Source: Neophaeotheca triangularis (lineage: Eukaryota). From it: DNA of 64,000 bases. The translations under genes were made by a program, and so were the position numbers. The stretch covers positions 186,001 to 250,000 of the forward strand of contig BAAIJX010000024.1 in NCBI GenBank assembly GCA_054600435.1, given 5' to 3'. Shown here in pieces: positions 1 through 64,000 of this stretch (positions are counted from its first letter, which is position 1; the number at the start of each line of letters is the position of its first letter). The notes under the pieces were generated by a model that worked only from the letters and a program-made list of their open reading frames with translations, ran no database searches and was not told where the DNA came from.

Positions 1-15
1 ACAGCAAGAAAAATA

Positions 16-396
16 ATGCACCAAAACCTCATCACCCTAGCCCTTGCCCTCGCGTTGACCGCGAGCGCACTACCCACCGGCACGCATACATCACTAGTCC
101 CCAACCTCTCAAACCCAACCGACCTCGACCCAGAGCTAGCAGCCGACATGGCTTTCGCCCAAAACGAGGATGAAGCCGACGCCGCGCCCGAGTTCGAGTT
201 CGACGCCTACGACGACGACGTTGCCGAGTTCCTCGAGCCCGAAGGCCACGATGTCGTGGACGAGGACTTGAAGCTTTTCGAGCGCGAGTTGGAAGCTCAG
301 GTCGCACGGATGGAGGCCGAGATGGGGGAAGTGGAGGTTGATTACAGTGGGGAGGGGTATGGGGACTTGGAGGAGCTGGAGGAAGAGGACGAGTAA
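16..396 (+). CDS. Small secreted, highly acidic protein of unknown function
   Basis: 126-aa ORF with a hydrophobic signal-peptide-like N-terminus (LITLALALALTASALP) and a D/E-rich remainder; codon usage like neighbouring genes. Confidence 0.7.
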   Translation: MHQNLITLALALALTASALPTGTHTSLVPNLSNPTDLDPELAADMAFAQNEDEADAAPEFEFDAYDDDVAEFLEPEGHDVVDEDLKLFERELEAQVARMEAEMGEVEVDYSGEGYGDLEELEEEDE

Positions 397-1540
397 GGGG
401 GAGAGAAGGCCCGGGTCGGGCAGGCGCTTATGGAGGGCGTCGATTGCGGTTGCGATTGAGCGCGGAAGTAGATTTTGACGTACTTGTTTACCTTGAGGAA
501 CTCTTTTTGCGGACCTGTGCTCGGTTTCTCGTTTTTCGGCTCTCGTGATGCTTGTGTTTGATATCCAAGCACTACCGTGCCGGACTGGAGCATGGAGTCT
601 ACGCGGCGGATTTCAGCTGTTTTCGCTCAAGGGGTCCGACTATAGTTTGAGGTCGTTCTTTGTAGCCTGTATAGGACTTTTCAAATCGACGTCGGTGATG
701 CTCAGTGTGCTTCTCTTCTATGAATGTGTTTCGAGGCTTGCACATCTTCCTAACGCACGGCTTTCTGCATCGGTCGTAAACGTGATTACTGACTGAACTC
801 TCTGTTCGAGCTGCCGCGTAGTTTTTTATCTGTGATGGCTTTGAGTGCGGTCCTCCGTTTGGCGTGACTTGTCGCGTTGGTGCACTCTGCCGTTTTCCCT
901 GGCCTCTGTTTGAGGCAGGAGTAGATACGCCAGGACTCGATCCTTTTGCGTCTTTTCGTCTTTTTATAAGGGGTGTGCAGGGTTTGTGAAACCCCACCCC
1001 TGTCCACTGGGCTGAGTGCATGCGGTACTCATGCAGTACCTGGTACTGCACAGTCTGCTCACAGTCAGACATCCTGGAGAATTATTTGTAGCCTCTTGCT
1101 TATCCTTAGGTGAAGATCGTCTTGACCATTTTTCTAGTGGCGTGATGTTGCATATCAAAATAACGATAAGTAGTTATGCTTTTGACAGGCATGTCAGACT
1201 GAAGAGATGGAAGCATGGATGATAAGAGTAGAGTTGAAGGTTTGGACGCCACAGATGTAATGAAGCATCAGGAACGCGAGGTTGCTTCGGACTAGGTAGG
1301 CCCGCAGACATCGGAACCCCTGGTGCCGTTACGCCGACTTGTCAAGCGAGTGCCACCTGCAATGCCAACGTTCGAACACAAGTACCTTTTATATATGGGG
1401 AGAGCAGTTGGACCAACGAGCAAACGAGTAGCAAGACGACCTCGAGCTTGATGGACCGCGAGGGATAGATTACCTAGGTTACTACTTGTTACTAGGTAGG
1501 AAAAGAGCAGGTGGGTGTGTCTTGCATTATTGTCCCTAGG

Positions 1541-1581
1541 TATATTATTGTTATTGTTATGATTATGATCATTATTATTAT
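1541..1581. repeat. Imperfect (TTA/TTG/TGA)n AT-rich microsatellite
   Basis: tatattattgttattgttatgattatgatcattattattat read directly. Confidence 0.8.
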
Positions 1582-2239
1582 CGCACATGGCCAAGATAAT
1601 AAGGCGTCACTTGGCAGGAGCGCTGGCGAGGCAGCCAATGAAAGAGGGTATAGGCGTGCATAAAGATGAAAGCCGCGGGCTGTTGCAGGTCTAGCTTGGA
1701 CAAGATTCAAGACTAGCAGGAAATGGAACGAGTGAAAATGCTGGGCGGCTGGGCTTCTCACTATTATACTAGTACTTCCTCAGAGAGAGACGGCAGAGGC
1801 GATTCAACAAACATCGATTCCTCTAGTTTTAACGTTATTACCTGAACTTAGCCTGCCCCCAAACTCCGTCGCCGTCGTCCCGTTGCCGTCCATTCCTCTG
1901 CTTTGCCCTCTCTCTCTTCACAACCTTGGACGTCGGCCATCATCGTATTTGCCATCTCTGCCCTGCCCACTCTCGCTGCCATTTCACAAACTCTTTAATA
2001 TTTGTGGCCATTGATAATAATACCGACGTAACATCACTACCGTACCGTCGCTACCGGCTTCCATACCACCAACCCACCTCCTCACCTCCTGACCTCTACC
2101 GTCCGTCAACCCAGCAGACGCAAATCTCCACAACCCACCACCTCCTCCCTCTCAAAAGTGTACCAGTCGCTACGTAGCACCAAACAGCACCACCGCCGCT
2201 CGCTCGCCAATTCCACCACAGACCCCCTGAATACCCAGT

Positions 2240-2312
2240 CACAACTACACCCACAACCACACCCACAACCACACCCACAACCACACCCACAACTACACCC
2301 ACAACCACAACC
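2240..2312. repeat. (CCACAA/CCACAC)n hexamer tandem repeat immediately upstream of the ATG at 2313
   Basis: About 12 imperfect hexamer units read directly. Confidence 0.9.
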
Positions 2313-2795
2313 ATGTACCTCGACCGCCGCGCCAACGAAAACGAAACCGCCATCCCTCACGGCGCCATCATCGTCATCGTCATCGTAGCCGCCGGCGCCG
2401 CCGTCCTCTGCGCCTGGGCAATCACCTCGCGCTTCGGCCACGGCGCTGTGCAACGCACTTTCAACTCACCCTCCGGCAACGGCGGCATGACGCAAGCCCA
2501 GTACATGCGCGACGTACGCATGCGCAACGTCGAGAGCTTGCAAGGCGCCGCTCCGTACGGTAGGAGTGGTGGAGGTGGCGGTGGCATGCCGCCAAGGAGG
2601 GAGAGCAGTTTCGCCGGTTTTAGCGCTGTCGGTGGTGGCTACAGTGGGCGTGAGACTCCTGGGTATTACGGTGGGCAGGAGACGCCCGGATATGGGGGTA
2701 GGGGGAGCGTGGAGCCTGGCGTGGAGATGGGGAGGGGCCAGCGGTATGAGGATGTATACTCGCCGGAGGGGAGTGAGGATGGTCGTCGCTACTAG
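2313..2795 (+). CDS. Small single-pass membrane protein with Gly-rich tail
   Basis: 160-aa ORF, one hydrophobic segment (GAIIVIVIVAAGAAVLCAWAI), good start context (ACCATG), internal repeat GRETPGYYGGQETPGYGG. Confidence 0.75.
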   Translation: MYLDRRANENETAIPHGAIIVIVIVAAGAAVLCAWAITSRFGHGAVQRTFNSPSGNGGMTQAQYMRDVRMRNVESLQGAAPYGRSGGGGGGMPPRRESSFAGFSAVGGGYSGRETPGYYGGQETPGYGGRGSVEPGVEMGRGQRYEDVYSPEGSEDGRRY

Positions 2796-3782
2796 GTGTG
2801 GGTTGAAGGGTTGCTTTGCTTTTGGATTGAGTAATCGGCGTTGCGGGTTTGTTCGAATTCTGCTGGGGGGATTGGGTTTGGGGTTACTAGGGACGGACTG
2901 CTCTGGCCGTCAGCGACTGACTGGTTCAGGACGTTTCTCTCCAGACTCGAGTCGCCGATGCGCCACTCGACAAGACTGGCCGTGACAAAGTATGATGGAT
3001 GGGTGGAGGAAGTCGGGGGTTTCACGCTGGCCAAGTGCTGGTCGGATGTACCCTGGGGGGCGGCACACGGAGCCGTCTAGGACTAAATCCACACGAAACG
3101 AACATTGATTGTTGCCCTTCTGTAGCTAGCGGGAATGCATTTGGAGGAGTTGTCTCTAAAATGCTAACAAGACACCTCTTAAGGGATGTCTTTACAGTAC
3201 CTGCAATGCTTCTGTACATAGCCTTGCAAATTACCGCCATTTATTACTGCTCGCATGGACCGTTCAATCTTCCCCTCCCCACCTTCTCGCCTTGTTTTGG
3301 AAAGTCCTACATACTTAACCATCAGCGAAACGTCTCCTCAAGCCATGGCGTACCTAAATCTCACATTTGAGACGCTCATTATGTACCTATAACATACAGG
3401 TGGCTTTATCAATCACCGTCACTTATATGAGCAGGCACCCGGGCAAATGGCAAACCTCGGCTTTGTCTGCAGCCACAGTTTGGATTTTGACTTCAGACAG
3501 GTCCCGACGATCAGCTCGACCGGACAACTGTAAGATAGGTAGCTATCCAGTGATGAGCCAGTCTCTAGTCGACGACATTAAGCCCCTCACTCCCTATTTA
3601 ACTGTTCGTGATTCACAAAAGGTAAGCTGTCTCTCTAGATGTGAGCTGCAGTCTCTCAGCATTCTCCCTCCATTTCAATATTTCCAACAACCAAAACGAC
3701 TCTCCTCTCAACCCCCACCTACCCTTTGACCTCCAACCCCTCTGACCTCCCCAAAATCACCCCGCCTCCAACCAACCCAATC

Positions 3783-4763
3783 ATGGCCGAAGTCCGCCAA
3801 CGCAAACCCGCCAACGCCAACGACAACAAAAAGGCCCCCTCCAACCGCCACAACTCCCCCAACCGCGCAACTCAAGACCCAATCCTCGGCACCAACTCCC
3901 CCCTCCTCACCCTAATCTTCGGCCCAGGAATCCTCCTAGCCCTCCTAGCCTACGGCGGCTACCACTTCTACAACAACAGTACCTTCTCCCAAGCCAACAG
4001 CAACCGCAAACCCCTGACCGCACGCAATGCCGAAACCCAGCCCCCGCCCTCATCCAGCCCCAGCCCGGCCTCTCAACTCCACCTCACCGACTCCGCCCTC
4101 CGGCCCCACGACGGCACCAACCCAGACCTCCCCCTCTACCTCGCCATCAACGGCACCATCTACGACGTCAGCGCCTCCCCCTCTTTCTACGGCCCCGGGG
4201 GGCCCTATGGCCACTTCGCCGGCCGCGACGCCTCACGCGCCTGGGTCACCGAGTGCTGGGACGACGAAGCGCAACTGACCTGGGACATGAGCGGGGTGGA
4301 AGAGATGTTCACGCCGCGGTGGATGGACGAGGAAATGGAAGAGGCGGCCGAGGGCAAAGTCGCGGGCGAGACTACCGACGAGGACGAGGGCATGAAAGCG
4401 ATGGTTGTGGAGCGCGCGAGAGCGGTGGTGGAGAAGCTTGGGAAAGTCGGGGCTGCGGAGCGGGAGAAGCGGCGGGTGCGGGATTCGGCTGAGGCGAGCG
4501 AGGCCGTCGGCAAGGCGCTGGCGCATTGGGTTGGGTTTTTTGACCGCAGTGCCAAGTATCGTGTTGTTGGGACTGTGGATACTAGGGAGAGGTCGGAGGG
4601 AGCGGGGGTGCCGCCGATTTGTGAGCAGGCGCTTAAGAAGAGGCCGATCAAGGGGGGCAAGTTGCAGGGGATTATTGATGCTCAGGCGCCTGGCATGGCT
4701 GGGGGTGCGCCGGATGGGGAGGCGAAGAAGCCTGAGTTTGTTAGGGGGGCGGTTAAGGAGTGA
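3783..4763 (+). CDS. Cytochrome b5-like heme/steroid-binding domain protein (MAPR family)
   Basis: TM helix followed by LRPHDGTNPDLPLYLAINGTIYDVS...FYGPGGPYGHFAGRDASRAWVT, the MAPR signature. Start placed at ATG 3783 (MAEVRQRK) rather than the TTG in the ORF track. Confidence 0.9.
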   Translation: MAEVRQRKPANANDNKKAPSNRHNSPNRATQDPILGTNSPLLTLIFGPGILLALLAYGGYHFYNNSTFSQANSNRKPLTARNAETQPPPSSSPSPASQLHLTDSALRPHDGTNPDLPLYLAINGTIYDVSASPSFYGPGGPYGHFAGRDASRAWVTECWDDEAQLTWDMSGVEEMFTPRWMDEEMEEAAEGKVAGETTDEDEGMKAMVVERARAVVEKLGKVGAAEREKRRVRDSAEASEAVGKALAHWVGFFDRSAKYRVVGTVDTRERSEGAGVPPICEQALKKRPIKGGKLQGIIDAQAPGMAGGAPDGEAKKPEFVRGAVKE

Positions 4764-5627
4764 TTTTTCAATGGTTGGGGTGCGGAGTAGGGGGTTGATT
4801 GGAGATTATCGCAGGTATGCAGTTTTGGTAGAAGACAGTGGTTGGAAATTCGCTGTATAGTAGTGATGATTGGGGAGGTGATTGTTTGCAAGCTCGTCGT
4901 CTGTATTGCAGCAGTTAGGTAGCCGTGTAGTTTGACGAAAAGTGTCGATAACTTTCACCAGATCTGTCCATGACTTGCCATAACTTCCAATGGGCATTGA
5001 ACTTTGGTCGCTATGCAAAAGGTAACACTCTCCAAAGCTGATTGAACACAATGCGGCATTCTTCGTAGAGCAGCAATTACCGCTCTAATGAATTTTGGTA
5101 AAGGGCCACTTTCTCTACCTCTCTCGCTTTGCATAAATGGCTGTCAGGGGGGGCCTCATCGTACTCCAGACCTCTGCTCGAAAGATACACGTGAGTTTCT
5201 GAGAGCTGGAACTGGTAATGTCTGGAGCAAGATGGAAGCCGATTGATGAATGTATGTATTAGTACGTATGTAGCTGTGGCGGTGCTTCGGGAAGCCGACA
5301 TCGTTTGTCCGTCCCACATGTGTTGCCTCTCGCTCCTTGATGTCTTTCATTCATGCTGACTATATTTCCGTGACACTACTACATCTAAGAACATCGTCAT
5401 CTAGACCGATTTGAACTCCTATTGAGACTCATTTCAGATCTACTCAATCTCGGACCCTACTCTTTGCAGACCTCGTACAACACTTGCGACACCCCACGTG
5501 CTAGGCCACGAATACCGCAAACGAACACCCAAACCACTACGCCTCGAACCTCAGCGCGCAACGAGCATCAACCAAGCCTGGCCACAACCTCCAAGTCCCC
5601 CCACTCCCTCCCAGAGCTCAAAGAAAA

Positions 5628-6224
5628 ATGGCAGACCAAAGCATCAACATCCCCCAAATCCTCGCCGTCGCACTGGTCGGCTTCCTAGCCATCCGCTGGT
5701 ACATGAACAAGCCCACGGACCCCTCAGGCCCTCCCAACAACAACAACACTAGCAGCGCCGCTTCAAGACAAGTCGACGTCGCCAAAGTCGAGCAAGTCGC
5801 TTCCATGTTCCCGCAGCTGGACCGCCGCAGTATCGCGTGGGATTTACAACGGAATGGGGGTAATGTCGGGGCCACGACGGAGCGGGTTTTGAGCGGGAGA
5901 GCGCTCGAGACGCCGCCACCAGCTTTCCGGCCGGTTTTGCCCGCCGCTCCTGCCGCCGAGGGAGTGACGGCTAGGCAGGGCCGTGGAAGTGCTGCTGCTG
6001 CTGCTGCTGGCTCGCAGCCGGATTTGATCACGAGGTATAATTTGCAGGCTAGGGTTGCTGGGAAGGGGAAGGAGCCTGTGGCCAGTGAGGAGCAGAAGCG
6101 ACAGGGGGCGGGCTGGAGTGGGGATAAGAGTGCTAGGGCTGAGGGGTTGAGGAAGAGGAGGGAGGAGATGATTTTGGAGGCGCGGAGGAAGATGTTGGAG
6201 AAGGAGCAGGGGGAGGCCGCGTGA
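5628..6224 (+). CDS. CUE1: Cue1/Cue4-like ERAD CUE-domain protein
   Basis: N-terminal TM anchor, CUE motif VEQVASMFPQLDRRSIAWDLQRNGGNVGATTERVL, C-terminal RREEMILEARRKM resembling the Ubc7-binding region. Confidence 0.85.
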   Translation: MADQSINIPQILAVALVGFLAIRWYMNKPTDPSGPPNNNNTSSAASRQVDVAKVEQVASMFPQLDRRSIAWDLQRNGGNVGATTERVLSGRALETPPPAFRPVLPAAPAAEGVTARQGRGSAAAAAAGSQPDLITRYNLQARVAGKGKEPVASEEQKRQGAGWSGDKSARAEGLRKRREEMILEARRKMLEKEQGEAA

Positions 6225-6949
6225 GTGAGGTCGATGGAATGTGATTCTGGAGGCTGGTCTTTTTTTTGCTGAGCGTTTCTGCGTGGGGTGGGTGGGTGGG
6301 TTGCGATGTGGTGTTTTTGCTCGGATTTGGTGGGAGGTCTGGTGCATAGCATAGCGGGCGAGAAATAGTGCTGCTTCGCGATGGCCCGTACATATGTCCA
6401 TGCGGTGTTCCTGACCTTTTTCTCCTCGTACGTAGTCACTCACGAGCCCCTTCTCGACTCATCGCCAGTCACGTGCTGCTCGTTATCAGTAACGCCTTAT
6501 CTGAAAGCTCGCGCACCGCCACGAGCGCCACAGCTTGAGCTCAACCTCACCAAGCTCGCCCGTCCAAACTTCCACAACTTAACCGCATCCTCGCTTCGAA
6601 ACATTGCTTATACAACCTTTCTCTCGTCTTTCGACTTGCTACGCTACCTTCGAAACTGAGTTCGCTTGACCACTGTCCGCTAAGAAGCGAAACCAACGAA
6701 AAGTGAGCCGCGCGCAATCAGGCGCAAGACTCCGCAATCATGAACTCCCGCGCTGGAGGTAAGAGTCCCTCTGCCCTTCGCTCTCCTTACCCTCATCTCC
6801 CCCGGCCAATGCCAAATAGAAGCCCTCTCCCCTCCTCAAACACACCACCATCGGCTCCTTACACCCTCCCCATCCCAAAACCCCCACAAAACAACTAACC
6901 GCCCCAACCACCATTAGGACCCCATCCCAACCAACGCGCAAACTACGGC

Positions 6950-9446
6950 ATGCCCCACCAAAACAACCCCAACACTACCGCTACCGCAGCTGCAACCGGT
7001 AACGTCAATTTCGCAAACCCCTCTCGTCAACAACCTCTAGGTTCCACGGGCGCTGCGGGACGCTTGCAACAGCAACAACAACAACAGCAACAGCAAGGGA
7101 ACACCGCTCCCAACCAAAAGAATGCCGCGAGTGCGGGCTTGAGTAACGGCTGGAACGCGGGTTTTGGGAGCGGGGCGGGCGGGTTTGGTGCCGGAGGTGG
7201 TGGTGGCCCCGGTGCTTTTGGGGGTTTGGCGGGGGGCGCGCCGGGTTTGGGAAGCGCACAGCAGGCGCAGGGACAGGCACAGGGACAGGGACAGGCACAG
7301 GCACAGGGCAGGACGGGACAGTTGAGTGGGTTTGCGCAGGTCATGGGCGGCGGGGGCGGTGGGGGGCAGGGCTTGGATATGAGGTGAGCCTTTTTTTTCT
7401 TTTTCTTCCTTTGGTGTGGTTTTTTCTTTGGGGTTGGAGTCGGGCTTTGGCTTTTGCGATTTGCGTGTAGGTTTTGAGGATGAGATGGGAGTTGCCATGA
7501 GGTGGAACTTGTTCTGGGTTCGGCGGGTTGAAGCAGAGCGGACTATGTTGGACTGCGAACAGACGCCCGGATTGGACTGGCTAGGACCGTTCTGCCTCAG
7601 CATTGCGCTCGTATCTGGACTGTTCTATGGGCTCTCGAACTGGACGCCGGGAGCAGACTCAATCACGGATGTCGGACGATCGCATCGCTTCTTATCAAAG
7701 TTGGCTCATTTTCTTTTGAGATGGATACTGCTTCTGCTGCAACGGAGTTGCGGACGTTCAACCGACATCGACCAGCACTATCGACGGTGCTTTTATCAAG
7801 GAGTGCCGTTGGTTTGACTTTCCTGCTTCTTTGGAAGAGTGTCGATCAAGTTGCCAGTCTGGACTTGCCTTGGAATCCACGAAAGCCGCTTCCTGGATAT
7901 GCCATCGCTCTTTGCTTTTGAGCTGCACGCACGCCTCGCTCTAACTCTCTTCAACCCCTTCTCGTTTCCATCTCTTCCAGCACGTCTTTTCGGAGAGATA
8001 AACATGCGCCGATCAGATAGCCTCCCTACAGAGGGAAAGCCTTGGCAAGAACTCGTTGCTAACGTGCAATCCTTTAGTGACTTCCCCAGCCTCTCAGGTG
8101 GTCCTCAACCCACAAGCAGCGCTGCATCCGCATGGAATAGCAACAACATCCGCCAACAAAGACCTCCCCAGACACAGCAACCCCAGCAACCGCAACAACC
8201 TCCACCACAACAAAGAGCGTCCTCAGTAGCACCTTCGCAACACTCACTCGACAACAGCGAGAGCATTCGGTCGCAGCAACCATCGGGCAACGATTGGCCG
8301 GCGTCGAGCGTTCAGTCGAATGGCGACAATTACCGACACGGTGCAGGCATTACGTTCCAGCAAAATCAACAAGCTCCCATCGGCCAAGGCCAGCAACCCA
8401 ACCCACAAGTACATCAGAATGGCTTTGGGGCAGCGCCAATGACAGAGTCACCCATATCAGCATCCAACCCTCCACAACAGAAGCCCTCTCAAGGCGTGCC
8501 TAACGGTCAACAACAATCGCGTGACAAGCCCATTAAGAGATACGCCGACATGGACGAAGAGGAGAAGTACGGACTAGCAGGCCTTACAGCAGCCTTCGAA
8601 GCCCGCAAGCAAGCAGAGAGTGGAGGACAAGTCGACGAGACACTGCCAGCGACAATGCGTAGCGCACTCTTCATGGGTCAAGATCTACAATCACTAGGCA
8701 TGGACCTCGACAGCGCGGAGCCAATGCACACTACTTTCACACCGTTCCCCTCAGCGGCCAGTGGTGCTTCCGCTTACGACTTTCATGACCGCCACATGAT
8801 TCCCGACTTCACCCTCCCAGCCGCCTACACCGTTACCAACGTCCCACCCATCCAACAACGCATCGGCGTCTTCAGCGATGGTAAGCCTCCCAACCCAACT
8901 CCTCACCCTCACCACCCCACTAACTCCCAACTCTTCCATATAGAAACCCTCTTTTCAATCTTCTACCAAAATCCCCGCAGCATGCTGCAAGAAATCGCCG
9001 CCGTCGAGCTCACCGTCCGCGACTGGCGCTACCACACCATCCTGCGCCAATGGCTTCAAAAGGACTCGCGCGAAAACAACGCCACGGCCTCGGCCCTCTC
9101 CATCGTCGACCTCACCAACGGCAGCCCCATCAACCAAGACCCCGTCCGCATGTCCCAGCACACGGAAAAGGGCGTCTACATCTTCTTCGACGCCATGAAC
9201 TGGCGTCGCGAGCGCAGGGAGTTCGTCCTCGATTGGGAGCAACTCGACGACCGCGGCGTGGGCGGCGGCAGTGGCAGTGGCAGTGGATCTGCGGCTGGTA
9301 GCGTGAGTATGCTTGGACGTGGTGCGCCGGGGCTCGAGCAGCGCGTGCTTTCGGCTGGCTCCGCGGCGGGTGCTGCTGGCGCTGGGAGTGCCGGTTTGGC
9401 GCCGAGTGGCATGGGTTCTTCGGGGATCGTTGCTAACAATGCTTGA
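6950..9446 (+). CDS. NOT2: CCR4-NOT complex subunit NOT2 (NOT2/3/5 family); introns 7384-8077 and 8881-8943
   Basis: Exon 1 ends ATG AG|GTGAGC and exon 2 starts after GCTAAC..TTTAG, giving MSDFPSL. Motifs KYGLAGL, MGQDLQSLGMDLDS, PDFTLPAAYTV, ETLFSIFYQNP..LQEIAAVEL..RDWRYH and GVYIFFD..NWRRERREF are the NOT2 NOT-box. Confidence 0.9.
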
Positions 9447-11103
9447 CTTTGAAGGAGTATGGGTATTTTTCCGGCAGCAGCTCGACGCAAATGGGGTGGG
9501 AGGAGGGGAGCTATGGTTTTGATCAAGAGCAGTACGATGGAGGAGGCTATGAGGGTGCTGTGGTGGGCGGAACGCCGCATCTTCTTCAGAGGGTTGTGAC
9601 CCCCTATGTCCCCGGTGAGCCTTCGGATCAGCAGGTCTTGGCTTTGGGCCCGTCGTTGCTTGGGAGATTGGCGCTTTGGGAGGATGAGGATGGGGAGGTT
9701 TGATGTGAGAAGTTTTGGTTGCTGTGTTTGGGGGTGCAGCTAGTTGGTGGGATTATGGGCTGGTTGGCGTTTTTTTTTTGGGGGGGGTGTGGGGGGGCGC
9801 GCTTGTCTACTCAATAGATGAGTTGGGTTTGGTTGGGGTGTATTTTACTCTGCAAAAGGAGTTGATATGGGTGCTGGGATTGGGCGTAAGAAGCTCCGCG
9901 TCTAGTTCAGCGAGATCGGACAATGCGACTGCAAGAGCTTTCATACTGAGTGAGATGCTGGCTTCGTGAAGTATTAGTCCCTCTCCGGCTACTGAGCTTA
10001 CCCCTGAACATGAAAAAAGGGGCCAAGGTCTCAGCGCTTGCCTGCAGCTGAGCGCGAGCACAATATGCCCACACCGTGCCATCTACAAAAAGATATTTGC
10101 CTTGGTCGAAGAATCGCATGGTAGGCAAGTGAGTCTCCCACTCCAAAGCCTTCTTAGTCGAGACTCGCACACTGTCGCAACGCATGGTTTGCCAGGCCGT
10201 GCCGGAAAGGCCTACAAGGTCACTTCTTAAAAGAAGCAAAGGACGCAGTGCACGCTAGACTAGGAGTAGCAATCGTATCGGTGGGAAATCAAGGCAGGCC
10301 TACCCTCCGTTGGATAATGTGCATTGTTCCGTCCCTCGCGTCTCTCAGTGTCTGTGTCGGCAGGTCTCAGAAAGCAGTGGCTTTCGCTCTCAAAGTCAAC
10401 GTCCCGCTCGCTCACTTCTGCTCGCTGGAAGATGTCTCCACGCCACTCAGCAGGACGCTCCGTCGTGCTTGCTAGCGTACTCCGTCTGCACGGCTGCGAA
10501 CCGAGTCTTTTCTCAAAGATCGATTGTCACTAAGGGTCGGCCTGGGCTGCCTGAGATGAATGTTGCGCGCCCTGATCTACAATGGAATTTAATGCCTCCC
10601 TGGACCATGTTGTGGCTTTAATAAAGGTGCAGAAATTTTCAGAATACTTCTCCAAGTGCATCAAGGATGTCTGTCAATGGGGGATTTGTTCCAAGTATCA
10701 GACGTGTTGGATCTAGGGGCTCGTACGTAAGCGTGAGGCAAGCGAGGTGGCGCCCGGGGGGTGGGGGGGTCAACGGTGATACGGGGACCATGGTGGCTGG
10801 AACAGGACTGGTGTCGATGATGATGAACGGGATGCCGGTTGAGTGCTACAAAGCGGCAGTTGGAACCGTTGGACTATGTTCCATTGCTAGAACATCTCAT
10901 TCAAAACTAGCGGAAGACGTCCCGCGGTCAGGCCTGTAGTTAGTGAACGACCTCATGATGCCAATGTCCTAGGCTCGATGCGTGCGTGGAGACGACTCTA
11001 CTTTTGCTATATCGAAATGTCGCGGAATGTAACTAGTACGCCGAAGCCCCTTAAACGCGACGCAGTTGACTTGGTGGTCGTCGGGCCCCGTGGAGCCTGG
11101 CCC

Positions 11104-13772
11104 TCACACTATCTCCACGACCGATACTACTCCATCTTCAAGCTCGAGACCGCCACGAGGTCGATCGTATCGACCCGGCTCACCCGAGTTCGTTAGTTCC
11201 TCGAGATCCCAGGATATGAAGTTGTACATGCACCCCACTCTCCTGTATGTCATACCCTCTTGTCCTGATGCCCTGGTGTTTCTTCCAACTTCTTCCAATA
11301 CCAGCCAGAAGCTGTTGTATGCAAACTTCTGACACATCGGTTTAAATTGTGTAGGACGTGTATCATTCGTGGTAAAGAGACACAACAACGACAATGCATC
11401 GTGATTGTGTTGGCCACCTCTTGCAGGCCTTTTCCTTTCCACATCGAATTTCAGATTGCCATATATGTTTCGACGTTTTTTCTCTGGCTCAACAGATTGC
11501 AATTTTATGATGGGTCCTTTGAGAACGCAAAAGCCACCACACAAGGTGCCGAAATCATTCGCGTAAGGGTCCACTTTGGCCTCGATCAGTTCCGTGTGAA
11601 GCGACACAGTCTTGAGCTTTGCGTGATAATTGACAGGTGTATTCTGACAAGCCCATGACCAGGATGGTGCCAAGTACTCTCGGACCGGGTCTGTGGCGAT
11701 ATACCAATGGCACCAGCCTAAGTCGACGATGAAAGTATTCCGCCAGAGGCCGGCCAGATATTCATCCGAACTACGTCCGCGGTCGCGCCTTCTTTCATAA
11801 GTTCTAAAAGCGAGGCCAGATATTGCTGGAAGCCGATCCGTCGGTCTGGAAAGCTGCATCCTGCTGAAGAATTCTACCAAGGCGGCCCAAGAATCGTCCT
11901 GTGCCCACGCCACAAGATTCATCAGATCACGGGGCGAGGGCATGGCCTGACTTAGACTAGGTTCGATCTTTTGGCCGCACTGACACGTCGAGCCGCTGTT
12001 GCACTCAAAACCAAGCTCGCTGGAACCAAAATACAGCACTCTGGGGGAAAGAGCCAATTCTTGCAACACCCAGGCACGTTTTAAAAGGGGGGCGGAGCCA
12101 CCACTCCTGAAAGTGCCCAATTCAAGGCCATGTTTTGTCACAGTCACCGCAGCGCGTCTCGTGGCGCCATCTGGTCCGGTGTAGGCACAAAAGTCCTGAG
12201 GAAGCTTCACCCTACATCCTTCGTCATGATTGGAAGCTGCACTAGCCGCGAGGGTGAGATAGCAGCAGCCGTAGACAGCAGCCATCTTGACCGACTCTCT
12301 GTTCCAATCCTGAATGTCGTCCTGAACGATGCAGAGCGAGTCGATCCAGATGTATGGTATTTTAAGATCTCTGCACCACGAAATTGCATCCTTGTAGGTG
12401 AGTTGAAGTTCGTCCCAGGATATGTGCTTCAGGAAGGCCTGGCGATTGGACTTCAAAAGCTTGATAGAGGGGGTCTGACCCCAGCAGTGGCTAAGGCAGG
12501 CATATTTCCCCACCCGCCCATTGCTCTCGATGAGTCTAACCTCCGATTCTGAGGCCCCAACATGGATAACTCTGGTAGGCAAGATGCAGTCTTCATGGGT
12601 GCGGCACTTGGTGTGAATCTTGGTGCAATCCTGAAGCCAGGAGAGAGCCTGTTCCTTTGCAACAGTCCAGCTGGAAACGCGTTGCAAGGGAACGTCGCCG
12701 TGGATTTTCAAGCGTGTGAGGAGATCGTTCGCGTCGCTATGGTGGTGTGTGAGTCGGGGCCGAGAATCATCCTTGAGATGTCCGTGGGGGGCTCCAAAGT
12801 CTTTGATCATGTATTGGTGCCCATTGACAGTAAAGCTTATAGCTCCGGAGGCAATATCTCTCGTTGCGGATGGTTCGACGCGGTGCTCTTCATGAGGCGT
12901 TCTCGGAGGAGCGGAAGATATCGGGTTGGGGATTCCACTCAAGGGACTGGGTCGGTAATCTGGGTTCCTGGGTGCCATGTTGGTGATGTATCGATTATTG
13001 TATCGATTATTCGCTGGCCGAAGCACCAGCGATTGGCCCGTAAACAGTTCCCACAAGCTCGTCGCGCGAGCACTCGATTGTTTGTTGGATCGAGAGCTCG
13101 CAGGCTGACGTATTGGTAATCTGTTCCGGACTGGCTCCGACAAGTTAGGCCCGCGATTTTTTGACCCAGCATCGTTACCAGATTCAGACACTGGTAAGCC
13201 GTAGAGAGGCATGCCACTCTCCACTAGTGTACAGAAAGCGCATGACGGCGACCTGCGATCACTGAAAACCTCCGAGAGTGGAAAAGAATGGCCTGGGCGA
13301 AAATTGTGGCAGACTCTACATGTCTTCGCTCTATGAGAACTTCACAACAGTTAACAAGACGATTCGGCTGAGTTACTTTCGAAGGACGGTGATATACGCA
13401 CACCGTTAACTTTCCATCCTCATTGCTGAGGACGAGCCCGAGGTCAAGGTGCAGACTCAGGTCATAAACGTCAAAGAATGGGTGTTTGTGGTGTTTGTCA
13501 CGTGGGACACTGAATCTGAACACACTTCCTTCCAGTACGTGATGCCGGCCTTCGAAGGGATAACTATTCGGGATATCGTTAAGGCCGGCCGATCCGTCGA
13601 ACGTAATATATGACTGTGTCATTCGACCAACCGAAGTTGTGCGCCGAATGTCGAAGACATTGTCGAGATCAAGACGGTTCTCGACAAACTTCCCATTGAT
13701 CTTCTGGCAGTCGGCTACCAAGTATCTGTCAGAATCCAACCGGATATTCCTGGATGTCTTTGCGAAAGACAT
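11104..13772 (-). CDS. CVNH (cyanovirin-N homolog) domain fused to HET (heterokaryon incompatibility) domain; intron 13401-13340 (or to 13331)
   Basis: N-terminal MSFAKTSRNIRLD..YLVADC...NRLDLD...LDLGLVLSNEDGKL is CVNH-like. The GTGCGT donor, TTAAC branch and AAG/TAG acceptor join it in frame to CRVC..CAFC and then the HET motifs LPTRVI, YACLSHCWG, YIWIDSLCIVQDD..DW..ES..M..VY, RAWVLQE, DRLPAISG, YLAGLW, APSWSWA. Confidence 0.85.
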
Positions 13773-14843
13773 GTTGCTTCGTCAAGAAGTAATGGGAGGC
13801 TTGGAGCGGTCCGCGTAAAGAAAGATGACAAGCACGAGGCCGCTGGGATGAGTGTATGGGCTGACTCGATGGTTTGGAAGAACTTTAGAGCAAAGGAGGA
13901 GCAGGATGTCTGTAGATATTACTATCCCAAACGCCAGCGAACAAGCTTAAGCTGGCGTTGATAGGCTGCGCCAGTACCACCGGTGAGGCGAAGCGGCACG
14001 CTCCAATCCTTATTGCACACTGCATGATGCATCATGCATGCTCGTCTCGACCAATCGCCTACCTAGGTAGCTAGGCACAGTCGCGACTAAAGCAACCAGC
14101 GTTCGGGCCTCCAACGATCCCTGCCAACTCCTGCAGCTGTGGGTGCCAGAAGGGGTTTGGAGACCACATAGTGGCGATAGCCAGAGGATACTTCAAAGTC
14201 CCAGGAAAGTGGCAACCGGGGACTAGTTACGATCCTAAATCCGTAGAGCTGTGCCAGAGAGTCTTCGTCCAAGCAGGCGAAAGAGAGCAGGTGACTGCAT
14301 CGCATCCGTCCTCAACTTTACAAATTTTCCGAAAGGACAGGACTGGAGAAATTGTCGATGTTGGATTGTTGTCGTGTCGCACAAAAAAGATCATACCTCC
14401 GGGGAAAGTGCAGGCTTTGCCAAGCCTATCACGTGACGCTGGATGAACTTACTAAGATAACCGCTAAAAGCACGGCGGCTCCAAGGTCCAACACGAGGAG
14501 CAGATTCAAGGATGGCAGTGGCAGAATATCGATGGAACAGTGTAGTGCACCCGTTGGGAAGTACCATTTACTCCTTCTCGCGCATTAAAACACCTCTAGA
14601 CGGAGGTAGGAAAACGTTAACAGCGAATCAAATCCAGGGTTCATGCTCGCTCTTGTAAGTTGAGTATTATCTGTTCGTACAGTATCTATAGCACAGTGTA
14701 GCACGAGTGTTCCTCTTCTCTCACAAAAGAGACAAGTACAGCCATTTGCACGCCATGCTATGCAAAACACTACACCGCAACCACGCCAATCCCGCGCTAG
14801 ACAATCTACTTCTCCAACCACCTCGAATGAAACCTTCTGCCTC

Positions 14844-16484
14844 TTACCTCGCCCTGCCATCCCCATTCCCACTCCCCTCCCCACCTCTCCCAGGCATAAG
14901 CTGCGTAATCCTCTCAATAGCCTCTCTGCCCCTCCCACCAACCTCCGTCTCATCGAACCCCCTAACCCTCGGCGCCCTAGCCGCCCCAGCACCCTCCCCC
15001 CGATACTGATTCGCATTCCCCCTAGCCCTCTGGAATTCCAAGCGCCTGTGGTTCGGCAGTCCAGCGCCATAGTTCGCATTCCCAGCAGTGCCGGGAGGGG
15101 GTGGTGGCATCCTCACAGAAGCGCCACGCGCGCCGCCGAGACCCATGGAACTGCGTTCCTTTTGCTGATGAATCCATTCGACGTTGCCTTCTTTGACGGC
15201 GATGGCTTCTTTGTCGCCGCGGTCGAAGTTGAGGTGCACGCGACCTTGGTCGTCGACTTCGGCGTGGCGGGGGTGGACTTGGACGACGTTGCCGCCGACG
15301 CGGTCCGGGTCGAGTTGTTGGATTAACTGGTCGGCGTCGTTGGAACCGGGGGTTATGGCGCTCTTGGCCCAGGTTTGGGTTCGCTTGGGGTCGCGCGCGA
15401 CGAAGCCTGCGACGCCGAGTTTGGCTTCGTTGTCGGGGGCGCCGCGCATTTTAGCTGGACGGAGGACACGGGCGGGGACAGGAGTCGGGAAGGCTTGGGG
15501 GCCGTGGAGGGGGTGGTTGAAGATGTGAGAGGAGGTGCGGAGGTGGGAGAGACCGGCTGAGGGGTGGGTTGAAGGGGGGCCTTCGTTGGCGGTCATGGTA
15601 GTGAGGGCTTTTGCAAGGTCGGTGGTTTTGGCGTATGAGGAGGAGGGTTGGGAGTTTGTCAAGGCAGGTAGGTCGAGGAAGCGGGTGATGAGGCGGGTGA
15701 GCTCCGAGGCGAGGCCGTCGTGCATGTGGGAGTCGCGGAGTTCTTTCTCGTGGGTGGCCAGTTCGGCATCGGTGATGGATGGGAGGGGTTCAGAGGTGGC
15801 AACCTCATCGAAATTGCCTTCTTCGCGGCGCAGTCGGAGAACGTCTCGTTGCCGGTCTTCGGCCATGCTTGTACGGAGGAACTCTCTCCATTCGGCGCCT
15901 CGCTTGCCAACGCTCTTCTTAACCCAAATATCAAAATCACCTTTGAGCATTCCGGCCAGCCAGGGGCCTCGGTATTTCCATCTCGTCTTTTCGCCAGTGA
16001 TATCATCCGTCACAGCTGCATCTGTATTGTCGAAGTTGTCTTCAAACACGCTACCTTGCACCTCTCTCGGTTCACCATATGCGCCGCCCTCGTTGCTGAC
16101 CGTGTTGCGAGGCTTGCGCTGCAACATTGGTACGCCCAGCTCGTTCCATTTCGCAAGTGTTCGCTCGTGGTCGGCTGCAGATTCGAAAGAGGTGATGTGC
16201 TCGAAGTTGTCACCGGCTTTTATTCTGATGACGGGGGTGTTGGTGTTTTTCGTCGCTTTCGAAGGGAGGGCACGCTTGACACCCCAGTCGCCGCGATGGA
16301 GAGAACTGGCGGGGGTAATAATGGCCTGGTGAGTCGGGTAGAGGGTTGTAGCCGTGTCGGAGCCTCTGTACGCACCAGTCGCTGAGGCATTCGCGGGTGC
16401 ATTTTGTGGGAGCGGTCTGGGGAGGGAGAACAGGCGGGAAGACTGGAGGAGGCGGGCGGTCGGACTGTTGACACTCTTGGACAT
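14844..16484 (-). CDS. MRP51: Mitochondrial small-subunit ribosomal protein Mrp51 (bS1m)
   Basis: Motifs ARLLQSSRLFSLP, YPTHQAI.TP.SSLHRGDWGVKRALP, WKYRGPWLAGM and THPSAGLS typical of fungal Mrp51. Confidence 0.85.
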   Translation of the reverse strand: MSKSVNSPTARLLQSSRLFSLPRPLPQNAPANASATGAYRGSDTATTLYPTHQAIITPASSLHRGDWGVKRALPSKATKNTNTPVIRIKAGDNFEHITSFESAADHERTLAKWNELGVPMLQRKPRNTVSNEGGAYGEPREVQGSVFEDNFDNTDAAVTDDITGEKTRWKYRGPWLAGMLKGDFDIWVKKSVGKRGAEWREFLRTSMAEDRQRDVLRLRREEGNFDEVATSEPLPSITDAELATHEKELRDSHMHDGLASELTRLITRFLDLPALTNSQPSSSYAKTTDLAKALTTMTANEGPPSTHPSAGLSHLRTSSHIFNHPLHGPQAFPTPVPARVLRPAKMRGAPDNEAKLGVAGFVARDPKRTQTWAKSAITPGSNDADQLIQQLDPDRVGGNVVQVHPRHAEVDDQGRVHLNFDRGDKEAIAVKEGNVEWIHQQKERSSMGLGGARGASVRMPPPPPGTAGNANYGAGLPNHRRLEFQRARGNANQYRGEGAGAARAPRVRGFDETEVGGRGREAIERITQLMPGRGGEGSGNGDGRAR

Positions 16485-16974
16485 GGTAGTGTATTGTGAG
16501 GCGCACGGCGGCGCAGGTGATGGGTATCTCTATCGTAGCATCTGCTTGGGATGGTGCAGTAGTTTGATCGACTTGAGCTCGAGACGAACATCGACGTCGG
16601 TGGTCGGACTGCCGAAGCTTGGCATCTACTTCCGCAGGCATGTAGATAAGTCGGCTGAGTACTAAGATAACAATCCGTAGATCTCCATTGTCTTCGATTA
16701 AGCCTAATCAAGTCAAAAGCAACTCTTAAGGTAGATTGACTTGATCTTTTAATATTAAAGTGAGCCTTATACTTAAAAATCACGTCCTACTGTTATTTCA
16801 CTATAAAGGCTCTATCTTACGACTCCTACTAGTAGCACCTTAATAGACAGAAGATGGGCGGAGATCGCGTACGTAAACTACAGAACTGGTCTATCTACAA
16901 CTACATAAATGTACACTTCATACAACCTAAGGGTCGTAAGGTATAGCGGCTAGCCGCCTATGCCTCTTGGCCTT

Positions 16975-19900
16975 CTAGTTGGCTTTTCCTTTCCTCTGTC
17001 CGCTCCTAGGAGTACCCCACCAGACAAAAACATAGACTAGAAGGTAATTCGAAACAAGAAACCCTATGAAGATGGCAAAATCACGCCAGACGGTCGAGCT
17101 GGACAGCCCATAATTCCCTAGAAACTGCGATGAGAGTTCGAGATCAGCTTGGGGAACTTGTATTGAACCAAAACAGTGTGATTCTAGGTAGCGAAAATCT
17201 TACATCTTCGCCGGATGAGTACTGGCAATAGCCGCACAGCTGTCCGGCTCGACTTTCGCTTGGGTTGGAGATGTAGCCCGAGGCGCTTTGCAAGAAGGGC
17301 TCTGCGAAAGTGCCGCATGTGCTGGCTGTAGGTGGTAGCTCGAAGTAGACCAGCTCGTCGGGATTGCAAATCACGGGGCGCCCCGTCAGCACCATGGCCA
17401 TGGTCCCTCCTATCCAGTAGGTAAAGGGCGTGATGTAGTACATTGTGTATTGCCAGAATACGGGCATCTGATGCGGCGGCCGGAGGATCCCATTGAAGAG
17501 TTCGCAGACGATGATGAAGAAGGGCATGAGGTTTGCTGCTACCATGGCGTCGGGACTGTTGGATAATAGTCAGTTGAATGTTTGAGAATTTTCACAAGCT
17601 CGGATTGGCCCGGTCAATCTGTGCTAACGAGCGCGAAGGCGAAACTCACCTGAGAGCCGCAATCCATTGGCCCCAGGATACGGAGAAGAGATGGAAAAAC
17701 AGCGTCATTAGGAACGAATATCCAGCTTGAACGCCTAGGGGGAGTCCGACCATGAAGTAGAAGACGACGAAGAAGATGATGGCTCCGATGAAAGTGAAAG
17801 GCAGTTCCGCCAGGATCTGGGAGCTTGCAAAGGCAACATTGCCGTAGGTCCTGCTGGGGTATTCCTTCTCCAGCCAGATGTTCCGGTTGGCGATGAACCT
17901 CATTGAGATGCCGTTGATGAACTCGGGAACGAGCATGAGAATCAGGAACAGCGAGTATGCCATGGACTGCAGGTCGTGCTCGCTGTTGCCTAGTTGGAGG
18001 TAGGTGAGTCCGTTGAGCAAAGCGTGCACAAGGCAAGCATAGAGTCTCGCGTATTGGTATTCGGGAAGTCTCCAGAACTGCCTGAGGTTTCGTACTGTCA
18101 ATAGTTGCACCTGTTGAACAGTGGACGAGGAGTATTGCTGCACATCATTGTCGCTTGGGGAGGATGCTCCGGTGGATGTGGTGGCGACTCTTTCGATGAC
18201 TCGCAAAACATCTTGGGCTTCGGCAGAGTTTGCCCATTCCTTCGACCAGTCGACCTCGCGACCTTGCTGAGGTATGGTTGACCCAGTGCCGACCTCGATG
18301 ATGAAGTCTGCCATGTTGGTGCCGCGGTCTGCTCTGCAGCCACGTTCCTGGAAGTAGTCGAACACGGCGTCACCGGAGGTGCCCACGGGACCGTTATAAA
18401 AGACTTTACCTCCTCGTTGCAATGCTAAGATGCGATCAAACTGATAAGAATGTCAGTGTCTGGCCCTTGCGGATACCTGGTGTAAGCCGTCCTTACCAAT
18501 TCGATTTGCTGGTGAGAAGCCTGGTGAATCGTGCACAGTATCGCCTGGCCGCCGTCTGCCAATTTACGAAGTAGTCGGACGATGCTCAAAGCACCTTTGC
18601 TGTCCAGTCCCTGATAAGTGTCAGTCTAATGCAGGTTGGAATATTCCAGATTTGAGCTTACGCTAGTAGGCTCGTCCAAGAACATCAACAACGTCGGCTT
18701 CGCACAGAGCTCAACTCCGATGGAAGTCTTTCTCTTCATCTCTAAGCCGAGTGACCCTATGAGAGCCTCTGAGAATTCCCGAAGGCCTAAAAGTCCCAGG
18801 ACACTGTCGGCATACATCACCTTCTCAGAATCTGGGACGCTTTGATCCTGCCTCAGCCGCGCCGAGAACAGGAATGCCTCACGGATAGTGCTGCTATCAT
18901 CGTGTATGTCGGCTTGGCTGCAAAAGCCAATCTGCCTGCGGAAATCTAGACTGAGCTCCTGGCCGTCTGCTCTCAGCTCGCCATGGACAGATCCGGTCTT
19001 TTGGCGTTGAGAGAGCGCAGTCAAGACTGAGTAATTGTGAGCCGAGACCTAAATTTTTGGTAATGTTCAGTAGACTCACGAGTTGACTTTCCAGCGCCTG
19101 ACGCTCCAACCAATGCGGTCATCTCACGAGGTTTGCAATATCCCGACACTCCGTCGAGGAACCTTCGCTCTGTCCCAGCGACTGAAACATCATACGAAAT
19201 ATTATTCCAGGTGAAGACAGAGTTTGTCGCTTTGACTGTTGTCGCCTCAGCCTGTTGATGCTCAGTGTCATCGTATGGTTGAGAAGCAGCTGATACAGTG
19301 GTTGCTTCTTCATCAGTCTTGTTGGCGAGTGATTGCTGCTTTTTGCTGAATTGGATCCCCGATGCACCCGCAGAGTTCCATTCCGAGACTTCCAACAAGA
19401 ACAATGATAAAGCCACGTATGCCACTGTCATCGCGATAATGATGCCGACGTTCCTCCACAAATGGCTGCGGTCAAACGCGAAGTAAGAAGTATAATAGTC
19501 GTCGCCATCGATAAAAGTCTGACCGGGCTGCGCGCCCGCATAAGCACATGTTTGTAGCGAATCGTCCTGGTATTCAGGTCCGCGGGGTACGACCGCACTG
19601 TCGACGCAGTCGAAGACGAGTCCCTGGAACTCGGTTATTACGATCGCTTCGAAGCCGTAAATGACGGGAGTGAGATACTAGGATGTGGTCAGTCGTGAAT
19701 TGTAGCGCAAACTGGAAGACTATGAAAGCTTACCGCAAGCCAGGCAACCCATGGCACGTCCTCGAAAAGCCGTCCAAGCGGGTAAAGGTAGCCTCCGAAA
19801 AGAATGCAAGCAAGTAGCAATACACCACAGTAGCGTAAGGCGAGTTCGAAAGAAGGAGATGCAGCCGCGAACACACGATACAACTGCGTAAAGCATACAG

Positions 19901-21814
19901 TCTCTAGATAGAGAACCAAGACGAAGAAAAAAAAGGGACCCGCCTAAAAGGACGCTTTGTCAGTTCAACATAACTGGGAAGTTGAGGACGATCAACATAC
20001 CTCTCGCCTCATTCCGGCAAGAAAATAAACCACAACAGCGAAGATGACGACTCCAACCAGGACAATAGCAAGATCGAAAACGACCTTTGCTAGGCCCACA
20101 AGGCTTGGTCGTACCATCGCCTGTGTTTTGTGCCGGGCTACGATAAGGCGTCCTTCCATGGCTCCCTCGAGTTCGGCCAGCTGAATCCAGCCGGTCGTGA
20201 TCACGGAGTAGAAGACAAAGCCTCCTCTTGAGTACATGCCATCGGTATTACGAGGTTGATTGTAGAACATTGATCCAATCAAGAAGGCGTTGACAATGAT
20301 ACTCATCAATCGAACGTACAACGGCGACATGTGCTGGCGGAGCTGCCACCATTCCCGAAGTAAACAGATGCGGAGCTGATTGCCGATCGAGGTATTGTAT
20401 GATGAGCTGGTCGGTTCATAACGAGACTTTTTAACGGTCCGCGAGTCCTCGAACGGGCTGGTGGCGTTCTCTTCCGACTGGGTGTCTTCAGAGTCTTCAT
20501 CAGCGCGATACTTTTGAACATCTTGTAGGACTTGGGCGTAGAAGGTGCTGTCCTTGAAAGCTCTTTCCAGTTCGACAGCGCCCTTTGGGGCAGCCTTCTC
20601 GCAGCCTTCGCGAAAGCGACGCTGTGTGGGAGAGGTGATGCTCGTGAGGAAATCCGAAATTCTTTGACGACCATCACAAAGGTAGCCTAGACGCTCGAAG
20701 TAGGGCTTAGCTTCGTCTGCCGGTCCTTGGAAAAGTATTCTCCCCTCGTCGATAAGCATCACTTTGTCCATCAGCTCAAGGACTTCGTCCGACGCTTGGT
20801 AGATGGTAACTATGGTCGCCTTTGCTGTCACGTCCGTGAGTATTCTCAAACTTTGAGCGTATTTGACCGCAGATGCCGCGTCCAGGCCGCGGGTAGAGTT
20901 GTCCCAGGCAACAACTGCGGAATCGACTGCGAGCGATTCCATGATCGACAAACGCTTTTTTTCGCCGCCTGAAATGCCGCGAATCCACTCGTTGCCAACT
21001 ATGGTGTCCATCACATGGCTCATACCGAACGACTTGGCATAGACTTCCAGGAAACCCGGAATGTCTCCATGATGGCGTTTAGGCGTTTTGCTGCGCAACG
21101 CAAAGTCCAGTGTTTGCCTCACGGTCAAAGTAGGGAAATGCACATCGTCTTCGGGAACGTAAGAGACTTCTCCGCGGTGATTCCTCCTGATTTTATCTGC
21201 GGAGAGTCCTGAGAAGCTTAGAAAGCCTTGTATTGATTCAAAGGCCGAGTGATCGTTGCCGACAGTGCGCAAGAACGTTGAGCAGCCTGATCCCGGGTTT
21301 CCAAGAACACTATGGGTGTCAACGGCCCTTCTTCTACCCCGATCCATTACGATAAGACTTACAGCATCATCTCCCCGCTTCGAACAACGCCAGTGAAGTC
21401 GGATATGATTGCATTGGGCTGGGCCCCTCGCAACTTGAGAGAGGAGGGTAAGATTTGTTCCAAGATGTCTTGGAAAGTCAACGTCCTCCAAAGTGCGGTT
21501 CCGAGTGTCTTTGCCGAATAGCCTGGGTTGGAGGATGCAAGTACTGAGAGCGAATCGAAACAGACACCTCGGTGCTCTGGATACCATTTGCCACCGGGGT
21601 TGTTTTCTTTCAAGAAGTCGTGGAACTCGGCGTGCGTCTCATTCTTCTCCAGGAGACCAGAGTGGGACTTCTGAGTAGTCTGGCGATGTAGCTCACCTAG
21701 TCTGGCCAATTCTTCTGGCGAGACTTGGAGCACGGCGGGATCATCTTCGGATTGCGCTTCTGCAGCCTCGGCGTGGTCCTTTCGACGATGCGAAGGTGCG
21801 TAGTATGGCGGCAT
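16975..21814 (-). CDS. Full-size ABCG/PDR-type multidrug ABC transporter (multi-exon)
   Basis: NBD1 with [43 protein letters not shown]2 with [24 protein letters not shown]; two TMDs; C-terminal WRDFAIF. Multiple GT-AG introns, e.g. 21362-21310. Confidence 0.93.
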
Positions 21815-22312
21815 GTTGGCAAGTGCGCATCATCATCATAACAATCAAGTGGGTTTGGGGGAAGGGAGAGTCGACAGTATTTATTTTGTAGCGATGGGTG
21901 CAGAGATTGTGGGTTAAATAATACACTGAGGTACTTGGCCAGACACGAGATGTTCCCTTAGTTTAAGCTTTGATGGAATACATACCTAAGGTACCTAGGT
22001 AGGAGGTAGGTGGCTTAATGAATTGACGTTGAACATAGCTAGGTAGTAGGTAATGGATATTCAATAACTCTGTGGGTACTGCGCGCAATGTGCCCTCATT
22101 GGTCAGGACAGGCCTACCATTAACAATGATAAATCTCAGCGCGCAACCTGCTCCCATTGGTCGCCGCGACCCGCGCGTTGCGAGTCTTCACGACCGGCAT
22201 CGCTGTACACAGAAAGGAAGCCAAGGTACACCTGGGGCAGTAGTGACTTACACTGACTTGATTTGCTTAGCTACCATGTCCTTCTGCAATCATGTGTGTG
22301 TTGCGGGCCGAC

Positions 22313-24141
22313 ATGCCATCTCCTCCGGACTTCCCTCATCGACCTCACAGGAGGCTACTGAGGTCAAAGACTGGTTGCCTCACCTGCCGTAAGCGGAAGA
22401 AGAAATGCGATGAACAAACCCCCGTCTGCGGCGCTTGTCTAAGGAACAAGCTCATTTGCGACAAGGACATTACCTTCAAAGGCCGCTCTCCGAAGGCGGC
22501 AACTACATCTTTGGCGGGGAGCCATTACTCGACACCGTCGACATGCTCAGACCCAGCAGAAGACGTAGAATCGACCTCTCCCTTGAGGCCAAGCTCGCTA
22601 CGGAGATCAGCATTCAGAACGCTGGAGAAGGCAAGCACGGAAGAGCCTTCATTGCCCTGGCAGACAACGAATCTTGGTCCATGGCGAGATTTCACGTCTC
22701 CGTGCGAGTCTTCATATGCGTTCACCGATATCTTCCAGGGTGATACCCCACGGGTCGAAGAAGTCGTTGAATCGACCTCGAGCGCCGGTAATATCGACCA
22801 AACCTCCCCAGACTCATTCACTCCAGACCAGACACGTTCTATGCCGTCGCCAAGACAAGTTGTGCAAAACACGGTCGAATTGAATCTACGACCTATGACA
22901 CTTGGTACACCACTTATCGCTGCGGACGGAGCCATGGGTTCCGAACTGCTCAGTCACTACCTGGCCGAGACTTCGGTTGCCGTCAGCAATGGTGCAACAA
23001 AAGCCAACCCCTTCGTTGTACAACTCATCCCACTGGCATTCAAAGACCCTTTGTTGTTGCAGCTTCTCTTGGCTCAAGCTGCCGCACATCGCGCAGAGAC
23101 TGCGTGCTCTGGGCCTTCTGCTTTGGTGGAACAGTATGCCGACTCAGCTCGCACATACTATACCCGAGCGGTGCGGGCCTTCCGCGAGGCCTTAGGCACG
23201 TATATCTTGGGCAACAAGGAGCGGCTCACCATCCTAATCCTTGGCAGTCTTACTATGTGTGTGACGGAGGTGGGATTCCCCCACTTATACCATCCACTAT
23301 GTGCGCTGACTTTACCATACAGTTCGCCAGGGGAGATACGGCAGGAGCATCGTTTTCTCATTTGCAAGCCGCAAAATCATTACTCGTGGACTTGGTTTCC
23401 TCGACAAACTCTGTACCAAAGAGGCTCATGAGCTTCATTGTGGAATTCTACCTCTTCAATGCCACTCATAGCATGATCTCGATGGATGTCGCGGACCGGC
23501 CATACTTGGACCCACAACTACAGCAAGCGGGCCATGCCCTTGTCGCCGAGAACTACGTCGGACACATGTGTGGCTGTTGGCTGAGTCTGCACCTTCTAAT
23601 ACCCGAGATCGTCAACCTAAAGCACCAAATTGATCTCGAATCTGACGGATCCGGTCGGGTGTCCGCGGACTGCGCTACGTCCGTCGCCTCCTTACAACTC
23701 AAAATCTCCCAATATCAGCCCGCCGCACAAGTCGACGAGGAGGTTTTACTTTGCGGCAAAGTCTATCAACAAACCATGACACTTTATCTCCTAACAACCC
23801 TAAGCGTGCCCGGGCGGACTGCCGAAGGTGCACACCAAAGAGCAATCGACAACGCAATATCACAAGCTATCGAACACTTGCAAAGAATACCTCTAGCTGC
23901 ACGCAGCAGCACGATTCTCCTGTGGCCGTTGACGGTTCTTGGCTCTTGCGTTTCGGATGAAGGCAAGCGGAACTTCATTAGGGCACGGCTGGTAAGCATG
24001 TCAACTACCTTGGGTTTCGCCGCTATGCGTAATACCTTACACCTGTTAGAGCATATCTGGAAGGAAGCCCGCGTGGACATCGGACCATGGACGCTATGGC
24101 GAGTAATGCGTGAACGACAGATGTGGCTGTTGTTCGCTTAA
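22313..24141 (+). CDS. Zn(II)2Cys6 transcription factor with C-terminal fungal-specific TF domain (Fungal_trans_2-like); intron 23270-23322
   Basis: RSKTGCLTCRKRKKKCDEQTPVCGACLRNKLIC cluster; intron with GCTGAC branch joins the two track ORFs in frame; C-terminal LLWPLTVLGSC motif. Confidence 0.9.
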
Positions 24142-24318
24142 CGACTAGACCTTGTAGCACAAGGCACTTTGATATATCATCAGGATCACATAGTACCTAT
24201 GCATAGAGAGTACATGCCCGATCCCACGATACTACCATGGCGAGTGTCCCAGATCCAGCACCCGCCAACCTCTCCGCCCCCAATCTCCTAATAAGGCCAT
24301 TCCGCCCCCAGCCCCACA

Positions 24319-26976
24319 TCACTCCTCATCCCTATCCGGGCTCAAACTCGGCAGAGGCGGACTAGTAGCCACCCTCGGCCGACTGCGGAAAACACTCGCA
24401 TACTCGGCGCTGGGATCGAAGAGAGTTTGCAGGGGAGTGATGTCCCTCTTTTTCTTCCCCGCAGTCTGAGCGTGTTTGTTAGAAGTTACAGCGGGAGGGG
24501 GAAGGTGGGTTGGAGAGGCGGAGTCTGAGTCTGAGTCTGGTGAAGTGGCTGTGCTTGGCGGGTTTTGGTCGGTTGGTGGGAGGGGGGAGAGCGTGGGATC
24601 AGGGGTTGGGGTTGTTTCTCGTGTTGTCTTGGTGGGAGCTTGCTTGTCGTCTTGGTGTTGAGTGTCCGTCAAGGCTTGAGGCGGTGAGATTGCTGAATTG
24701 TCCGGGTCTGCTGTAGGGGGTGTGGACTCCCGCTCTATGGCATCAAATTGATTGACGGGATGCACTTTCGATGGCTTAGTGTCCCGGTTACTGGCTTTTC
24801 TGCCGTACGAAGGACGAGTGTTCTGGGGCATTTGCGAAATGGAAGCCCGGGTGCGGTCGGCGAGGGAGACGCGGCGAGTTAGAAGCGGGTCGGCTTGTTC
24901 GTCCACGGGAGTGTAGGAGATTGCTGCTGCTTTCTCGAAAGTGACGGGTGCTGAGGACGGCGTGTCTGGGAGGAAACCGTTTGTGTTGGTGTTGTCGCTG
25001 TTGTTGAAGGGGGTCATTGACAAGCGAGCTCTCTCGGCAAGGGAGAGGCGTGTGGATGATGCTGCTGGGGCGGTTTTGGGGGGCGGTAGGGCGGGGATTT
25101 TGAAGATCGCGTCGTAGGGTGTCGGGCGGGCCATTTCATCTGTGGAATTTGGAGAGAACTCTTGACGCTCTTCTGCATCATTTCTAGCGGAGTCAGGCGA
25201 TGCGCTTGGGCTGATCGTCTTTCGACGATCGACACCCAAGCCAACTGCGCTATCGGGCGCGGTCGAACTGTCATGCCAATCAGTCTTACCGCGCTCGTTC
25301 ATCTCCATTGGAGTTCCTCGCAGCTGCTCTTCAGGCGATCCAGTCAAACTACCAGACGCAGCCGACGATGCGGATCCGGGGGACTCGACGACCACACTCT
25401 TTCTGCCAGCTTTCAACGGAGAGAATATCTCGCTCTTGAGTGGAATAGGCCCTTTCGCCGAGATTACTCTCGGCTGTTTCCAGCTTTTACTTCGCGAAGA
25501 CTGTCTACCGCCCATCCCAGGCCGCATAGGGTGTCCGGGGCTTTGTGGCAGGAGGTCGTGAGGGCTGGATGTCTCTGGCGAGGCGCCTGGAAAAGCGTCT
25601 TCGTTGGGCGTGAGGCCGCGCGACAGGCCTTGCGTAGTTTGCGATCGTTGGTGGAGGGATGGGCGAAGAGGTGCGGTAGAGGTCTGGCGAGTAGTCGAGG
25701 CCTTTCTAAGGTCCTCGCGCATTCGCGTTAAGATGTCGTCGTATTGAGTTGCGCTTGTTGTTTGTGGCGAATGTGCTGTCGGAGATGTTTTTGCTGTTGG
25801 AGACGTTTGTGTTGTTGGCGATGGGAGTGTCATCGAAGGCTGATCCGTTTGAAGGGTCAGACTGCGATGGTGTTGAAAGCGCAATCTTGGGTTGGCTGTC
25901 TCTGACGCTGCTTTGGATGGCGACTCTGAAGGTTTCGAAGCTAGGAGTCTGTCATGATACCTTTGCCATCGCTGCAGCCTCGCATTCTGATCATTGCTTT
26001 GGTTTTTTAGATTCTCCAACTTGCCAAGTCGTGATTCCGAGTCACGAGCTTCTGGCTCGCCAGTGCGAGATTGCCATAGCTGCTCGAATGATTGTCGGAC
26101 TACTTCGTCCCCAGCCGCAGATCCATCCCCATGTAAGACTGCATTCTTGAAATCATCATTACCAACCCAATTGTTCTGCAGATCCTCCTCAAGAGCCTTT
26201 AACTCCCCACTCCCTTCCGTCTCCCCCCGTCTCTCCTCCAGCCTCTCCCTTCTCCCCGCCAACTCCTCACCCTTCGCCTCCAAAATCTCCTCCACCCCAA
26301 CCGCAAGCCCCTCTTTCTCCTTTCTCTCCCGCAAAACCCTCCCCAGCCCAGCCTTGTGCGCCAAAACCAGCGGCTCCACCAACTCCCCCTCCCGTTTCTC
26401 CCTGTTCTCCCCAGTCCCAAGTCTTTCCGCGACACAAGGTCGTCCATACCGCATCCTCCCCTCCCTTACAACTTTTCCAAGCACCACATGCGAAAAGGCC
26501 AGACACACCTCCCAGAGCCGCGTCCCCGTGCACTCATCCAGCATACTCTTGCGCAAAACCACTTCCCTCCCCAACACCCCTGCTTTGCGCAAACTCTCCA
26601 GACATCGGAACAAGGCCGCGCGCAAATTGACGCTCTGAACGGGCTCGAGGGGCGGGAAGAAGGGGCGCAGTTTCTCCACGGTTAAGGTGTGGTCGTAGAG
26701 GCGGAAGAGTTGGTAGAGGGACCATTCTGTGCTGGTAAGACGGGTGCGGGTCGCGTGGCCGGTTTGTGGGAGAAAGTGCGAGGTTACGATGTGCGGCCAG
26801 TCTGGGAGGAGATCGAGATTCAGGAGGCGGAGGTCCGTTAAGTAGAGGTTTACGAGGGCGGTTTCGTCTGCTTTTGCTGTGGTGGTGGTGGTGGTGGTGG
26901 TGATAGGCTTAGAGGAGGTACGTTTGTGGCCTTGGTGGGCGGGCTTGGAGGCTGAAATTGACTTGGGGCGATCCAT
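24319..26976 (-). CDS. HAUS6: HAUS/augmin complex subunit 6-like protein
   Basis: N-terminal LRLLNLDLLPDWP...EWSLYQLFRLYD...KLRPFFPPLEPVQSVNLRAALFRCLE.L.K.GVLGRE.VLRKSMLDEC matches the fungal HAUS6_N pattern; long low-complexity tail. Confidence 0.8.
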   Translation of the reverse strand: MDRPKSISASKPAHQGHKRTSSKPITTTTTTTTAKADETALVNLYLTDLRLLNLDLLPDWPHIVTSHFLPQTGHATRTRLTSTEWSLYQLFRLYDHTLTVEKLRPFFPPLEPVQSVNLRAALFRCLESLRKAGVLGREVVLRKSMLDECTGTRLWEVCLAFSHVVLGKVVREGRMRYGRPCVAERLGTGENREKREGELVEPLVLAHKAGLGRVLRERKEKEGLAVGVEEILEAKGEELAGRRERLEERRGETEGSGELKALEEDLQNNWVGNDDFKNAVLHGDGSAAGDEVVRQSFEQLWQSRTGEPEARDSESRLGKLENLKNQSNDQNARLQRWQRYHDRLLASKPSESPSKAASETANPRLRFQHHRSLTLQTDQPSMTLPSPTTQTSPTAKTSPTAHSPQTTSATQYDDILTRMREDLRKASTTRQTSTAPLRPSLHQRSQTTQGLSRGLTPNEDAFPGASPETSSPHDLLPQSPGHPMRPGMGGRQSSRSKSWKQPRVISAKGPIPLKSEIFSPLKAGRKSVVVESPGSASSAASGSLTGSPEEQLRGTPMEMNERGKTDWHDSSTAPDSAVGLGVDRRKTISPSASPDSARNDAEERQEFSPNSTDEMARPTPYDAIFKIPALPPPKTAPAASSTRLSLAERARLSMTPFNNSDNTNTNGFLPDTPSSAPVTFEKAAAISYTPVDEQADPLLTRRVSLADRTRASISQMPQNTRPSYGRKASNRDTKPSKVHPVNQFDAIERESTPPTADPDNSAISPPQALTDTQHQDDKQAPTKTTRETTPTPDPTLSPLPPTDQNPPSTATSPDSDSDSASPTHLPPPAVTSNKHAQTAGKKKRDITPLQTLFDPSAEYASVFRSRPRVATSPPLPSLSPDRDEE

Positions 26977-27388
26977 GTTTAAGTTGCAGTCCTACTTGTC
27001 CATTGCATTGGTGTATTAGATATGTACAGCTATATTTTACATCAAAGGTGGAAATAAGGTACAACAGTTTAGGTTATGCGGTGTAGCAACGCATGTCAAC
27101 AAAGCCGACCCCACGCTTGACTTGACGACCGGGATGCTTCTTTGGCCTTTATCTTATCGTGTCTTATCACAGGCAATGCAATACTACACAGGCAGCCGTA
27201 CCTATCACCGCTTGCTCTTTGGTCAGTAACAACAGGCAGAGACAAACAAACGCGACCAGCAAGCATTGCGCGCATACTTACACATAAAAGCCTGAGCTGT
27301 AACTCTTGAACCAAAGCGGAGCAAAACCCAACCCATCATCCTCAGCCCACCCAAAAAAGAACATTCAACTGCTACCCACCTACCCAAC

Positions 27389-28391
27389 ATGTCACCCAGC
27401 GCAGTGCAAACCAACGACTCCCCGAGTGAGTATAGCCTCACACCAAACAATCTCCACCCGAATCCAAGCTAACCCACCCACAGAACCAAACTCAGGCATC
27501 TTAACCCCGACCCAAGCCGACGCAACCGAAAACCAATGGACGCCAGAAACAGGTAAACCTCCTTCCCCTACCTCCTCTCCCATTGGACCCACCAACCAAC
27601 CCCAACCAAAAACCCCAAACTAACACATCAAGAAAACAGTCCTCTCAACCCTCCCCCACCGCCCCCAATCCCACACCACCAGCCCCATCCCCTTCTTCCA
27701 CCTCCTCTCGCGCCTCAAAACCACCAAGCGCGAAGGCTGGCGCCGCTTCGCCATAACCCACGGCGAAAGCATCGCGGACCACATGTACCGCATGTCCATG
27801 ATCACGATGCTGTGCCCCACGACGCTGGCTTCGAAACTGGACTTGCACAAGTGCACGAAAATGGCCCTGGTTCACGATCTGGCCGAGGCGTTGGTGGGGG
27901 ATATCACGCCCGTGGATGGGGTTGCGAAGAGCGAGAAGAGCCGGCGGGAGGAGGGGACGATGGAGTTTGTGTGTCGGGAGTTGCTTGGGGAAGTTGAGGG
28001 CGGGGTTGTGGGGAGGGAGTTGAGGGCTTTGTGGCAGGAGTATGAGGATGGGGTGACTTTGGAGAGTTGTTTTGTGCATGATGTGGATAAGATTGAGTTG
28101 TTGTTGCAGATGGTCGAGTATGAGCGGGTTTATGAGGGGGAGTTGGATTTGGGCGAGTTTTCGAGAGTCGCGGGTAGGGTTGGGTTGGAGGAGGTGAGGG
28201 TTTGGGCTGCGGAGGTGCTGGAGGAGAGGAGGGTTTTCTGGGATGCCAAGGGGGTTGTGCCCAAGGGGGAGCAAGATGTTGGAGATAAGAGGAAGAGGCA
28301 GCAGGATGAGTATTATCAGGGTGCTGCTGGGGGTGAGGGTGAGGGTGATGGTGTGAGTGGGAAAGGCGTCAAGGAGGCTAAGGCGAGCTGA
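27389..28391 (+). CDS. HDDC2: HD-domain 5'-deoxynucleotidase (HDDC2/Ygk1-like); introns 27426-27483 and 27553-27639
   Basis: Spliced model gives FFHLLSRLKTTKREGWRRF..ESIADHMYRMS..KMALVHDLAEALVGDITP..EYE..FVHDVDKIELLLQ. Confidence 0.88.
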
Positions 28392-30816
28392 GGAATTGTG
28401 ACTGGGCTCGCTACCTACTGTTGGAAACACGGAATCTCGAGGAGATGAGATTACGGTTCTTCGAGGAAAGACTCGGCGACCTCGACTACGAAAGAGCGAA
28501 CCACATTACCCCTACCGGCTCTAGATGTGTCAAGCCATCTGCCCTTCCTTGCGAGCCTTACTGCATCTTGCAACCGCGCATTTGAGCACCGAAATGTTCA
28601 AAGCAGAGCGGTAGATCGATAAACTCTTTCTAGAACCCTAGAAGACAACCTCACGATAGGATATCCCAAAATTACAGTCCATCTTACCTCACAATGTCAG
28701 TCAGACCTACGTAGTCAAGGGGAATAAAAGCGCGCATTCCCTTACATGTATGTATATTGGTTTTCATACCTTCGCCCTTGGCTAAATTCTAGATAGCACG
28801 ACGAAACGCCCACCTTTCCGAGGGTGAGGAGAGCAGCGAGAGCGTGAAAACCATAGACACCTTTCACACAAGGTGCTTGGACAAAAAGGGAGCGATGGGA
28901 AAGTCCCCTCTCTTCCTGGCCAATAATAAATTCTTCCAAAGCTATCGACTGCTCGCAACGCCACTAGGCATTTCGACGATCGTCTCGAGCCTTAAGCAGG
29001 TTTTCTTTTTCCTATTCCCTTTGTTTTTTCCTTTTTTTTTTTTTTTTGGATCGTGAAGCTTCCCTTTTCCGAGCAAGCAAGCAAACAAGCAGTTTTACCA
29101 ACCTTTCTCTGTCAACACCCGACGTGGGTGTGGGCTTCAGCTGCTCGTCCAGGGTCTAGGGTTTTGTGTGGCTGGAGAGATAGAGAGTTTACCACGGACC
29201 GCAGCGAGGGTTAGGTTCATGGCAAGTTTGGGGGCGCTTGTTAGGGTTTGGGTTTTGAGTTCAAGGGGTAGTTGTCAGGAGCCAATTGGTCGGTACAGTA
29301 CGCGCTATATCAGATTATTTGAAAGATGGGCGCTTGCGGACGACATGTTGCTATGCTGAGGGCTTGCTTTGAGGGCTGTTTTGCCTTGGTTGGGGTGATT
29401 TGGCGTCTCTACTTCGTCGCTGAAGCTCGGGGGCTGCTGCGACTGTTTGCTAGCTGGAGTTGCTGTCGAGGCAATGATGCGGCGGGACTTGGATCCCGTT
29501 CCGACTCGCACCATGGCTTTGTCTGGGTAGATATTTGACGCCACGGCGTAGATTTTCCTTGCCCTGAGGGCTTGATCGACGGCTTCTGCGTTCAGATATT
29601 GGAACTGATCGCCGGCCTGGCTGGGCAGGGCTCCACTTGCTGTTCCTTATTCTTGTTAGATCTGAGATTAGGGCACCGAGTTGTGTTGTTAGCGCGGTCA
29701 CGGCGGTCGATCACGACAGCAGGTAGCTGGAAGGGTCCCGGTCTGCCTGGAAGGGCTACGAAGGAAAGAGGAGAGAGCTTGACGAGGTCTAGCCAGATTT
29801 GGTGGTTCCGCGACCGAGGTCTGTGACGAGTACTGTACATAAGTGGGAGATGAGACGCCCAAGACCGCGTGTCGGGTGTCGCCTGCTGGGCATGGAAGGA
29901 TGAGTGAGCAATGAGTGAGGCTGATCATCCGCGTGCAGGAGACTTGCATTTGGGCATCTGACAGGCGAGCTTTTTTTGTCCCCGCGAGCCAATGTAGTCT
30001 GGCGAACATCATTGACTATTGGTGCTAACAGCCCGAGTCATGAGCTTACCGAGAGGGTGAGAGGAGTGCATGAAGAAGCAATCTCAGCTGAGGAGCCTCA
30101 TGATCGTCGAGGGAGAGGCGCGGCAAGCGAGGCAGCGAATGAGGCATATTGTCGTCGTCTCTGTCATCTCCTGTACTCCGAGATCGGGAGGCGTAGCTGT
30201 ATTTCTAGAGGCAATGCGTGTGTCGATGATGTGAGTGGTTCGCAATTCGAGACATGTCATGCTTTCCCCGCTTCGACTCCATGTAGTAGAAGCGGCTGAA
30301 GTGTAGAGGTGTGCAGATTGACCCATCCACCCGGGACCCATGCATGCTTGGCTTGGACGAAGAGGGTAGTTGCAATACTTACCTTACGGTAAAACAGGAG
30401 GGACAACCAAGTGTGCGTCTTTCTCTGCCGATTGACGATGCTTGTAGAAGTGGCGGCATCCTTGTCGTTGCTCGATACGCGTCTTCGGTTGGCCGACCCG
30501 GCTGCCAATCATGTACGCTATATACCTTTAGATATGGCGGGAACATGGATGTCGTAATGGTGTAGATGAGCCAGAAGGGAAACGGAGTAGTAGTACAGAG
30601 TAAGTACTAAGGTACTTAACCGTGGCTGTCAATCATCACGTGGTCAATGCCCGTCAAACTCAAGGTTGGAAGGTTGTTGGCGTGCAAAGGCCCGCCGCTC
30701 GGCTCGCTCAAGCCGGCTGGGAGAGGCGGCTCGGGAGCGTACCCAACCTAGGTACAGTGTGGGGCATCAGAACGAGGCCCTTCTTTCGTCTGGACTGGAC
30801 CCCTCCCAGATTTTAT

Positions 30817-30860
30817 GATCATCATCACCATCACCACCACCACCACCACCCACAACCACC
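30817..30860. repeat. (CAT/CAC)n microsatellite in the long upstream region of the C2H2 TF
   Basis: gatcatcatcaccatcaccaccaccaccaccacc read directly. Confidence 0.85.
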
Positions 30861-31475
30861 TCATCTTCCATGACTTCCATCGACCCCCTCATCCACATTT
30901 TTGGGCGCACGCTTCGTTGAATCGGCCTCAGATACCACCTACAGTAACAAAAGCCCCGTCTGTAGCTTCTACAATGTCTTTGCGCTAGGTATCTATAGTA
31001 CTGGACGGTACCCTGGTCCCTGATACCTCGCTGCACCCCACCTCCTCCTGCATTTCCCCTACTACCTGGTCTGCTCCTGTCCCACTCGCGTCACTGTCTC
31101 ATCTTGTGTCCTAGCTCTAGCTACTACCTACCTAATCATCGTCACCCGACTATCTACCTTACAGCGTGCCTTGCTAGCCTATTTCCTCACCGTCCGCGAA
31201 ACACCCTCGACTATTACAGCGAGGAGGCATCGGGATATCGTCTTCCTCTCTGTCTGCTCTGGATCAAGTCACGCGGAGAGCTTCCACCGTGTCTCTTGTC
31301 CTCCAGGCGCGACATCTGTGGACAATGCTGACGAAACAAGCTGGTTGGCCAGGTACATACTGCTTCCAGCCCGTCGCCGACCACCACACCAACCCGGACT
31401 AAGAGAACCAAGGAACTCAACTTCCAATATCGAAAGAGTGTGTGCTCGATAAAAGCCGCCTTGGGTGCCGTCACC

Positions 31476-34400
31476 ATGGGCGACGTGCCACCCCCTATCG
31501 ATCAAGAACTGCCAGAGCCAGAGCCTCATAGCGAGGATCTGGATGCTGAGCATGAAGTTGATGGGATTGTTGACGCAAAGCCAAAGAAGAAGAGGAGGAT
31601 ATTCAAGAATGCAGACAAGAAATATGAGTGTCCAGACCCAGAGTGTACAAAGAGCTACTCGAGGGCAGAACATCTATATCGACATCAATTGAACCGTTAG
31701 TCTATCGTCTACAGATCCGGCTTTTTACGTGGCTTTATGCTGGCAAATGGTCGAGACTGACGTGCTTACAGACCAACCCAAGCGAATATACAGATGCGAC
31801 TTTCCATCTTGTTCCCGAAGCTTCGTACGCGCCGATCTCTGCGCCAGACACAGGGACCGCCACACAGCAAAGGGATCACATCTTCAGCGAAAGGATGCTT
31901 TCAAGCTCAATGGTCATCAATCCACACCACATGTTTCCAGCGCTATTTCCCCTCCAAGGAGGACTAGTACTCTCAGCGACTCGCCTGTCGAAATAAGCCA
32001 TGCCTTTGTACGATCGTCCGATATAGACCCCGGGGCGACTGCGACTAGTATTGATACTCGGAAGACTTCTACAACCTCGTCTGATCGCTACAAGGTTGAG
32101 CCTCCCTCCAGTCATAGCGCTTTTGAGATGAGTGGTGCTGGAATGGTTGACCCTCAGCTCTCCCATGGCGTCGGCTACAACAATTATGGAAGCTTTTCAA
32201 ATGGGAATCAATATTCTCCGTACAACGGTAGTGGCTCTTTGATGTCCGATCGGAGATTCAGCTATGATGGTGGTTACCGTCAACCTCAATCCCATAATGG
32301 ATACAGCTCGGCTCAAACCGTTACGATGAGCACAATGCAGCCACCTCAAATTGCATCGCCATCGTCTATGGGCCCAAGCCTGACAGGTCCAGGATACGCC
32401 TCTTCATCCCCTAGCCAGAACTTCAAATCACCTCCGGCATTTTCTTCTTCACTTCCATCTCTGCCATCCTTTGGTTTTCCGCAGTCACACGGTCCCTCAA
32501 GCAGCAGTATCCTGTCGAACAGTTTCGTCTCTGCTCCGGGTGTTACGACATTTGATCAAAACTCCGCACCTAATAGCTGCGCAAACAGCTCGGCCGATTT
32601 TACCTCGCTAGACCAGTCAATGTTTGGGTTCGCAATGCCAGTCTTTGGCAACGACGGCTTCAACAGGTCTCCACCTGGCGTGATTAACGAAGACTTTCTG
32701 GCCTCGTTGTTTGGTATTACTCCAATGGACGAGATGGCGGTAGCATCTCCCCCGCCTCTCGAGTCTACGGCAGACAACCAAAGCACTACTTCGACATTAC
32801 CCAGGCTAGAGCCGGAGGAGAGCACATACCAACCCCCGAAGCAAGAACCGTGGGTCAACGCACCTTTCAGTCATGGCCTTGACATCAATATTCGCGAGAG
32901 CACAATCTCTGAATCGAAGCGTCTGCGTTTGCTCGACATCATGACGACTAGATTCAACGACAAAGAATCGGACAAGGATCGCAAGTCGAGGGACGAGATT
33001 TTGGCGGGAGACATGAGCCAGCCAGGCCACGTCTTCAGTTTACACATGCTAAAGACCTACTTCACTAGCTTTTGGGTGCACATCCACCAGCAGATGCCGA
33101 TGCTACATCGTCCCACATTCAACACGGAGACTTGCCCGGATTTGATGCTCTTTGCCATGATTTGCCTGGGCGCAAGCTGCTTGGAACGGAGCCATCCATA
33201 CGAGCTCACGCAGAACTCTGCCGAATTAAGCTTTTTTCTGGCTTACCATGTCCGCTGGGAGATCTTCAAAGACCCAGACTTTAGACCGACCGCGAAGCTC
33301 TGGACATTCCAGACAATGCTTTTCCTCGAGCTGTACGAGAAGATGTATAGCACCAGGTCTCTCCACGAGCGAGCGCACATCCATCACGCAACGACCTTGG
33401 TGGTGATGCGGAGAGGGTCTAGCTTGATAGGGCGTAGTGCTAATGAATCGCCAACTACTGGTCCTGATCCAACTCGTACACCACCAGGTCCAGACGGTTC
33501 GATCAATGCCAGTGGACAGAATACGCCAGATGCGACCTGGAACCGATGGATCACCGCGGAAGCGACCAGACGGACTGCTTTTGCAGCATTTATTATCGAT
33601 TCAACTCACGCAACGCTCTTCGGCCATAGCGCAATCATGTCGCCGCATGATCTCAAACTTCCACTGCCCTGCGACGAAGCTCTTTGGGCTGCCACTAGTA
33701 GCGCCGAAGTCCAACGCGTCGAAGCAAGTCTAGCAGCCAACGGGTTTAAACCAACTTCCTTCCTCGACGGTCTCAAACGCACTCTCAACGGTCAGAAAGT
33801 CCGCACAAACACCTTTGGCCGTGCAATCTTGATGGCAGGTCTTTTAAACATAAGCTGGCACATGAATCAACGCGATCTACAAGTCTCCTCCCTCGGCGCA
33901 CTCAACACTCTCGGTACTGCCATCAAATGGCGTGCCCCTCTAACCCGCGCCTTTGACGCCTGGCGCCGTGACTTTGATGACTCTCTCTCAAACTCCGAAA
34001 CATGGCGCGAAGCCTGCCGCCGCCCCAACGACCGAAGCAGTCTCGAACACCGCGACAGCGTTTTCGAATCTCGCACCTGCTTGCACTCCCTCGCCCATAT
34101 GGCCATGCACGTCGATTTCATCGACTGCACCGTCTTCGCCGGCTCGGAGAAAGCACTCGGCCGCATCGTGACCGACGCCGACCGTGCGGCCGTCCAGCGA
34201 CGAATGCGCGAGTCATGGGCGCCGTCGGCACGAGCTAGGGACGCGGTCTTTTACGCTCTGCGCTTTCTGTGCGACGTGTTGATCCCAGAGGACGAGCAAG
34301 TTTACGTCAACCATGATAGCAGCAGCAATGCGACGACTACGACTACCCAGCGACCCCCACGCCCTCCGACTTTCACCTACTCCGCTCGCTATGATAACCT

Positions 34401-34854
34401 CCTCTCCCGTCCCTGGATCCTGTTTTACGCCACTCTCGTCGTCTGGGCTTATGGCTACGCTTTGGATGGTCCGCTTACCGCCAATCTCAGTAATCGTACC
34501 ACCGACCATGCCACCAAAACCCCTACCAAGACCACCTCCACCAACATAATCACCACCAACCCCTCCAACCAGGCAACAGATCCAACAGCGCTCCTCCCAA
34601 CCATCCAGTCCCAAATCCAAGACATGCAAACCTACCTCCTCCGCCTTGGGGGCGTGGCTTCCCCGGACGATTTGGCGGGTCTCAAGGATAGGAATGCTTG
34701 TTTGGGTTTGTTGTTGCTTGTGCGGGGAGTTTTTGAGCAGCCGAGGTGGGAGCTGTTGCACGAGGCTAGGGAGTTATTGGGGGGGTGTTTTGGGTTGCTT
34801 TTGGGTGGAAGGAAGGGGGGAGGCAAAGGTGACGAATCAGGGGGAGGGGGGTGA
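31476..34854 (+). CDS. Two-finger C2H2 transcription factor with fungal-specific TF domain (Klf1/Zas1-like architecture); intron 31696-31771
   Basis: [25 protein letters not shown] and YRCDFPSCSRSFVRADLCARHRDRH joined across a GTTAGT..CTGAC..CAG intron; YFTSFWVHIHQQMPMLHRPTF and EATRRTAFAAFIID...LPLPCDEALW. Confidence 0.9.
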
Positions 34855-35250
34855 GGAGTGAGGGGTAAAATATCTGCGGCAAAGGGGAAAAGACAGGGCA
34901 AAGAGCTGGGGCAGGCAATGACTAGCGGCGAAAAGGCAAGGCATGATGGGAAAAAATTGAGGACGGTGAGAATAGCGAGTCGGTGGCAGACAAGATGGGA
35001 GCGATGACTCGGCTGAGAAGATCAAGTCGTAGATCCAGGTCGCTAGGAGTCGGGCCGTGGCGTTTTTCTGGGTTTGCTTGGAGAGGCTTTTGTGATACCC
35101 TTTTCGTTTTTTTTGGTTTCTTCTCTTTTTTAGCTTTTATGTTCCTTGCCGTGGTTTTGTTGTTGAAGGTTTGCCGTGTGGGTGGAGGGAGAGGGAGAGG
35201 TGGTTCAAAAGTTAGGGACGGCTTTTTTTTTTCTTACTTTTTCTATTCTT

Positions 35251-35274
35251 GGAATAGGAATAGGAATAGGAATA
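35251..35274. repeat. (GGAATA)4 microsatellite
   Basis: Read directly. Confidence 0.9.
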
Positions 35275-36192
35275 CGATGGAGTGTGGTGCTGGGTTTCCG
35301 ATGGCTGTGGATTTTGTGGGTTTCGAGCAGCGTCTGTACGGTTTGGCTCGAGTTGATCAGTATGGTGTGGTGTGTGTGTTTGGGCACCGTTCTTTGCGGC
35401 GGGGGTTGCGGAGAGTTTGAAGAGGGCTGTGGGGGTATGGTCGGATTGATAAGCGGTTGCTACAAGAGAAGGTATTTTGTGGACCTGGTGGGTTTGGTTT
35501 TAAGATGAGTTGATGTGTTGGGCTTGGAGTTGAGGAGGAAGGTTTGTACGTACGTACTCTTGTATATGGTGTATGGATTGGACATGGTTGTTTGATGATA
35601 CGACGCCAAGGGTCTTGAAGTTTGGCTATTCGAGACCTGTTGACTTCGGCGCAGTTATGTGCTATCCTTTGAAGCAAGAATGTAACGGTCACTTTGCTTT
35701 TACAGCGTCGAAGTCCACCATTCGTCTTACAATTAGCCGACCCATCTACTTGCTGTAGGAACGGGCTAGTGTGTTTAACTTTCCTCGTTGCATTGTCGGA
35801 ATTATGAGTCGCTATCCTTTAGGGACAAAGAGCTCAGACGGTCAAAAATTGGCATTTCGTTCCGATCAAAAAGGGGGAGAGGAGCAGCCAACGCGCTCGT
35901 CTATCTAGATGAGCTAAAGCGGTCAACGACTAGCGCAGCTTGACACCCACCAATGAGAGGCCTACTAAGATTTCCTCGCTTTGAAGGAGGTGACATCCAT
36001 TGACTAGCGCGTCCAGCTTTCCACCAATGAGATCCCTCGGCCTCCCACGACGCGCTCACTTCCATCCCTCCAAAAGCACCTGTAGCAACCCAAGTCCACC
36101 ATCCATCTCACATACCAGTCTGACGCTGACGCTCGTTTTCTCGCACACGCCGGAACTCGATTGTATGTGAAACCCCAATTCCGCAGACAGCC

Positions 36193-37668
36193 ATGGCTGT
36201 CGACGCGCCCAGCCCTCATCTCGCCCCTTCTCAGGCCAGAGGACAAACATCATCGCAGGCTACCAAAGCGCCTGCATCTTCGCGTAGGTATAGTTCGAAA
36301 GGCCCGGATTACGTTTTGCCACTGACTTATTGGGATACAGATCGCTTGCCCACCGTCTCGGCTTCGGCGGCTCTAAGCCAGCTCACTGCCGCCAATCGAG
36401 CTTCTGGCGTTCCTACTGGTCTCACAGGGCTGGATGCTTTTCTTGTCGGGGGAGGGAATGAGGCCCCCTTGAGTTCTGCTACCGCTACTGCTGTGGGTGG
36501 CGGATTTGAACGTGGCAAGGTTTTTGAGGTTTGGGGGCCTAGTGGTGCGGGCAAGACTGGGATTGCGTGAGTGGCAAATTCACTTATGTTCGCTGAGAGA
36601 CTGGGGAGGAAGCAAGGCTGATTTTGGCGATCACAGACTGCAGACAGCTGTACTTGCGCTGCATCGTGGAGAGCATGTCGTATGGATTGGTGAGTTCCGC
36701 GTGCTTCCAAGTTCGTCCTTGCCCGACTAGCAGATCTAACATACGCCCTCTCAGACGCCTCCAAGCCCCTCCCAGGTCCCCGACTTCAAGCAGCTCTCTC
36801 CGCTACACCCCCGCAAGATACTACCAACACTTCCCCTTACCCCTTGAACAACTTCCACCACACAACAACCCCAACCCTCTCCCACCTCCTCGCCCTTCTC
36901 CTCTACCCTCCCGACACCTTTCCCCCACCCCACACTAGCCTCCTAATTATCGACGGCCTCCCCACCCTTCTCGACCTCGACTACCCCCGCACCTTCCCCT
37001 CCAGCGCCAAGACCGACGCCCAGCGCTGGGCCTCCAGCCGCCGCTACGCTGTTCTAGGCACCCTCTCGTCCGCTCTAGCCAAACTAGCCATCGTCCACGA
37101 TCTCGCCATCGTAGTGACGACAGGCTGCGCGACGCGCGGCAGGGGCGAGGCGGGTTTGGGTTCAGTCCTTGTGCCGGGTTTGGGTGGCAAGGAGTGGGAG
37201 GCTGGGGTCGCGGGGCGGATGGTTGTTTTTAGGGATTTTGAACGGAATGGGGATGGGGGAGAGGGGCTTTGGGTTGGCGTGCAGAAGGTCAGGGGGAAGA
37301 GGGTTGTCGGGATTGGTGGCGAGGGGGAGGGTGCAGTGGGTAAGGTTTTTGCATTTGAGAGGGTTGCTGAGGCAGAGAGAGGAGTAGCGCTTAGAGAGCC
37401 GCTGGTGGCTGCTGCGGGTACGGGGAATGGGGAAGTGGCCGTTCCGGATGCAGCGGTGTTGCCGAAGAGGTCTAGTGTCGGTGCTGTGGCTTCCGTGTCT
37501 CCCGTCAAAGAGGCCAGAAGTCGGAAGAGGGTCTTTGAGGAGATTGCGGATTCCGAGGGCGAGGATGAGTTTGGCTGGTCGGGCAATGACGACGAAGAGG
37601 CTATGGGGGTACACGAGGATCTCATTGCTGGTGAACAGGCTGCTACCCAGGCCAGCGGTGCTTCGTGA
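36193..37668 (+). CDS. RAD55: Rad51 paralog, Rad55/Rhp55-like DNA repair protein; introns 36284-36340, 36567-36636, 36690-36754
   Basis: Spliced model gives SHRLPTVSASAAL..TGLTGLD..GGFERGKVFEVWGPSGAGKT (Walker A)..HVVWIDAS..TPTLSHLLALL..LLIID (Walker B). All three introns are phase-consistent. Confidence 0.85.
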
Positions 37669-38929
37669 TCCAAATTTCTGGATCTGATGCTTCTACCGTC
37701 GCCGGCACTATCTTGGAGGGCGCAACCGTGGACGTCAATGAGCTGGAATATCAAACGTCTCCGCTCGCGACAAGGGTGCTAAGAGACCGCCCCACGGCCG
37801 ACACCTTCAGTCACCGGGCCTCCTTCTGTATCACTACGATCACTCGAAGGCGCAAAAAGCCCTCAACGACTTGGCGAAACCACGACATCTCTTCACGAGC
37901 GTAAACGCCAAAATGCAATACACGGGTTTTGCACATCGGTTTTCGAAAATGCCGAATCGAGCTCACTGTATAGCGGCACCACAATTTTCAATTGGCACCT
38001 CAATACCTCGAGACTGCCCGCGCGTCGGCTCACCCGATTTTTGATGAGCTTTTCTAGTTGATTACTGTCGTTCTTTGCTGAATGATAGTGCAGTCCGCGC
38101 GCGAAATGGTAAGTAGTGGGCCTTTCTGTTCACAACATAGTCTGCGGATACGGATTTGAGGTCGATACTTTCTGGACTATACTCCAGCTACTAAACGACA
38201 TATTAAACTCAACTCAGCTCAACTGATCGCCGCAACCCATCGACATTGCATGATCGCCGATTGCAAAAGTTCCCATTTACACGCTGCATCGGAAGCACGC
38301 CGGCTATACAACGCTCATCTCTCCGCTCAGTGGGGGAGAAAATCCACTTGAAGTGAGCAATTCCTACAAACAGACCGCCGAAACTATCATTGCTAATATC
38401 CATATTGCATTAACGCCGACTACAGAAGCCATTTACATACTACTACACTAAAGCAAGCTCGCGGCACAGTCAAGCGCTTACACCAACTCTAACACTAAGC
38501 AGTATTTGTCGGGATTTCGATTCGCATCTTTTCTCGACTTACTAGATCTTGTCACCGCATACGAGCTTTGTGTTTCAACCTGGCTGTGCTTCTGTGGCGC
38601 TCGGCGGTAAAGTCACTTTCTTTGCTGTTGCCGGTAGAGGTTTCCGTTGTAGACGAGCTGCCGAGTTGGCGCTTCGGTGAGTCGATCGCTTGCGTGGATG
38701 TTGGGAGAGCTATTACGATACAGCCGCGACGGTAATACTTGAACCATGGAGGCGAGTGCTGGGAATATAGCTCTCGGTTCTCAGTTTTCCTTTATTTACA
38801 GAGTCGTTGCTCTTACGTCTTCACCCATTCTATACGTTCTTTCTAGAACACATCGACTACGTCGTCCAGTAACGCTTGAGGTCCTCCTTGCCTATGACCA
38901 TCGTACTACCGTAGCCTTTAAAAATACTC

Positions 38930-39890
38930 TCCTCTAGTCTATACCCATGAGGATGCGCACTAAGCATTCGTTCGCTCTCTACGCTTCGATCCAGCTCGCC
39001 CTCATCCTGATCGCCAATTCCCTAGCAATGTCAGCAATCGGATAAACACTGCAAGTCTCCCCGTCGCCTGCACTGGCAAAAGAAGCCACAGCAGCCAGCA
39101 TTGCCGCCTATCAACAGCAACAACGACAGCCGCTCTTCGAACTCGACCTAAAACCAAGCCAACATCAACCAACCTACTCGACGATGTTGCGGCAAGCATC
39201 CTCATCTCCTCTCCGACTGAAACGAGCCGCACGACCTCCGCTTCCTCTAAAACAGTCACCACGACCACAACCGCCACGGCAGAACCAGAACTCTCCCCTT
39301 TCCCAGCTCTAGCAACTGCCCGGCCTCAAACCCGCAACGAAGCAGCATGCGCTTTCTGTCGAATCTGGCATGGTTGCAAAAGCGGCGAACCGAGTTGGCA
39401 CGTATAATCTAGCGCCCTCGTCATCCCCTTAGCAGTTTCTCTAGGTCGTCGGAGTCCGGAAACCCTGCTTTCCTATCGGGTAACTGCGTCGAGAGATTAC
39501 GCGGCCCGGCTAGGGTAGTGCTAACGCTGAATGCGTAGTTTCTCCTGCGACTCCGCACCCTTTTGCGAGTGCTGAGCAAGTAATACTACTGAGGGCTAGC
39601 GCGAGTAAATTCGGGACCTCGAGGGACGAGCGCGAGAGAGTTTTTTTCGATGAGCTAGGTGTGTCAGTGTATATAGGAGGACGCTGCTAGTGATCTTGTA
39701 GCCGCTACCTATGTCCTCAAAACTAGCTATTTGTAGTAGATAGATTTCGAGTGATGTGTATACTTGACCCCCTCGAGGTCGGATAAACGACTACTCGAAG
39801 AAAATTAAGGTGCTAAAGTAAGTAGACCTCTTTATTCAACTCTTTGTCATTGAATAAGCTAATGCTAAAGAAGAGCTTACCAGTTAGTCC
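38930..39890 (+). pseudogene. Degenerate gene remnant at the edge of the RIP region, possibly with a broken Zn-cluster-like motif
   Basis: Open frame of about 145 codons ending AACAFCRIWHGCKSGEPSWHV*, bounded by TAA stops compatible with CAA>TAA; intron-like GTAAGT..GCTAAT..AAG at about 39818-39870. Confidence 0.3.
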
Positions 39891-40214
39891 CTTGTTCTTA
39901 AATAAGCCTACTTACATACAAAAACTTATAGCTAAGAAATATATCACTTATAGGCATATAAGAAGATTAATATAGCTAACAACGTATTCATAATAATATA
40001 TCGTCTTAAAGTAGGTTAACTTTCTATTGTTAAAATTTGTTAAAATTTGTGTATAGTTATTCAAAAATGTAAGGGCCGTACTAGAAGTGTAGAACAACAA
40101 AAAATCGAACGATACCCTAGCGCTAGGAACAATTACAAGTATATGTATTATAAGACATAAGGGTAGTCAAAGTAGTACTACGTAGTCTAGGCTCTCTAAA
40201 CTCCCTAAGACATA

Positions 40215-40900
40215 CATTAACTACGCTATAACTTAGAGCATAGAAAGCGAGCTACGAAATGCCCTAGCCCTCCCTATAAGTAAGTAGTACGAGCCGACGC
40301 TATAGATACACTTAGAAGGTAAAGGCTTATCTAATCGCAGCTAGAGAATTACTCGATATCGTTAGGTAGATCCTCGAGTAGTAGTACTAAGTTCGTAGAC
40401 ATATTAGTTAGGAGATCTTAAAAAGTATTATAGAGGTAAGGAGAGACTTTATACCTTAGGTAGCCTTTATGCCTTCGATTATAGCTTAAAGAGCTTCTAA
40501 GATGTCCTATTATCCGTCGTAGCTTCTACGTTTAATAGCGCGCTTAAGGATAGCGACAGTTTAATTAAGGGTTACTAGTACTATAGTCCTATATATATTA
40601 CCTACTACCTCGGCGAGCTTAGGATCTTCCTCGCTTCCTAAGGCTAGTACGTCGATAGTAGCTTCGATAATAGCGCTAGTTCGAGCGTCGGTAATTTCTA
40701 GACTCGGTTAGATAATTCTAGGCCCTATAATATAACTAGAATTTACTATTAAAGGTAGTATAAGGCCTAGCTACTACGTAATATATAGAGTCGATATTTA
40801 AGCGGATCGAGGGTTTAGCTATTTTTAACGGTTCGAGCTAAACATTAAATTACTAGTAGTAGAATAGCGCCTAGGGCCCTATAACTACGACACGTCGGTA
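40215..40900 (-). pseudogene. RIP-destroyed gene of unknown function with an intron at about 40432-40384
   Basis: Frame LEITDARTSAIIEATIDVLALGSEEDPKLAEVVG...LEAL(Q)AIIEG interrupted only by TAA/TAG. Ends approximate. Confidence 0.5.
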
Positions 40901-41278
40901 AGTACCTAATTGCATAGTTTTATCGTGTTAAAATCAGGTACTACTAGCATGTTTAGCTCTAGACTACACCCTACTAATACTATTAATTATCCCTAAGGTA
41001 TAACCTATAAGGTTTACTAAGTACGGTCCCTTATTAATATAGTAAAGGCCGTACCTATATATAAGTCTAGTATTATATGTATTCTAAATAGGCATTTCCC
41101 TTATCTTCCCTATAATCGGAGTAACGCGCTAGACTAAATGAAGTAGGGTAGGTAACGTAGGGCTAAGCCTCTAGCGCGAGCTATACTAAGAGTAGATAGA
41201 GACTTTATGTCTATAGGTAGTTCGAGTCTTAAGGTAAATACGAGTATATAGGTAACTACTAACTAACTTAAATAGAAA

Positions 41279-41836
41279 ATGCCTCGTAAATTACTTGCTA
41301 GAAAACAGCTTTAAGGAAACTTCTGCCTATACGTTAAGACTATAGCCCTCTCCCTCTACTACCTCCCTAAAATGCTACCTTAGAAGGCTATAGAACTTAC
41401 TAGCCGTACTTACGTTAAAGATAACAACCTTATCTACCGCCTAATACTAGAATTCGCTTAAGGTCGTCGAGAAAGTATATTATACCTTTATATACTAACT
41501 AGAAGCTTTCGAGACTTCGTACTTAGCCTAAGCTTCTTTACCGTAGCTATTCTAAGCTAAATCCGCTATTATCGCTACGATAAACTTAGAGCTCCTATAA
41601 AAGACTACTAACGGTCTACCTTAACCTTCGTACTAATTAACGGCTAGGAACTAGAAGGTCGTAGTAAGCTTTTCGGTATCTTCTTCTAAGCTCTCGTAGG
41701 CCGTAAATATAATAGGAAGAGCCTTCTCTAGAGAGCTAGTAATAGAGTTAGTAGTTAGTTATACGAAAGGTTATAGGTAGTTAAACAGGAGGACTTACTC
41801 TTATAACAGGAAGTCGATACTACTACTTATCATTAA
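41279..41836 (+). pseudogene. RIP-destroyed gene of unknown function
   Basis: ATG CCT CGT... frame of about 185 codons with only TAA/TAG interruptions. Confidence 0.45.
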
Positions 41837-42802
41837 GCGCTAATACGGGGTATAGCTCTAGTATACTATAGCCTAGTTAGCCTCCTACGTAGTATCGGTA
41901 TAATACGCGTACTAGGCCGCGAATCCTATTCTATACCGTATCTTGCCTATAGCTTATATACTAGTAAAGTAGAGGGCTTAGGAAGTTAAGGGGCTATAAA
42001 GAGAATTTGTTATATTATAGCGATAATTATTAGAAGATAGTACTACTACTATAGCTAGTAGAAGTGCCGAGACCCTAGACGACTTAAGCTTAAGGTATAC
42101 TATCTAATCCCGAGCTAGAAGCGCTAGGTCCGAGAAGTTAGTAGTAGTCGGCACGGAGACGAATACGGGTAGTAGGGTTCTAGCTAAACGTAGGACGGCT
42201 AGGGCGTTAGTATAAAGCTCGGCCTAAGATCTAGTTAACGTCTAGGTCTCCTTAACTTTAGCCTTCTCCTCCTTACTAGAAGATAGCGCTAGGGAAGATA
42301 CTTTAGGAGATACTCGTTTAGTAAGAAAACGATACCGCGTTTAAATACTATACCTTAGCCTACCTAATACCTTAGCGATATCTACCTAACGACCTCCTTT
42401 ATCCTTAAATTACAAGATCTATTAGTCCTCTTCGTCTTTAAATACGCGCGCGCGGGTCTTTTACTTTTTACCTATATACTTAGCCTTATCCTCTTCGCGC
42501 TAGTATTAGGCCTCGTAAGATTTAGGAGTCCTACTAGGGAGCTAGTCTACGATAGCGGCCTAGCTTAGTCCCTACGTAACTCCCGCGTATAATATTTATA
42601 TTTTATTACTATCCTACTCTAGTCGACTAACGTTATACTATTTAACGTTAAGGATAGTACTTATTATAACTAAGCCTCGATAATTAGCTCCCGCTATATA
42701 TCGAGTAGTCGTAAGATTAGCGACGTTAGTTAGTAATTAGTCTATAGGCATTAAAGTGTCCCTAGGTTCGCTTTTTAAGGCTAGGGTAGGAGGTAAAGAC
42801 AT
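41830..42802 (-). pseudogene. RIP-destroyed Myb/SANT-domain gene (two repeats at about 42625-42320)
   Basis: Raw translation GLS*AAIVD*LPSRTPKSYEA*Y*RE and FKDEED**IL*FKDKGGR*VDIAKVLGRLRYSI*TRYRFL. Reversing transitions gives classic Myb repeats (LSWAAIADQLPGRTPKSCEAQY; EEDQQIL..K..G.RWVDIA..LGR). Confidence 0.8.
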
Positions 42803-42941
42803 AGAGGTAGAGGGTAAGGTAGGCGAGGATAAGTACTTCCGCTTTTTCGAAGAGTTAGCTACTAAACTAGCTAAGTTTCTACCTACTCGTATCCTAGAAT
42901 GCTCGACTAACGGCTAAGATATAACATGTAGATTAAATAAG

Positions 42942-45550
42942 ATGTCTAGACTTTAGCTAGAGAGTATACTAACTATAAAGGAAGAGGTTAGGGTATTTAA
43001 ATATTATTAGTAGAAACGTACTCTAGTAAAACACCTAGCGAATAATATATCTTACTAGGATACTCCTAGATCCTTCTACGAACGTACTAGGGATACTAGG
43101 GGAATAGAAGCTATATATCGGTTAGGCTACTAGGGTCTAGAAATGCCTTAGTAATATAGAGAGCCCTAGGGCCTTCTACTATAAGGCTTACTAGTACCGC
43201 GTAGGTATTACTAGAAGATTAAAACTACGGTAAGCTTTATCTAATAGCTCTTAATTATTTGCGATATAAGTCTTAGGCTACTACAATTGTTATACTCTAG
43301 TATAAGCGGCAATCTAGGCACTTTAGTATAGAAACTACTATAGCCCCTTAGTCTTTAATGTAGAAGTCGCTCTTTTTCTAAGGTATCTATCGCTCTATAA
43401 GGGGACGTTTTTAGACGTAATAGGACGCTACTATAGCGGAGTATAGGATTTAGAGGATACTTTAAGGCCTACGCTCTACTATAACCGTAAATAGTAGACG
43501 GAGAGAAGTACGGCTCGCTATAAGAGGTAAGTTTAGGAGCTAGATCTATAAGTTACTAATCTAACGAGGGATAGGGTACGAGTTCTCCCTATCCGACTTT
43601 ACTCTAATCGTACTATCGTTAGACTCTATGGATATACTACCCGAAAGTATCGCCGAGTTTAAGCTTATCTTATAGTAGACGAAGAAACCCGCTTAGCGCT
43701 ATATACGCTTCTTATATATCGATAGGAAAATGTGCTGGCTAAGCTAAGCTTAGCTTATCGATAGCTACGACGATAAGGTAGCGCGAAGGATACCTTATAT
43801 CTAGGTAAAGGGAAGTAATAGGGAAGGACGGACGATACTAGTAGACGGAAGTATATAACCTAACTACGAGGTCGTCGTAGTTATTATAGAAGGGCTCCTA
43901 GAGTAAATAGCGCTAGTACCTATAGCGGTATAGCTAGAGAAGGCGAATACTTCCTATAGGCTAGAACTAGTAACCGCTTAGGCGCTATACTAGATTTTAC
44001 CTTTCCTAGTCGATACTAGTAGTATGTAAAGCGTATTAACTAACCTGATTATGGTAACTCTTACCCCTAGTTCTTACTACTAGAATCCTACGACGGGTAT
44101 ACGATTCGATAGATAGTAGCCTTGACTTATAAGCTTACCTAACCTCCGTTTAGTAACTACGAGTAAGCGAGAGTAGACGTTAGACGTATTAGTTTTCAAA
44201 TTCTTCGAAGAAGTTAAGAGTATCCCTAGCTATAAAATCTACCTAAACCCTCTTTAACTAGCCTTATTCGATTTCTTTGTCTACATTCCTAGTATAGGCT
44301 AGCTGTCCTTCGAATTCAAATATTCTTCGAGAACGGTTATAGACACGATATAGGACATCCGAGAACGGCGCTACCCCTTTAGTAATACACGGGCCTAGAT
44401 TATCTACTACTACGTCTATATAGACAGCTATATCTACATCTCGCGCGACGAAGTAGATTATCGTTAGGCTCGAGAGGGTAGCCTTCTATCTAGGAAGCTA
44501 CCGGCCGAGTTCGTTATAAACTATCGCTTTAAAACTTTCCGCTACGCCCTTAGGTATATTAAGTTATATGTAGAGTAGGCTAGACTTACCGTAAATAGCG
44601 TAATCTACGCTATTCGACCCTCTAATACCTACTATAGCTTCGATTAGGATCTTATCGATAGTCGTCTTAACGATATACTCGAATCGTCGTTAGACCTTAG
44701 CCTACTCTAGAACCTTAAGTACACTTAACTAACTCTCCCCTAGGTAAGCGGTATTATTAACGATTAGTACGCGAGGCTACACTTTACTATATGTCTAGCG
44801 CTAGGGCCGGGTTATCCCTAGGCGACTTACGTATTTATCCGCTACTACTAGACTTATATAGAAGTGTATACCTACTGCCGCCGTAGAGTCTTACCCTTTA
44901 AGATAAGTTCTAAGCTAATCTAAGACCGCGAATACATCCTACTACGTTTAGAAGATTATACTTACCCTAGTAATATCGACCCTATATAGTACCCTATAGT
45001 AATTAGACGCGCCTAGTAGAGGAAGCCTACGGAAGGGGTACCTAAATTCTTTATTATCGGAAGTATCTTAGAGAGTACTATCTTAGAGAAGGTAGAGGTA
45101 CGCTCGTCGCTATATGTCTTTATACTATCTAGCTTTACTAAGCTCTCTACTACTAAGTAGAGCCTACTAGTAGCGGACGAAGTATAAAAGGTACGCGGAA
45201 GCTACTACTTTAACTATTCGGCGAGAAGAGAGCTAGATATAGAGGGTCTCGCTTAGCTAAGTAGGAGGGGTAGCGTTATTTTTAAACGAGTACTCTTAGA
45301 TAACGGCATTAATCCCCTTCGATATATTACTAATCTCGCCGACGGCGCCATTAATTGCTAGCTTCGTACTATCTTAGAGGCCTAAACTAACATTTCTATA
45401 TATAGTCGTACTAGCTTACCCGGAGCTAACCGTATGTTCGACCTAAGCGAGTACCGAACGAAGGTACGCCTCGCTATATAGGCTTACTAGGACTTTAGCT
45501 ATAAGTACTTTTGCTATAGAATCTTAGTATATACCTACTAATATTCTTAT
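42942..45550 (+). pseudogene. RIP-destroyed gene of about 830 codons with two PD-(D/E)XK-like motifs; introns 43230-43276 and 43527-43574
   Basis: Exons of 288 nt and 250 nt join in phase to a long third exon. Motifs SDFTL...IAEFK (43592-43663) and FDFFV...SFEFK (44267-44320) lie in one frame. The gene is well supported; the nuclease call is tentative. Confidence 0.65.
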
Positions 45551-45589
45551 TAGACGAGAAGATAGGAAGGGGCTTCTTATAGGGAGCTT

Positions 45590-46181
45590 AATTGTCGGTT
45601 ACCGGTAGAGTAAGAAGCTTAGAGGTATTAATGTTATACGATAGACTACATAATAGCTATATCGAGGTCATTACGTCCTTACCTAGCCTAGCTCCTATAG
45701 GTAACGCTACTACCGACTATCTTCGGCCTTCTAAGAGTTACGTTGTATCCTACCTATTCTACCTTACCCTTATCACTACTATTCCCTATCGCTAGCTCCG
45801 TATAAGAGGTACTACTTTAGGAGACGCTCTAGCTATCTTTATAAAGACGCTCGCTAAGACCTTTATCGAGCTCCTCTACCCCTTCTAGTAAGGCTAATAC
45901 CTAGATACGTAGATCATTAATCTAGGCCTCGTAGTCGCCGTAAGTATTATAGTAATCGACGTAAGGGTCCCCGGTGTTCTTATAATCCTTAACGGTTAGG
46001 ACATAGTTTAAAAGCTTACTATAGATCCGAGCGAGTATCTAGCGTACCTCCTTATTAATAGAGATATATGACTTAAAGCCCTATTAGTTAAGATCCCTAT
46101 AGAAGGTTATAGTAGTAGTCGAAATTATAGAAGCTACTAGAGACTTAGGAATCTTTAAGGATTAGTACTTATTAAAACATG
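45590..46181 (-). pseudogene. RIP-destroyed gene of unknown function
   Basis: Frame FKSYISINKEVR*ILARIYSKLLNYVL...INDLRI*VLALLEGVEELDKGLSERL. Confidence 0.45.
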
Positions 46182-46526
46182 CTTCTTACGGTTAATCTTA
46201 CTCGGAAGGCTACTAAAAGACGAAGCTATCTAAATGTAGTAGAAAGCTTAGGGTTAATTAGAGTAGTAAAGGATTATCGTCTTATTATTCTTTTCTATTA
46301 TAGGGCGAGGAAGCGGCTACTAATAACGTTAGACTCGTCGCCCTAATCGAGCTATACGAGACATTAGTAGATATATAGTTTAGTTACCCCTTATAATGTC
46401 TAGCTAGCTATTAAGACATAGGCGTATTAGTACTTTTAACAATGTTAACCAGATAAACTCGGCGTCTATCGAAGGATAGTCCGCAAATATCGACGGATAG
46501 TAACGGGAAAACTCGTAAGCTAAAGC

Positions 46527-46749
46527 TATAAGACCGAGACTATGACTCGGTCGGGATCACGGCGGAGCGAGGGCGGAGCGTAATAATGGTAACAACAGTA
46601 ACAGTCCTTTAATATAGAAACTATTCGATAGTAGATAGGATACTTCACTGTTAGCTATCTCATATACTTTCGCAGTATGTACGCTTAGCATTCCCGAGCT
46701 ACTCCGTAGCTTAGGCCGCCGATGTCCCGCTAGTACTACGGTCGTAACA
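46527..46749 (-). repeat. 3' LTR (223 bp)
   Basis: Aligns without gaps to 54068-54290. About 22 differences by manual count, all C/T or G/A transitions. Termini TA..CA here and TA..TA in the other LTR fit RIP-altered TG..CA. Confidence 0.97.
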
Positions 46750-46764
46750 ATTACCTCCCTCTCC
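46750..46764 (-). other. Polypurine tract
   Basis: Minus strand reads GGAGAGGGAGGTAAT immediately before the 3' LTR. Confidence 0.85.
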
Positions 46765-47463
46765 GGTAGCTCGTCCTCGAGCCGGCACTTATAAGCATAG
46801 TTATGCGAGATCCGTTATAGCGCGTATATCGGCATCCTCGTTAAAAACCTCGGTAGTGTCTTTACTAAGGAAAAGAGTAATACCGCGTACCGCTATCGCA
46901 CCGTCGGGTCCCTAGAGTGAATTTACCCTAAACCTGAGTTCGCTACGGCGAGGTGCGTTATCGTCGCGATAAGCGGTATTAACGGCTACGTGGCGGTGAT
47001 CTAGCGGAGCGGTAATTACTAGCGGAGCCTTAGCGTAATTACGCTATAATTACGCGGAGGTAACCTACTAGCCGCTTCTCTTTCGAAGACTTCCTCCTTT
47101 TAACTATAATAATAATAATAGCCTCTACTCCGTCGTAGTCCCTTCGGCATACCGGTTTGCCTTTTAACAAGGTGATCTTCTTTATCGGTAAGTGAACTTT
47201 AGTTCTTTATGTATACGCTACCGTCGGTCCGCATACGGTTCCTATTGTTCTTCGACAATGAAACTAACCTTACCTAGTTTCCTATTATTACCTACTTCCG
47301 GTAACCTTTCGAAAACCTTACCTAGCGCGGTTTAACAAAAAGGCGCTCCTCGTACCTCCGACACCTTCTTTCCTTCTTTATCGACTACTTTTTTCGCGAT
47401 CTCGCTATCGCCCTTTTTCGCCAGCTTTATTCACTACCTTTATTACTCCGCCGCTATTCTATT

Positions 47464-48805
47464 ATACCTCCGCGTGTTAGTAAGCGTCCGAAGGCGCTAG
47501 TCGACTATAGCGTTAGCGCTATAGCCGTTAACAGTAAGGGTACCTTTACTATAGATAGCGCGATTGTCGCTAAGGGAGTCTTTATGACTAAGGGCCGCTG
47601 TCGGATCGCCGCTAGTAGCTTTACGGAGGGGGAGTTAAAGGATCTAGTTAACGAGTCGAAGTCTACTAAGAAGGGTTTAAAGTCGGAGGGTATTAGTACG
47701 AAGCGCGCTACGGCCGTTAAGGGTACGGGCTCGAAACGTAAGCGTGCTAAGGGTAATAATAGTAAGGAGAGTAGGTCTAATAAGGGTACGCCGGCGTTCT
47801 ATCGCTTCGCCGACATCGATAAGGGTAAGGAGCTTACTCCTATCGATGTTAATCGCCCTCGTTATTCGCGCTACATTAAGGAGCTCTTAAGTAACGTTCT
47901 CGATAGGTCCGTCGACTTTTGTCCTATTATGTAAGACAGTGCCTTCCGCGACCGGATCGGTATACAATACCTACTTTAACGCGAAGTAATCGTACATCGA
48001 GGTAAGCCCGCTATGGCTCCGTCGTCGTTACGAGTTTTCACTAACGTCTCTTTAGATTATTCCCGACCTCGCTAGCTAGCGCCTCTACTATGTCTAGATA
48101 AACTATACCGCTATACTCTGTCGCGCTAACCGTGCCGGTAGTTCCGACGCTGATTCGCCGATATACCTTAAGGTCTTAGAAGTCGACGCTAAGGTCTCCT
48201 AGTACTTCTACAAGAATAACCGCGCCGTTATCCTAACGGGGGGCCTTCGTCGTTCCGGTCCTAATAACGATAAGATCTTGACTCCGTACGACATAGCACG
48301 CCTAATCACGGATTAAACTCGCGACTTCGCCACGATCGTTACCGATACTATCGAGAGACTTGTCGCTGTCTACCGCACGGAAATGTCCGTGCTTATCGGC
48401 GAGATGTCTAGCTACCGTCGCGCCGCGTCTTCTTCTTCGCTACTACGCGAGACTCCTAGTCTTAGTGAGTCGCCGCCTTACGATAAGACCGTTAGTACGC
48501 TAGCGCTAGTAGTAGCTCCTAAGGTACTAGCGGTAGAGACTAAGGGTCTAGTTCGGAAGAGTAGTAGGGGCGACGCCGGTACGCCGCTAGAGGTATCTTC
48601 TAGGGAAAGCTCTTCTTCGTTAGAGTCGGATAAGGAGGATAAGGCTCTAAAGAAGCCTTCTAGTATCTTAGGCTTCCTTAGGATACGCCGTAGGGACGAT
48701 ACCGCTCCGTCGGCGGGAGAGAATGCGGAGAAGTCTGTTAGTGCTAAAGATTAGCTACAGGCTAATATTGCTAATGTTACGAAGGAGTTAGACACTAGGG
48801 CTTAA
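47464..48805 (+). pseudogene. Extra antisense, spliced gene inside the retrotransposon encoding a putative six-Cys Zn-cluster-like protein; intron 48002-48055
   Basis: ATA(ATG) CCT CCG CGT start in frame with track ORF 47584-47934. A 1-nt frameshift in the T run near 47917-47920 and a GTAAGC..CTAAC..TTTAG intron join it in frame to track ORF 48383-48754. Confidence 0.7.
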
Positions 48806-48880
48806 GCGTTTGTCTAATCATTTGCGTACTCTCTATAAGCGCTATTATCCTGTCGCTAGCCCGTCCGTAGTAGCTATTAA

Positions 48881-51800
48881 TTAAGAAGCTTGTGTACTAC
48901 GTCCTTTTCCTACAGTTTTCTTCTTTTTCCCTAGCTATGTATTCTTAACATTCTTCTTCTTCGGGCTTTATGTTTTCTTTCCACGCTTCTTTTTCGCGCC
49001 GCCGTAGGTCCGCTAGTGTTACTTGAAGTCTACTATCGCTTCTTTCGCGTTGTTTAGATACTTCTCTTTCTCCTAGATACCCTCTTCTATTAGCTAATCT
49101 TTCTAAAGAACCTAGTACATCTTGTCGCCGTCGTCGTCGAGACCGGATACCGTTATTTCGTCGACAACCTATTCGCTACCTCCGTCGACTTCTCGCTCTA
49201 CTAGTAGTACAAAGTCGGCGCGTCGGTAGTATGGTTCGAGGAGAGAGACGTAGAAGATGTTATAGGTCTTTCTAAGGTATAGAGGTAGGGCTAATCGGTA
49301 TACTTGTTTTCCGACCCTTACGATAACTCGAAAGGGCCCTACATAACGCGAGGAGTACTTTTTAGTTAGTCCTAACGTTTTCAGGTTTTTCGCGGAAATA
49401 AGAACCTCGTCGTCGACACTAAATACCATAGGATCGTGTTTTCGGTCGTAGTATTCCGCCTACTTGCTAACGGCGTGCCGAATGTTCTCCTCGACGACTT
49501 CGCGAATTGCTTTCTAGTTCTTAGTTCTTTCTTAGAGGTCGGGGATTGTCGGTTTGCTGCCTCCCTCTCTAACGGCGTTATCCGTAATGCCGCTAGGCCG
49601 TTAGGGCTCCGCCCCGTAGATAGTAGAGAATGGCGACACTTTAGTCGATACGCTTACGCTATTATTATAGGCGAATTCAGCCTATACGAGGTAATAAGGC
49701 TAATCTGTTTGTGTAAAGTTAACAAAACATCGTAGGTACTATTCTATTATTTAGTTTTGCCTCTCCGTCTACCCGTTAGACTAAGGGTAGTACGCCGTCG
49801 ATAACTTGCGCTCGGTTTTCTAATACCGAAGGAGCTCTATCTAAAACGCGGAGGTGAATATACTACCTCTATTAGTTATAATCGATTTTGGCTTACCGAA
49901 CTTAGTAAGAATTTCGTGCTCGAAAATATCGGCTAGCTAGCGGGCCCCTATCGCTTCGCTAATAGGGATATACCTTACGAACTTTAAGAAGCGGTTAACA
50001 ATAACTAACACAGAATCGACTGTTTCGCCCTTATATGTCTCTACGACAGGCAACTTAACTACCATGTCTATAGACTAATGCTTAAAGATCTTATTAGTAC
50101 CCGGAACCCTTAGCGATTATAGTGCGCCGTAGGGCCGGTAGCAGCGCGACTTATGTCTTTAGTAGGTGTCATACCTAAGGACATACTCTTCGACATCCTT
50201 AGTCCACTTAGGCTACTAAAACTCCTTGTAGAAGACGGCTTTAGTCTTCCCTACTCCTAGGTGTCCTACTAATAGGTCCTCGTAGTAGTAGCTTAGCACG
50301 GCGGCCCGTAGGCTTTCTACTAGCGGCATATACACCTTTCTATTAATCTTAAGAAGTCCTATAAAACTAACCGACCACATAGGCGCGGCGCCGTCGGCGT
50401 CTCCGCGGTACTATCCCTCGTCGATCTCTTTACGAATGCGTTTAGTAAAGGGGTCTCCCTACTATACGCGTAACATATCCGCTCTAAGGTCGATTCGGTC
50501 TACCGCTACGTTAGGCTCTCTAGTGTCTAGCTCGGTAATAGCGAGTATACCTAGCTGCTTACCTACGGGGTTATAATAGGTCGGCGCTACTATAGCGATA
50601 GAGCTAGTCGGGTTTAGTTTACCTCCCCCTTAGAGCGTTCGCTTAGTATACATAGTATCATTACTCTAAAGCTTATTGTTTAGAGGACCGGTGTCTCCGG
50701 CAGCTATCGTGTAGCCCGCCGGCGAGGCGGCTAACGCCCGGTAGTTTACCGGCGCTATATACCCTAGCGACATAGATAGGATCTCTACTCTATCTTCGGC
50801 GGCCGTCTTACGGCTACTCGCCGGAACTTCGGCGGCCTTATAGTAGCCCGCTAGGGGAGCGAAAAGCCTAGTTAATGTAGGTAGTATCTCCGCCCTACTT
50901 AATTCTCTATCGGCCTCTATGTTAGGATAGCGCGAGAGCCCGTCTACTCTAGGGTTTGATTTACCTTCACGGTATATAATCTCGATATCGTATTACGATA
51001 GCTCTTCCGTAGCGCGCGCTTAGCGGCCTAACAATTTCTTTGTCGATAGGAAGTACTTTAGATTGTTATGATCTATAAGCACCTAAACTTTACTCTTAGC
51101 TAACAATATGTAGTGCCGCTATTAGCGCGTCGCCTCGACGATAGCGAGCAGTTCCTAATCGTGTACTAGATATCGCAACTCTAGCCCTTTAAGCTTCTTA
51201 GAGTAATATGCGACTAGATGCTATAGCGTGTCCGAGTGCTTCTACGCGAGTATACCTCCTAATGCGTATCCTAATGTATCGGTCTTAAGGCAGGTCTCTA
51301 GCGTAGCGTTAAAGTGCCGTAGTACTAGTGCTAAAATGAAGCTGTACTTTAACCTTTTAAAGGATTTTTAGGCATCTTTACCTAGTAGCTACCATTTACC
51401 GCCGCTATGCCGTAGGCAGTCCGTAAGGGGAGCGGTGATCTTTATATATCCCTCGATAAAGCGACGATAGAAATTCGCGAATCCTAGGAACACTTAGAGT
51501 TCTTTTAAGGACTTTAGTATCGGCTAATCTTGTACTACGGCTACCTATAGGGGCTCTATCGCTACTCTAGTAGAGTTAATAACGAAACTAAGGAATCTAA
51601 TCTCTCGGACCATGAACTCGCATTTCTCGAGGCTAGTATACAGCTTAGCGTCGGCGAGCCGACGGTAGACCGCTCGAACGTGTTCGTAGTGTTCTGCTTT
51701 AGTGCGGGAGTAGATAAGAACGTTATCTATGTATACTACGTAGTAGTAGTTAACTAGCTCTATGAGCACCTTATTAATAAAGGCCTAAAACGATGCCGGT

Positions 51801-52872
51801 ACATTAGCGAGTCCGAAAGGCATGACCTTGTATTAGAAATAGCCGTACTAATAGCAGAACGCCGTCTTCTACTCGTCGCCCTAGGCGATACGTAAACGGT
51901 AGTATGCCTCGACTAAATCGATTTTCGAAAACCACGTTGATCCGCGGACTCTATCTAAGAGTTCACTAATAAGCGGTAAAGGATACTTGTTTTTAATGGT
52001 GATTTCGTTTAAGCCTCGGTAATCGACGCACATTCGAAGTTTGCCGTTTTTCTTCTTAACGAATAGTAACAGTACGCTAGCGGGGCTAGTACTAGGCTTA
52101 ATGCGGTCCGTTACGAGCAGGTTATTAATCTATGACTACATTTCCTCGAGCTCTAGCTTAGAATATAGGTAGATTAGTCTACTAGGAGGGTTTTTTCCTT
52201 CGACTAGTTCGACATAGTAGTTATAAAGCATATACGGAGGTAACTCTTTCGCCTTCTCCGATTCAAACACCTCGGCGTACTCCGCTAACCACTTAGGCAC
52301 CCGCGGCTCCGCCGGGGTCCCGCGTAGGTCTTCTACGCTAACGGCGAGGATAGATGCTCTACTGTTAATATCTCGGGCTAGTTCTTTAGCCTCGATGATT
52401 TCGACTTCTTCTTTATTATACACGCCGCCATAGCGCTACTACACTAGCGGCGACGCGAAATCGAGCTATGCTTTTACGGATCGGATCTAAGGCATTCTAA
52501 GAATCATTTCGTAATCCTTCTAGTTCACTACTTCGAACATCTACAGGATAGTCTAAACTATACCGTCTAAATTAGCGACTGTAGTATAGAGTCGACATCA
52601 GCCTACTATTAGGGCTTCGACGTCGCCGAAGGCTCGTAGCCTGCGAATCCGGTCACCCTTTATCGGCAGGTTATACCGGACCGCGATGTCTTCCGAGATG
52701 ACATTATAATGCGCTCCCGTGTCGATAAGCCCGTAGGCCTCGAAGCGTAGCCCGTTACGGGTACGATCGTATATCTTTACGATAGCCTATAGGCGCTCTG
52801 TTAACGCACTGCCTACTTGCCGCCCTAAGCCTTTAAGGCTAATAATTAAATGGCCTAGGGCTAAGCTTTTCC
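48881..52872 (-). pseudogene. pol: gypsy pol (protease, reverse transcriptase, RNase H, integrase, chromodomain)
   Basis: AYGLIDTGAHYNVIS (protease); [27 protein letters not shown] and YIDN (from YIDD) in RT; integrase C-terminus SRYVGPFRV..VYRLALP..FYVSLLEPY followed by a chromodomain-like segment. Confidence 0.93.
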
Positions 52873-54018
52873 CTTTCGGCAATTTTCTTGCTAGTAGCCT
52901 TTATTACTACACTTAAAACAAAGGTTTTCTTCGAGGGCTTTGTTGTTTCGTTCGCCACTATTAGTCGTACCCGTGCGGTTCACGCCGGTTACTAGTATTC
53001 TATCGGTACGCTAGCGGCGCGGTTTAGAGTTATTATCGCTTATGCTCTAGTTTTGTTCTCTTTTCCTATAGCTAGAACCTCTTAAGTCGGTCTTACGTAG
53101 CTTGTCCGCTATCTCGCCTCTAGCGTCCTAGCCGCCGCGGCTAGTATCGTCGAGGCGCGTGTAAAGCGCGACGAGGTTATGCCGGTTGTCCGGCACCGTC
53201 GGCTAGGTATTTAGCTTAGCCTTAAGATTTTCCTATAGACCTGTCTTAATAAGGGTAAGGAGCGTATACTCTAGTAGCGGGGCGACGTCGGCCTCGCGGA
53301 GGGAGTCTTCGACATACGAGAGGTAGTCGTGAATAGATTAGGTCGCTCCCTAAACATGTCTAAAACCTCGGAACGCTATATTTATGGCGCGGTTTTCGGG
53401 GTCGAGGATCTAATCTAGTAGCTATTCTTTAAACATAGGCTATTTTATCTCTTCGCGTTCGAGTCGTGATTCTTTACTCTCCTAGTTCTAGCCGACGCGG
53501 CCGTATAGGCGGCCCGCGGCATACTAGACACGCTCGTACTAATAAAAGTAAACATAAGGGTATGTCTTAAACACACGCTCGCATTACTAGATAAACGTCT
53601 GTGCTTTTAGGAGATTAGGATAACTCCTATAAACCGTTAGTTCGGCCGAGCGAAAAGCTTTCTCGATATCGATATGAGCCTTTCGCTCCTTTATCGTTAC
53701 GCCGGCAGGTAGATCTTTGTCTACCGTCTACTTACGTGCTACTAGGGTAGGGGCAATGTCCGCTAGGTCCTCCGGTTCGATATGTCCTCTTTCGGACTCG
53801 TCGTAGGGGACTATCGCTCTATCGGCGGCTCGCTAAATAGGCGCTATACGCTCTACTAATTGCTGTCGGAGTTCCGTAATAGCGGTAGTAAGGACTGTGT
53901 ATTAGTCCGTCGCCGCCTCTTCTTGTTCTTATAGGGTGTTGACTCCGGTTATAGTGTTAGGGGAGTCCGCTAGGTTAGCGTCGTTAACCCGAGGGCGTAG
54001 CGAGCGCGATAGTGCTAT
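52861..54018 (-). pseudogene. gag: gypsy gag with C-terminal CCHC zinc knuckle
   Basis: 386-codon frame from ATA(ATG) at 54018 ending LCFKCSNKG(H>Y)(W>*)QENCRKGKA*. Confidence 0.85.
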
Positions 54019-54067
54019 AATGTCCGAGCGAATCTTAACCTGAAAAGGTTCTAAGATCGAATAGAAT

Positions 54068-54290
54068 TATAAGACCGAGACTATAACTCGGTTAGGATTA
54101 TAGCGGAGCGAGAGCGGAGCGTAATAATAGTAATAACAGTAACAGTCCTTTGATATAGAAACTATTCGATAGTAGACAGGATACTTCACTATTAGCTATC
54201 TTATATACTTTCGCAGTGTGTACGCTTAGTACTCCCGAGCTGCTCCGCAGCTTAGGCCGCCGATGTCCCGCTAGCGCTACGGTCGTGATA
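54068..54290 (-). repeat. 5' LTR (223 bp)
   Basis: Partner of 46527-46749; followed by AAAGC. Confidence 0.97.
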
Positions 54291-54589
54291 AAAGCGTAAT
54301 AGCCGAGAAGTTAGTATACATTTATCGGCTACTTATATATAATGCGTAACACCTTAAATAGCTATATACGCTATATGTAGTACACGTTCTTTAAATATTA
54401 AACCGATAGCGATATATAGATTATGCCTTACGCTTATAGAAAGTAGCGGCGTCCGCCTACATTATGCCTACCGTTCCTATATACTTAGCCGCTATAATCG
54501 ATTAAAGAAACTATAACATTTAATTAAATAGGAGCCTATTTCTATTTATCCCTCCTCCGTTATACTAGCGTACTAACGAACAAGTCTAG

Positions 54590-55715
54590 TAGACTATACT
54601 ATCTAACGCTAATGTCCTAAGGGATATCCTACCCTTAGACCGCTTCTTCTAGTAGTAAACCCTATTAGAGTAAATGTCGCTATCGGTATACGATAGGAGG
54701 TAACGCTATAGCGATAGGGTTCTACTAGCTAACAAGATAACTACTATAGCGCTAAACGAGATAGCTATATACTATAGGCGAGGCTTCTTCTTCTACCTAC
54801 TACCTCGCGATATCTAGAGGAGAATAGTAGCTAAGAACTTCCTACTAAAGGGTAGAGTACCTCCTATACTAGGGTAAGTCGGGTACTTAACAATACGTTC
54901 TATAGTAGTATATTAGCTAATAGCTATGTAGTAGTACCTTATTCCTATAGATTATCTTTATATATTACGTTTAGGACGATACTTTACGTACTACGTTCCG
55001 TACTAAACCGTAGAGGTTACGAAATTTAAAGTATAACGCTATTATTAATCCGCCTACAAATGCGACTCCGCTATACTCGATATAGTTCGCCTCTTCTCCC
55101 TAAGTAGCTCTATATACGACACCGAACGCTTCGCTAGCCTTATTAGTAACCGAATTAAGCCTATACCTTACGGATACCGATAATTTAGCGAACGCTATCG
55201 GAAAATGGCCTAAGAAGAAGTAGATAATAGCTCTAGACATAGATAGTAAGCTAGACACTGCCCCTTACCTTTAGAACCTATCGAGCGTTACTAGTAAAAC
55301 CCGTCCTAGGCTAACGTCCCTTTAAAGTTTCGATTATCCTAGCCTTAAAGCTATCTATAAAGAGATCGTATATCGCTATACCCCGGTCTATAACGATAGC
55401 TTAAAGGCGACTCTACTTACTAGAAACCTTCGCGAGATACTTCCCTATAGAAAAGACCTAGACTATAGCTCGCCGCTTAGTATAGACGCTAAAAACGGGC
55501 TATAAGTAGTTAGGACTTCCGAGCTATAGTACTCGTAGGGTATCCGAACGCGTAGTATAGGGCGGTAACCTAAGGAGATAGTAGATAAAGAAGCGAAGGA
55601 GTAGGAGGGAAGTAGTATAGGTAGAATTAGTAGTAGAGGAGATAACGGAGTAAAGGCTACGAGTATTATGTTAATCGATCTTACTAAGGACGAGGATAAG
55701 GAAAAAGAGGTGTAA
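54590..55715 (+). pseudogene. RIP-destroyed gene of unknown function with an intron near 54874-54951
   Basis: Long frame ending ...MLIDLTKDEDKEKEV*; GTAAGT donor and GCTAAT branch retained. Start approximate. Confidence 0.5.
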
Positions 55716-55929
55716 TAATTAACTAGGGGTACCTAGGGCATACTTAAAGTATAATTCGTAGAGCTTTCTTTATACTTATACCTTACTTTATATAATGCTC
55801 GATTAAAGTTAGCTTAGTAATCTCGGACTTCCTTTAGACTATAAAAATTATAACTTCATATTACTTATCTAGGTATAGACTATAGTAACTACATCCGAGA
55901 GTTGATAAGGGGCGTTAGAACAGAAATGA

Positions 55930-56477
55930 ATAGTCTAGTTAAGCCTTATTATATAGTAGAGACGACCTATAAGGTTCTTAGCCGGATCTAGATTCACTAA
56001 TACCTATAGTTAGCTTCTTAACTCTTTAGGATTTGATTACCCTAACGAGAGATAACGTAGACTAGTACCGGGATCTTTCTTACTCGTTCGGCTACTATCG
56101 AAAAGTGATTTTAGGGCTATTCTACGCCTTAACGATATATTTAGACCTTTCTTATAGCGATATAATAGCTTTACGCGATAAGGTCTAGTAGGGCGGTTCT
56201 TAGTCCGGTTTTTATAAGCGTATATGTTATAAGGGTATAAAGCTCTAGGTCTACTACTTCGGAAGGGCTAGTTACCTAGTAAGAGGTTATAGGATGTCTA
56301 TTGTCGACGACGGAGCCGAGCTACCGACCTATAGTTCGACTACCCGTCGTTAACATAGCCTCTATATAGTAAACCGGCTTTTCGAGACTAGTTATGAATT
56401 CTAAGGCTAAACGGTTTATAGAGGGTCTATTTAATAGCTATAGCGGTCCGTTAAGTTCGTATGTCTCTATAGGCATT
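55930..56477 (-). pseudogene. RIP-destroyed gene of unknown function
   Basis: Frame MPIETYELNGPL*LLNRPSINRLALEFITSLEKPV... with only TAA/TAG interruptions; intron-like GTAATC..GCTAAC..TAG near 56040-56005. Confidence 0.4.
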
Positions 56478-56615
56478 TAGGCGTGACGTAGATACCGTAA
56501 GCCTTCGATGTTTTAGCTTACTTTACGTGTCTTACGACTAGAGTCTCGTACTATACCTAATAATATAAGAGTATACTAGTAGTATAGCTATCTGTACTAT
56601 AATCTCTAGAATACT

Positions 56616-57635
56616 ATAAAACGACGAGGTTAAAAACCCGGTATCGAGTCCTTCTAGACCTACTTCGAGATACTAATAAAGTCGAGCTCTAAAATCTTCG
56701 CTATTGTTTTAGTAGTTAGTACTAACTCGGAAACGCTTCTTAGCTATCGCGTAAACAGGTTCATTATATATAGAAACAGCGACAGTGTCGAAACCCTAAG
56801 AATTTACCTAGAGCTTCGTACGAATCTTTTAATAGGTCGCCTTAGCCTAGTCTTTAGTATACGGCGTATAGTAGACGTACGGCTCGAGCTAGGGGAAGAA
56901 TTAAACTATGGCGAAATCTATAACTATCATTTCTTTCTTACGCTTAATAAGCAAAATGGTCGTCTCTCTATTATAGACACCTCCTATAGATATACTTAGG
57001 TTAGTTATAGTCTATCGGGACCGTATATATGCCTAAGCTTGTCTACTTATAAGATCTCGGCTCCCGTTTACGTAAGACTTAGGTATAAGGTACATTACTC
57101 GATTAAAATCATTCCCACTATGCTCCCGAAATCGCCTATAGATAACGCTAATCTAGTCCGCTCGTCTATATACTTAAGTAGCGAGTAGCGGAGATCGAGC
57201 GGCGAGTAAAACTAGTAGGTCGAGCGCTATAGATCGAGTACGCGCCCCTATAAGTAGGTAGAGCGCTATAGGTCTAGTACACATTAGTATAAGTAGAGGA
57301 AACGCTATAAGTCTAGTATATACGAACCGGAGTAGTATAAGTATAGGCGCCCTAATATCGACTAAAGTAATACGCTTTAAAGATCTATACCGCCTATCCG
57401 ATAAGCCCGGCCTACGAAGAAGCTACTTTATTCTTATCTTATAGTGTTTCCGAGGTAAATTCCCCCTTTCTTAATTTGCTAGAAACCGGATATACTAATA
57501 TTAATTATAGTAATCTAGCTAGCTATTACTAACTACGGATCCGACGTCGTAATTAATACTATAGAAGGACCGGGGCTCGGGGTATAGAGCGATAAAAGAG
57601 CGGTTAGGCGGCACACTATATGTAATTCGTAGTAA
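56616..57635 (+). pseudogene. RIP-destroyed FHA-like domain gene
   Basis: LLIGR...VDVRL...HFFLTLNKQNGRLSIIDTS..T*V (about 56826-57002) follows the FHA GR/H/D-x-S pattern; intron near 57455-57510. Confidence 0.55.
57217..57322. repeat. 39-bp coding tandem repeat, about 2.7 copies
   Basis: Units begin at 57217, 57256 and 57295; each encodes ERYRSST-like peptides. Confidence 0.8.
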
Positions 57636-57699
57636 GTAAACAAATGTACATGTTATATAGCGAGCGTACTCTAATAATCATAACACCTTCCTAAACTAA

Positions 57700-59250
57700 A
57701 TAATTAGCTTTAATAGCTACGCTATAGACCGTCTAACAGCTTTACGTATAGCCTAAGTACGAGGACTAGGCTACTAAAGTTATATAGTGCTCCGAAACAA
57801 TCTAGTCGTCTATGTATAACGCTTAAATGCCCTTCTATAGAACGCATCCTTAGCTTTTAGAGGCGTTCGGCTCTCTTCTAGAGGACCGAGAATGCTTCGA
57901 GCTAGCTAGTATAGTTATACTAGAGTTTAGAGGCTCTAGTAGTAGTAATAGTCTTTAACGTAAAGACCCTGCTATTACCCGGCTCCTCGAAAGGGTTAGC
58001 CCGTACATTTAGTACTCCGTCGACGTCGCTAAAAGTTAGAGCTCTTTCGATACTAGCGAGTTCTAGGCCGAAAAAAGATTGTTCTACGAAGCGGAGATAT
58101 ATAGAGTCTACCTCCTCTTATATTATAGGCAAACCTTTACCGTAGAGGAAGAAGACTAGATTAACTAGTAGCTCGACGCCTACCCTCTAGTACTACGAAG
58201 GGCGATAATATAGTGATTTATCTTATATCTTTACTAGTAAGTTAACGAGTGTTAGCGATCCGTAGTCACTATTACTTATACTCTAGTATAGTTATCCCGA
58301 TTCTCTTAACTCGGTCGGCTAACGTACCCGTTTATAGTATTTAACGTACTAAAACTTTAAGAAGTAGAACTGTTCGGGGAGACTAAGGACGACTATCGTA
58401 AGTCGGTAGGAGGGGTAGGGCGGTAGGCCTTAGTAGCTTATAAGTTTTCGGGATAAGTAGTTAGAATAGTAGCTCGCCTCGCCGTAGCTTTACCTAGGCA
58501 ATATACGCTATTATTAATGTAAAACTCTAGTTATCGTAGTATTTAGGAGCTACGAAAAGACAGGCCCGTCGGTGTTTTAAGGTTATATTAGTTTTAGATT
58601 TATAGGAGAGACTTAGGTAGCGTTCGAAGGTTATTTGTAAACATAGTAGGCTAGTCTCTAAACTACTCCGACTCTATCCTCGACCTAATACACCTAAAGA
58701 TACTCCTATATCCTATACCTCTTATATAGTAGCTAGTATCCTTTTAAAGATTAGCATTATACCTATAGAAACCCTATAATAGCTATAAGCGTTTAGACCT
58801 ACTACCGCCCCTTTACTCTTCGTTACCTATAGTAACGCTACTTCTAGCTACTTCTACTAGAACGGTATAAGCTAAGTCTCCTAATTCGGTAGAGGCTTTA
58901 GTCTTAGGGGGTTTGTCAGTCGTAAGAGAAGCGTCTTACTTATAGTAGTAGCGATAGTACCCGAGCTCTTCGTACTTATCGACGACCTTTATATCGATTC
59001 TTAGCGACTAGTCCGAGTTAAGCTATATAGATATTTGTAGCTTTAGCGTACTACGGACATGTTAGCCGTCTTCGGTTAGCTTCTAGGTAGTAAAGACTAT
59101 AATGTTTTCGGTAGGCATTATAAGATAATTTAGTTACCTATAAAGCTAGTTAGTATAGCGGGACATCTTATGTACTTCTACCCTATTTACCTTTTAATTA
59201 CTTACGAAGTCTACTTAGTAGAGATAATAAGCCCTTACTTCCTATCGGAG
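57700..59250 (-). pseudogene. One or two RIP-destroyed genes of unknown function
   Basis: Frames such as VGVELLVNLVFFLYGKGLPII*EEVDSIYLRFVEQSFFGLELASIERAL and LRIDIKVVDKYEELGYY. Boundaries uncertain. Confidence 0.4.
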
Positions 59251-59490
59251 TAGCTATAAACCCTCTATAACTATAAAGGTAAAGGGGAGAGGGAAGGAAG
59301 TTTCCTATACGTTATAAAGGTATAGAGTAGAAAGGAGTCTTTTTCGTTATAGTAAACCACTACGACATTAGTATAATAGAAGACATATTGTAATAGCTAT
59401 TATTATTAGCGATATATATGTAAGCGACTCCCTCGCTAAATTATACGAACCTTAGTACTAAGAATTCTAGAACACTATAGTAAAATCAAA

Positions 59491-59943
59491 ATGTAAACAA
59501 TCCTACTCCTTACTATCGCTATACTCGGTTTTATTAGCATTATACTAACTATCGCTCTAGCTATACTTCGTAATATTATCTAGTTCCTTATAAACCTAAT
59601 TACCGAAACCCTAAGCCTCTACTACTACATAATCACGTAACCTAAATTCTAGGAGGGAGTCTTTAGAGTATATAACAAACTACTACAATTTAACGCGAGC
59701 TTTATCGAGCTACCCGTCCCTATCGTCGAATATGTTAAGTAGTAGTAGAGAACTAACCGTAAACCGCCCCCTAACCGTCTAAGCGCCTAATCCTAGTATT
59801 AACTACACTACGAATAGCGCCCGAGGGGACATTAGTAATTATTAGGAGGTAATAGTAAGGGTTCCTATATAGAGGAGGAATTTGTCGTTTAGGGACTTAG
59901 GGATCGGCATATAGGACGACTTAGTATCTACGAGAATGTTTAG
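59491..59943 (+). pseudogene. RIP-destroyed small protein with N-terminal hydrophobic segment
   Basis: ATG TAA(CAA) ACA ATC... translates to M(Q)TILLLTIAILGFISIILTIALAILR. Confidence 0.45.
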
Positions 59944-61600
59944 CGTTTTTCTTAAGATTAACTAAGGATCTATAGCTTCCGGGGTTCTAGGCGTTATTCC
60001 TATCTAGGGCGAGGGAGGATAGGAGGCTAATAGCTTCTGTTATAGGCCTTAGCCTCTTTCCTACTCTTAATCTAGTTTAGCTTAAAGATCCGGGTCTATA
60101 TAAAGTTTAATCTAATTATAGGAACCCTAAGGTAGTCTAACTCGCCCCTAGTTAACTTTAGACTAAACTATCTAGAAGATACTTTAGCTAGAAATTCTAG
60201 TATCTATAAATTACCTAGTCTAAAGCGTACGTGCCCTATAAAGGCTACCTATAACTCCTAACTTTAAGCTTTATAAGCGTAACGCTAGCCCGCCTCCTAC
60301 GAGCTGCGCTCGGTATATTAACCGAGCTTAGCCTAATACTAAAGGAATATGTCCTCGTCCGTCTTAATACATAAGTTAAAGTTATCCGTAAGCTACTATA
60401 AAGTAGCTAGCTACGCTATATTCGGCGTAGTTATACCCTAGGGATAATAGGATCCTCGTCGTACTTAGACAGCTATAGCTTACTAAACTTAGGGGGAGAC
60501 AGTTAAGCTAGACGGAGTAATAACTAGTATACCGCGCGGCCCTACTAGGGGGCTAATCTAAGTAGAACACGGTATAGTCGCTTAATAAGGCGTGATATTA
60601 AAACGAGCGGACCGTAATAGCCCGCGCTATAGAAGTCGCGACGTAGATAGGCTACTTAGCTAATAGACGAAAGGTATAGAGGCTATAAGTACTAGCTCTA
60701 CGTCTATATAGCTTCCTCTTATCTAGTAAGAGGCGAGGCCTCTTAGGTAGCGTATCGCTAGAAATACGCGTAAAATGATAATAGTTAGAGGCTATAGGGG
60801 GAGCTAAATAGCCTTATCTATAAAGGTTAAGGTAACGAGCTCGGGTTCCGAGGCTAGGATGCCCCTACTAAGCTTTATAGAGACCTATACTAAGGTAATA
60901 CGAGGTAGATTTACTAAGACGATAGCTTAGCGCTTAACGGTAGTAATAGCCTTCGTAGGCTATAATACTAAATTGCTACTAGGATTAGACGCCTCGATAA
61001 GGTAAAGTAAGAATTTAACAAACGAAGAGACACTTATTCTATTTAATTAACTATTAGCTTCCCTAAACTCTAGACCCGATAAACCGCCGGGCCCTTACCT
61101 TTCTAAGGAGTATTCGTTCTTAAGCTTAAGTAGCCTAAGTACAAAAAACTAAAGCAAATATCCCGGTATAGCCTAACCTTCTATATATCTTATGTTAAGG
61201 TATATCGCTTTACCTAAAAACCTAAGATCGACGAGAGACTATAGGAGGTAGGCAACTAGTAGGTAACTAGCGAAAGCCCTAATGACGATAATAAAGTACT
61301 CTACCGCGTACGTTAATACTAGCTCGGCAAATAACTAGTACTATTAGCGAGATTTCTACCGTAAGGGTCGAGAAGCTCTACTAACCTTTTTACTTAGTTA
61401 AGCTATACGCGAGCTAGTATTCGAGTAGTTACTAGTAGCAATGTTAGCGTTAATGCGCTTAAGTTTAGTAAGTCTTTTTTCCTAGCTTAGGGGTATAGGA
61501 GCGCTAGCGGGATTTAGTTGTCGTAAGACCGTAGCGGTGCTTTAAAAGGTAGCATTTTTATGTAAGACTTAGTAGTGTTCTAGTAAACGAATGTTTCCGG
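59850..61600 (-). pseudogene. RIP-destroyed gene of about 500 codons, unknown function, intron near 61098-61041
   Basis: GTAAGG..GCTAAT..TAG intron followed by a long frame interrupted only by TAA/TAG. 5' end uncertain. Confidence 0.45.
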
Positions 61601-61749
61601 CTTAGCTAGTCGAGGGCGTAATAGGTAGTATAGAGGTTAATAGCATCTTTAAGATAGACTCGTCGCTAAAGAATTAGTAGAGCGCGCGCCTAACTATTAT
61701 AGTTATGTAATTCGGGGCTACGATAATAAGTTATACTAGATTAGCTAAG

Positions 61750-63395
61750 CTAATAGGCTTTAAAGTTACGTGCTAGAGGTAGGTAGAAGAAATATTGTAG
61801 CTACCCTACTATAAAGAAGCCGCTAATACCCCTATACTTCCTATTATAATCCGTTAAGACAAAAGGAAGCGGCTAGATATTCTACTAAAGATAAGAGCTA
61901 TATAGAACTATTATGATTAAGCATATAGAGACTCGCTCGTATCTTATATTATCTAAGGTAGTAAGCTACTTCGAGTTTAAGTAAAATACGCGACCGAGAT
62001 TATTATTAAGTACTAAAGATAGGCTATATAAGTCTAAAGTTTCTCCCCTTCGACAAGTAGACTATAAGATTTCTAGAACATGATATAGCTATATATACTA
62101 GGTAACGCCTAGGCGGAAAACGCACTACCCTCGACTTACTACTCCGCTTATTAGACGATAAAACTGTAAGTCGTAGCTTATTAACGTAAAAGAGATACTT
62201 ACTAACTCTATAGTAGCGCTTTAACTAACTCGTAGCATATAATAAAGATGTCCTTAACATCGAATAAAAGGCTAAATTGAACTAGCTTAGTTACTACTTC
62301 TAAGAGCTAGCTATAAGTATCGAGGATAGTTCGGAAGACGAGTTATTAGAAGGTAGAAGGAAAGACGTAGGGGAAGGAAATTCGAGAGGCGATAGTAAGT
62401 AGTATAGGAAACGACCGCTCGAAGACTTCGGTAATAGTACGGCGAAGAGACGAGCTATAGCCGTTAAATAATCGGTCGTATAGAGTAAGCGAAATTAGAA
62501 GGGAGGTACTAAGAAGAAGATGAATAAGGAATAGAGTCCTATTAACGCTTTTTAGGGCTTTACTAGCGCTAGGGGCCTTTAGACACTACCTAGTAGTAGC
62601 TAAGGTAACTCTACTCGGGGTAGTCGTAATATATCGCCTTAGTCTACCGCTTCGAGCTATTAGTCTAGTATATTACGGCTAAAGTCGCTCTCGCTACCCG
62701 AAGGCCTACTAATAACGGCCTAAGGCGAGTACGTAACCGTATACACTTTCCTCTTTACTAACGATATTAGAGTTAAGGGTTTCGCCCCTATTAGTAGTAC
62801 CTATACGAGTAGAGATACGTTTATAGATCGGTATCTCTATACGCGGTAGCTTTATAACCATAAGGAAAAGGATTACTCGCGCCTATACTTCTTATTACTC
62901 TAGTATTATGACATAGTAAAACTGATTTACCCTTAAGGCTCGGGTCGTATTAGGAGTAGAATAAGGGAGGTTCTTAGGGCTATTTTAGAAGAAAATAATA
63001 GTGGCGTTAACCCTAAAGACATTATCGACGACATTGTTAAGTAGAGCTTATACGGTAGAAAGATTAACATCTTATATAAGAAGTAGGGTATAGGATACAT
63101 CTTTTTTCTAGCTAAAGTACTAAGCGAGAACTTATAAGTCTTCCTTAATTTCGCTAAATACTACCCTTAGCTTACTAATAGCGATACTTATAGCCTAAAG
63201 AACATGTTTATATCTTCTAGAGATACTTTTAAAGAGGCTATATAGTACCTTAGCGACCTAGGCCTCTATAAGATAGCATAAGAGGAGATAGTAGCTAGCC
63301 TCGCAAATAAGACGCGAAGCCATTTCATTAAAGAGTTCTAAGAGGGGTTTAAGAAGATGGCGGCAGATGCGGAGAGCTCGAGTCACGTAGGCTAG
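61750..63395 (+). pseudogene. RIP-destroyed gene of unknown function; introns 62166-62213 and probably 63134-63193
   Basis: GTAAGT..CTAAC..TAG intron; NLS-like RKRPLED; C-terminal VK*SLYGRKINILYKK*GIGYIFFL; second donor apparently mutated to ATAAGT. Confidence 0.55.
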
Positions 63396-64000
63396 TAGTT
63401 AAAGTTCACGGTCCCTACTTCATGTTATGTAGCCTTAGGATGTAGAGACACACGTATCGTAATATAGAGTTATTAGCTAGGGTCGAGTAGTGAGTGTAGA
63501 AGTGTGTCGCTAGTAGGTCTAGAGTGGCTAGCTTCTAAATTGCTATAAAGAACGGATCGTCTAAAAGTGCTCCACGCCTACTACGTCGCCCCGGGCCGAA
63601 GGAGGGAGACTTTAGATTACTAACTACTCGCCCGAACTATCCGTATACGTTCATTTTGTCATGTATACTATGGCGAAAGTTTTGACAGAGCTTTTTCGAC
63701 TACTAGAGTTTAAGGCGAATGTTCTTTTTCGACTCGATTTCCGTAAGTGTCTCTTTATACTTCTTAGAAGAGAGATTAATCCCTATACTTATAGTAGGCA
63801 CGACGCTAAACGCCTTCACGTTATCATCGATTATAACCCCTAGCTGCTCGAGGCTCTCGAGAGCTTAACCGAGCGAATTAACATAGCCCGCGTTGTCGTT
63901 CAGTAGGCTATCGACGGCGGAACGGAAATCGGGGGAGTTTAAAGTGCTAATAATTAAGTAGGAGAGGTAGTAGGCGTCACTATGCCTAAGCTAATCGGCG

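Follow-up and report, generated by a model that had tools for sequence, protein, structure and literature searches.

What was the DNA at the right-hand end of this stretch of the Neophaeotheca triangularis genome before mutation destroyed it? The window analysed here is the whole stretch of 64,000 nucleotides (contig BAAIJX010000024.1, positions 186,001 to 250,000), and an initial annotation had read its last 24 kb as a giant multigene mobile element killed by RIP, with a gypsy retrotransposon nested in it. RIP is a meiotic defence of fungi, in which duplicated DNA is mutated from C to T, and the customary thresholds of its two indices are ~0.89 for TpA/ApT and ~1.03 for (CpA+TpG)/(ApC+GpT). 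All 24 one-kb segments of positions 40,001 to 64,000 have a TpA/ApT ratio of 1.76-2.49 and a (CpA+TpG)/(ApC+GpT) ratio of 0.09-0.45; for the 39 segments of positions 1 to 39,000 the corresponding values are 0.39-1.15 and 0.93-1.49. That the block is RIP-mutated DNA is confirmed. Its GC content drops sharply from 0.53 to 0.37-0.42, with an extreme excess of TpA. The dinucleotides CC and GG are depleted as well (8% vs 14%), so that mutation reaches past the CpA sites and could hide more.

Mutation is not equally heavy along the block. CpA and TpG make up 13.5% of the dinucleotides in the unique part of the window, 4.2% in the gypsy element, and 1.7% and 2.4% in the block to its left and right, respectively; these flanks have therefore met more RIP than the element between them. 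At the left border the bias builds up within the single-copy DNA of the transition zone (Table 1), where the counts per 300 nt move from 5-10 to 44-52 for TpA and from 42-45 to ~20 for CpA+TpG. At the other end RIP becomes weaker from ~63,200 but persists at 63,701-64,000, so the window ends within the block. Outside the gypsy element the last 24 kb hold ~16 kb of RIP-mutated DNA. Neither tRNA genes nor Rfam families, including 5S rRNA, were detected in the window, and thus the edge of the block offers no target site of the 5S type.

Table 1. Features of the RIP-mutated block and its border, in positions of the window.
Feature	Positions	Strand	Basis or remark
Transition zone	39400..40100	.	Single-copy flank; RIP-type bias rising (leakage); very AT-rich stretch at its end
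Left part of the RIP-saturated low-copy block	40101..46526	.	1 of 30 Pfam tiles matched (Myb)
Former gene, predicted two-repeat Myb/SANT-like DNA-binding protein	41816..42802	-	Start M at 42802; phmmer, BLASTP, Pfam
Second Myb repeat, Pfam-matched	42329..42442	-	PF00249
Target-site duplication AAAGC (5 bp, intact)	46522..46526 (left), 54294..54298 (right)	.	Flanks the gypsy element
Ty3/gypsy LTR retrotransposon, nested, RIP-mutated	46527..54293	-	LTRs at 46527-46750 and 54068-54291; pol domains
Gypsy pol (protease-RT-RNaseH-integrase), stops read through	49022..52801	-	Pfam domains
Right part of the RIP-saturated block	54299..64000	.	0 of 48 Pfam tiles credible; continues beyond the window
39-nt tandem repeat, 2.7 copies	57214..57318	.	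TRF score 110; also in the transition-blind self-comparison

The nested element was found where the initial annotation had placed it, with both LTRs, the target-site duplication and a minus-strand pol. The LTRs measure 224 nt each and are 90% identical, all 22 differences being transitions. The pol frame, although riddled with stops, matches RVT_1 (2.3e-33), RT_RNaseH (1.8e-25), RT_RNaseH_2 (1.2e-22), Integrase_H2C2 (2.1e-8) and SH3_Tf2-1 (7.2e-14). With its LTR pair, its 5-bp target duplication and the order of its pol domains, this RIP-mutated copy shares the layout of Ty3/gypsy elements and has no unusual feature. Among the contigs listed, up to 14 different ones cover a gypsy position in the source-like run X1 and up to 35 in run X2, which carries the same organism label. 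Since the AAAGC duplication is intact, the two flanks must have been contiguous before the gypsy element arrived.

Was the flanking DNA itself duplicated? At three places in the left part, the contigs listed for run X1 comprise one that is identical to the window and one that is co-terminal with it but 9-12% diverged. This second version differs in 59 of 566 letters at 42,826-43,389, in 66 of 562 at 43,672-44,233 and in 48 of 542 at 45,566-46,099. Transitions make up 1637 of the 1724 differences at variant places in X1. These contigs give a minimum of two versions, established for the left part of the block. A 12.5-kb X1 contig, identical to the window, spans the unique flank up to 40,143 and stops there, with no second version of it among the contigs listed; unique DNA gives way abruptly to repeated DNA at ~40.1 kb. 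The data support that the block was duplicated DNA, and duplication explains why it was subjected to RIP. Of the "multicopy unit" proposed earlier, the repeated nature thus holds, but the copies demonstrated among the contigs listed are the two diverged versions.

The copies do not come from the neighbourhood. A purine/pyrimidine blastn comparison, which is blind to transitions and set the block against the remainder of the window, the gypsy element and itself, returned chance-size matches and the 39-nt tandem repeat only. A local duplication of neighbouring genes is ruled out by this result, as nothing is shared with the other 39.9 kb, and so are tandem gene copies at the DNA level inside the block. 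Besides the LTRs, the window contains no internal or inverted repeats of at least 40 nt and no inverted partner of the edge at ~40.1 kb. Run X2 differs from the unique flank by 2.3-2.5% (19 of 824 and 24 of 959 letters), its cover ends near 40.1 kb, and positions 40,720-46,055 are not covered at 80% likeness or more. We did not count X2 as a strain that lacks the block, because a hole proves nothing unless a contig joins its two sides, and no contig joining across the block was found among those listed. A further run, X3, gave hardly any cover. Summed contig depth (flank, 121; left block, 272-333; gypsy, 2100-4200) does not amount to a copy number and was likewise not used as one.

The proteins that this DNA once encoded were sought with Pfam in six frames with stops read through, using 12 long frames and 78 non-overlapping tiles that cover 40,101-46,526 and 54,299-64,000. 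The long frames are insensitive to small domains (they missed even the Myb repeat described below), for which the tiles were used instead; a small domain split at a tile border could escape these. The same read-through method recovers the gypsy pol, with RVT_1 at 2.3e-33, and simulated saturating RIP alters only 24.6% of the residues, so that large domains should survive. Outside the gypsy element no reverse transcriptase, integrase, transposase, DDE domain or helicase was found in these frames and tiles, in agreement with the initial annotation. DUF3435, DUF3723, patatin, ferric reductase and NACHT/NLR domains were absent from the same set. A credible domain was present in one of the 78 tiles, the Myb repeat. 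We treated as noise the weak matches to KleE (E 0.0044) and DUF7883 (E 0.003) in tiles, and to DUF6115 (0.014) and SLD5_C (0.099) in long frames. The read-through scans support the view that the ~16 kb are probably not built from known, ordinary transposon proteins.

The initial annotation had further resolved the block into some twelve former genes, several of them with phase-consistent introns; just one of these genes obtains outside support, and the introns were not confirmed. No open frame in the flanks exceeds 113 aa, and stops account for 8.1-11.4% of the codons in all 12 flank frames. Coding-potential tests (a codon log-odds score with window genes, mutated by simulated RIP, as its training set, stop density and GC periodicity) have no power after RIP: simulated-RIP host genes gave false positives on the antisense strand and only 5.7% periodic windows. 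Since these controls fail, composition speaks neither for nor against twelve genes, and a gene count made by eye in RIP-saturated DNA is not trustworthy. The genes described as "tandem nuclease-like" and "FHA-like" fare no better, as Pfam detects neither a nuclease nor an FHA domain and the transition-blind comparison no duplicated genes; nor does the supposed RAD55 next to the block (ORF 36,694-37,665) have a Pfam match. A word-index protein search with 61,500-63,500(+) and PDB sequence searches with 44,183-45,499(+) and 61,500-63,710(+) found no match.

The one supported gene is the Myb/SANT-like one near the left edge. Its proposed start at 42,802 is indeed a methionine that opens the supported minus-strand frame; homology to protein P0004 runs from 42,730 to 41,816, and the 3' end lies perhaps near 41,195. 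PF00249 matches the second repeat only when a TAG is read as W, with scores (E 1.9e-4, 21.9 bits, and E 8.7e-5, 23.0 bits) below the cut-off of 24.4. A phmmer search of 1.84 billion representatives gave 11 matches at E<=1e-3, mostly to residues 120-240, and nine of the ten library matches scanned for Pfam contain Myb repeats, aligned to that same stretch. With P0004 the frame shares 25% identity over 335 aa (BLASTP, E 1e-12 pairwise and 8.5e-6 library-wide), and the likeness extends to a motif outside the Myb repeats; beyond these repeats P0004 is its sole relative. No relatives of P0004 were found in 5.8 billion proteins, where a word-index search returned P0004 itself only; the same kind of search with the Myb-like frame gave no match, and a metagenome scan with alignment A1 no relative. 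A PDB sequence search with P0004 reached Myb repeats at E 0.8 only, and an AlphaFold prediction for P0004, made from an alignment of two rows, is unusable (mean pLDDT 35.5). The frame lies 1-3 kb from the left edge of the block (~40.1 kb) and is transcribed toward that edge, i.e. outward.

An account of the origin has to start from the RIP mutation, the continuity across the gypsy site, the diverged second version, a single Myb-like gene and frames and tiles devoid of known transposon proteins. The explanation that we prefer, tentatively and at somewhat less than an even chance, is a large low-copy mobile element of the cargo-carrying type, either the non-captain end of a Starship or a similar giant element. 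In this account the ~16 kb outside gypsy were one continuous piece of DNA, present in at least two copies in the lineage of the strain and carrying at least one host-like gene, the Myb/SANT-like one. A second copy would have been gained by movement of the element or through a cross; the duplication led RIP to saturate the block with C-to-T mutations, and the gypsy element inserted later and was mutated less heavily. The Myb-like protein may have served as a helper binding the ends of the element, as has been proposed for the MYB/SANT genes of Starships. The giant mobile element of the initial annotation is thus upheld as far as duplicated DNA without known transposon proteins and a Myb gene near the edge are concerned, but the captain and accessory markers were not found and the orientation of the Myb gene does not fit. 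For the "selfish-element machinery" seen by the same annotation the Myb gene is the sole basis, since the nuclease and FHA domains were not detected.

That the block is, more specifically, the distal end of a Starship appears possible but doubtful. Like Starships, the giant transposons of Pezizomycotina, it is large and of low copy number and lacks classical transposon proteins. According to PMC12256816, 23% plus 9% (about a third) of Starship-like regions have a MYB/SANT gene at the edge away from the captain, with a sense opposite to that of the captain; the block has a gene of this type within 3 kb of its edge. Starships present in two copies have been destroyed by RIP in experimental crosses (PMC10104507), in line with the fate of the block. 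However, neither a DUF3435 captain, which Starships carry within a few kb of one end, nor any of the accessory markers, frequent in them but not obligatory, is present in the window, in which a single edge is in view. Furthermore, the captain starts near its own edge as described in PMC11162782, so that a MYB gene of opposite sense is expected to point inward, whereas the gene observed here points outward, the position of the captain being assumed. A near-orphan is also not what the widespread Starship MYB/SANT family predicts. PMC12256816 likens the Starship MYB/SANT genes to the Myb-like gene of PIF/Harbinger elements, and a Myb-like DNA-binding gene close to an element end is indeed common to these elements and the block. 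No DDE_Tnp_4 or other DDE domain is present in any frame, however, and at 16 kb or more the block is far larger than a Harbinger.

The same observations could, with a lower but real probability, result from segmental duplication alone, affecting an accessory, lineage-specific region without mobility of its own, both copies of which were killed by RIP before gypsy arrived. The two versions demonstrated among the contigs listed could equally have arisen in this way, and the block within the window yielded neither a recombinase nor a transposase nor a terminal repeat. The orientation of the Myb frame, which deviates from the Starship pattern, and the ordinary look of this one supported gene, a DNA-binding protein with very few relatives, point in the same direction. 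On the other hand, the lack of any likeness to the other 39.9 kb, even with transitions ignored, argues against a local tandem duplication, and the sharp change from unique to repeated DNA at ~40.1 kb is a further argument against this origin. Fungal RIP islands are usually transposon graveyards, and a mosaic built from remnants of old transposons unrelated to one another, with proteins too decayed to be recognised, would agree with the nested gypsy, with a composition that gives no positive evidence of genes, and with the CC and GG depletion that may mask more. Indeed, the sharp GC drop, the TpA excess and the nested LTR retrotransposon are what the block shares with the RIP-affected regions and AT-isochores of ascomycetes. 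We nevertheless consider a mosaic improbable, because reverse transcriptase, integrase, helicase and DDE transposase domains are missing from all 78 tiles and 12 long frames, whereas the neighbouring gypsy is detected at 1e-33. Moreover, among the contigs listed for X1 the left-block places have two each, against up to 14 on gypsy, and internal or inverted repeats of at least 40 nt are missing apart from the LTRs.

A slimmer chance falls to a giant mobile element of a new kind, low in copy number, with machinery outside Pfam and with DNA binding provided by the Myb-like protein. It shares the evidence of the preferred cargo-type element and would in addition account for the absence of all Starship markers from the 16 kb, the non-canonical orientation of the Myb gene and the near-orphan status of its family. 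Against it, no enzyme is positively evidenced, the greater part of any such element would lie beyond the window, and a lack of matches in RIP-wrecked DNA is weak evidence. Its concrete form, an undescribed giant element seen from one end, with an outward gene for a near-orphan, end-binding Myb-like protein and an enzyme other than DUF3435, killed by RIP soon after a second copy appeared, must be regarded as similarly remote. Finally, RIP leaking from the nested gypsy into single-copy DNA is scarcely credible as the sole cause: the unique flank at 39,400-40,100 does display such leakage, but the flanks of gypsy are mutated more heavily than gypsy itself and remain saturated at distances of up to 9.7 kb, and the diverged second version in X1 contradicts it.

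Saturating RIP leaves little to say on the gene content of the block, and its meaning depends on what lies at its far end. If conserved ends were found but no captain, fungi would seem to possess a second type of giant element, a finding of real interest. With a captain at the far end, the block would be one more Starship destroyed by RIP after duplication and a case of unusual MYB/SANT orientation. The killing of duplicated Starships by RIP is already known from the experiments of PMC10104507, and the block would then be a natural example of that outcome.

The composition of the window changes at about 40 kb from ordinary fungal gene space (positions 1-39000, GC about 0.53) to the RIP-mutated DNA that the initial annotation had described. 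RIP, the meiotic C-to-T defence of fungi against duplicated DNA, has left its signature in all 24 one-kb windows from 40001 to the window end, with TpA/ApT of 1.76-2.49 and (CpA+TpG)/(ApC+GpT) of 0.09-0.45, as compared to 0.39-1.15 and 0.93-1.49 in the 39 one-kb windows before 39000. At 300-nt resolution the bias climbs from about 39400, within the unique flank, and saturates from about 40100. RIP-type bias leaks some 0.7 kb (39400-40100) into the single-copy DNA ahead of the repeated block, and the final 300 bases (39800-40100) have a GC of 28%. No 5S rRNA or tRNA gene was found at the block edge. The two ORFs nearest to the block are without a Pfam match, which leaves the RAD55 neighbour named in the initial annotation unconfirmed. 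The bias is slightly weaker yet present in the window's final 800 bases, so the block extends past the window end. Within 40101-64000, CC+GG dinucleotides are depleted (8% vs 14% in unique DNA) and CT+AG enriched, which reflects either C-to-T change beyond the CpA context or a different ancestral composition.

The block is interrupted by a gypsy element, correctly placed by the initial annotation. Its LTRs, two 224-nt direct repeats (46527-46750 and 54068-54291), share 90% identity and differ at 22 places, all of them transitions, and AAAGC on either side constitutes an intact five-base target duplication; the block's two parts (40101-46526 and 54299-64000) were therefore contiguous prior to the insertion. 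When its minus strand was read through stops, Pfam returned RVT_1 (2.3e-33), two RNase H models, Integrase_H2C2 and a Tf2-type SH3 domain. The CpA+TpG share of dinucleotides is 1.7% in the left flank of the element, 2.4% in the right flank, 4.2% in the gypsy and 13.5% in unique DNA. Since the loss is greater in the flanks, the host block underwent more RIP than the element inserted in it, and the explanation that RIP merely leaked from the gypsy into its surroundings is hardly credible.

A second version of the block's left part was seen in public sequencing data. Of the runs searched with 36501-46500, X1 has 0.90 of the query words and is probably the source run; X3, with the same organism label, is nearly without similarity even to the unique flank (a single 92-nt piece with 17 differences). 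Contigs of X1 were aligned to 34050-54049 at a likeness of at least 80%, a range ending before the right part of the block. The unique flank is represented by one identical 12.5-kb contig terminating at 40143, and within the block the contigs listed are short. Among them are co-terminal pairs at 42826-43389, 43672-44233 and 45566-46099, one member being identical to the window and the other differing at 59/566, 66/562 and 48/542 letters, respectively; X1 shows 1724 variant places, 1637 of them transitions. This pattern is what a genome containing at least two versions of the left part, the second RIP-diverged, would show. The proposed multicopy nature thus stands as far as duplication of the left part, with at least two versions among the contigs listed. 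In a transition-blind comparison of the block with itself (its two parts mutually included), the rest of the window and the gypsy, the sole similarity was a 39-nt tandem repeat, so the block was not copied from neighbouring genes and has no tandem gene copies at the DNA level. Translated in one plus frame, this repeat reads as a 13-residue unit that recurs.

Both flanks were translated in six frames through stops and scanned against Pfam. The 12 long frames gave noise only with TAG read as Q, and the six left-flank ones no match, Myb included, with TAG read as W. A 2141-residue read-through frame (40101-46526) misses Myb, which the same frame yields at E ~1e-4 once shortened to 430-600 residues. 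Scans of whole frames thus under-report small domains in RIP-biased DNA, and for that reason 78 tiles of ~400-430 aa were scanned. One matched Myb_DNA-binding (E 8.7e-5; 23.0 bits vs a cut-off of 24.4), two gave noise-level matches (E 0.003 and 0.0044) and 75 had none. Neither long frames nor tiles contained RT, DDE transposase or helicase, in agreement with the initial annotation, nor integrase, DUF3435, DUF3723, patatin, ferric reductase or NACHT; the nuclease-like and FHA-like genes it had proposed likewise found no counterpart. Simulated saturating RIP on the window's own genes altered 24.6% of residues, 5.6% becoming stops, so large domains should remain detectable, as those of the gypsy control do; small domains may be lost from sight.

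About a dozen former genes had been proposed, a count left unsupported by the analysis. Open frames in the flanks reach at most 113 aa, stops make up 8.1-11.4% of codons across all flank frames, and three composition tests, calibrated with host genes subjected to simulated RIP, were powerless, so that the claim depends on homology, which supports only the Myb ORF. A protein-like stretch noticed by eye (61500-63710, plus strand) had no match in any search. The Myb ORF, on the minus strand with its first M at 42802, a start given by the initial annotation, contains two Myb-like repeats. When 1.84 billion representatives were searched with HMMER, 11 matched at E<=1e-3, mostly aligning to residues 120-240, and none at 1e-10 or better. 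Nine of the ten scanned have several Myb repeats each, and those with a name are fungal hypothetical proteins. The tenth (P0004, 494 aa) has no Pfam match and aligns to the ORF at 25% identity over 335 residues, with a shared motif well outside the repeats. Such an alignment shows the Myb ORF to be a real former gene, as had been proposed. No relatives of P0004 were found in a 5.8-billion word index or in metagenome contigs.

Features of the window and their positions
Feature	Position	Strand	Remarks
Fungal_trans transcription factor	31693-34851		gene space left of block
HD_3 protein	within 1-39000		gene space
HAUS6_N protein	within 1-39000		gene space
ORF close to block	36694-37665	+	no Pfam match
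ORF close to block	37047-37778	-	no Pfam match
Gypsy element	46527-54293	- (pol)	LTR pair, target duplication, pol domains
39-nt tandem repeat	57214-57318		right flank; 2.7 copies, 79% matches

The block was duplicated and differs from an ordinary accumulation of transposons, which is consistent with a low-copy giant element, Starship-like or other. We tentatively regard such an element as the best explanation, most of this weight going to a Starship proper; in the best case, the block would join an already known class of element. A two-copy Starship destroyed by RIP has been demonstrated in crosses (PMC10104507). According to PMC12256816, 23% of non-redundant Starship-like regions have a MYB/SANT gene at the edge opposite the captain and in opposite sense, and a further 9% have one without a captain. 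PMC11162782 places the captain's transcription start at most 7 kb, usually 2 kb, from its own edge, and a figure legend in PMC9156397 describes captain position and orientation as always conserved; both genes thus face inward. The Myb ORF resembles this arrangement in lying 1-3 kb from the edge, but it is transcribed toward that edge. The giant-element interpretation of the initial annotation is partly supported: the duplication agrees with it, one secondary Starship feature, the Myb orientation, does not, and a plain segmental duplication, somewhat less likely in our view, accounts for the same facts. A transposon graveyard is improbable, and a new kind of element, a separate reading, more improbable still.

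The gypsy family is multi-copy in X1 and in X2, another run of the same organism label: as many as 14 and 35 different contigs, respectively, overlap at single positions. Rearranged copies in X1, with joints from 48842 to 46529 and from 54049 to 46529, suggest that the element occurs in tandem or as solo LTRs at other sites of the genome.

Follow-up and report, generated by a model that had tools for sequence, protein, structure and literature searches.

An antisense, intron-bearing orphan gene as a probable family module of a RIP-inactivated fungal Ty3/gypsy retrotransposon

A stretch of 64,000 nucleotides, hereafter the window, carries at 46527-54291 a RIP-inactivated copy from a filamentous-fungal family of chromovirus-like Ty3/gypsy LTR retrotransposons. 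As the preliminary description had reported, the 2.1 kb between the pol gene of this element and its polypurine tract holds a plus-strand gene convergent with pol, which would encode an orphan protein some 410-430 residues long. Taken as a whole, the evidence is probably best explained by a retrotransposon family in which this antisense, intron-bearing orphan-protein gene is a module of the family, with an accessory role that would follow by analogy with other elements. In the window copy the gene is dead, having lost its start codon, acquired a 1-nt insertion and accumulated six internal TAA/TAG stops (with the stop at 48752, possibly the true one, included in the count and the intron acceptor TAG and the final TAA left out).

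Structure and decay of the element

The RIP-degraded element (46527-54291, minus strand), a single copy of ~7.8 kb, is bounded by a 224-nt direct repeat, the two units of which are 90 % identical and form the 3' LTR (46527..46750, minus strand) and the 5' LTR (54068..54291, minus strand). When both LTR ends were aligned with the flanks, a target-site duplication AAAGC could be distinguished at 46522..46526 on the low-coordinate side, with its partner copy at 54292-54296 on the high-coordinate side, and one contig of run X1 contains the empty-site joint 46521->54291, with five letters common to both sides. Just upstream of the 3' LTR in the element sense, 46751..46768 (minus strand) appears from its position and composition to be the polypurine tract; the plus strand reads ATTACCTCCCTCTCCGGT, and its complement is purine-rich and adjoins the LTR.

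The pol gene (48950..52798, minus strand), as read from Pfam matches and translation, comprises a protease, a reverse transcriptase (RT), an RNase H region, an integrase, SH3_Tf2-1 and a chromodomain-like end. Pfam matches placed the aspartic protease at 52598-52786, RVT_1 at 51545-52129, Integrase_H2C2 at 50216-50410 and SH3_Tf2-1 at 49169-49459, all on the minus strand, while RNase H and the integrase core gave no Pfam match in the pol fragments examined. The direct LTRs, the short target duplication and the domain order protease - RT - integrase fit an assignment to Ty3/gypsy (Metaviridae). No Pfam match to the Chromo domain was obtained for the pol end with X placed at its five TAG stops, and comparison with the CDY1 chromodomain gave a weak match (E 1.4); by eye, these TAG stops presumably occupy sites where the chromodomain motif expects Trp. 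The gag region (52800..54067, minus strand), delimited by translation, includes the string CFKCSNKGY*QENC, which on inspection against the knuckle motif we take to be a zinc knuckle.

RIP has been heavy throughout. The translation of pol contains 60 in-frame stops, the TA/AT ratio reaches 2.41 in the antisense CDS as compared with 0.75 in the window's genic half, and counts suggest an estimated loss of approximately three quarters of the CA/TG dinucleotides from the antisense CDS. The flanking RIPped DNA yielded 27 ORF fragments, with no Pfam families found among them.

Layout of the antisense gene

All parts of the antisense gene lie on the plus strand. The upstream region (46769..47187), which would include a putative promoter and the first leader exon, shows no codon periodicity (chi2 7.6, p 0.27) and is multi-copy in X1, as is the remainder of the element. 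It is followed by a putative 90-nt leader intron (47188..47277) with the strict intron-motif match GTAAGT ... ACTAAC ... TAG, and by a CT-rich, pyrimidine-rich leader before the start codon (47278..47463; R1 0.27, Y3 0.76), where periodicity is likewise absent (p 0.34). The start codon at 47464 reads ATA in the window and Met in P0003 (283 aa) and P0004 (156 aa), nameless singletons from Logan that represent two independent copies and share the same frame.

Exon 1 (47464..48001; ~179 codons) encodes a KRKR motif (GSKRKRAKG) ahead of a Cys/Tyr stretch that begins at 47863, and in the window its frame is shifted by one extra T near 47916-47919. Between the exons lies a putative in-frame intron of 54 nt (48002..48055), with GTAAGC at 48002-48007, ACTAAC at 48040-48045 and TAG at 48053-48055. 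Three X1 contigs retain ACTAACGTCTCTTTAG at this putative intron, and a single nucleotide inside it, at 48039, is left out in one X1 contig. The automatic gene call of P0003 translates the same, stop-free stretch into 18 residues, with Gln (CAG) in place of the window's acceptor TAG; because P0003 continues across it without a stop, the putative intron could be coding. Exon 2 (48056..48805; 232 or 249 codons) would encode a part rich in beta structure, a long helix and an acidic tail rich in Ser, the secondary structure being predicted from a low-confidence model only. It has five internal TAA/TAG stops in the window, the fifth of which, TAG 48752-48754, may be the true end of the gene as an alternative to the last stop, TAA 48803-48805.

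Evidence for an open frame before RIP

Several lines of evidence support the view that the frame of the antisense gene was open before RIP. Exon 1 (chi2 61.3, p 2e-11) and exon 2 (chi2 23.8 and 30.0) both show strong three-base periodicity, which is absent from the upstream region, the leader and the intergenic spacer (p 0.27-0.72). The periodicity sets in at the start codon and fades near the stop, and its value in the C-terminal exon part is higher than in any of 101 flank windows of the same length (flank maximum 27.8). GC content by codon position was uninformative, the information residing in the full base periodicity.

The preliminary description had proposed a coding intron at 48002-48055 and a second intron-like stretch at 47188-47277 in the leader, and both motifs are present beyond chance expectation. 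Within the 2.19-kb region, the plus strand contains exactly two matches to the strict intron motif, at 47188 and 48002, while 300 second-order Markov simulations gave a mean of 0.15 matches and a probability of 0.003 for two or more.

The in-frame stops of the window gene are all TAA or TAG, with no TGA, and all five that overlap P0003 are Gln in the latter (three in exon 2, the others being one in exon 1 and the intron acceptor). Stops amount to approximately 1.4 % of the antisense-gene codons (6/~429), as against 60/1283 in pol of the same copy. Among the best-supported indels, beyond which there are ten others so that the pattern may be incomplete, those within the CDS have lengths divisible by three (+ATA, +CG together with +G, skips of 138 and of 66), two further skips, of 190 and 109, both span the extra T of the window, and the only 1-nt omission away from the frameshift site lies inside the putative intron. 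P0003 ends at TAA 48314-48316, which is the same TAA as in the window; this may be either the true stop, in which case the downstream frame of 145 codons is unexplained, or a shared RIP change.

The single frameshift that had been postulated for the window was borne out as a 1-nt insertion that is missing from some other copies. A 1-nt omission at 47919/47920 occurs in three X1 contigs, two X2 contigs and the X3 contig, and P0003 and P0004 cross the site in frame; the frameshift is thus not fixed in all copies. The extra T is apparently common to part of the X1 copies, being kept by about half of the depth over the site, so that copies with the frameshift may have multiplied, or have been duplicated otherwise.

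Distribution of the module within the family

The region also occurs in other copies, and the antisense module is supported as an integral part of the retrotransposon family, in all sampled members. Summed contig depth in X1 was 1948-3412 in the six bins covering 47176-48939, 2308-4252 in the pol/gag bins and 268-342 in the flanks, although summed depth is not a copy count and the comparison at copy level is approximate. With the same approximation, the similarity of this depth to that of pol fits a module that most family members carry, as opposed to one or a few of them. Coverage of the module extends to run X2 and to two air metagenomes (X3 and X4), with runs X1 and X2 labelled as two organisms. 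Contigs that bridge the end of the gene and the end of pol were found in X3 (record 18, 48633-49225) and X2 (record 12, 48759-49010). Scans of metagenome_contigs with P0003 and a RIP-tolerant 56-letter pattern, and of viral_contigs with P0003, the same pattern and an RT fragment, gave zero matches, and neither an un-RIPped copy nor a related element was found in these two sets.

Homologues, fold and possible origin from a host gene

Searches for relatives of the protein returned only further copies of the module. A profile search of 1.84 billion representative proteins, with a profile of 283 positions that leaves the C-terminal 160 residues outside, returned only P0004, while word-based searches recovered only the two other copies, P0003 and P0004, and none among shorter proteins. 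The AlphaFold2 models, with a mean pLDDT of 34.6 for P0003 and of 56.4 for window 48056-48460, were both unusable, and Foldseek against the PDB returned zero matches at E <= 0.001. The ESM Atlas yielded zero usable matches for the whole protein, and residues 198-283 scored at most 0.81, with several OB-fold families among the matches, which is a lead only, since shuffled proteins often reach that score.

The only PDB sequence matches of the exon-2 part are chains of ribosomal protein eS21, and these raise the alternative that the module is a transduced passenger from a host gene, for example one related to eS21, that plays no role for the element, and that its antisense orientation and retained intron simply reflect its capture as DNA. 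The A2 profile gave 12 eS21 matches (E 0.37-1.1) and P0005 of the window 14 (E 0.26-1.9), with an alignment of ~54 residues that includes the surviving Cys of the window, and transduction by LTR elements is a source of extra ORFs described in the part of PMC11963269 considered. Such an origin nevertheless appears unlikely. The eS21 E-values are non-significant and the matches all come from one family, Pfam and NCBIfam were empty at E up to 10, and Foldseek with the model returned zero eS21 structures; at E 0.26 or more, and with no support from Pfam, NCBIfam or fold, the eS21 similarity was rejected. A host-type homologue of the whole protein is absent among the 1.84 billion representatives searched with the 283-position profile. 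In the same part of PMC11963269 transduced ORFs are described from one or a few copies, whereas here the module is found at about pol depth, in runs that bear the labels of two organisms and in two air metagenomes, and the frame-preserving indels and periodicity favour a coding frame that was retained. The probable reading is still that of a module belonging to the element family.

The zinc-cluster reading

The preliminary description had read the product as a Zn2Cys6-like DNA-binding regulator with a long first loop, serving self-regulation or anti-silencing, which we consider quite unlikely. The sequence pattern itself is present: the window encodes RPRYSRY, 18 residues across the 1-nt frameshift, C (TGT 47930) and x10-YNTY-x6-Y, that is Y-x2-Y-x18-C-x10-Y-x2-Y-x6-Y, downstream of the KRKR motif. 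If Tyr stands for former Cys, a C-x2-C ... C-x2-C-x6-C arrangement after a basic stretch would resemble Zn_clus. TGT 47930 is indeed, as had been noted, the one unmutated codon in the window among the six proposed for Cys, and position 3 is the only one of the six that shows Cys in any copy. It is Cys in two of three copies (window and P0004) and Tyr in P0003, which represents a Cys-to-Tyr change by RIP within the motif. Positions 1 and 2 are Tyr in 3/3 copies and positions 4-6 in 2/2. RIP has had the same effect elsewhere in the copy: the zinc-ligand stretch of the integrase reads YVLRYDTY*, with both Cys changed to Tyr, and the estimated loss of about three quarters of CA/TG from the CDS is in keeping with such changes.

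On the other hand, five of the six positions are Tyr in every copy (13 of 15 observations), and Tyr may equally represent a former His or an original Tyr, as the first His of the integrase and the His of the gag knuckle are also Tyr in the same copy, both Cys and His having become Tyr under RIP. With all three copies RIPped, the Tyr and Cys states prove neither original Tyr nor original Cys. Tyr richness was considered as a mark of a former Cys/His-rich domain and set aside as unexceptional, with 11 Tyr in 113 residues compared to a mean of 7.6 and a maximum of 14 in pol windows of the same copy. Zn2Cys6 domains are spaced C-x2-C-x6-C-x5-12-C-x2-C-x6-8-C (Pfam Zn_clus, PF00172). The spacing here is x2, x18, x10, x2, x6, and its first loop of 18 residues breaks the defining x6 between the second and third Cys. 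No Pfam family, Zn_clus included, was matched by P0003, P0004 or P0005 at E up to 1 or by the window ORFs at E up to 0.1, although a true Zn2Cys6 member could escape Pfam because Tyr replaces Cys. The structure models are of low confidence, and a plain CxxC...CxxC zinc ribbon, or the absence of a zinc site, fits equally.

It is similarly improbable that the gene represents a new kind of accessory protein, namely a nuclear, zinc-binding, Cys/His-rich factor of non-canonical spacing that acts in trans on the LTR or on host silencing. Such a factor would parallel, in fungi, the antisense regulators of retroviruses and, if unrelated to the brtn gene of the Botrytis element Boty, would imply that fungal chromoviruses gained antisense regulators more than once.

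Very unlikely, and already argued against by the results, is a non-coding 3' internal region in which RIP-skewed sequence produced the plus-strand ORFs and the intron motifs by chance. RIPped TA-rich DNA does yield GTAAGT- and CTAAC-like strings (seven strict intron-motif matches in the window's 24 kb of RIPped DNA, both strands pooled) and the searches produced no homologue, domain or confident fold, but the same frame is open in all three copies, the stops of the window being matched by Gln in P0003, the periodicity is exon-confined and above that of every flank window, two strict motifs are rare in simulations, and in-frame stops are scarce relative to pol.

Proposed role and significance

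On the preferred account of an antisense family module, a non-periodic upstream region would be followed by a possible 90-nt leader intron, the CT-rich leader, an ATG, exon 1, the 54-nt intron and exon 2. The product would combine the basic KRKR motif with a stretch of Cys, and perhaps His, mostly RIPped to Tyr, a small beta-rich part, a helix and the Ser-rich acidic tail. By established logic an antisense intron survives retrotransposition, since splicing does not act on it in the genomic RNA, which carries the complementary sequence, and the putative introns here could persist in this way. The protein may act as a nuclear accessory factor, expressed from its own promoter, that modulates transcription or integration of the element, and the convergent transcript may additionally form double-stranded RNA with the 3' end of pol. 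A nuclear or regulatory function is most likely by analogy with Grande, RIRE2, Retand and Boty, together with one short basic motif.

Antisense accessory genes of LTR retrotransposons are known, none of them being known to have an established function, and brtn of Boty is the only fungal one named in the portions of the literature considered (PMC7264820, PMC8365987, PMC4227169). A second fungal family with an unrelated, intron-keeping antisense gene would indicate that the layout arises repeatedly, and would provide a further handle on the function of such genes, be it element regulation, nuclear import or double-stranded-RNA control. The dead window copy alone changes little. For annotation, the opposite strand of long pol-to-LTR regions in fungal gypsy elements, RIPped copies included, is worth checking.

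Comparison with known antisense accessory genes

Grande, RIRE2, Retand and Botrytis Boty (with brtn) each carry an antisense accessory ORF in the interval from pol to the 3' LTR (excerpts of PMC7264820, PMC11963269, PMC8365987 and PMC4227169), and the gene described here likewise lies between pol and the polypurine tract/3' LTR, on the strand opposite gag-pol. Boty, as portrayed in the parts of PMC8365987, PMC7264820, PMC4227169 and PMC5987419 that refer to brtn (Zhao et al. 2011, Virology 417:248), resembles the window element in being a gypsy element of a fungus with an antisense extra gene between pol and the 3' LTR, and its chromodomain-type pol may find a parallel in the chromodomain-like pol end here; brtn is present in a subfamily of copies, and the situation here is the same in kind. 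No similarity to brtn was detected, with a RIP-degraded query, in the word-based searches or among the 1.84 billion representatives, a library that may not include BRTN. The host, with GC-rich genic DNA and strong RIP, is presumably unlike Botrytis in this respect.

The plant class aORF-3R includes Grande gene23, RIRE2, Retand ORF4 (with a TRP28 domain) and PvRetro13 ORF2 (sections of PMC7264820 and PMC11963269). In those sections its members share with the present gene an ORF antisense to gag-pol in a long stretch between pol and the 3' LTR, a presence in most copies and an unassigned function with a suspected nuclear or DNA-binding role, and the Grande antisense protein is described as nuclear and transcribed from its own promoter (PMC7264820). 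They differ in their plant hosts and mostly non-chromovirus lineages (for Retand, the same section of PMC11963269), in their TRP28/SMC domains, which were absent here from Pfam results, and in the length of the pol-to-LTR region, 2.1 kb here versus 2.9-6.6 kb in Retand (PMC11963269, in part). HTLV-1 HBZ and HTLV-2 APH-2 also lie near the 3' LTR on the strand opposite gag-pol, with suspected nuclear regulatory products (PMC11963269 and PMC7264820, as excerpted), but these retroviral genes are unrelated in sequence and are described there as transcribed from the 3' LTR, as opposed to a putative promoter here. We read the layout as one already known, and the gene as a further antisense accessory ORF, apparently unrelated in sequence to those described and inactive in the window copy.

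Structure and setting of the element

Within the window, the right-hand 24 kb are AT-rich (GC 0.37-0.49, versus 0.48-0.62 in the genic left part) and heavily RIP-mutated, and they contain one gypsy LTR retrotransposon on the minus strand. Its LTRs (46527-46750 and 54068-54291) are direct repeats with 90 % identity, and their alignment together with the flanks shows TATAAG at the start and (A/G)A(C/T)A at the end (AACA in the repeat at 46527-46750 and GATA in its partner), with a 5-bp target duplication, AAAGC, bordering both LTRs. A polypurine tract in the element sense, seen on the plus strand as the complement of a purine run, extends up to 46768 and adjoins the low-coordinate LTR. Pfam distinguished aspartic protease, RVT_1, Integrase_H2C2 and SH3_Tf2-1 domains in this order down the minus strand. 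The stretch beyond SH3_Tf2-1 resembles a chromodomain with Trp codons that now read TAG. As Pfam made no chromodomain call there, and a match to the CDY1 chromodomain (E 1.4) is the sole support, the element is only likely to be a chromovirus. One contig of the sequencing run X1 joins 46521 to 54291 with five letters in common, and this empty site confirms the element ends. It presumably stems from another copy of an older repeat hosting the insertion, which suggests that the flank is itself such a repeat. The DNA around the element (39500-46526 and 54297-64000) is more degraded (GC 0.37-0.42), and none of the 27 ORF fragments of at least 55 aa from these stretches had a Pfam match.

A probable ancestral coding gene antisense to pol

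The antisense gene placed between pol and the 3' LTR in the preliminary description is present there: it lies on the plus strand, in the interval from the polypurine tract (46768) to where pol ends (about 48950), with putative exons at 47464-48001 and 48056-48805. Codon-position periodicity in base composition is strong in exon 1 (chi2 61.3, p 2e-11) and in the two halves of exon 2 (23.8 and 30.0), of which the C-terminal one exceeds all 101 equal-length windows of flanking RIPped DNA. The upstream region, the CT-rich leader and the spacer between the gene and pol show none (p 0.27-0.72). Two further copies of the gene region are represented in the protein collection by P0003 (283 aa; from a 1483-nt contig of run X3 that covers 47121-48601) and P0004 (156 aa; from a 4151-nt contig). 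Both start with Met-Pro-Pro-His-Val-Ser-Lys-Arg where the window reads ATA-CCT-CCG-CGT, and since they begin with Met in place of ATA, the start codon likely lies at 47464 and was destroyed in the window by a G-to-A change. All in-frame stops in the window gene are TAA or TAG, which RIP yields from CAA, CAG or TGG, and P0003 has Gln at all five window stops that it overlaps. P0003 terminates at a TAA that the window shares (48314-48316); the open frame of 145 codons beyond it, together with the periodicity, argues for a common RIP change rather than the true gene end.

The frameshift in the window consists of one extra T, and it is not fixed in all copies: this nucleotide is absent from three X1 contigs, two contigs of run X2 and the X3 contig, and the frame of P0003 and P0004 is uninterrupted across the site. 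The X1 depth without the extra T (47916-47920) is 273/1272 and 299/842 at its two alternative placements, and, as the extra T is lacking in only part of the covering X1 contigs, the frameshift may be common to several copies. The gene model has good support as an ancestral coding gene of this family; the window copy is inactivated by RIP.

The module is integral to the element. Per bin, summed depth in X1 (contigs totalling 33 Mb) is 1948-3412 for the module, 2308-4252 for gag-pol and 268-342 for the flanks, which puts the module at roughly the depth of gag-pol. Bridging contigs connect the end of the antisense gene to the pol end, and the module is also covered by X2 (labelled as another organism) and by two air metagenomes. 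Among the differences listed for X1, 1263 of the 1327 altered positions show C>T, G>A, A>G or T>C, and such near-exclusive transitions fit independent RIP on the copies. The coding-part indels among those listed comprise insertions of ATA and, in a single contig, of both CG and G, besides one skip of 138 nt and one of 66 nt. Two more skips, of 190 and 109 nt, cross the extra T and hence amount to 189 and 108 nt once that T is discounted. The reading frame survives each of these changes, which is suggestive, with ten further indels falling outside those listed.

In other X1 copies, LTR ends of the same family adjoin about 48849-48853 and about 48683-48691, one direct with an apparent 5-bp duplication (CCTGT, transitions allowed) and the other inverted. 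They resemble nested insertions or solo LTRs that have accumulated where the antisense gene has its 3' end.

Putative introns

A strict fungal intron motif was defined as GTAAGY followed by RCTAAC, with YAG within the next 3-20 nt. The 2.19-kb region has exactly two plus-strand matches, at 47188-47277 and 48002-48055, corresponding to the intron-like leader stretch and the coding intron of the preliminary description, and more than in second-order Markov simulations (mean 0.15; P(2 or more) 0.003); the whole 24-kb RIPped part holds seven matches on both strands together. Against an intron at 48002-48055, its 54 nt are in frame and are read by P0003 as 18 residues. In its favour, one X1 contig omits a single nucleotide at 48039, which would do no harm in an intron but would shift the frame of a coding stretch. 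Three X1 contigs retain ACTAACGTCTCTTTAG and then run on into exon 2. On these sequence features 48002-48055 is probably a coding intron. A further 66 nt (48465-48530), in frame, with GTGAGT at the start, TAG at the end and only CTAAG as a branch-site-like string, are skipped precisely by one X1 contig. Either one copy has lost another small intron here or the deletion arose by chance; GT..AG ends occur in 1 of the 6 skips listed.

Zinc-binding potential and relatives

The RIP indices of the CDS (TA/AT 2.41 vs 0.75 in the genic part; (CA+TG)/(AC+GT) 0.24 vs 1.18) correspond to an estimated loss of about three quarters of CA/TG sites, so that Cys codons (TGY) would mostly appear as TAY. The integrase and gag zinc ligands serve as an internal gauge of this damage. 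The integrase zinc-binding stretch of the same copy reads ...SYYYEDLLVGHLG... and ...YVLRYDTY*RHK..., where what we take to be the first His and both Cys ligands are now Tyr, as is the presumed His of the gag knuckle CFKCSNKGY*QENC. Tyr thus occupies 4/8 expected ligand positions on the minus strand (integrase, about 50120-50300, Y...H...Y..Y*; gag, about 52950-52990, C..C....Y....C), and because both kinds of ligand are affected, a Tyr in this element may be a former Cys, a former His or an original Tyr.

Among the copies covering the six proposed Cys ligands of the antisense product, ligands 1 and 2 are Tyr in 3/3, ligand 3 is Cys in 2/3 and ligands 4-6 are Tyr in 2/2. A further Cys/Tyr polymorphism occurs in exon 2 (window ...AILCRANR, P0003 ...AMLYRANR), and the Tyr content of the stretch (11/113) is within that of pol windows of the same copy (mean 7.6, maximum 14). 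The Zn2Cys6-like identity advanced earlier is not supported, as the spacing (x2-x18-x10-x2-x6) is outside the Zn2Cys6 definition, a profile search of Pfam gave no match for the ORFs or proteins of the gene, and copies carry Cys at ligand 3 only. Structure models of the product are of low confidence. A zinc site of some kind is possible, while zinc-cluster identity and any function of the product are matters on which we can only infer.

Searched with a profile of 283 positions, a set of 1.84 billion representative proteins yielded no match but P0004, and scans of metagenome and viral contigs gave no match at all. The sole PDB sequence matches were eS21 ribosomal proteins, a non-significant similarity (E 0.26-1.9) that spans some 54 residues in exon 2 (48119-48283) and for which Pfam, NCBIfam and Foldseek gave no support; it is a weak lead towards an origin by gene capture. 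Several OB-fold families are among the language-model look-alikes of this stretch, whose scores do not exceed 0.81.

Comparison with known antisense genes

ORFs that lie antisense in the interval from pol to the 3' LTR form a described class. Its named members are Grande, RIRE2, Retand and PvRetro13, joined among fungi by Boty (Botrytis and Sclerotinia) with its gene brtn; they have no established function, and a nuclear or regulatory role is suspected (PMC7264820, PMC11963269, PMC8365987, PMC4227169, PMC5987419). Novikova et al. 2010 also show fungal elements with an 'add. ORF' to which they give no function (PMC2864245). Word searches of open-access text found no antisense intron-bearing gene in a fungal chromovirus other than brtn. 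The antisense-gene architecture of the Neophaeotheca triangularis element is another instance of this already described class.
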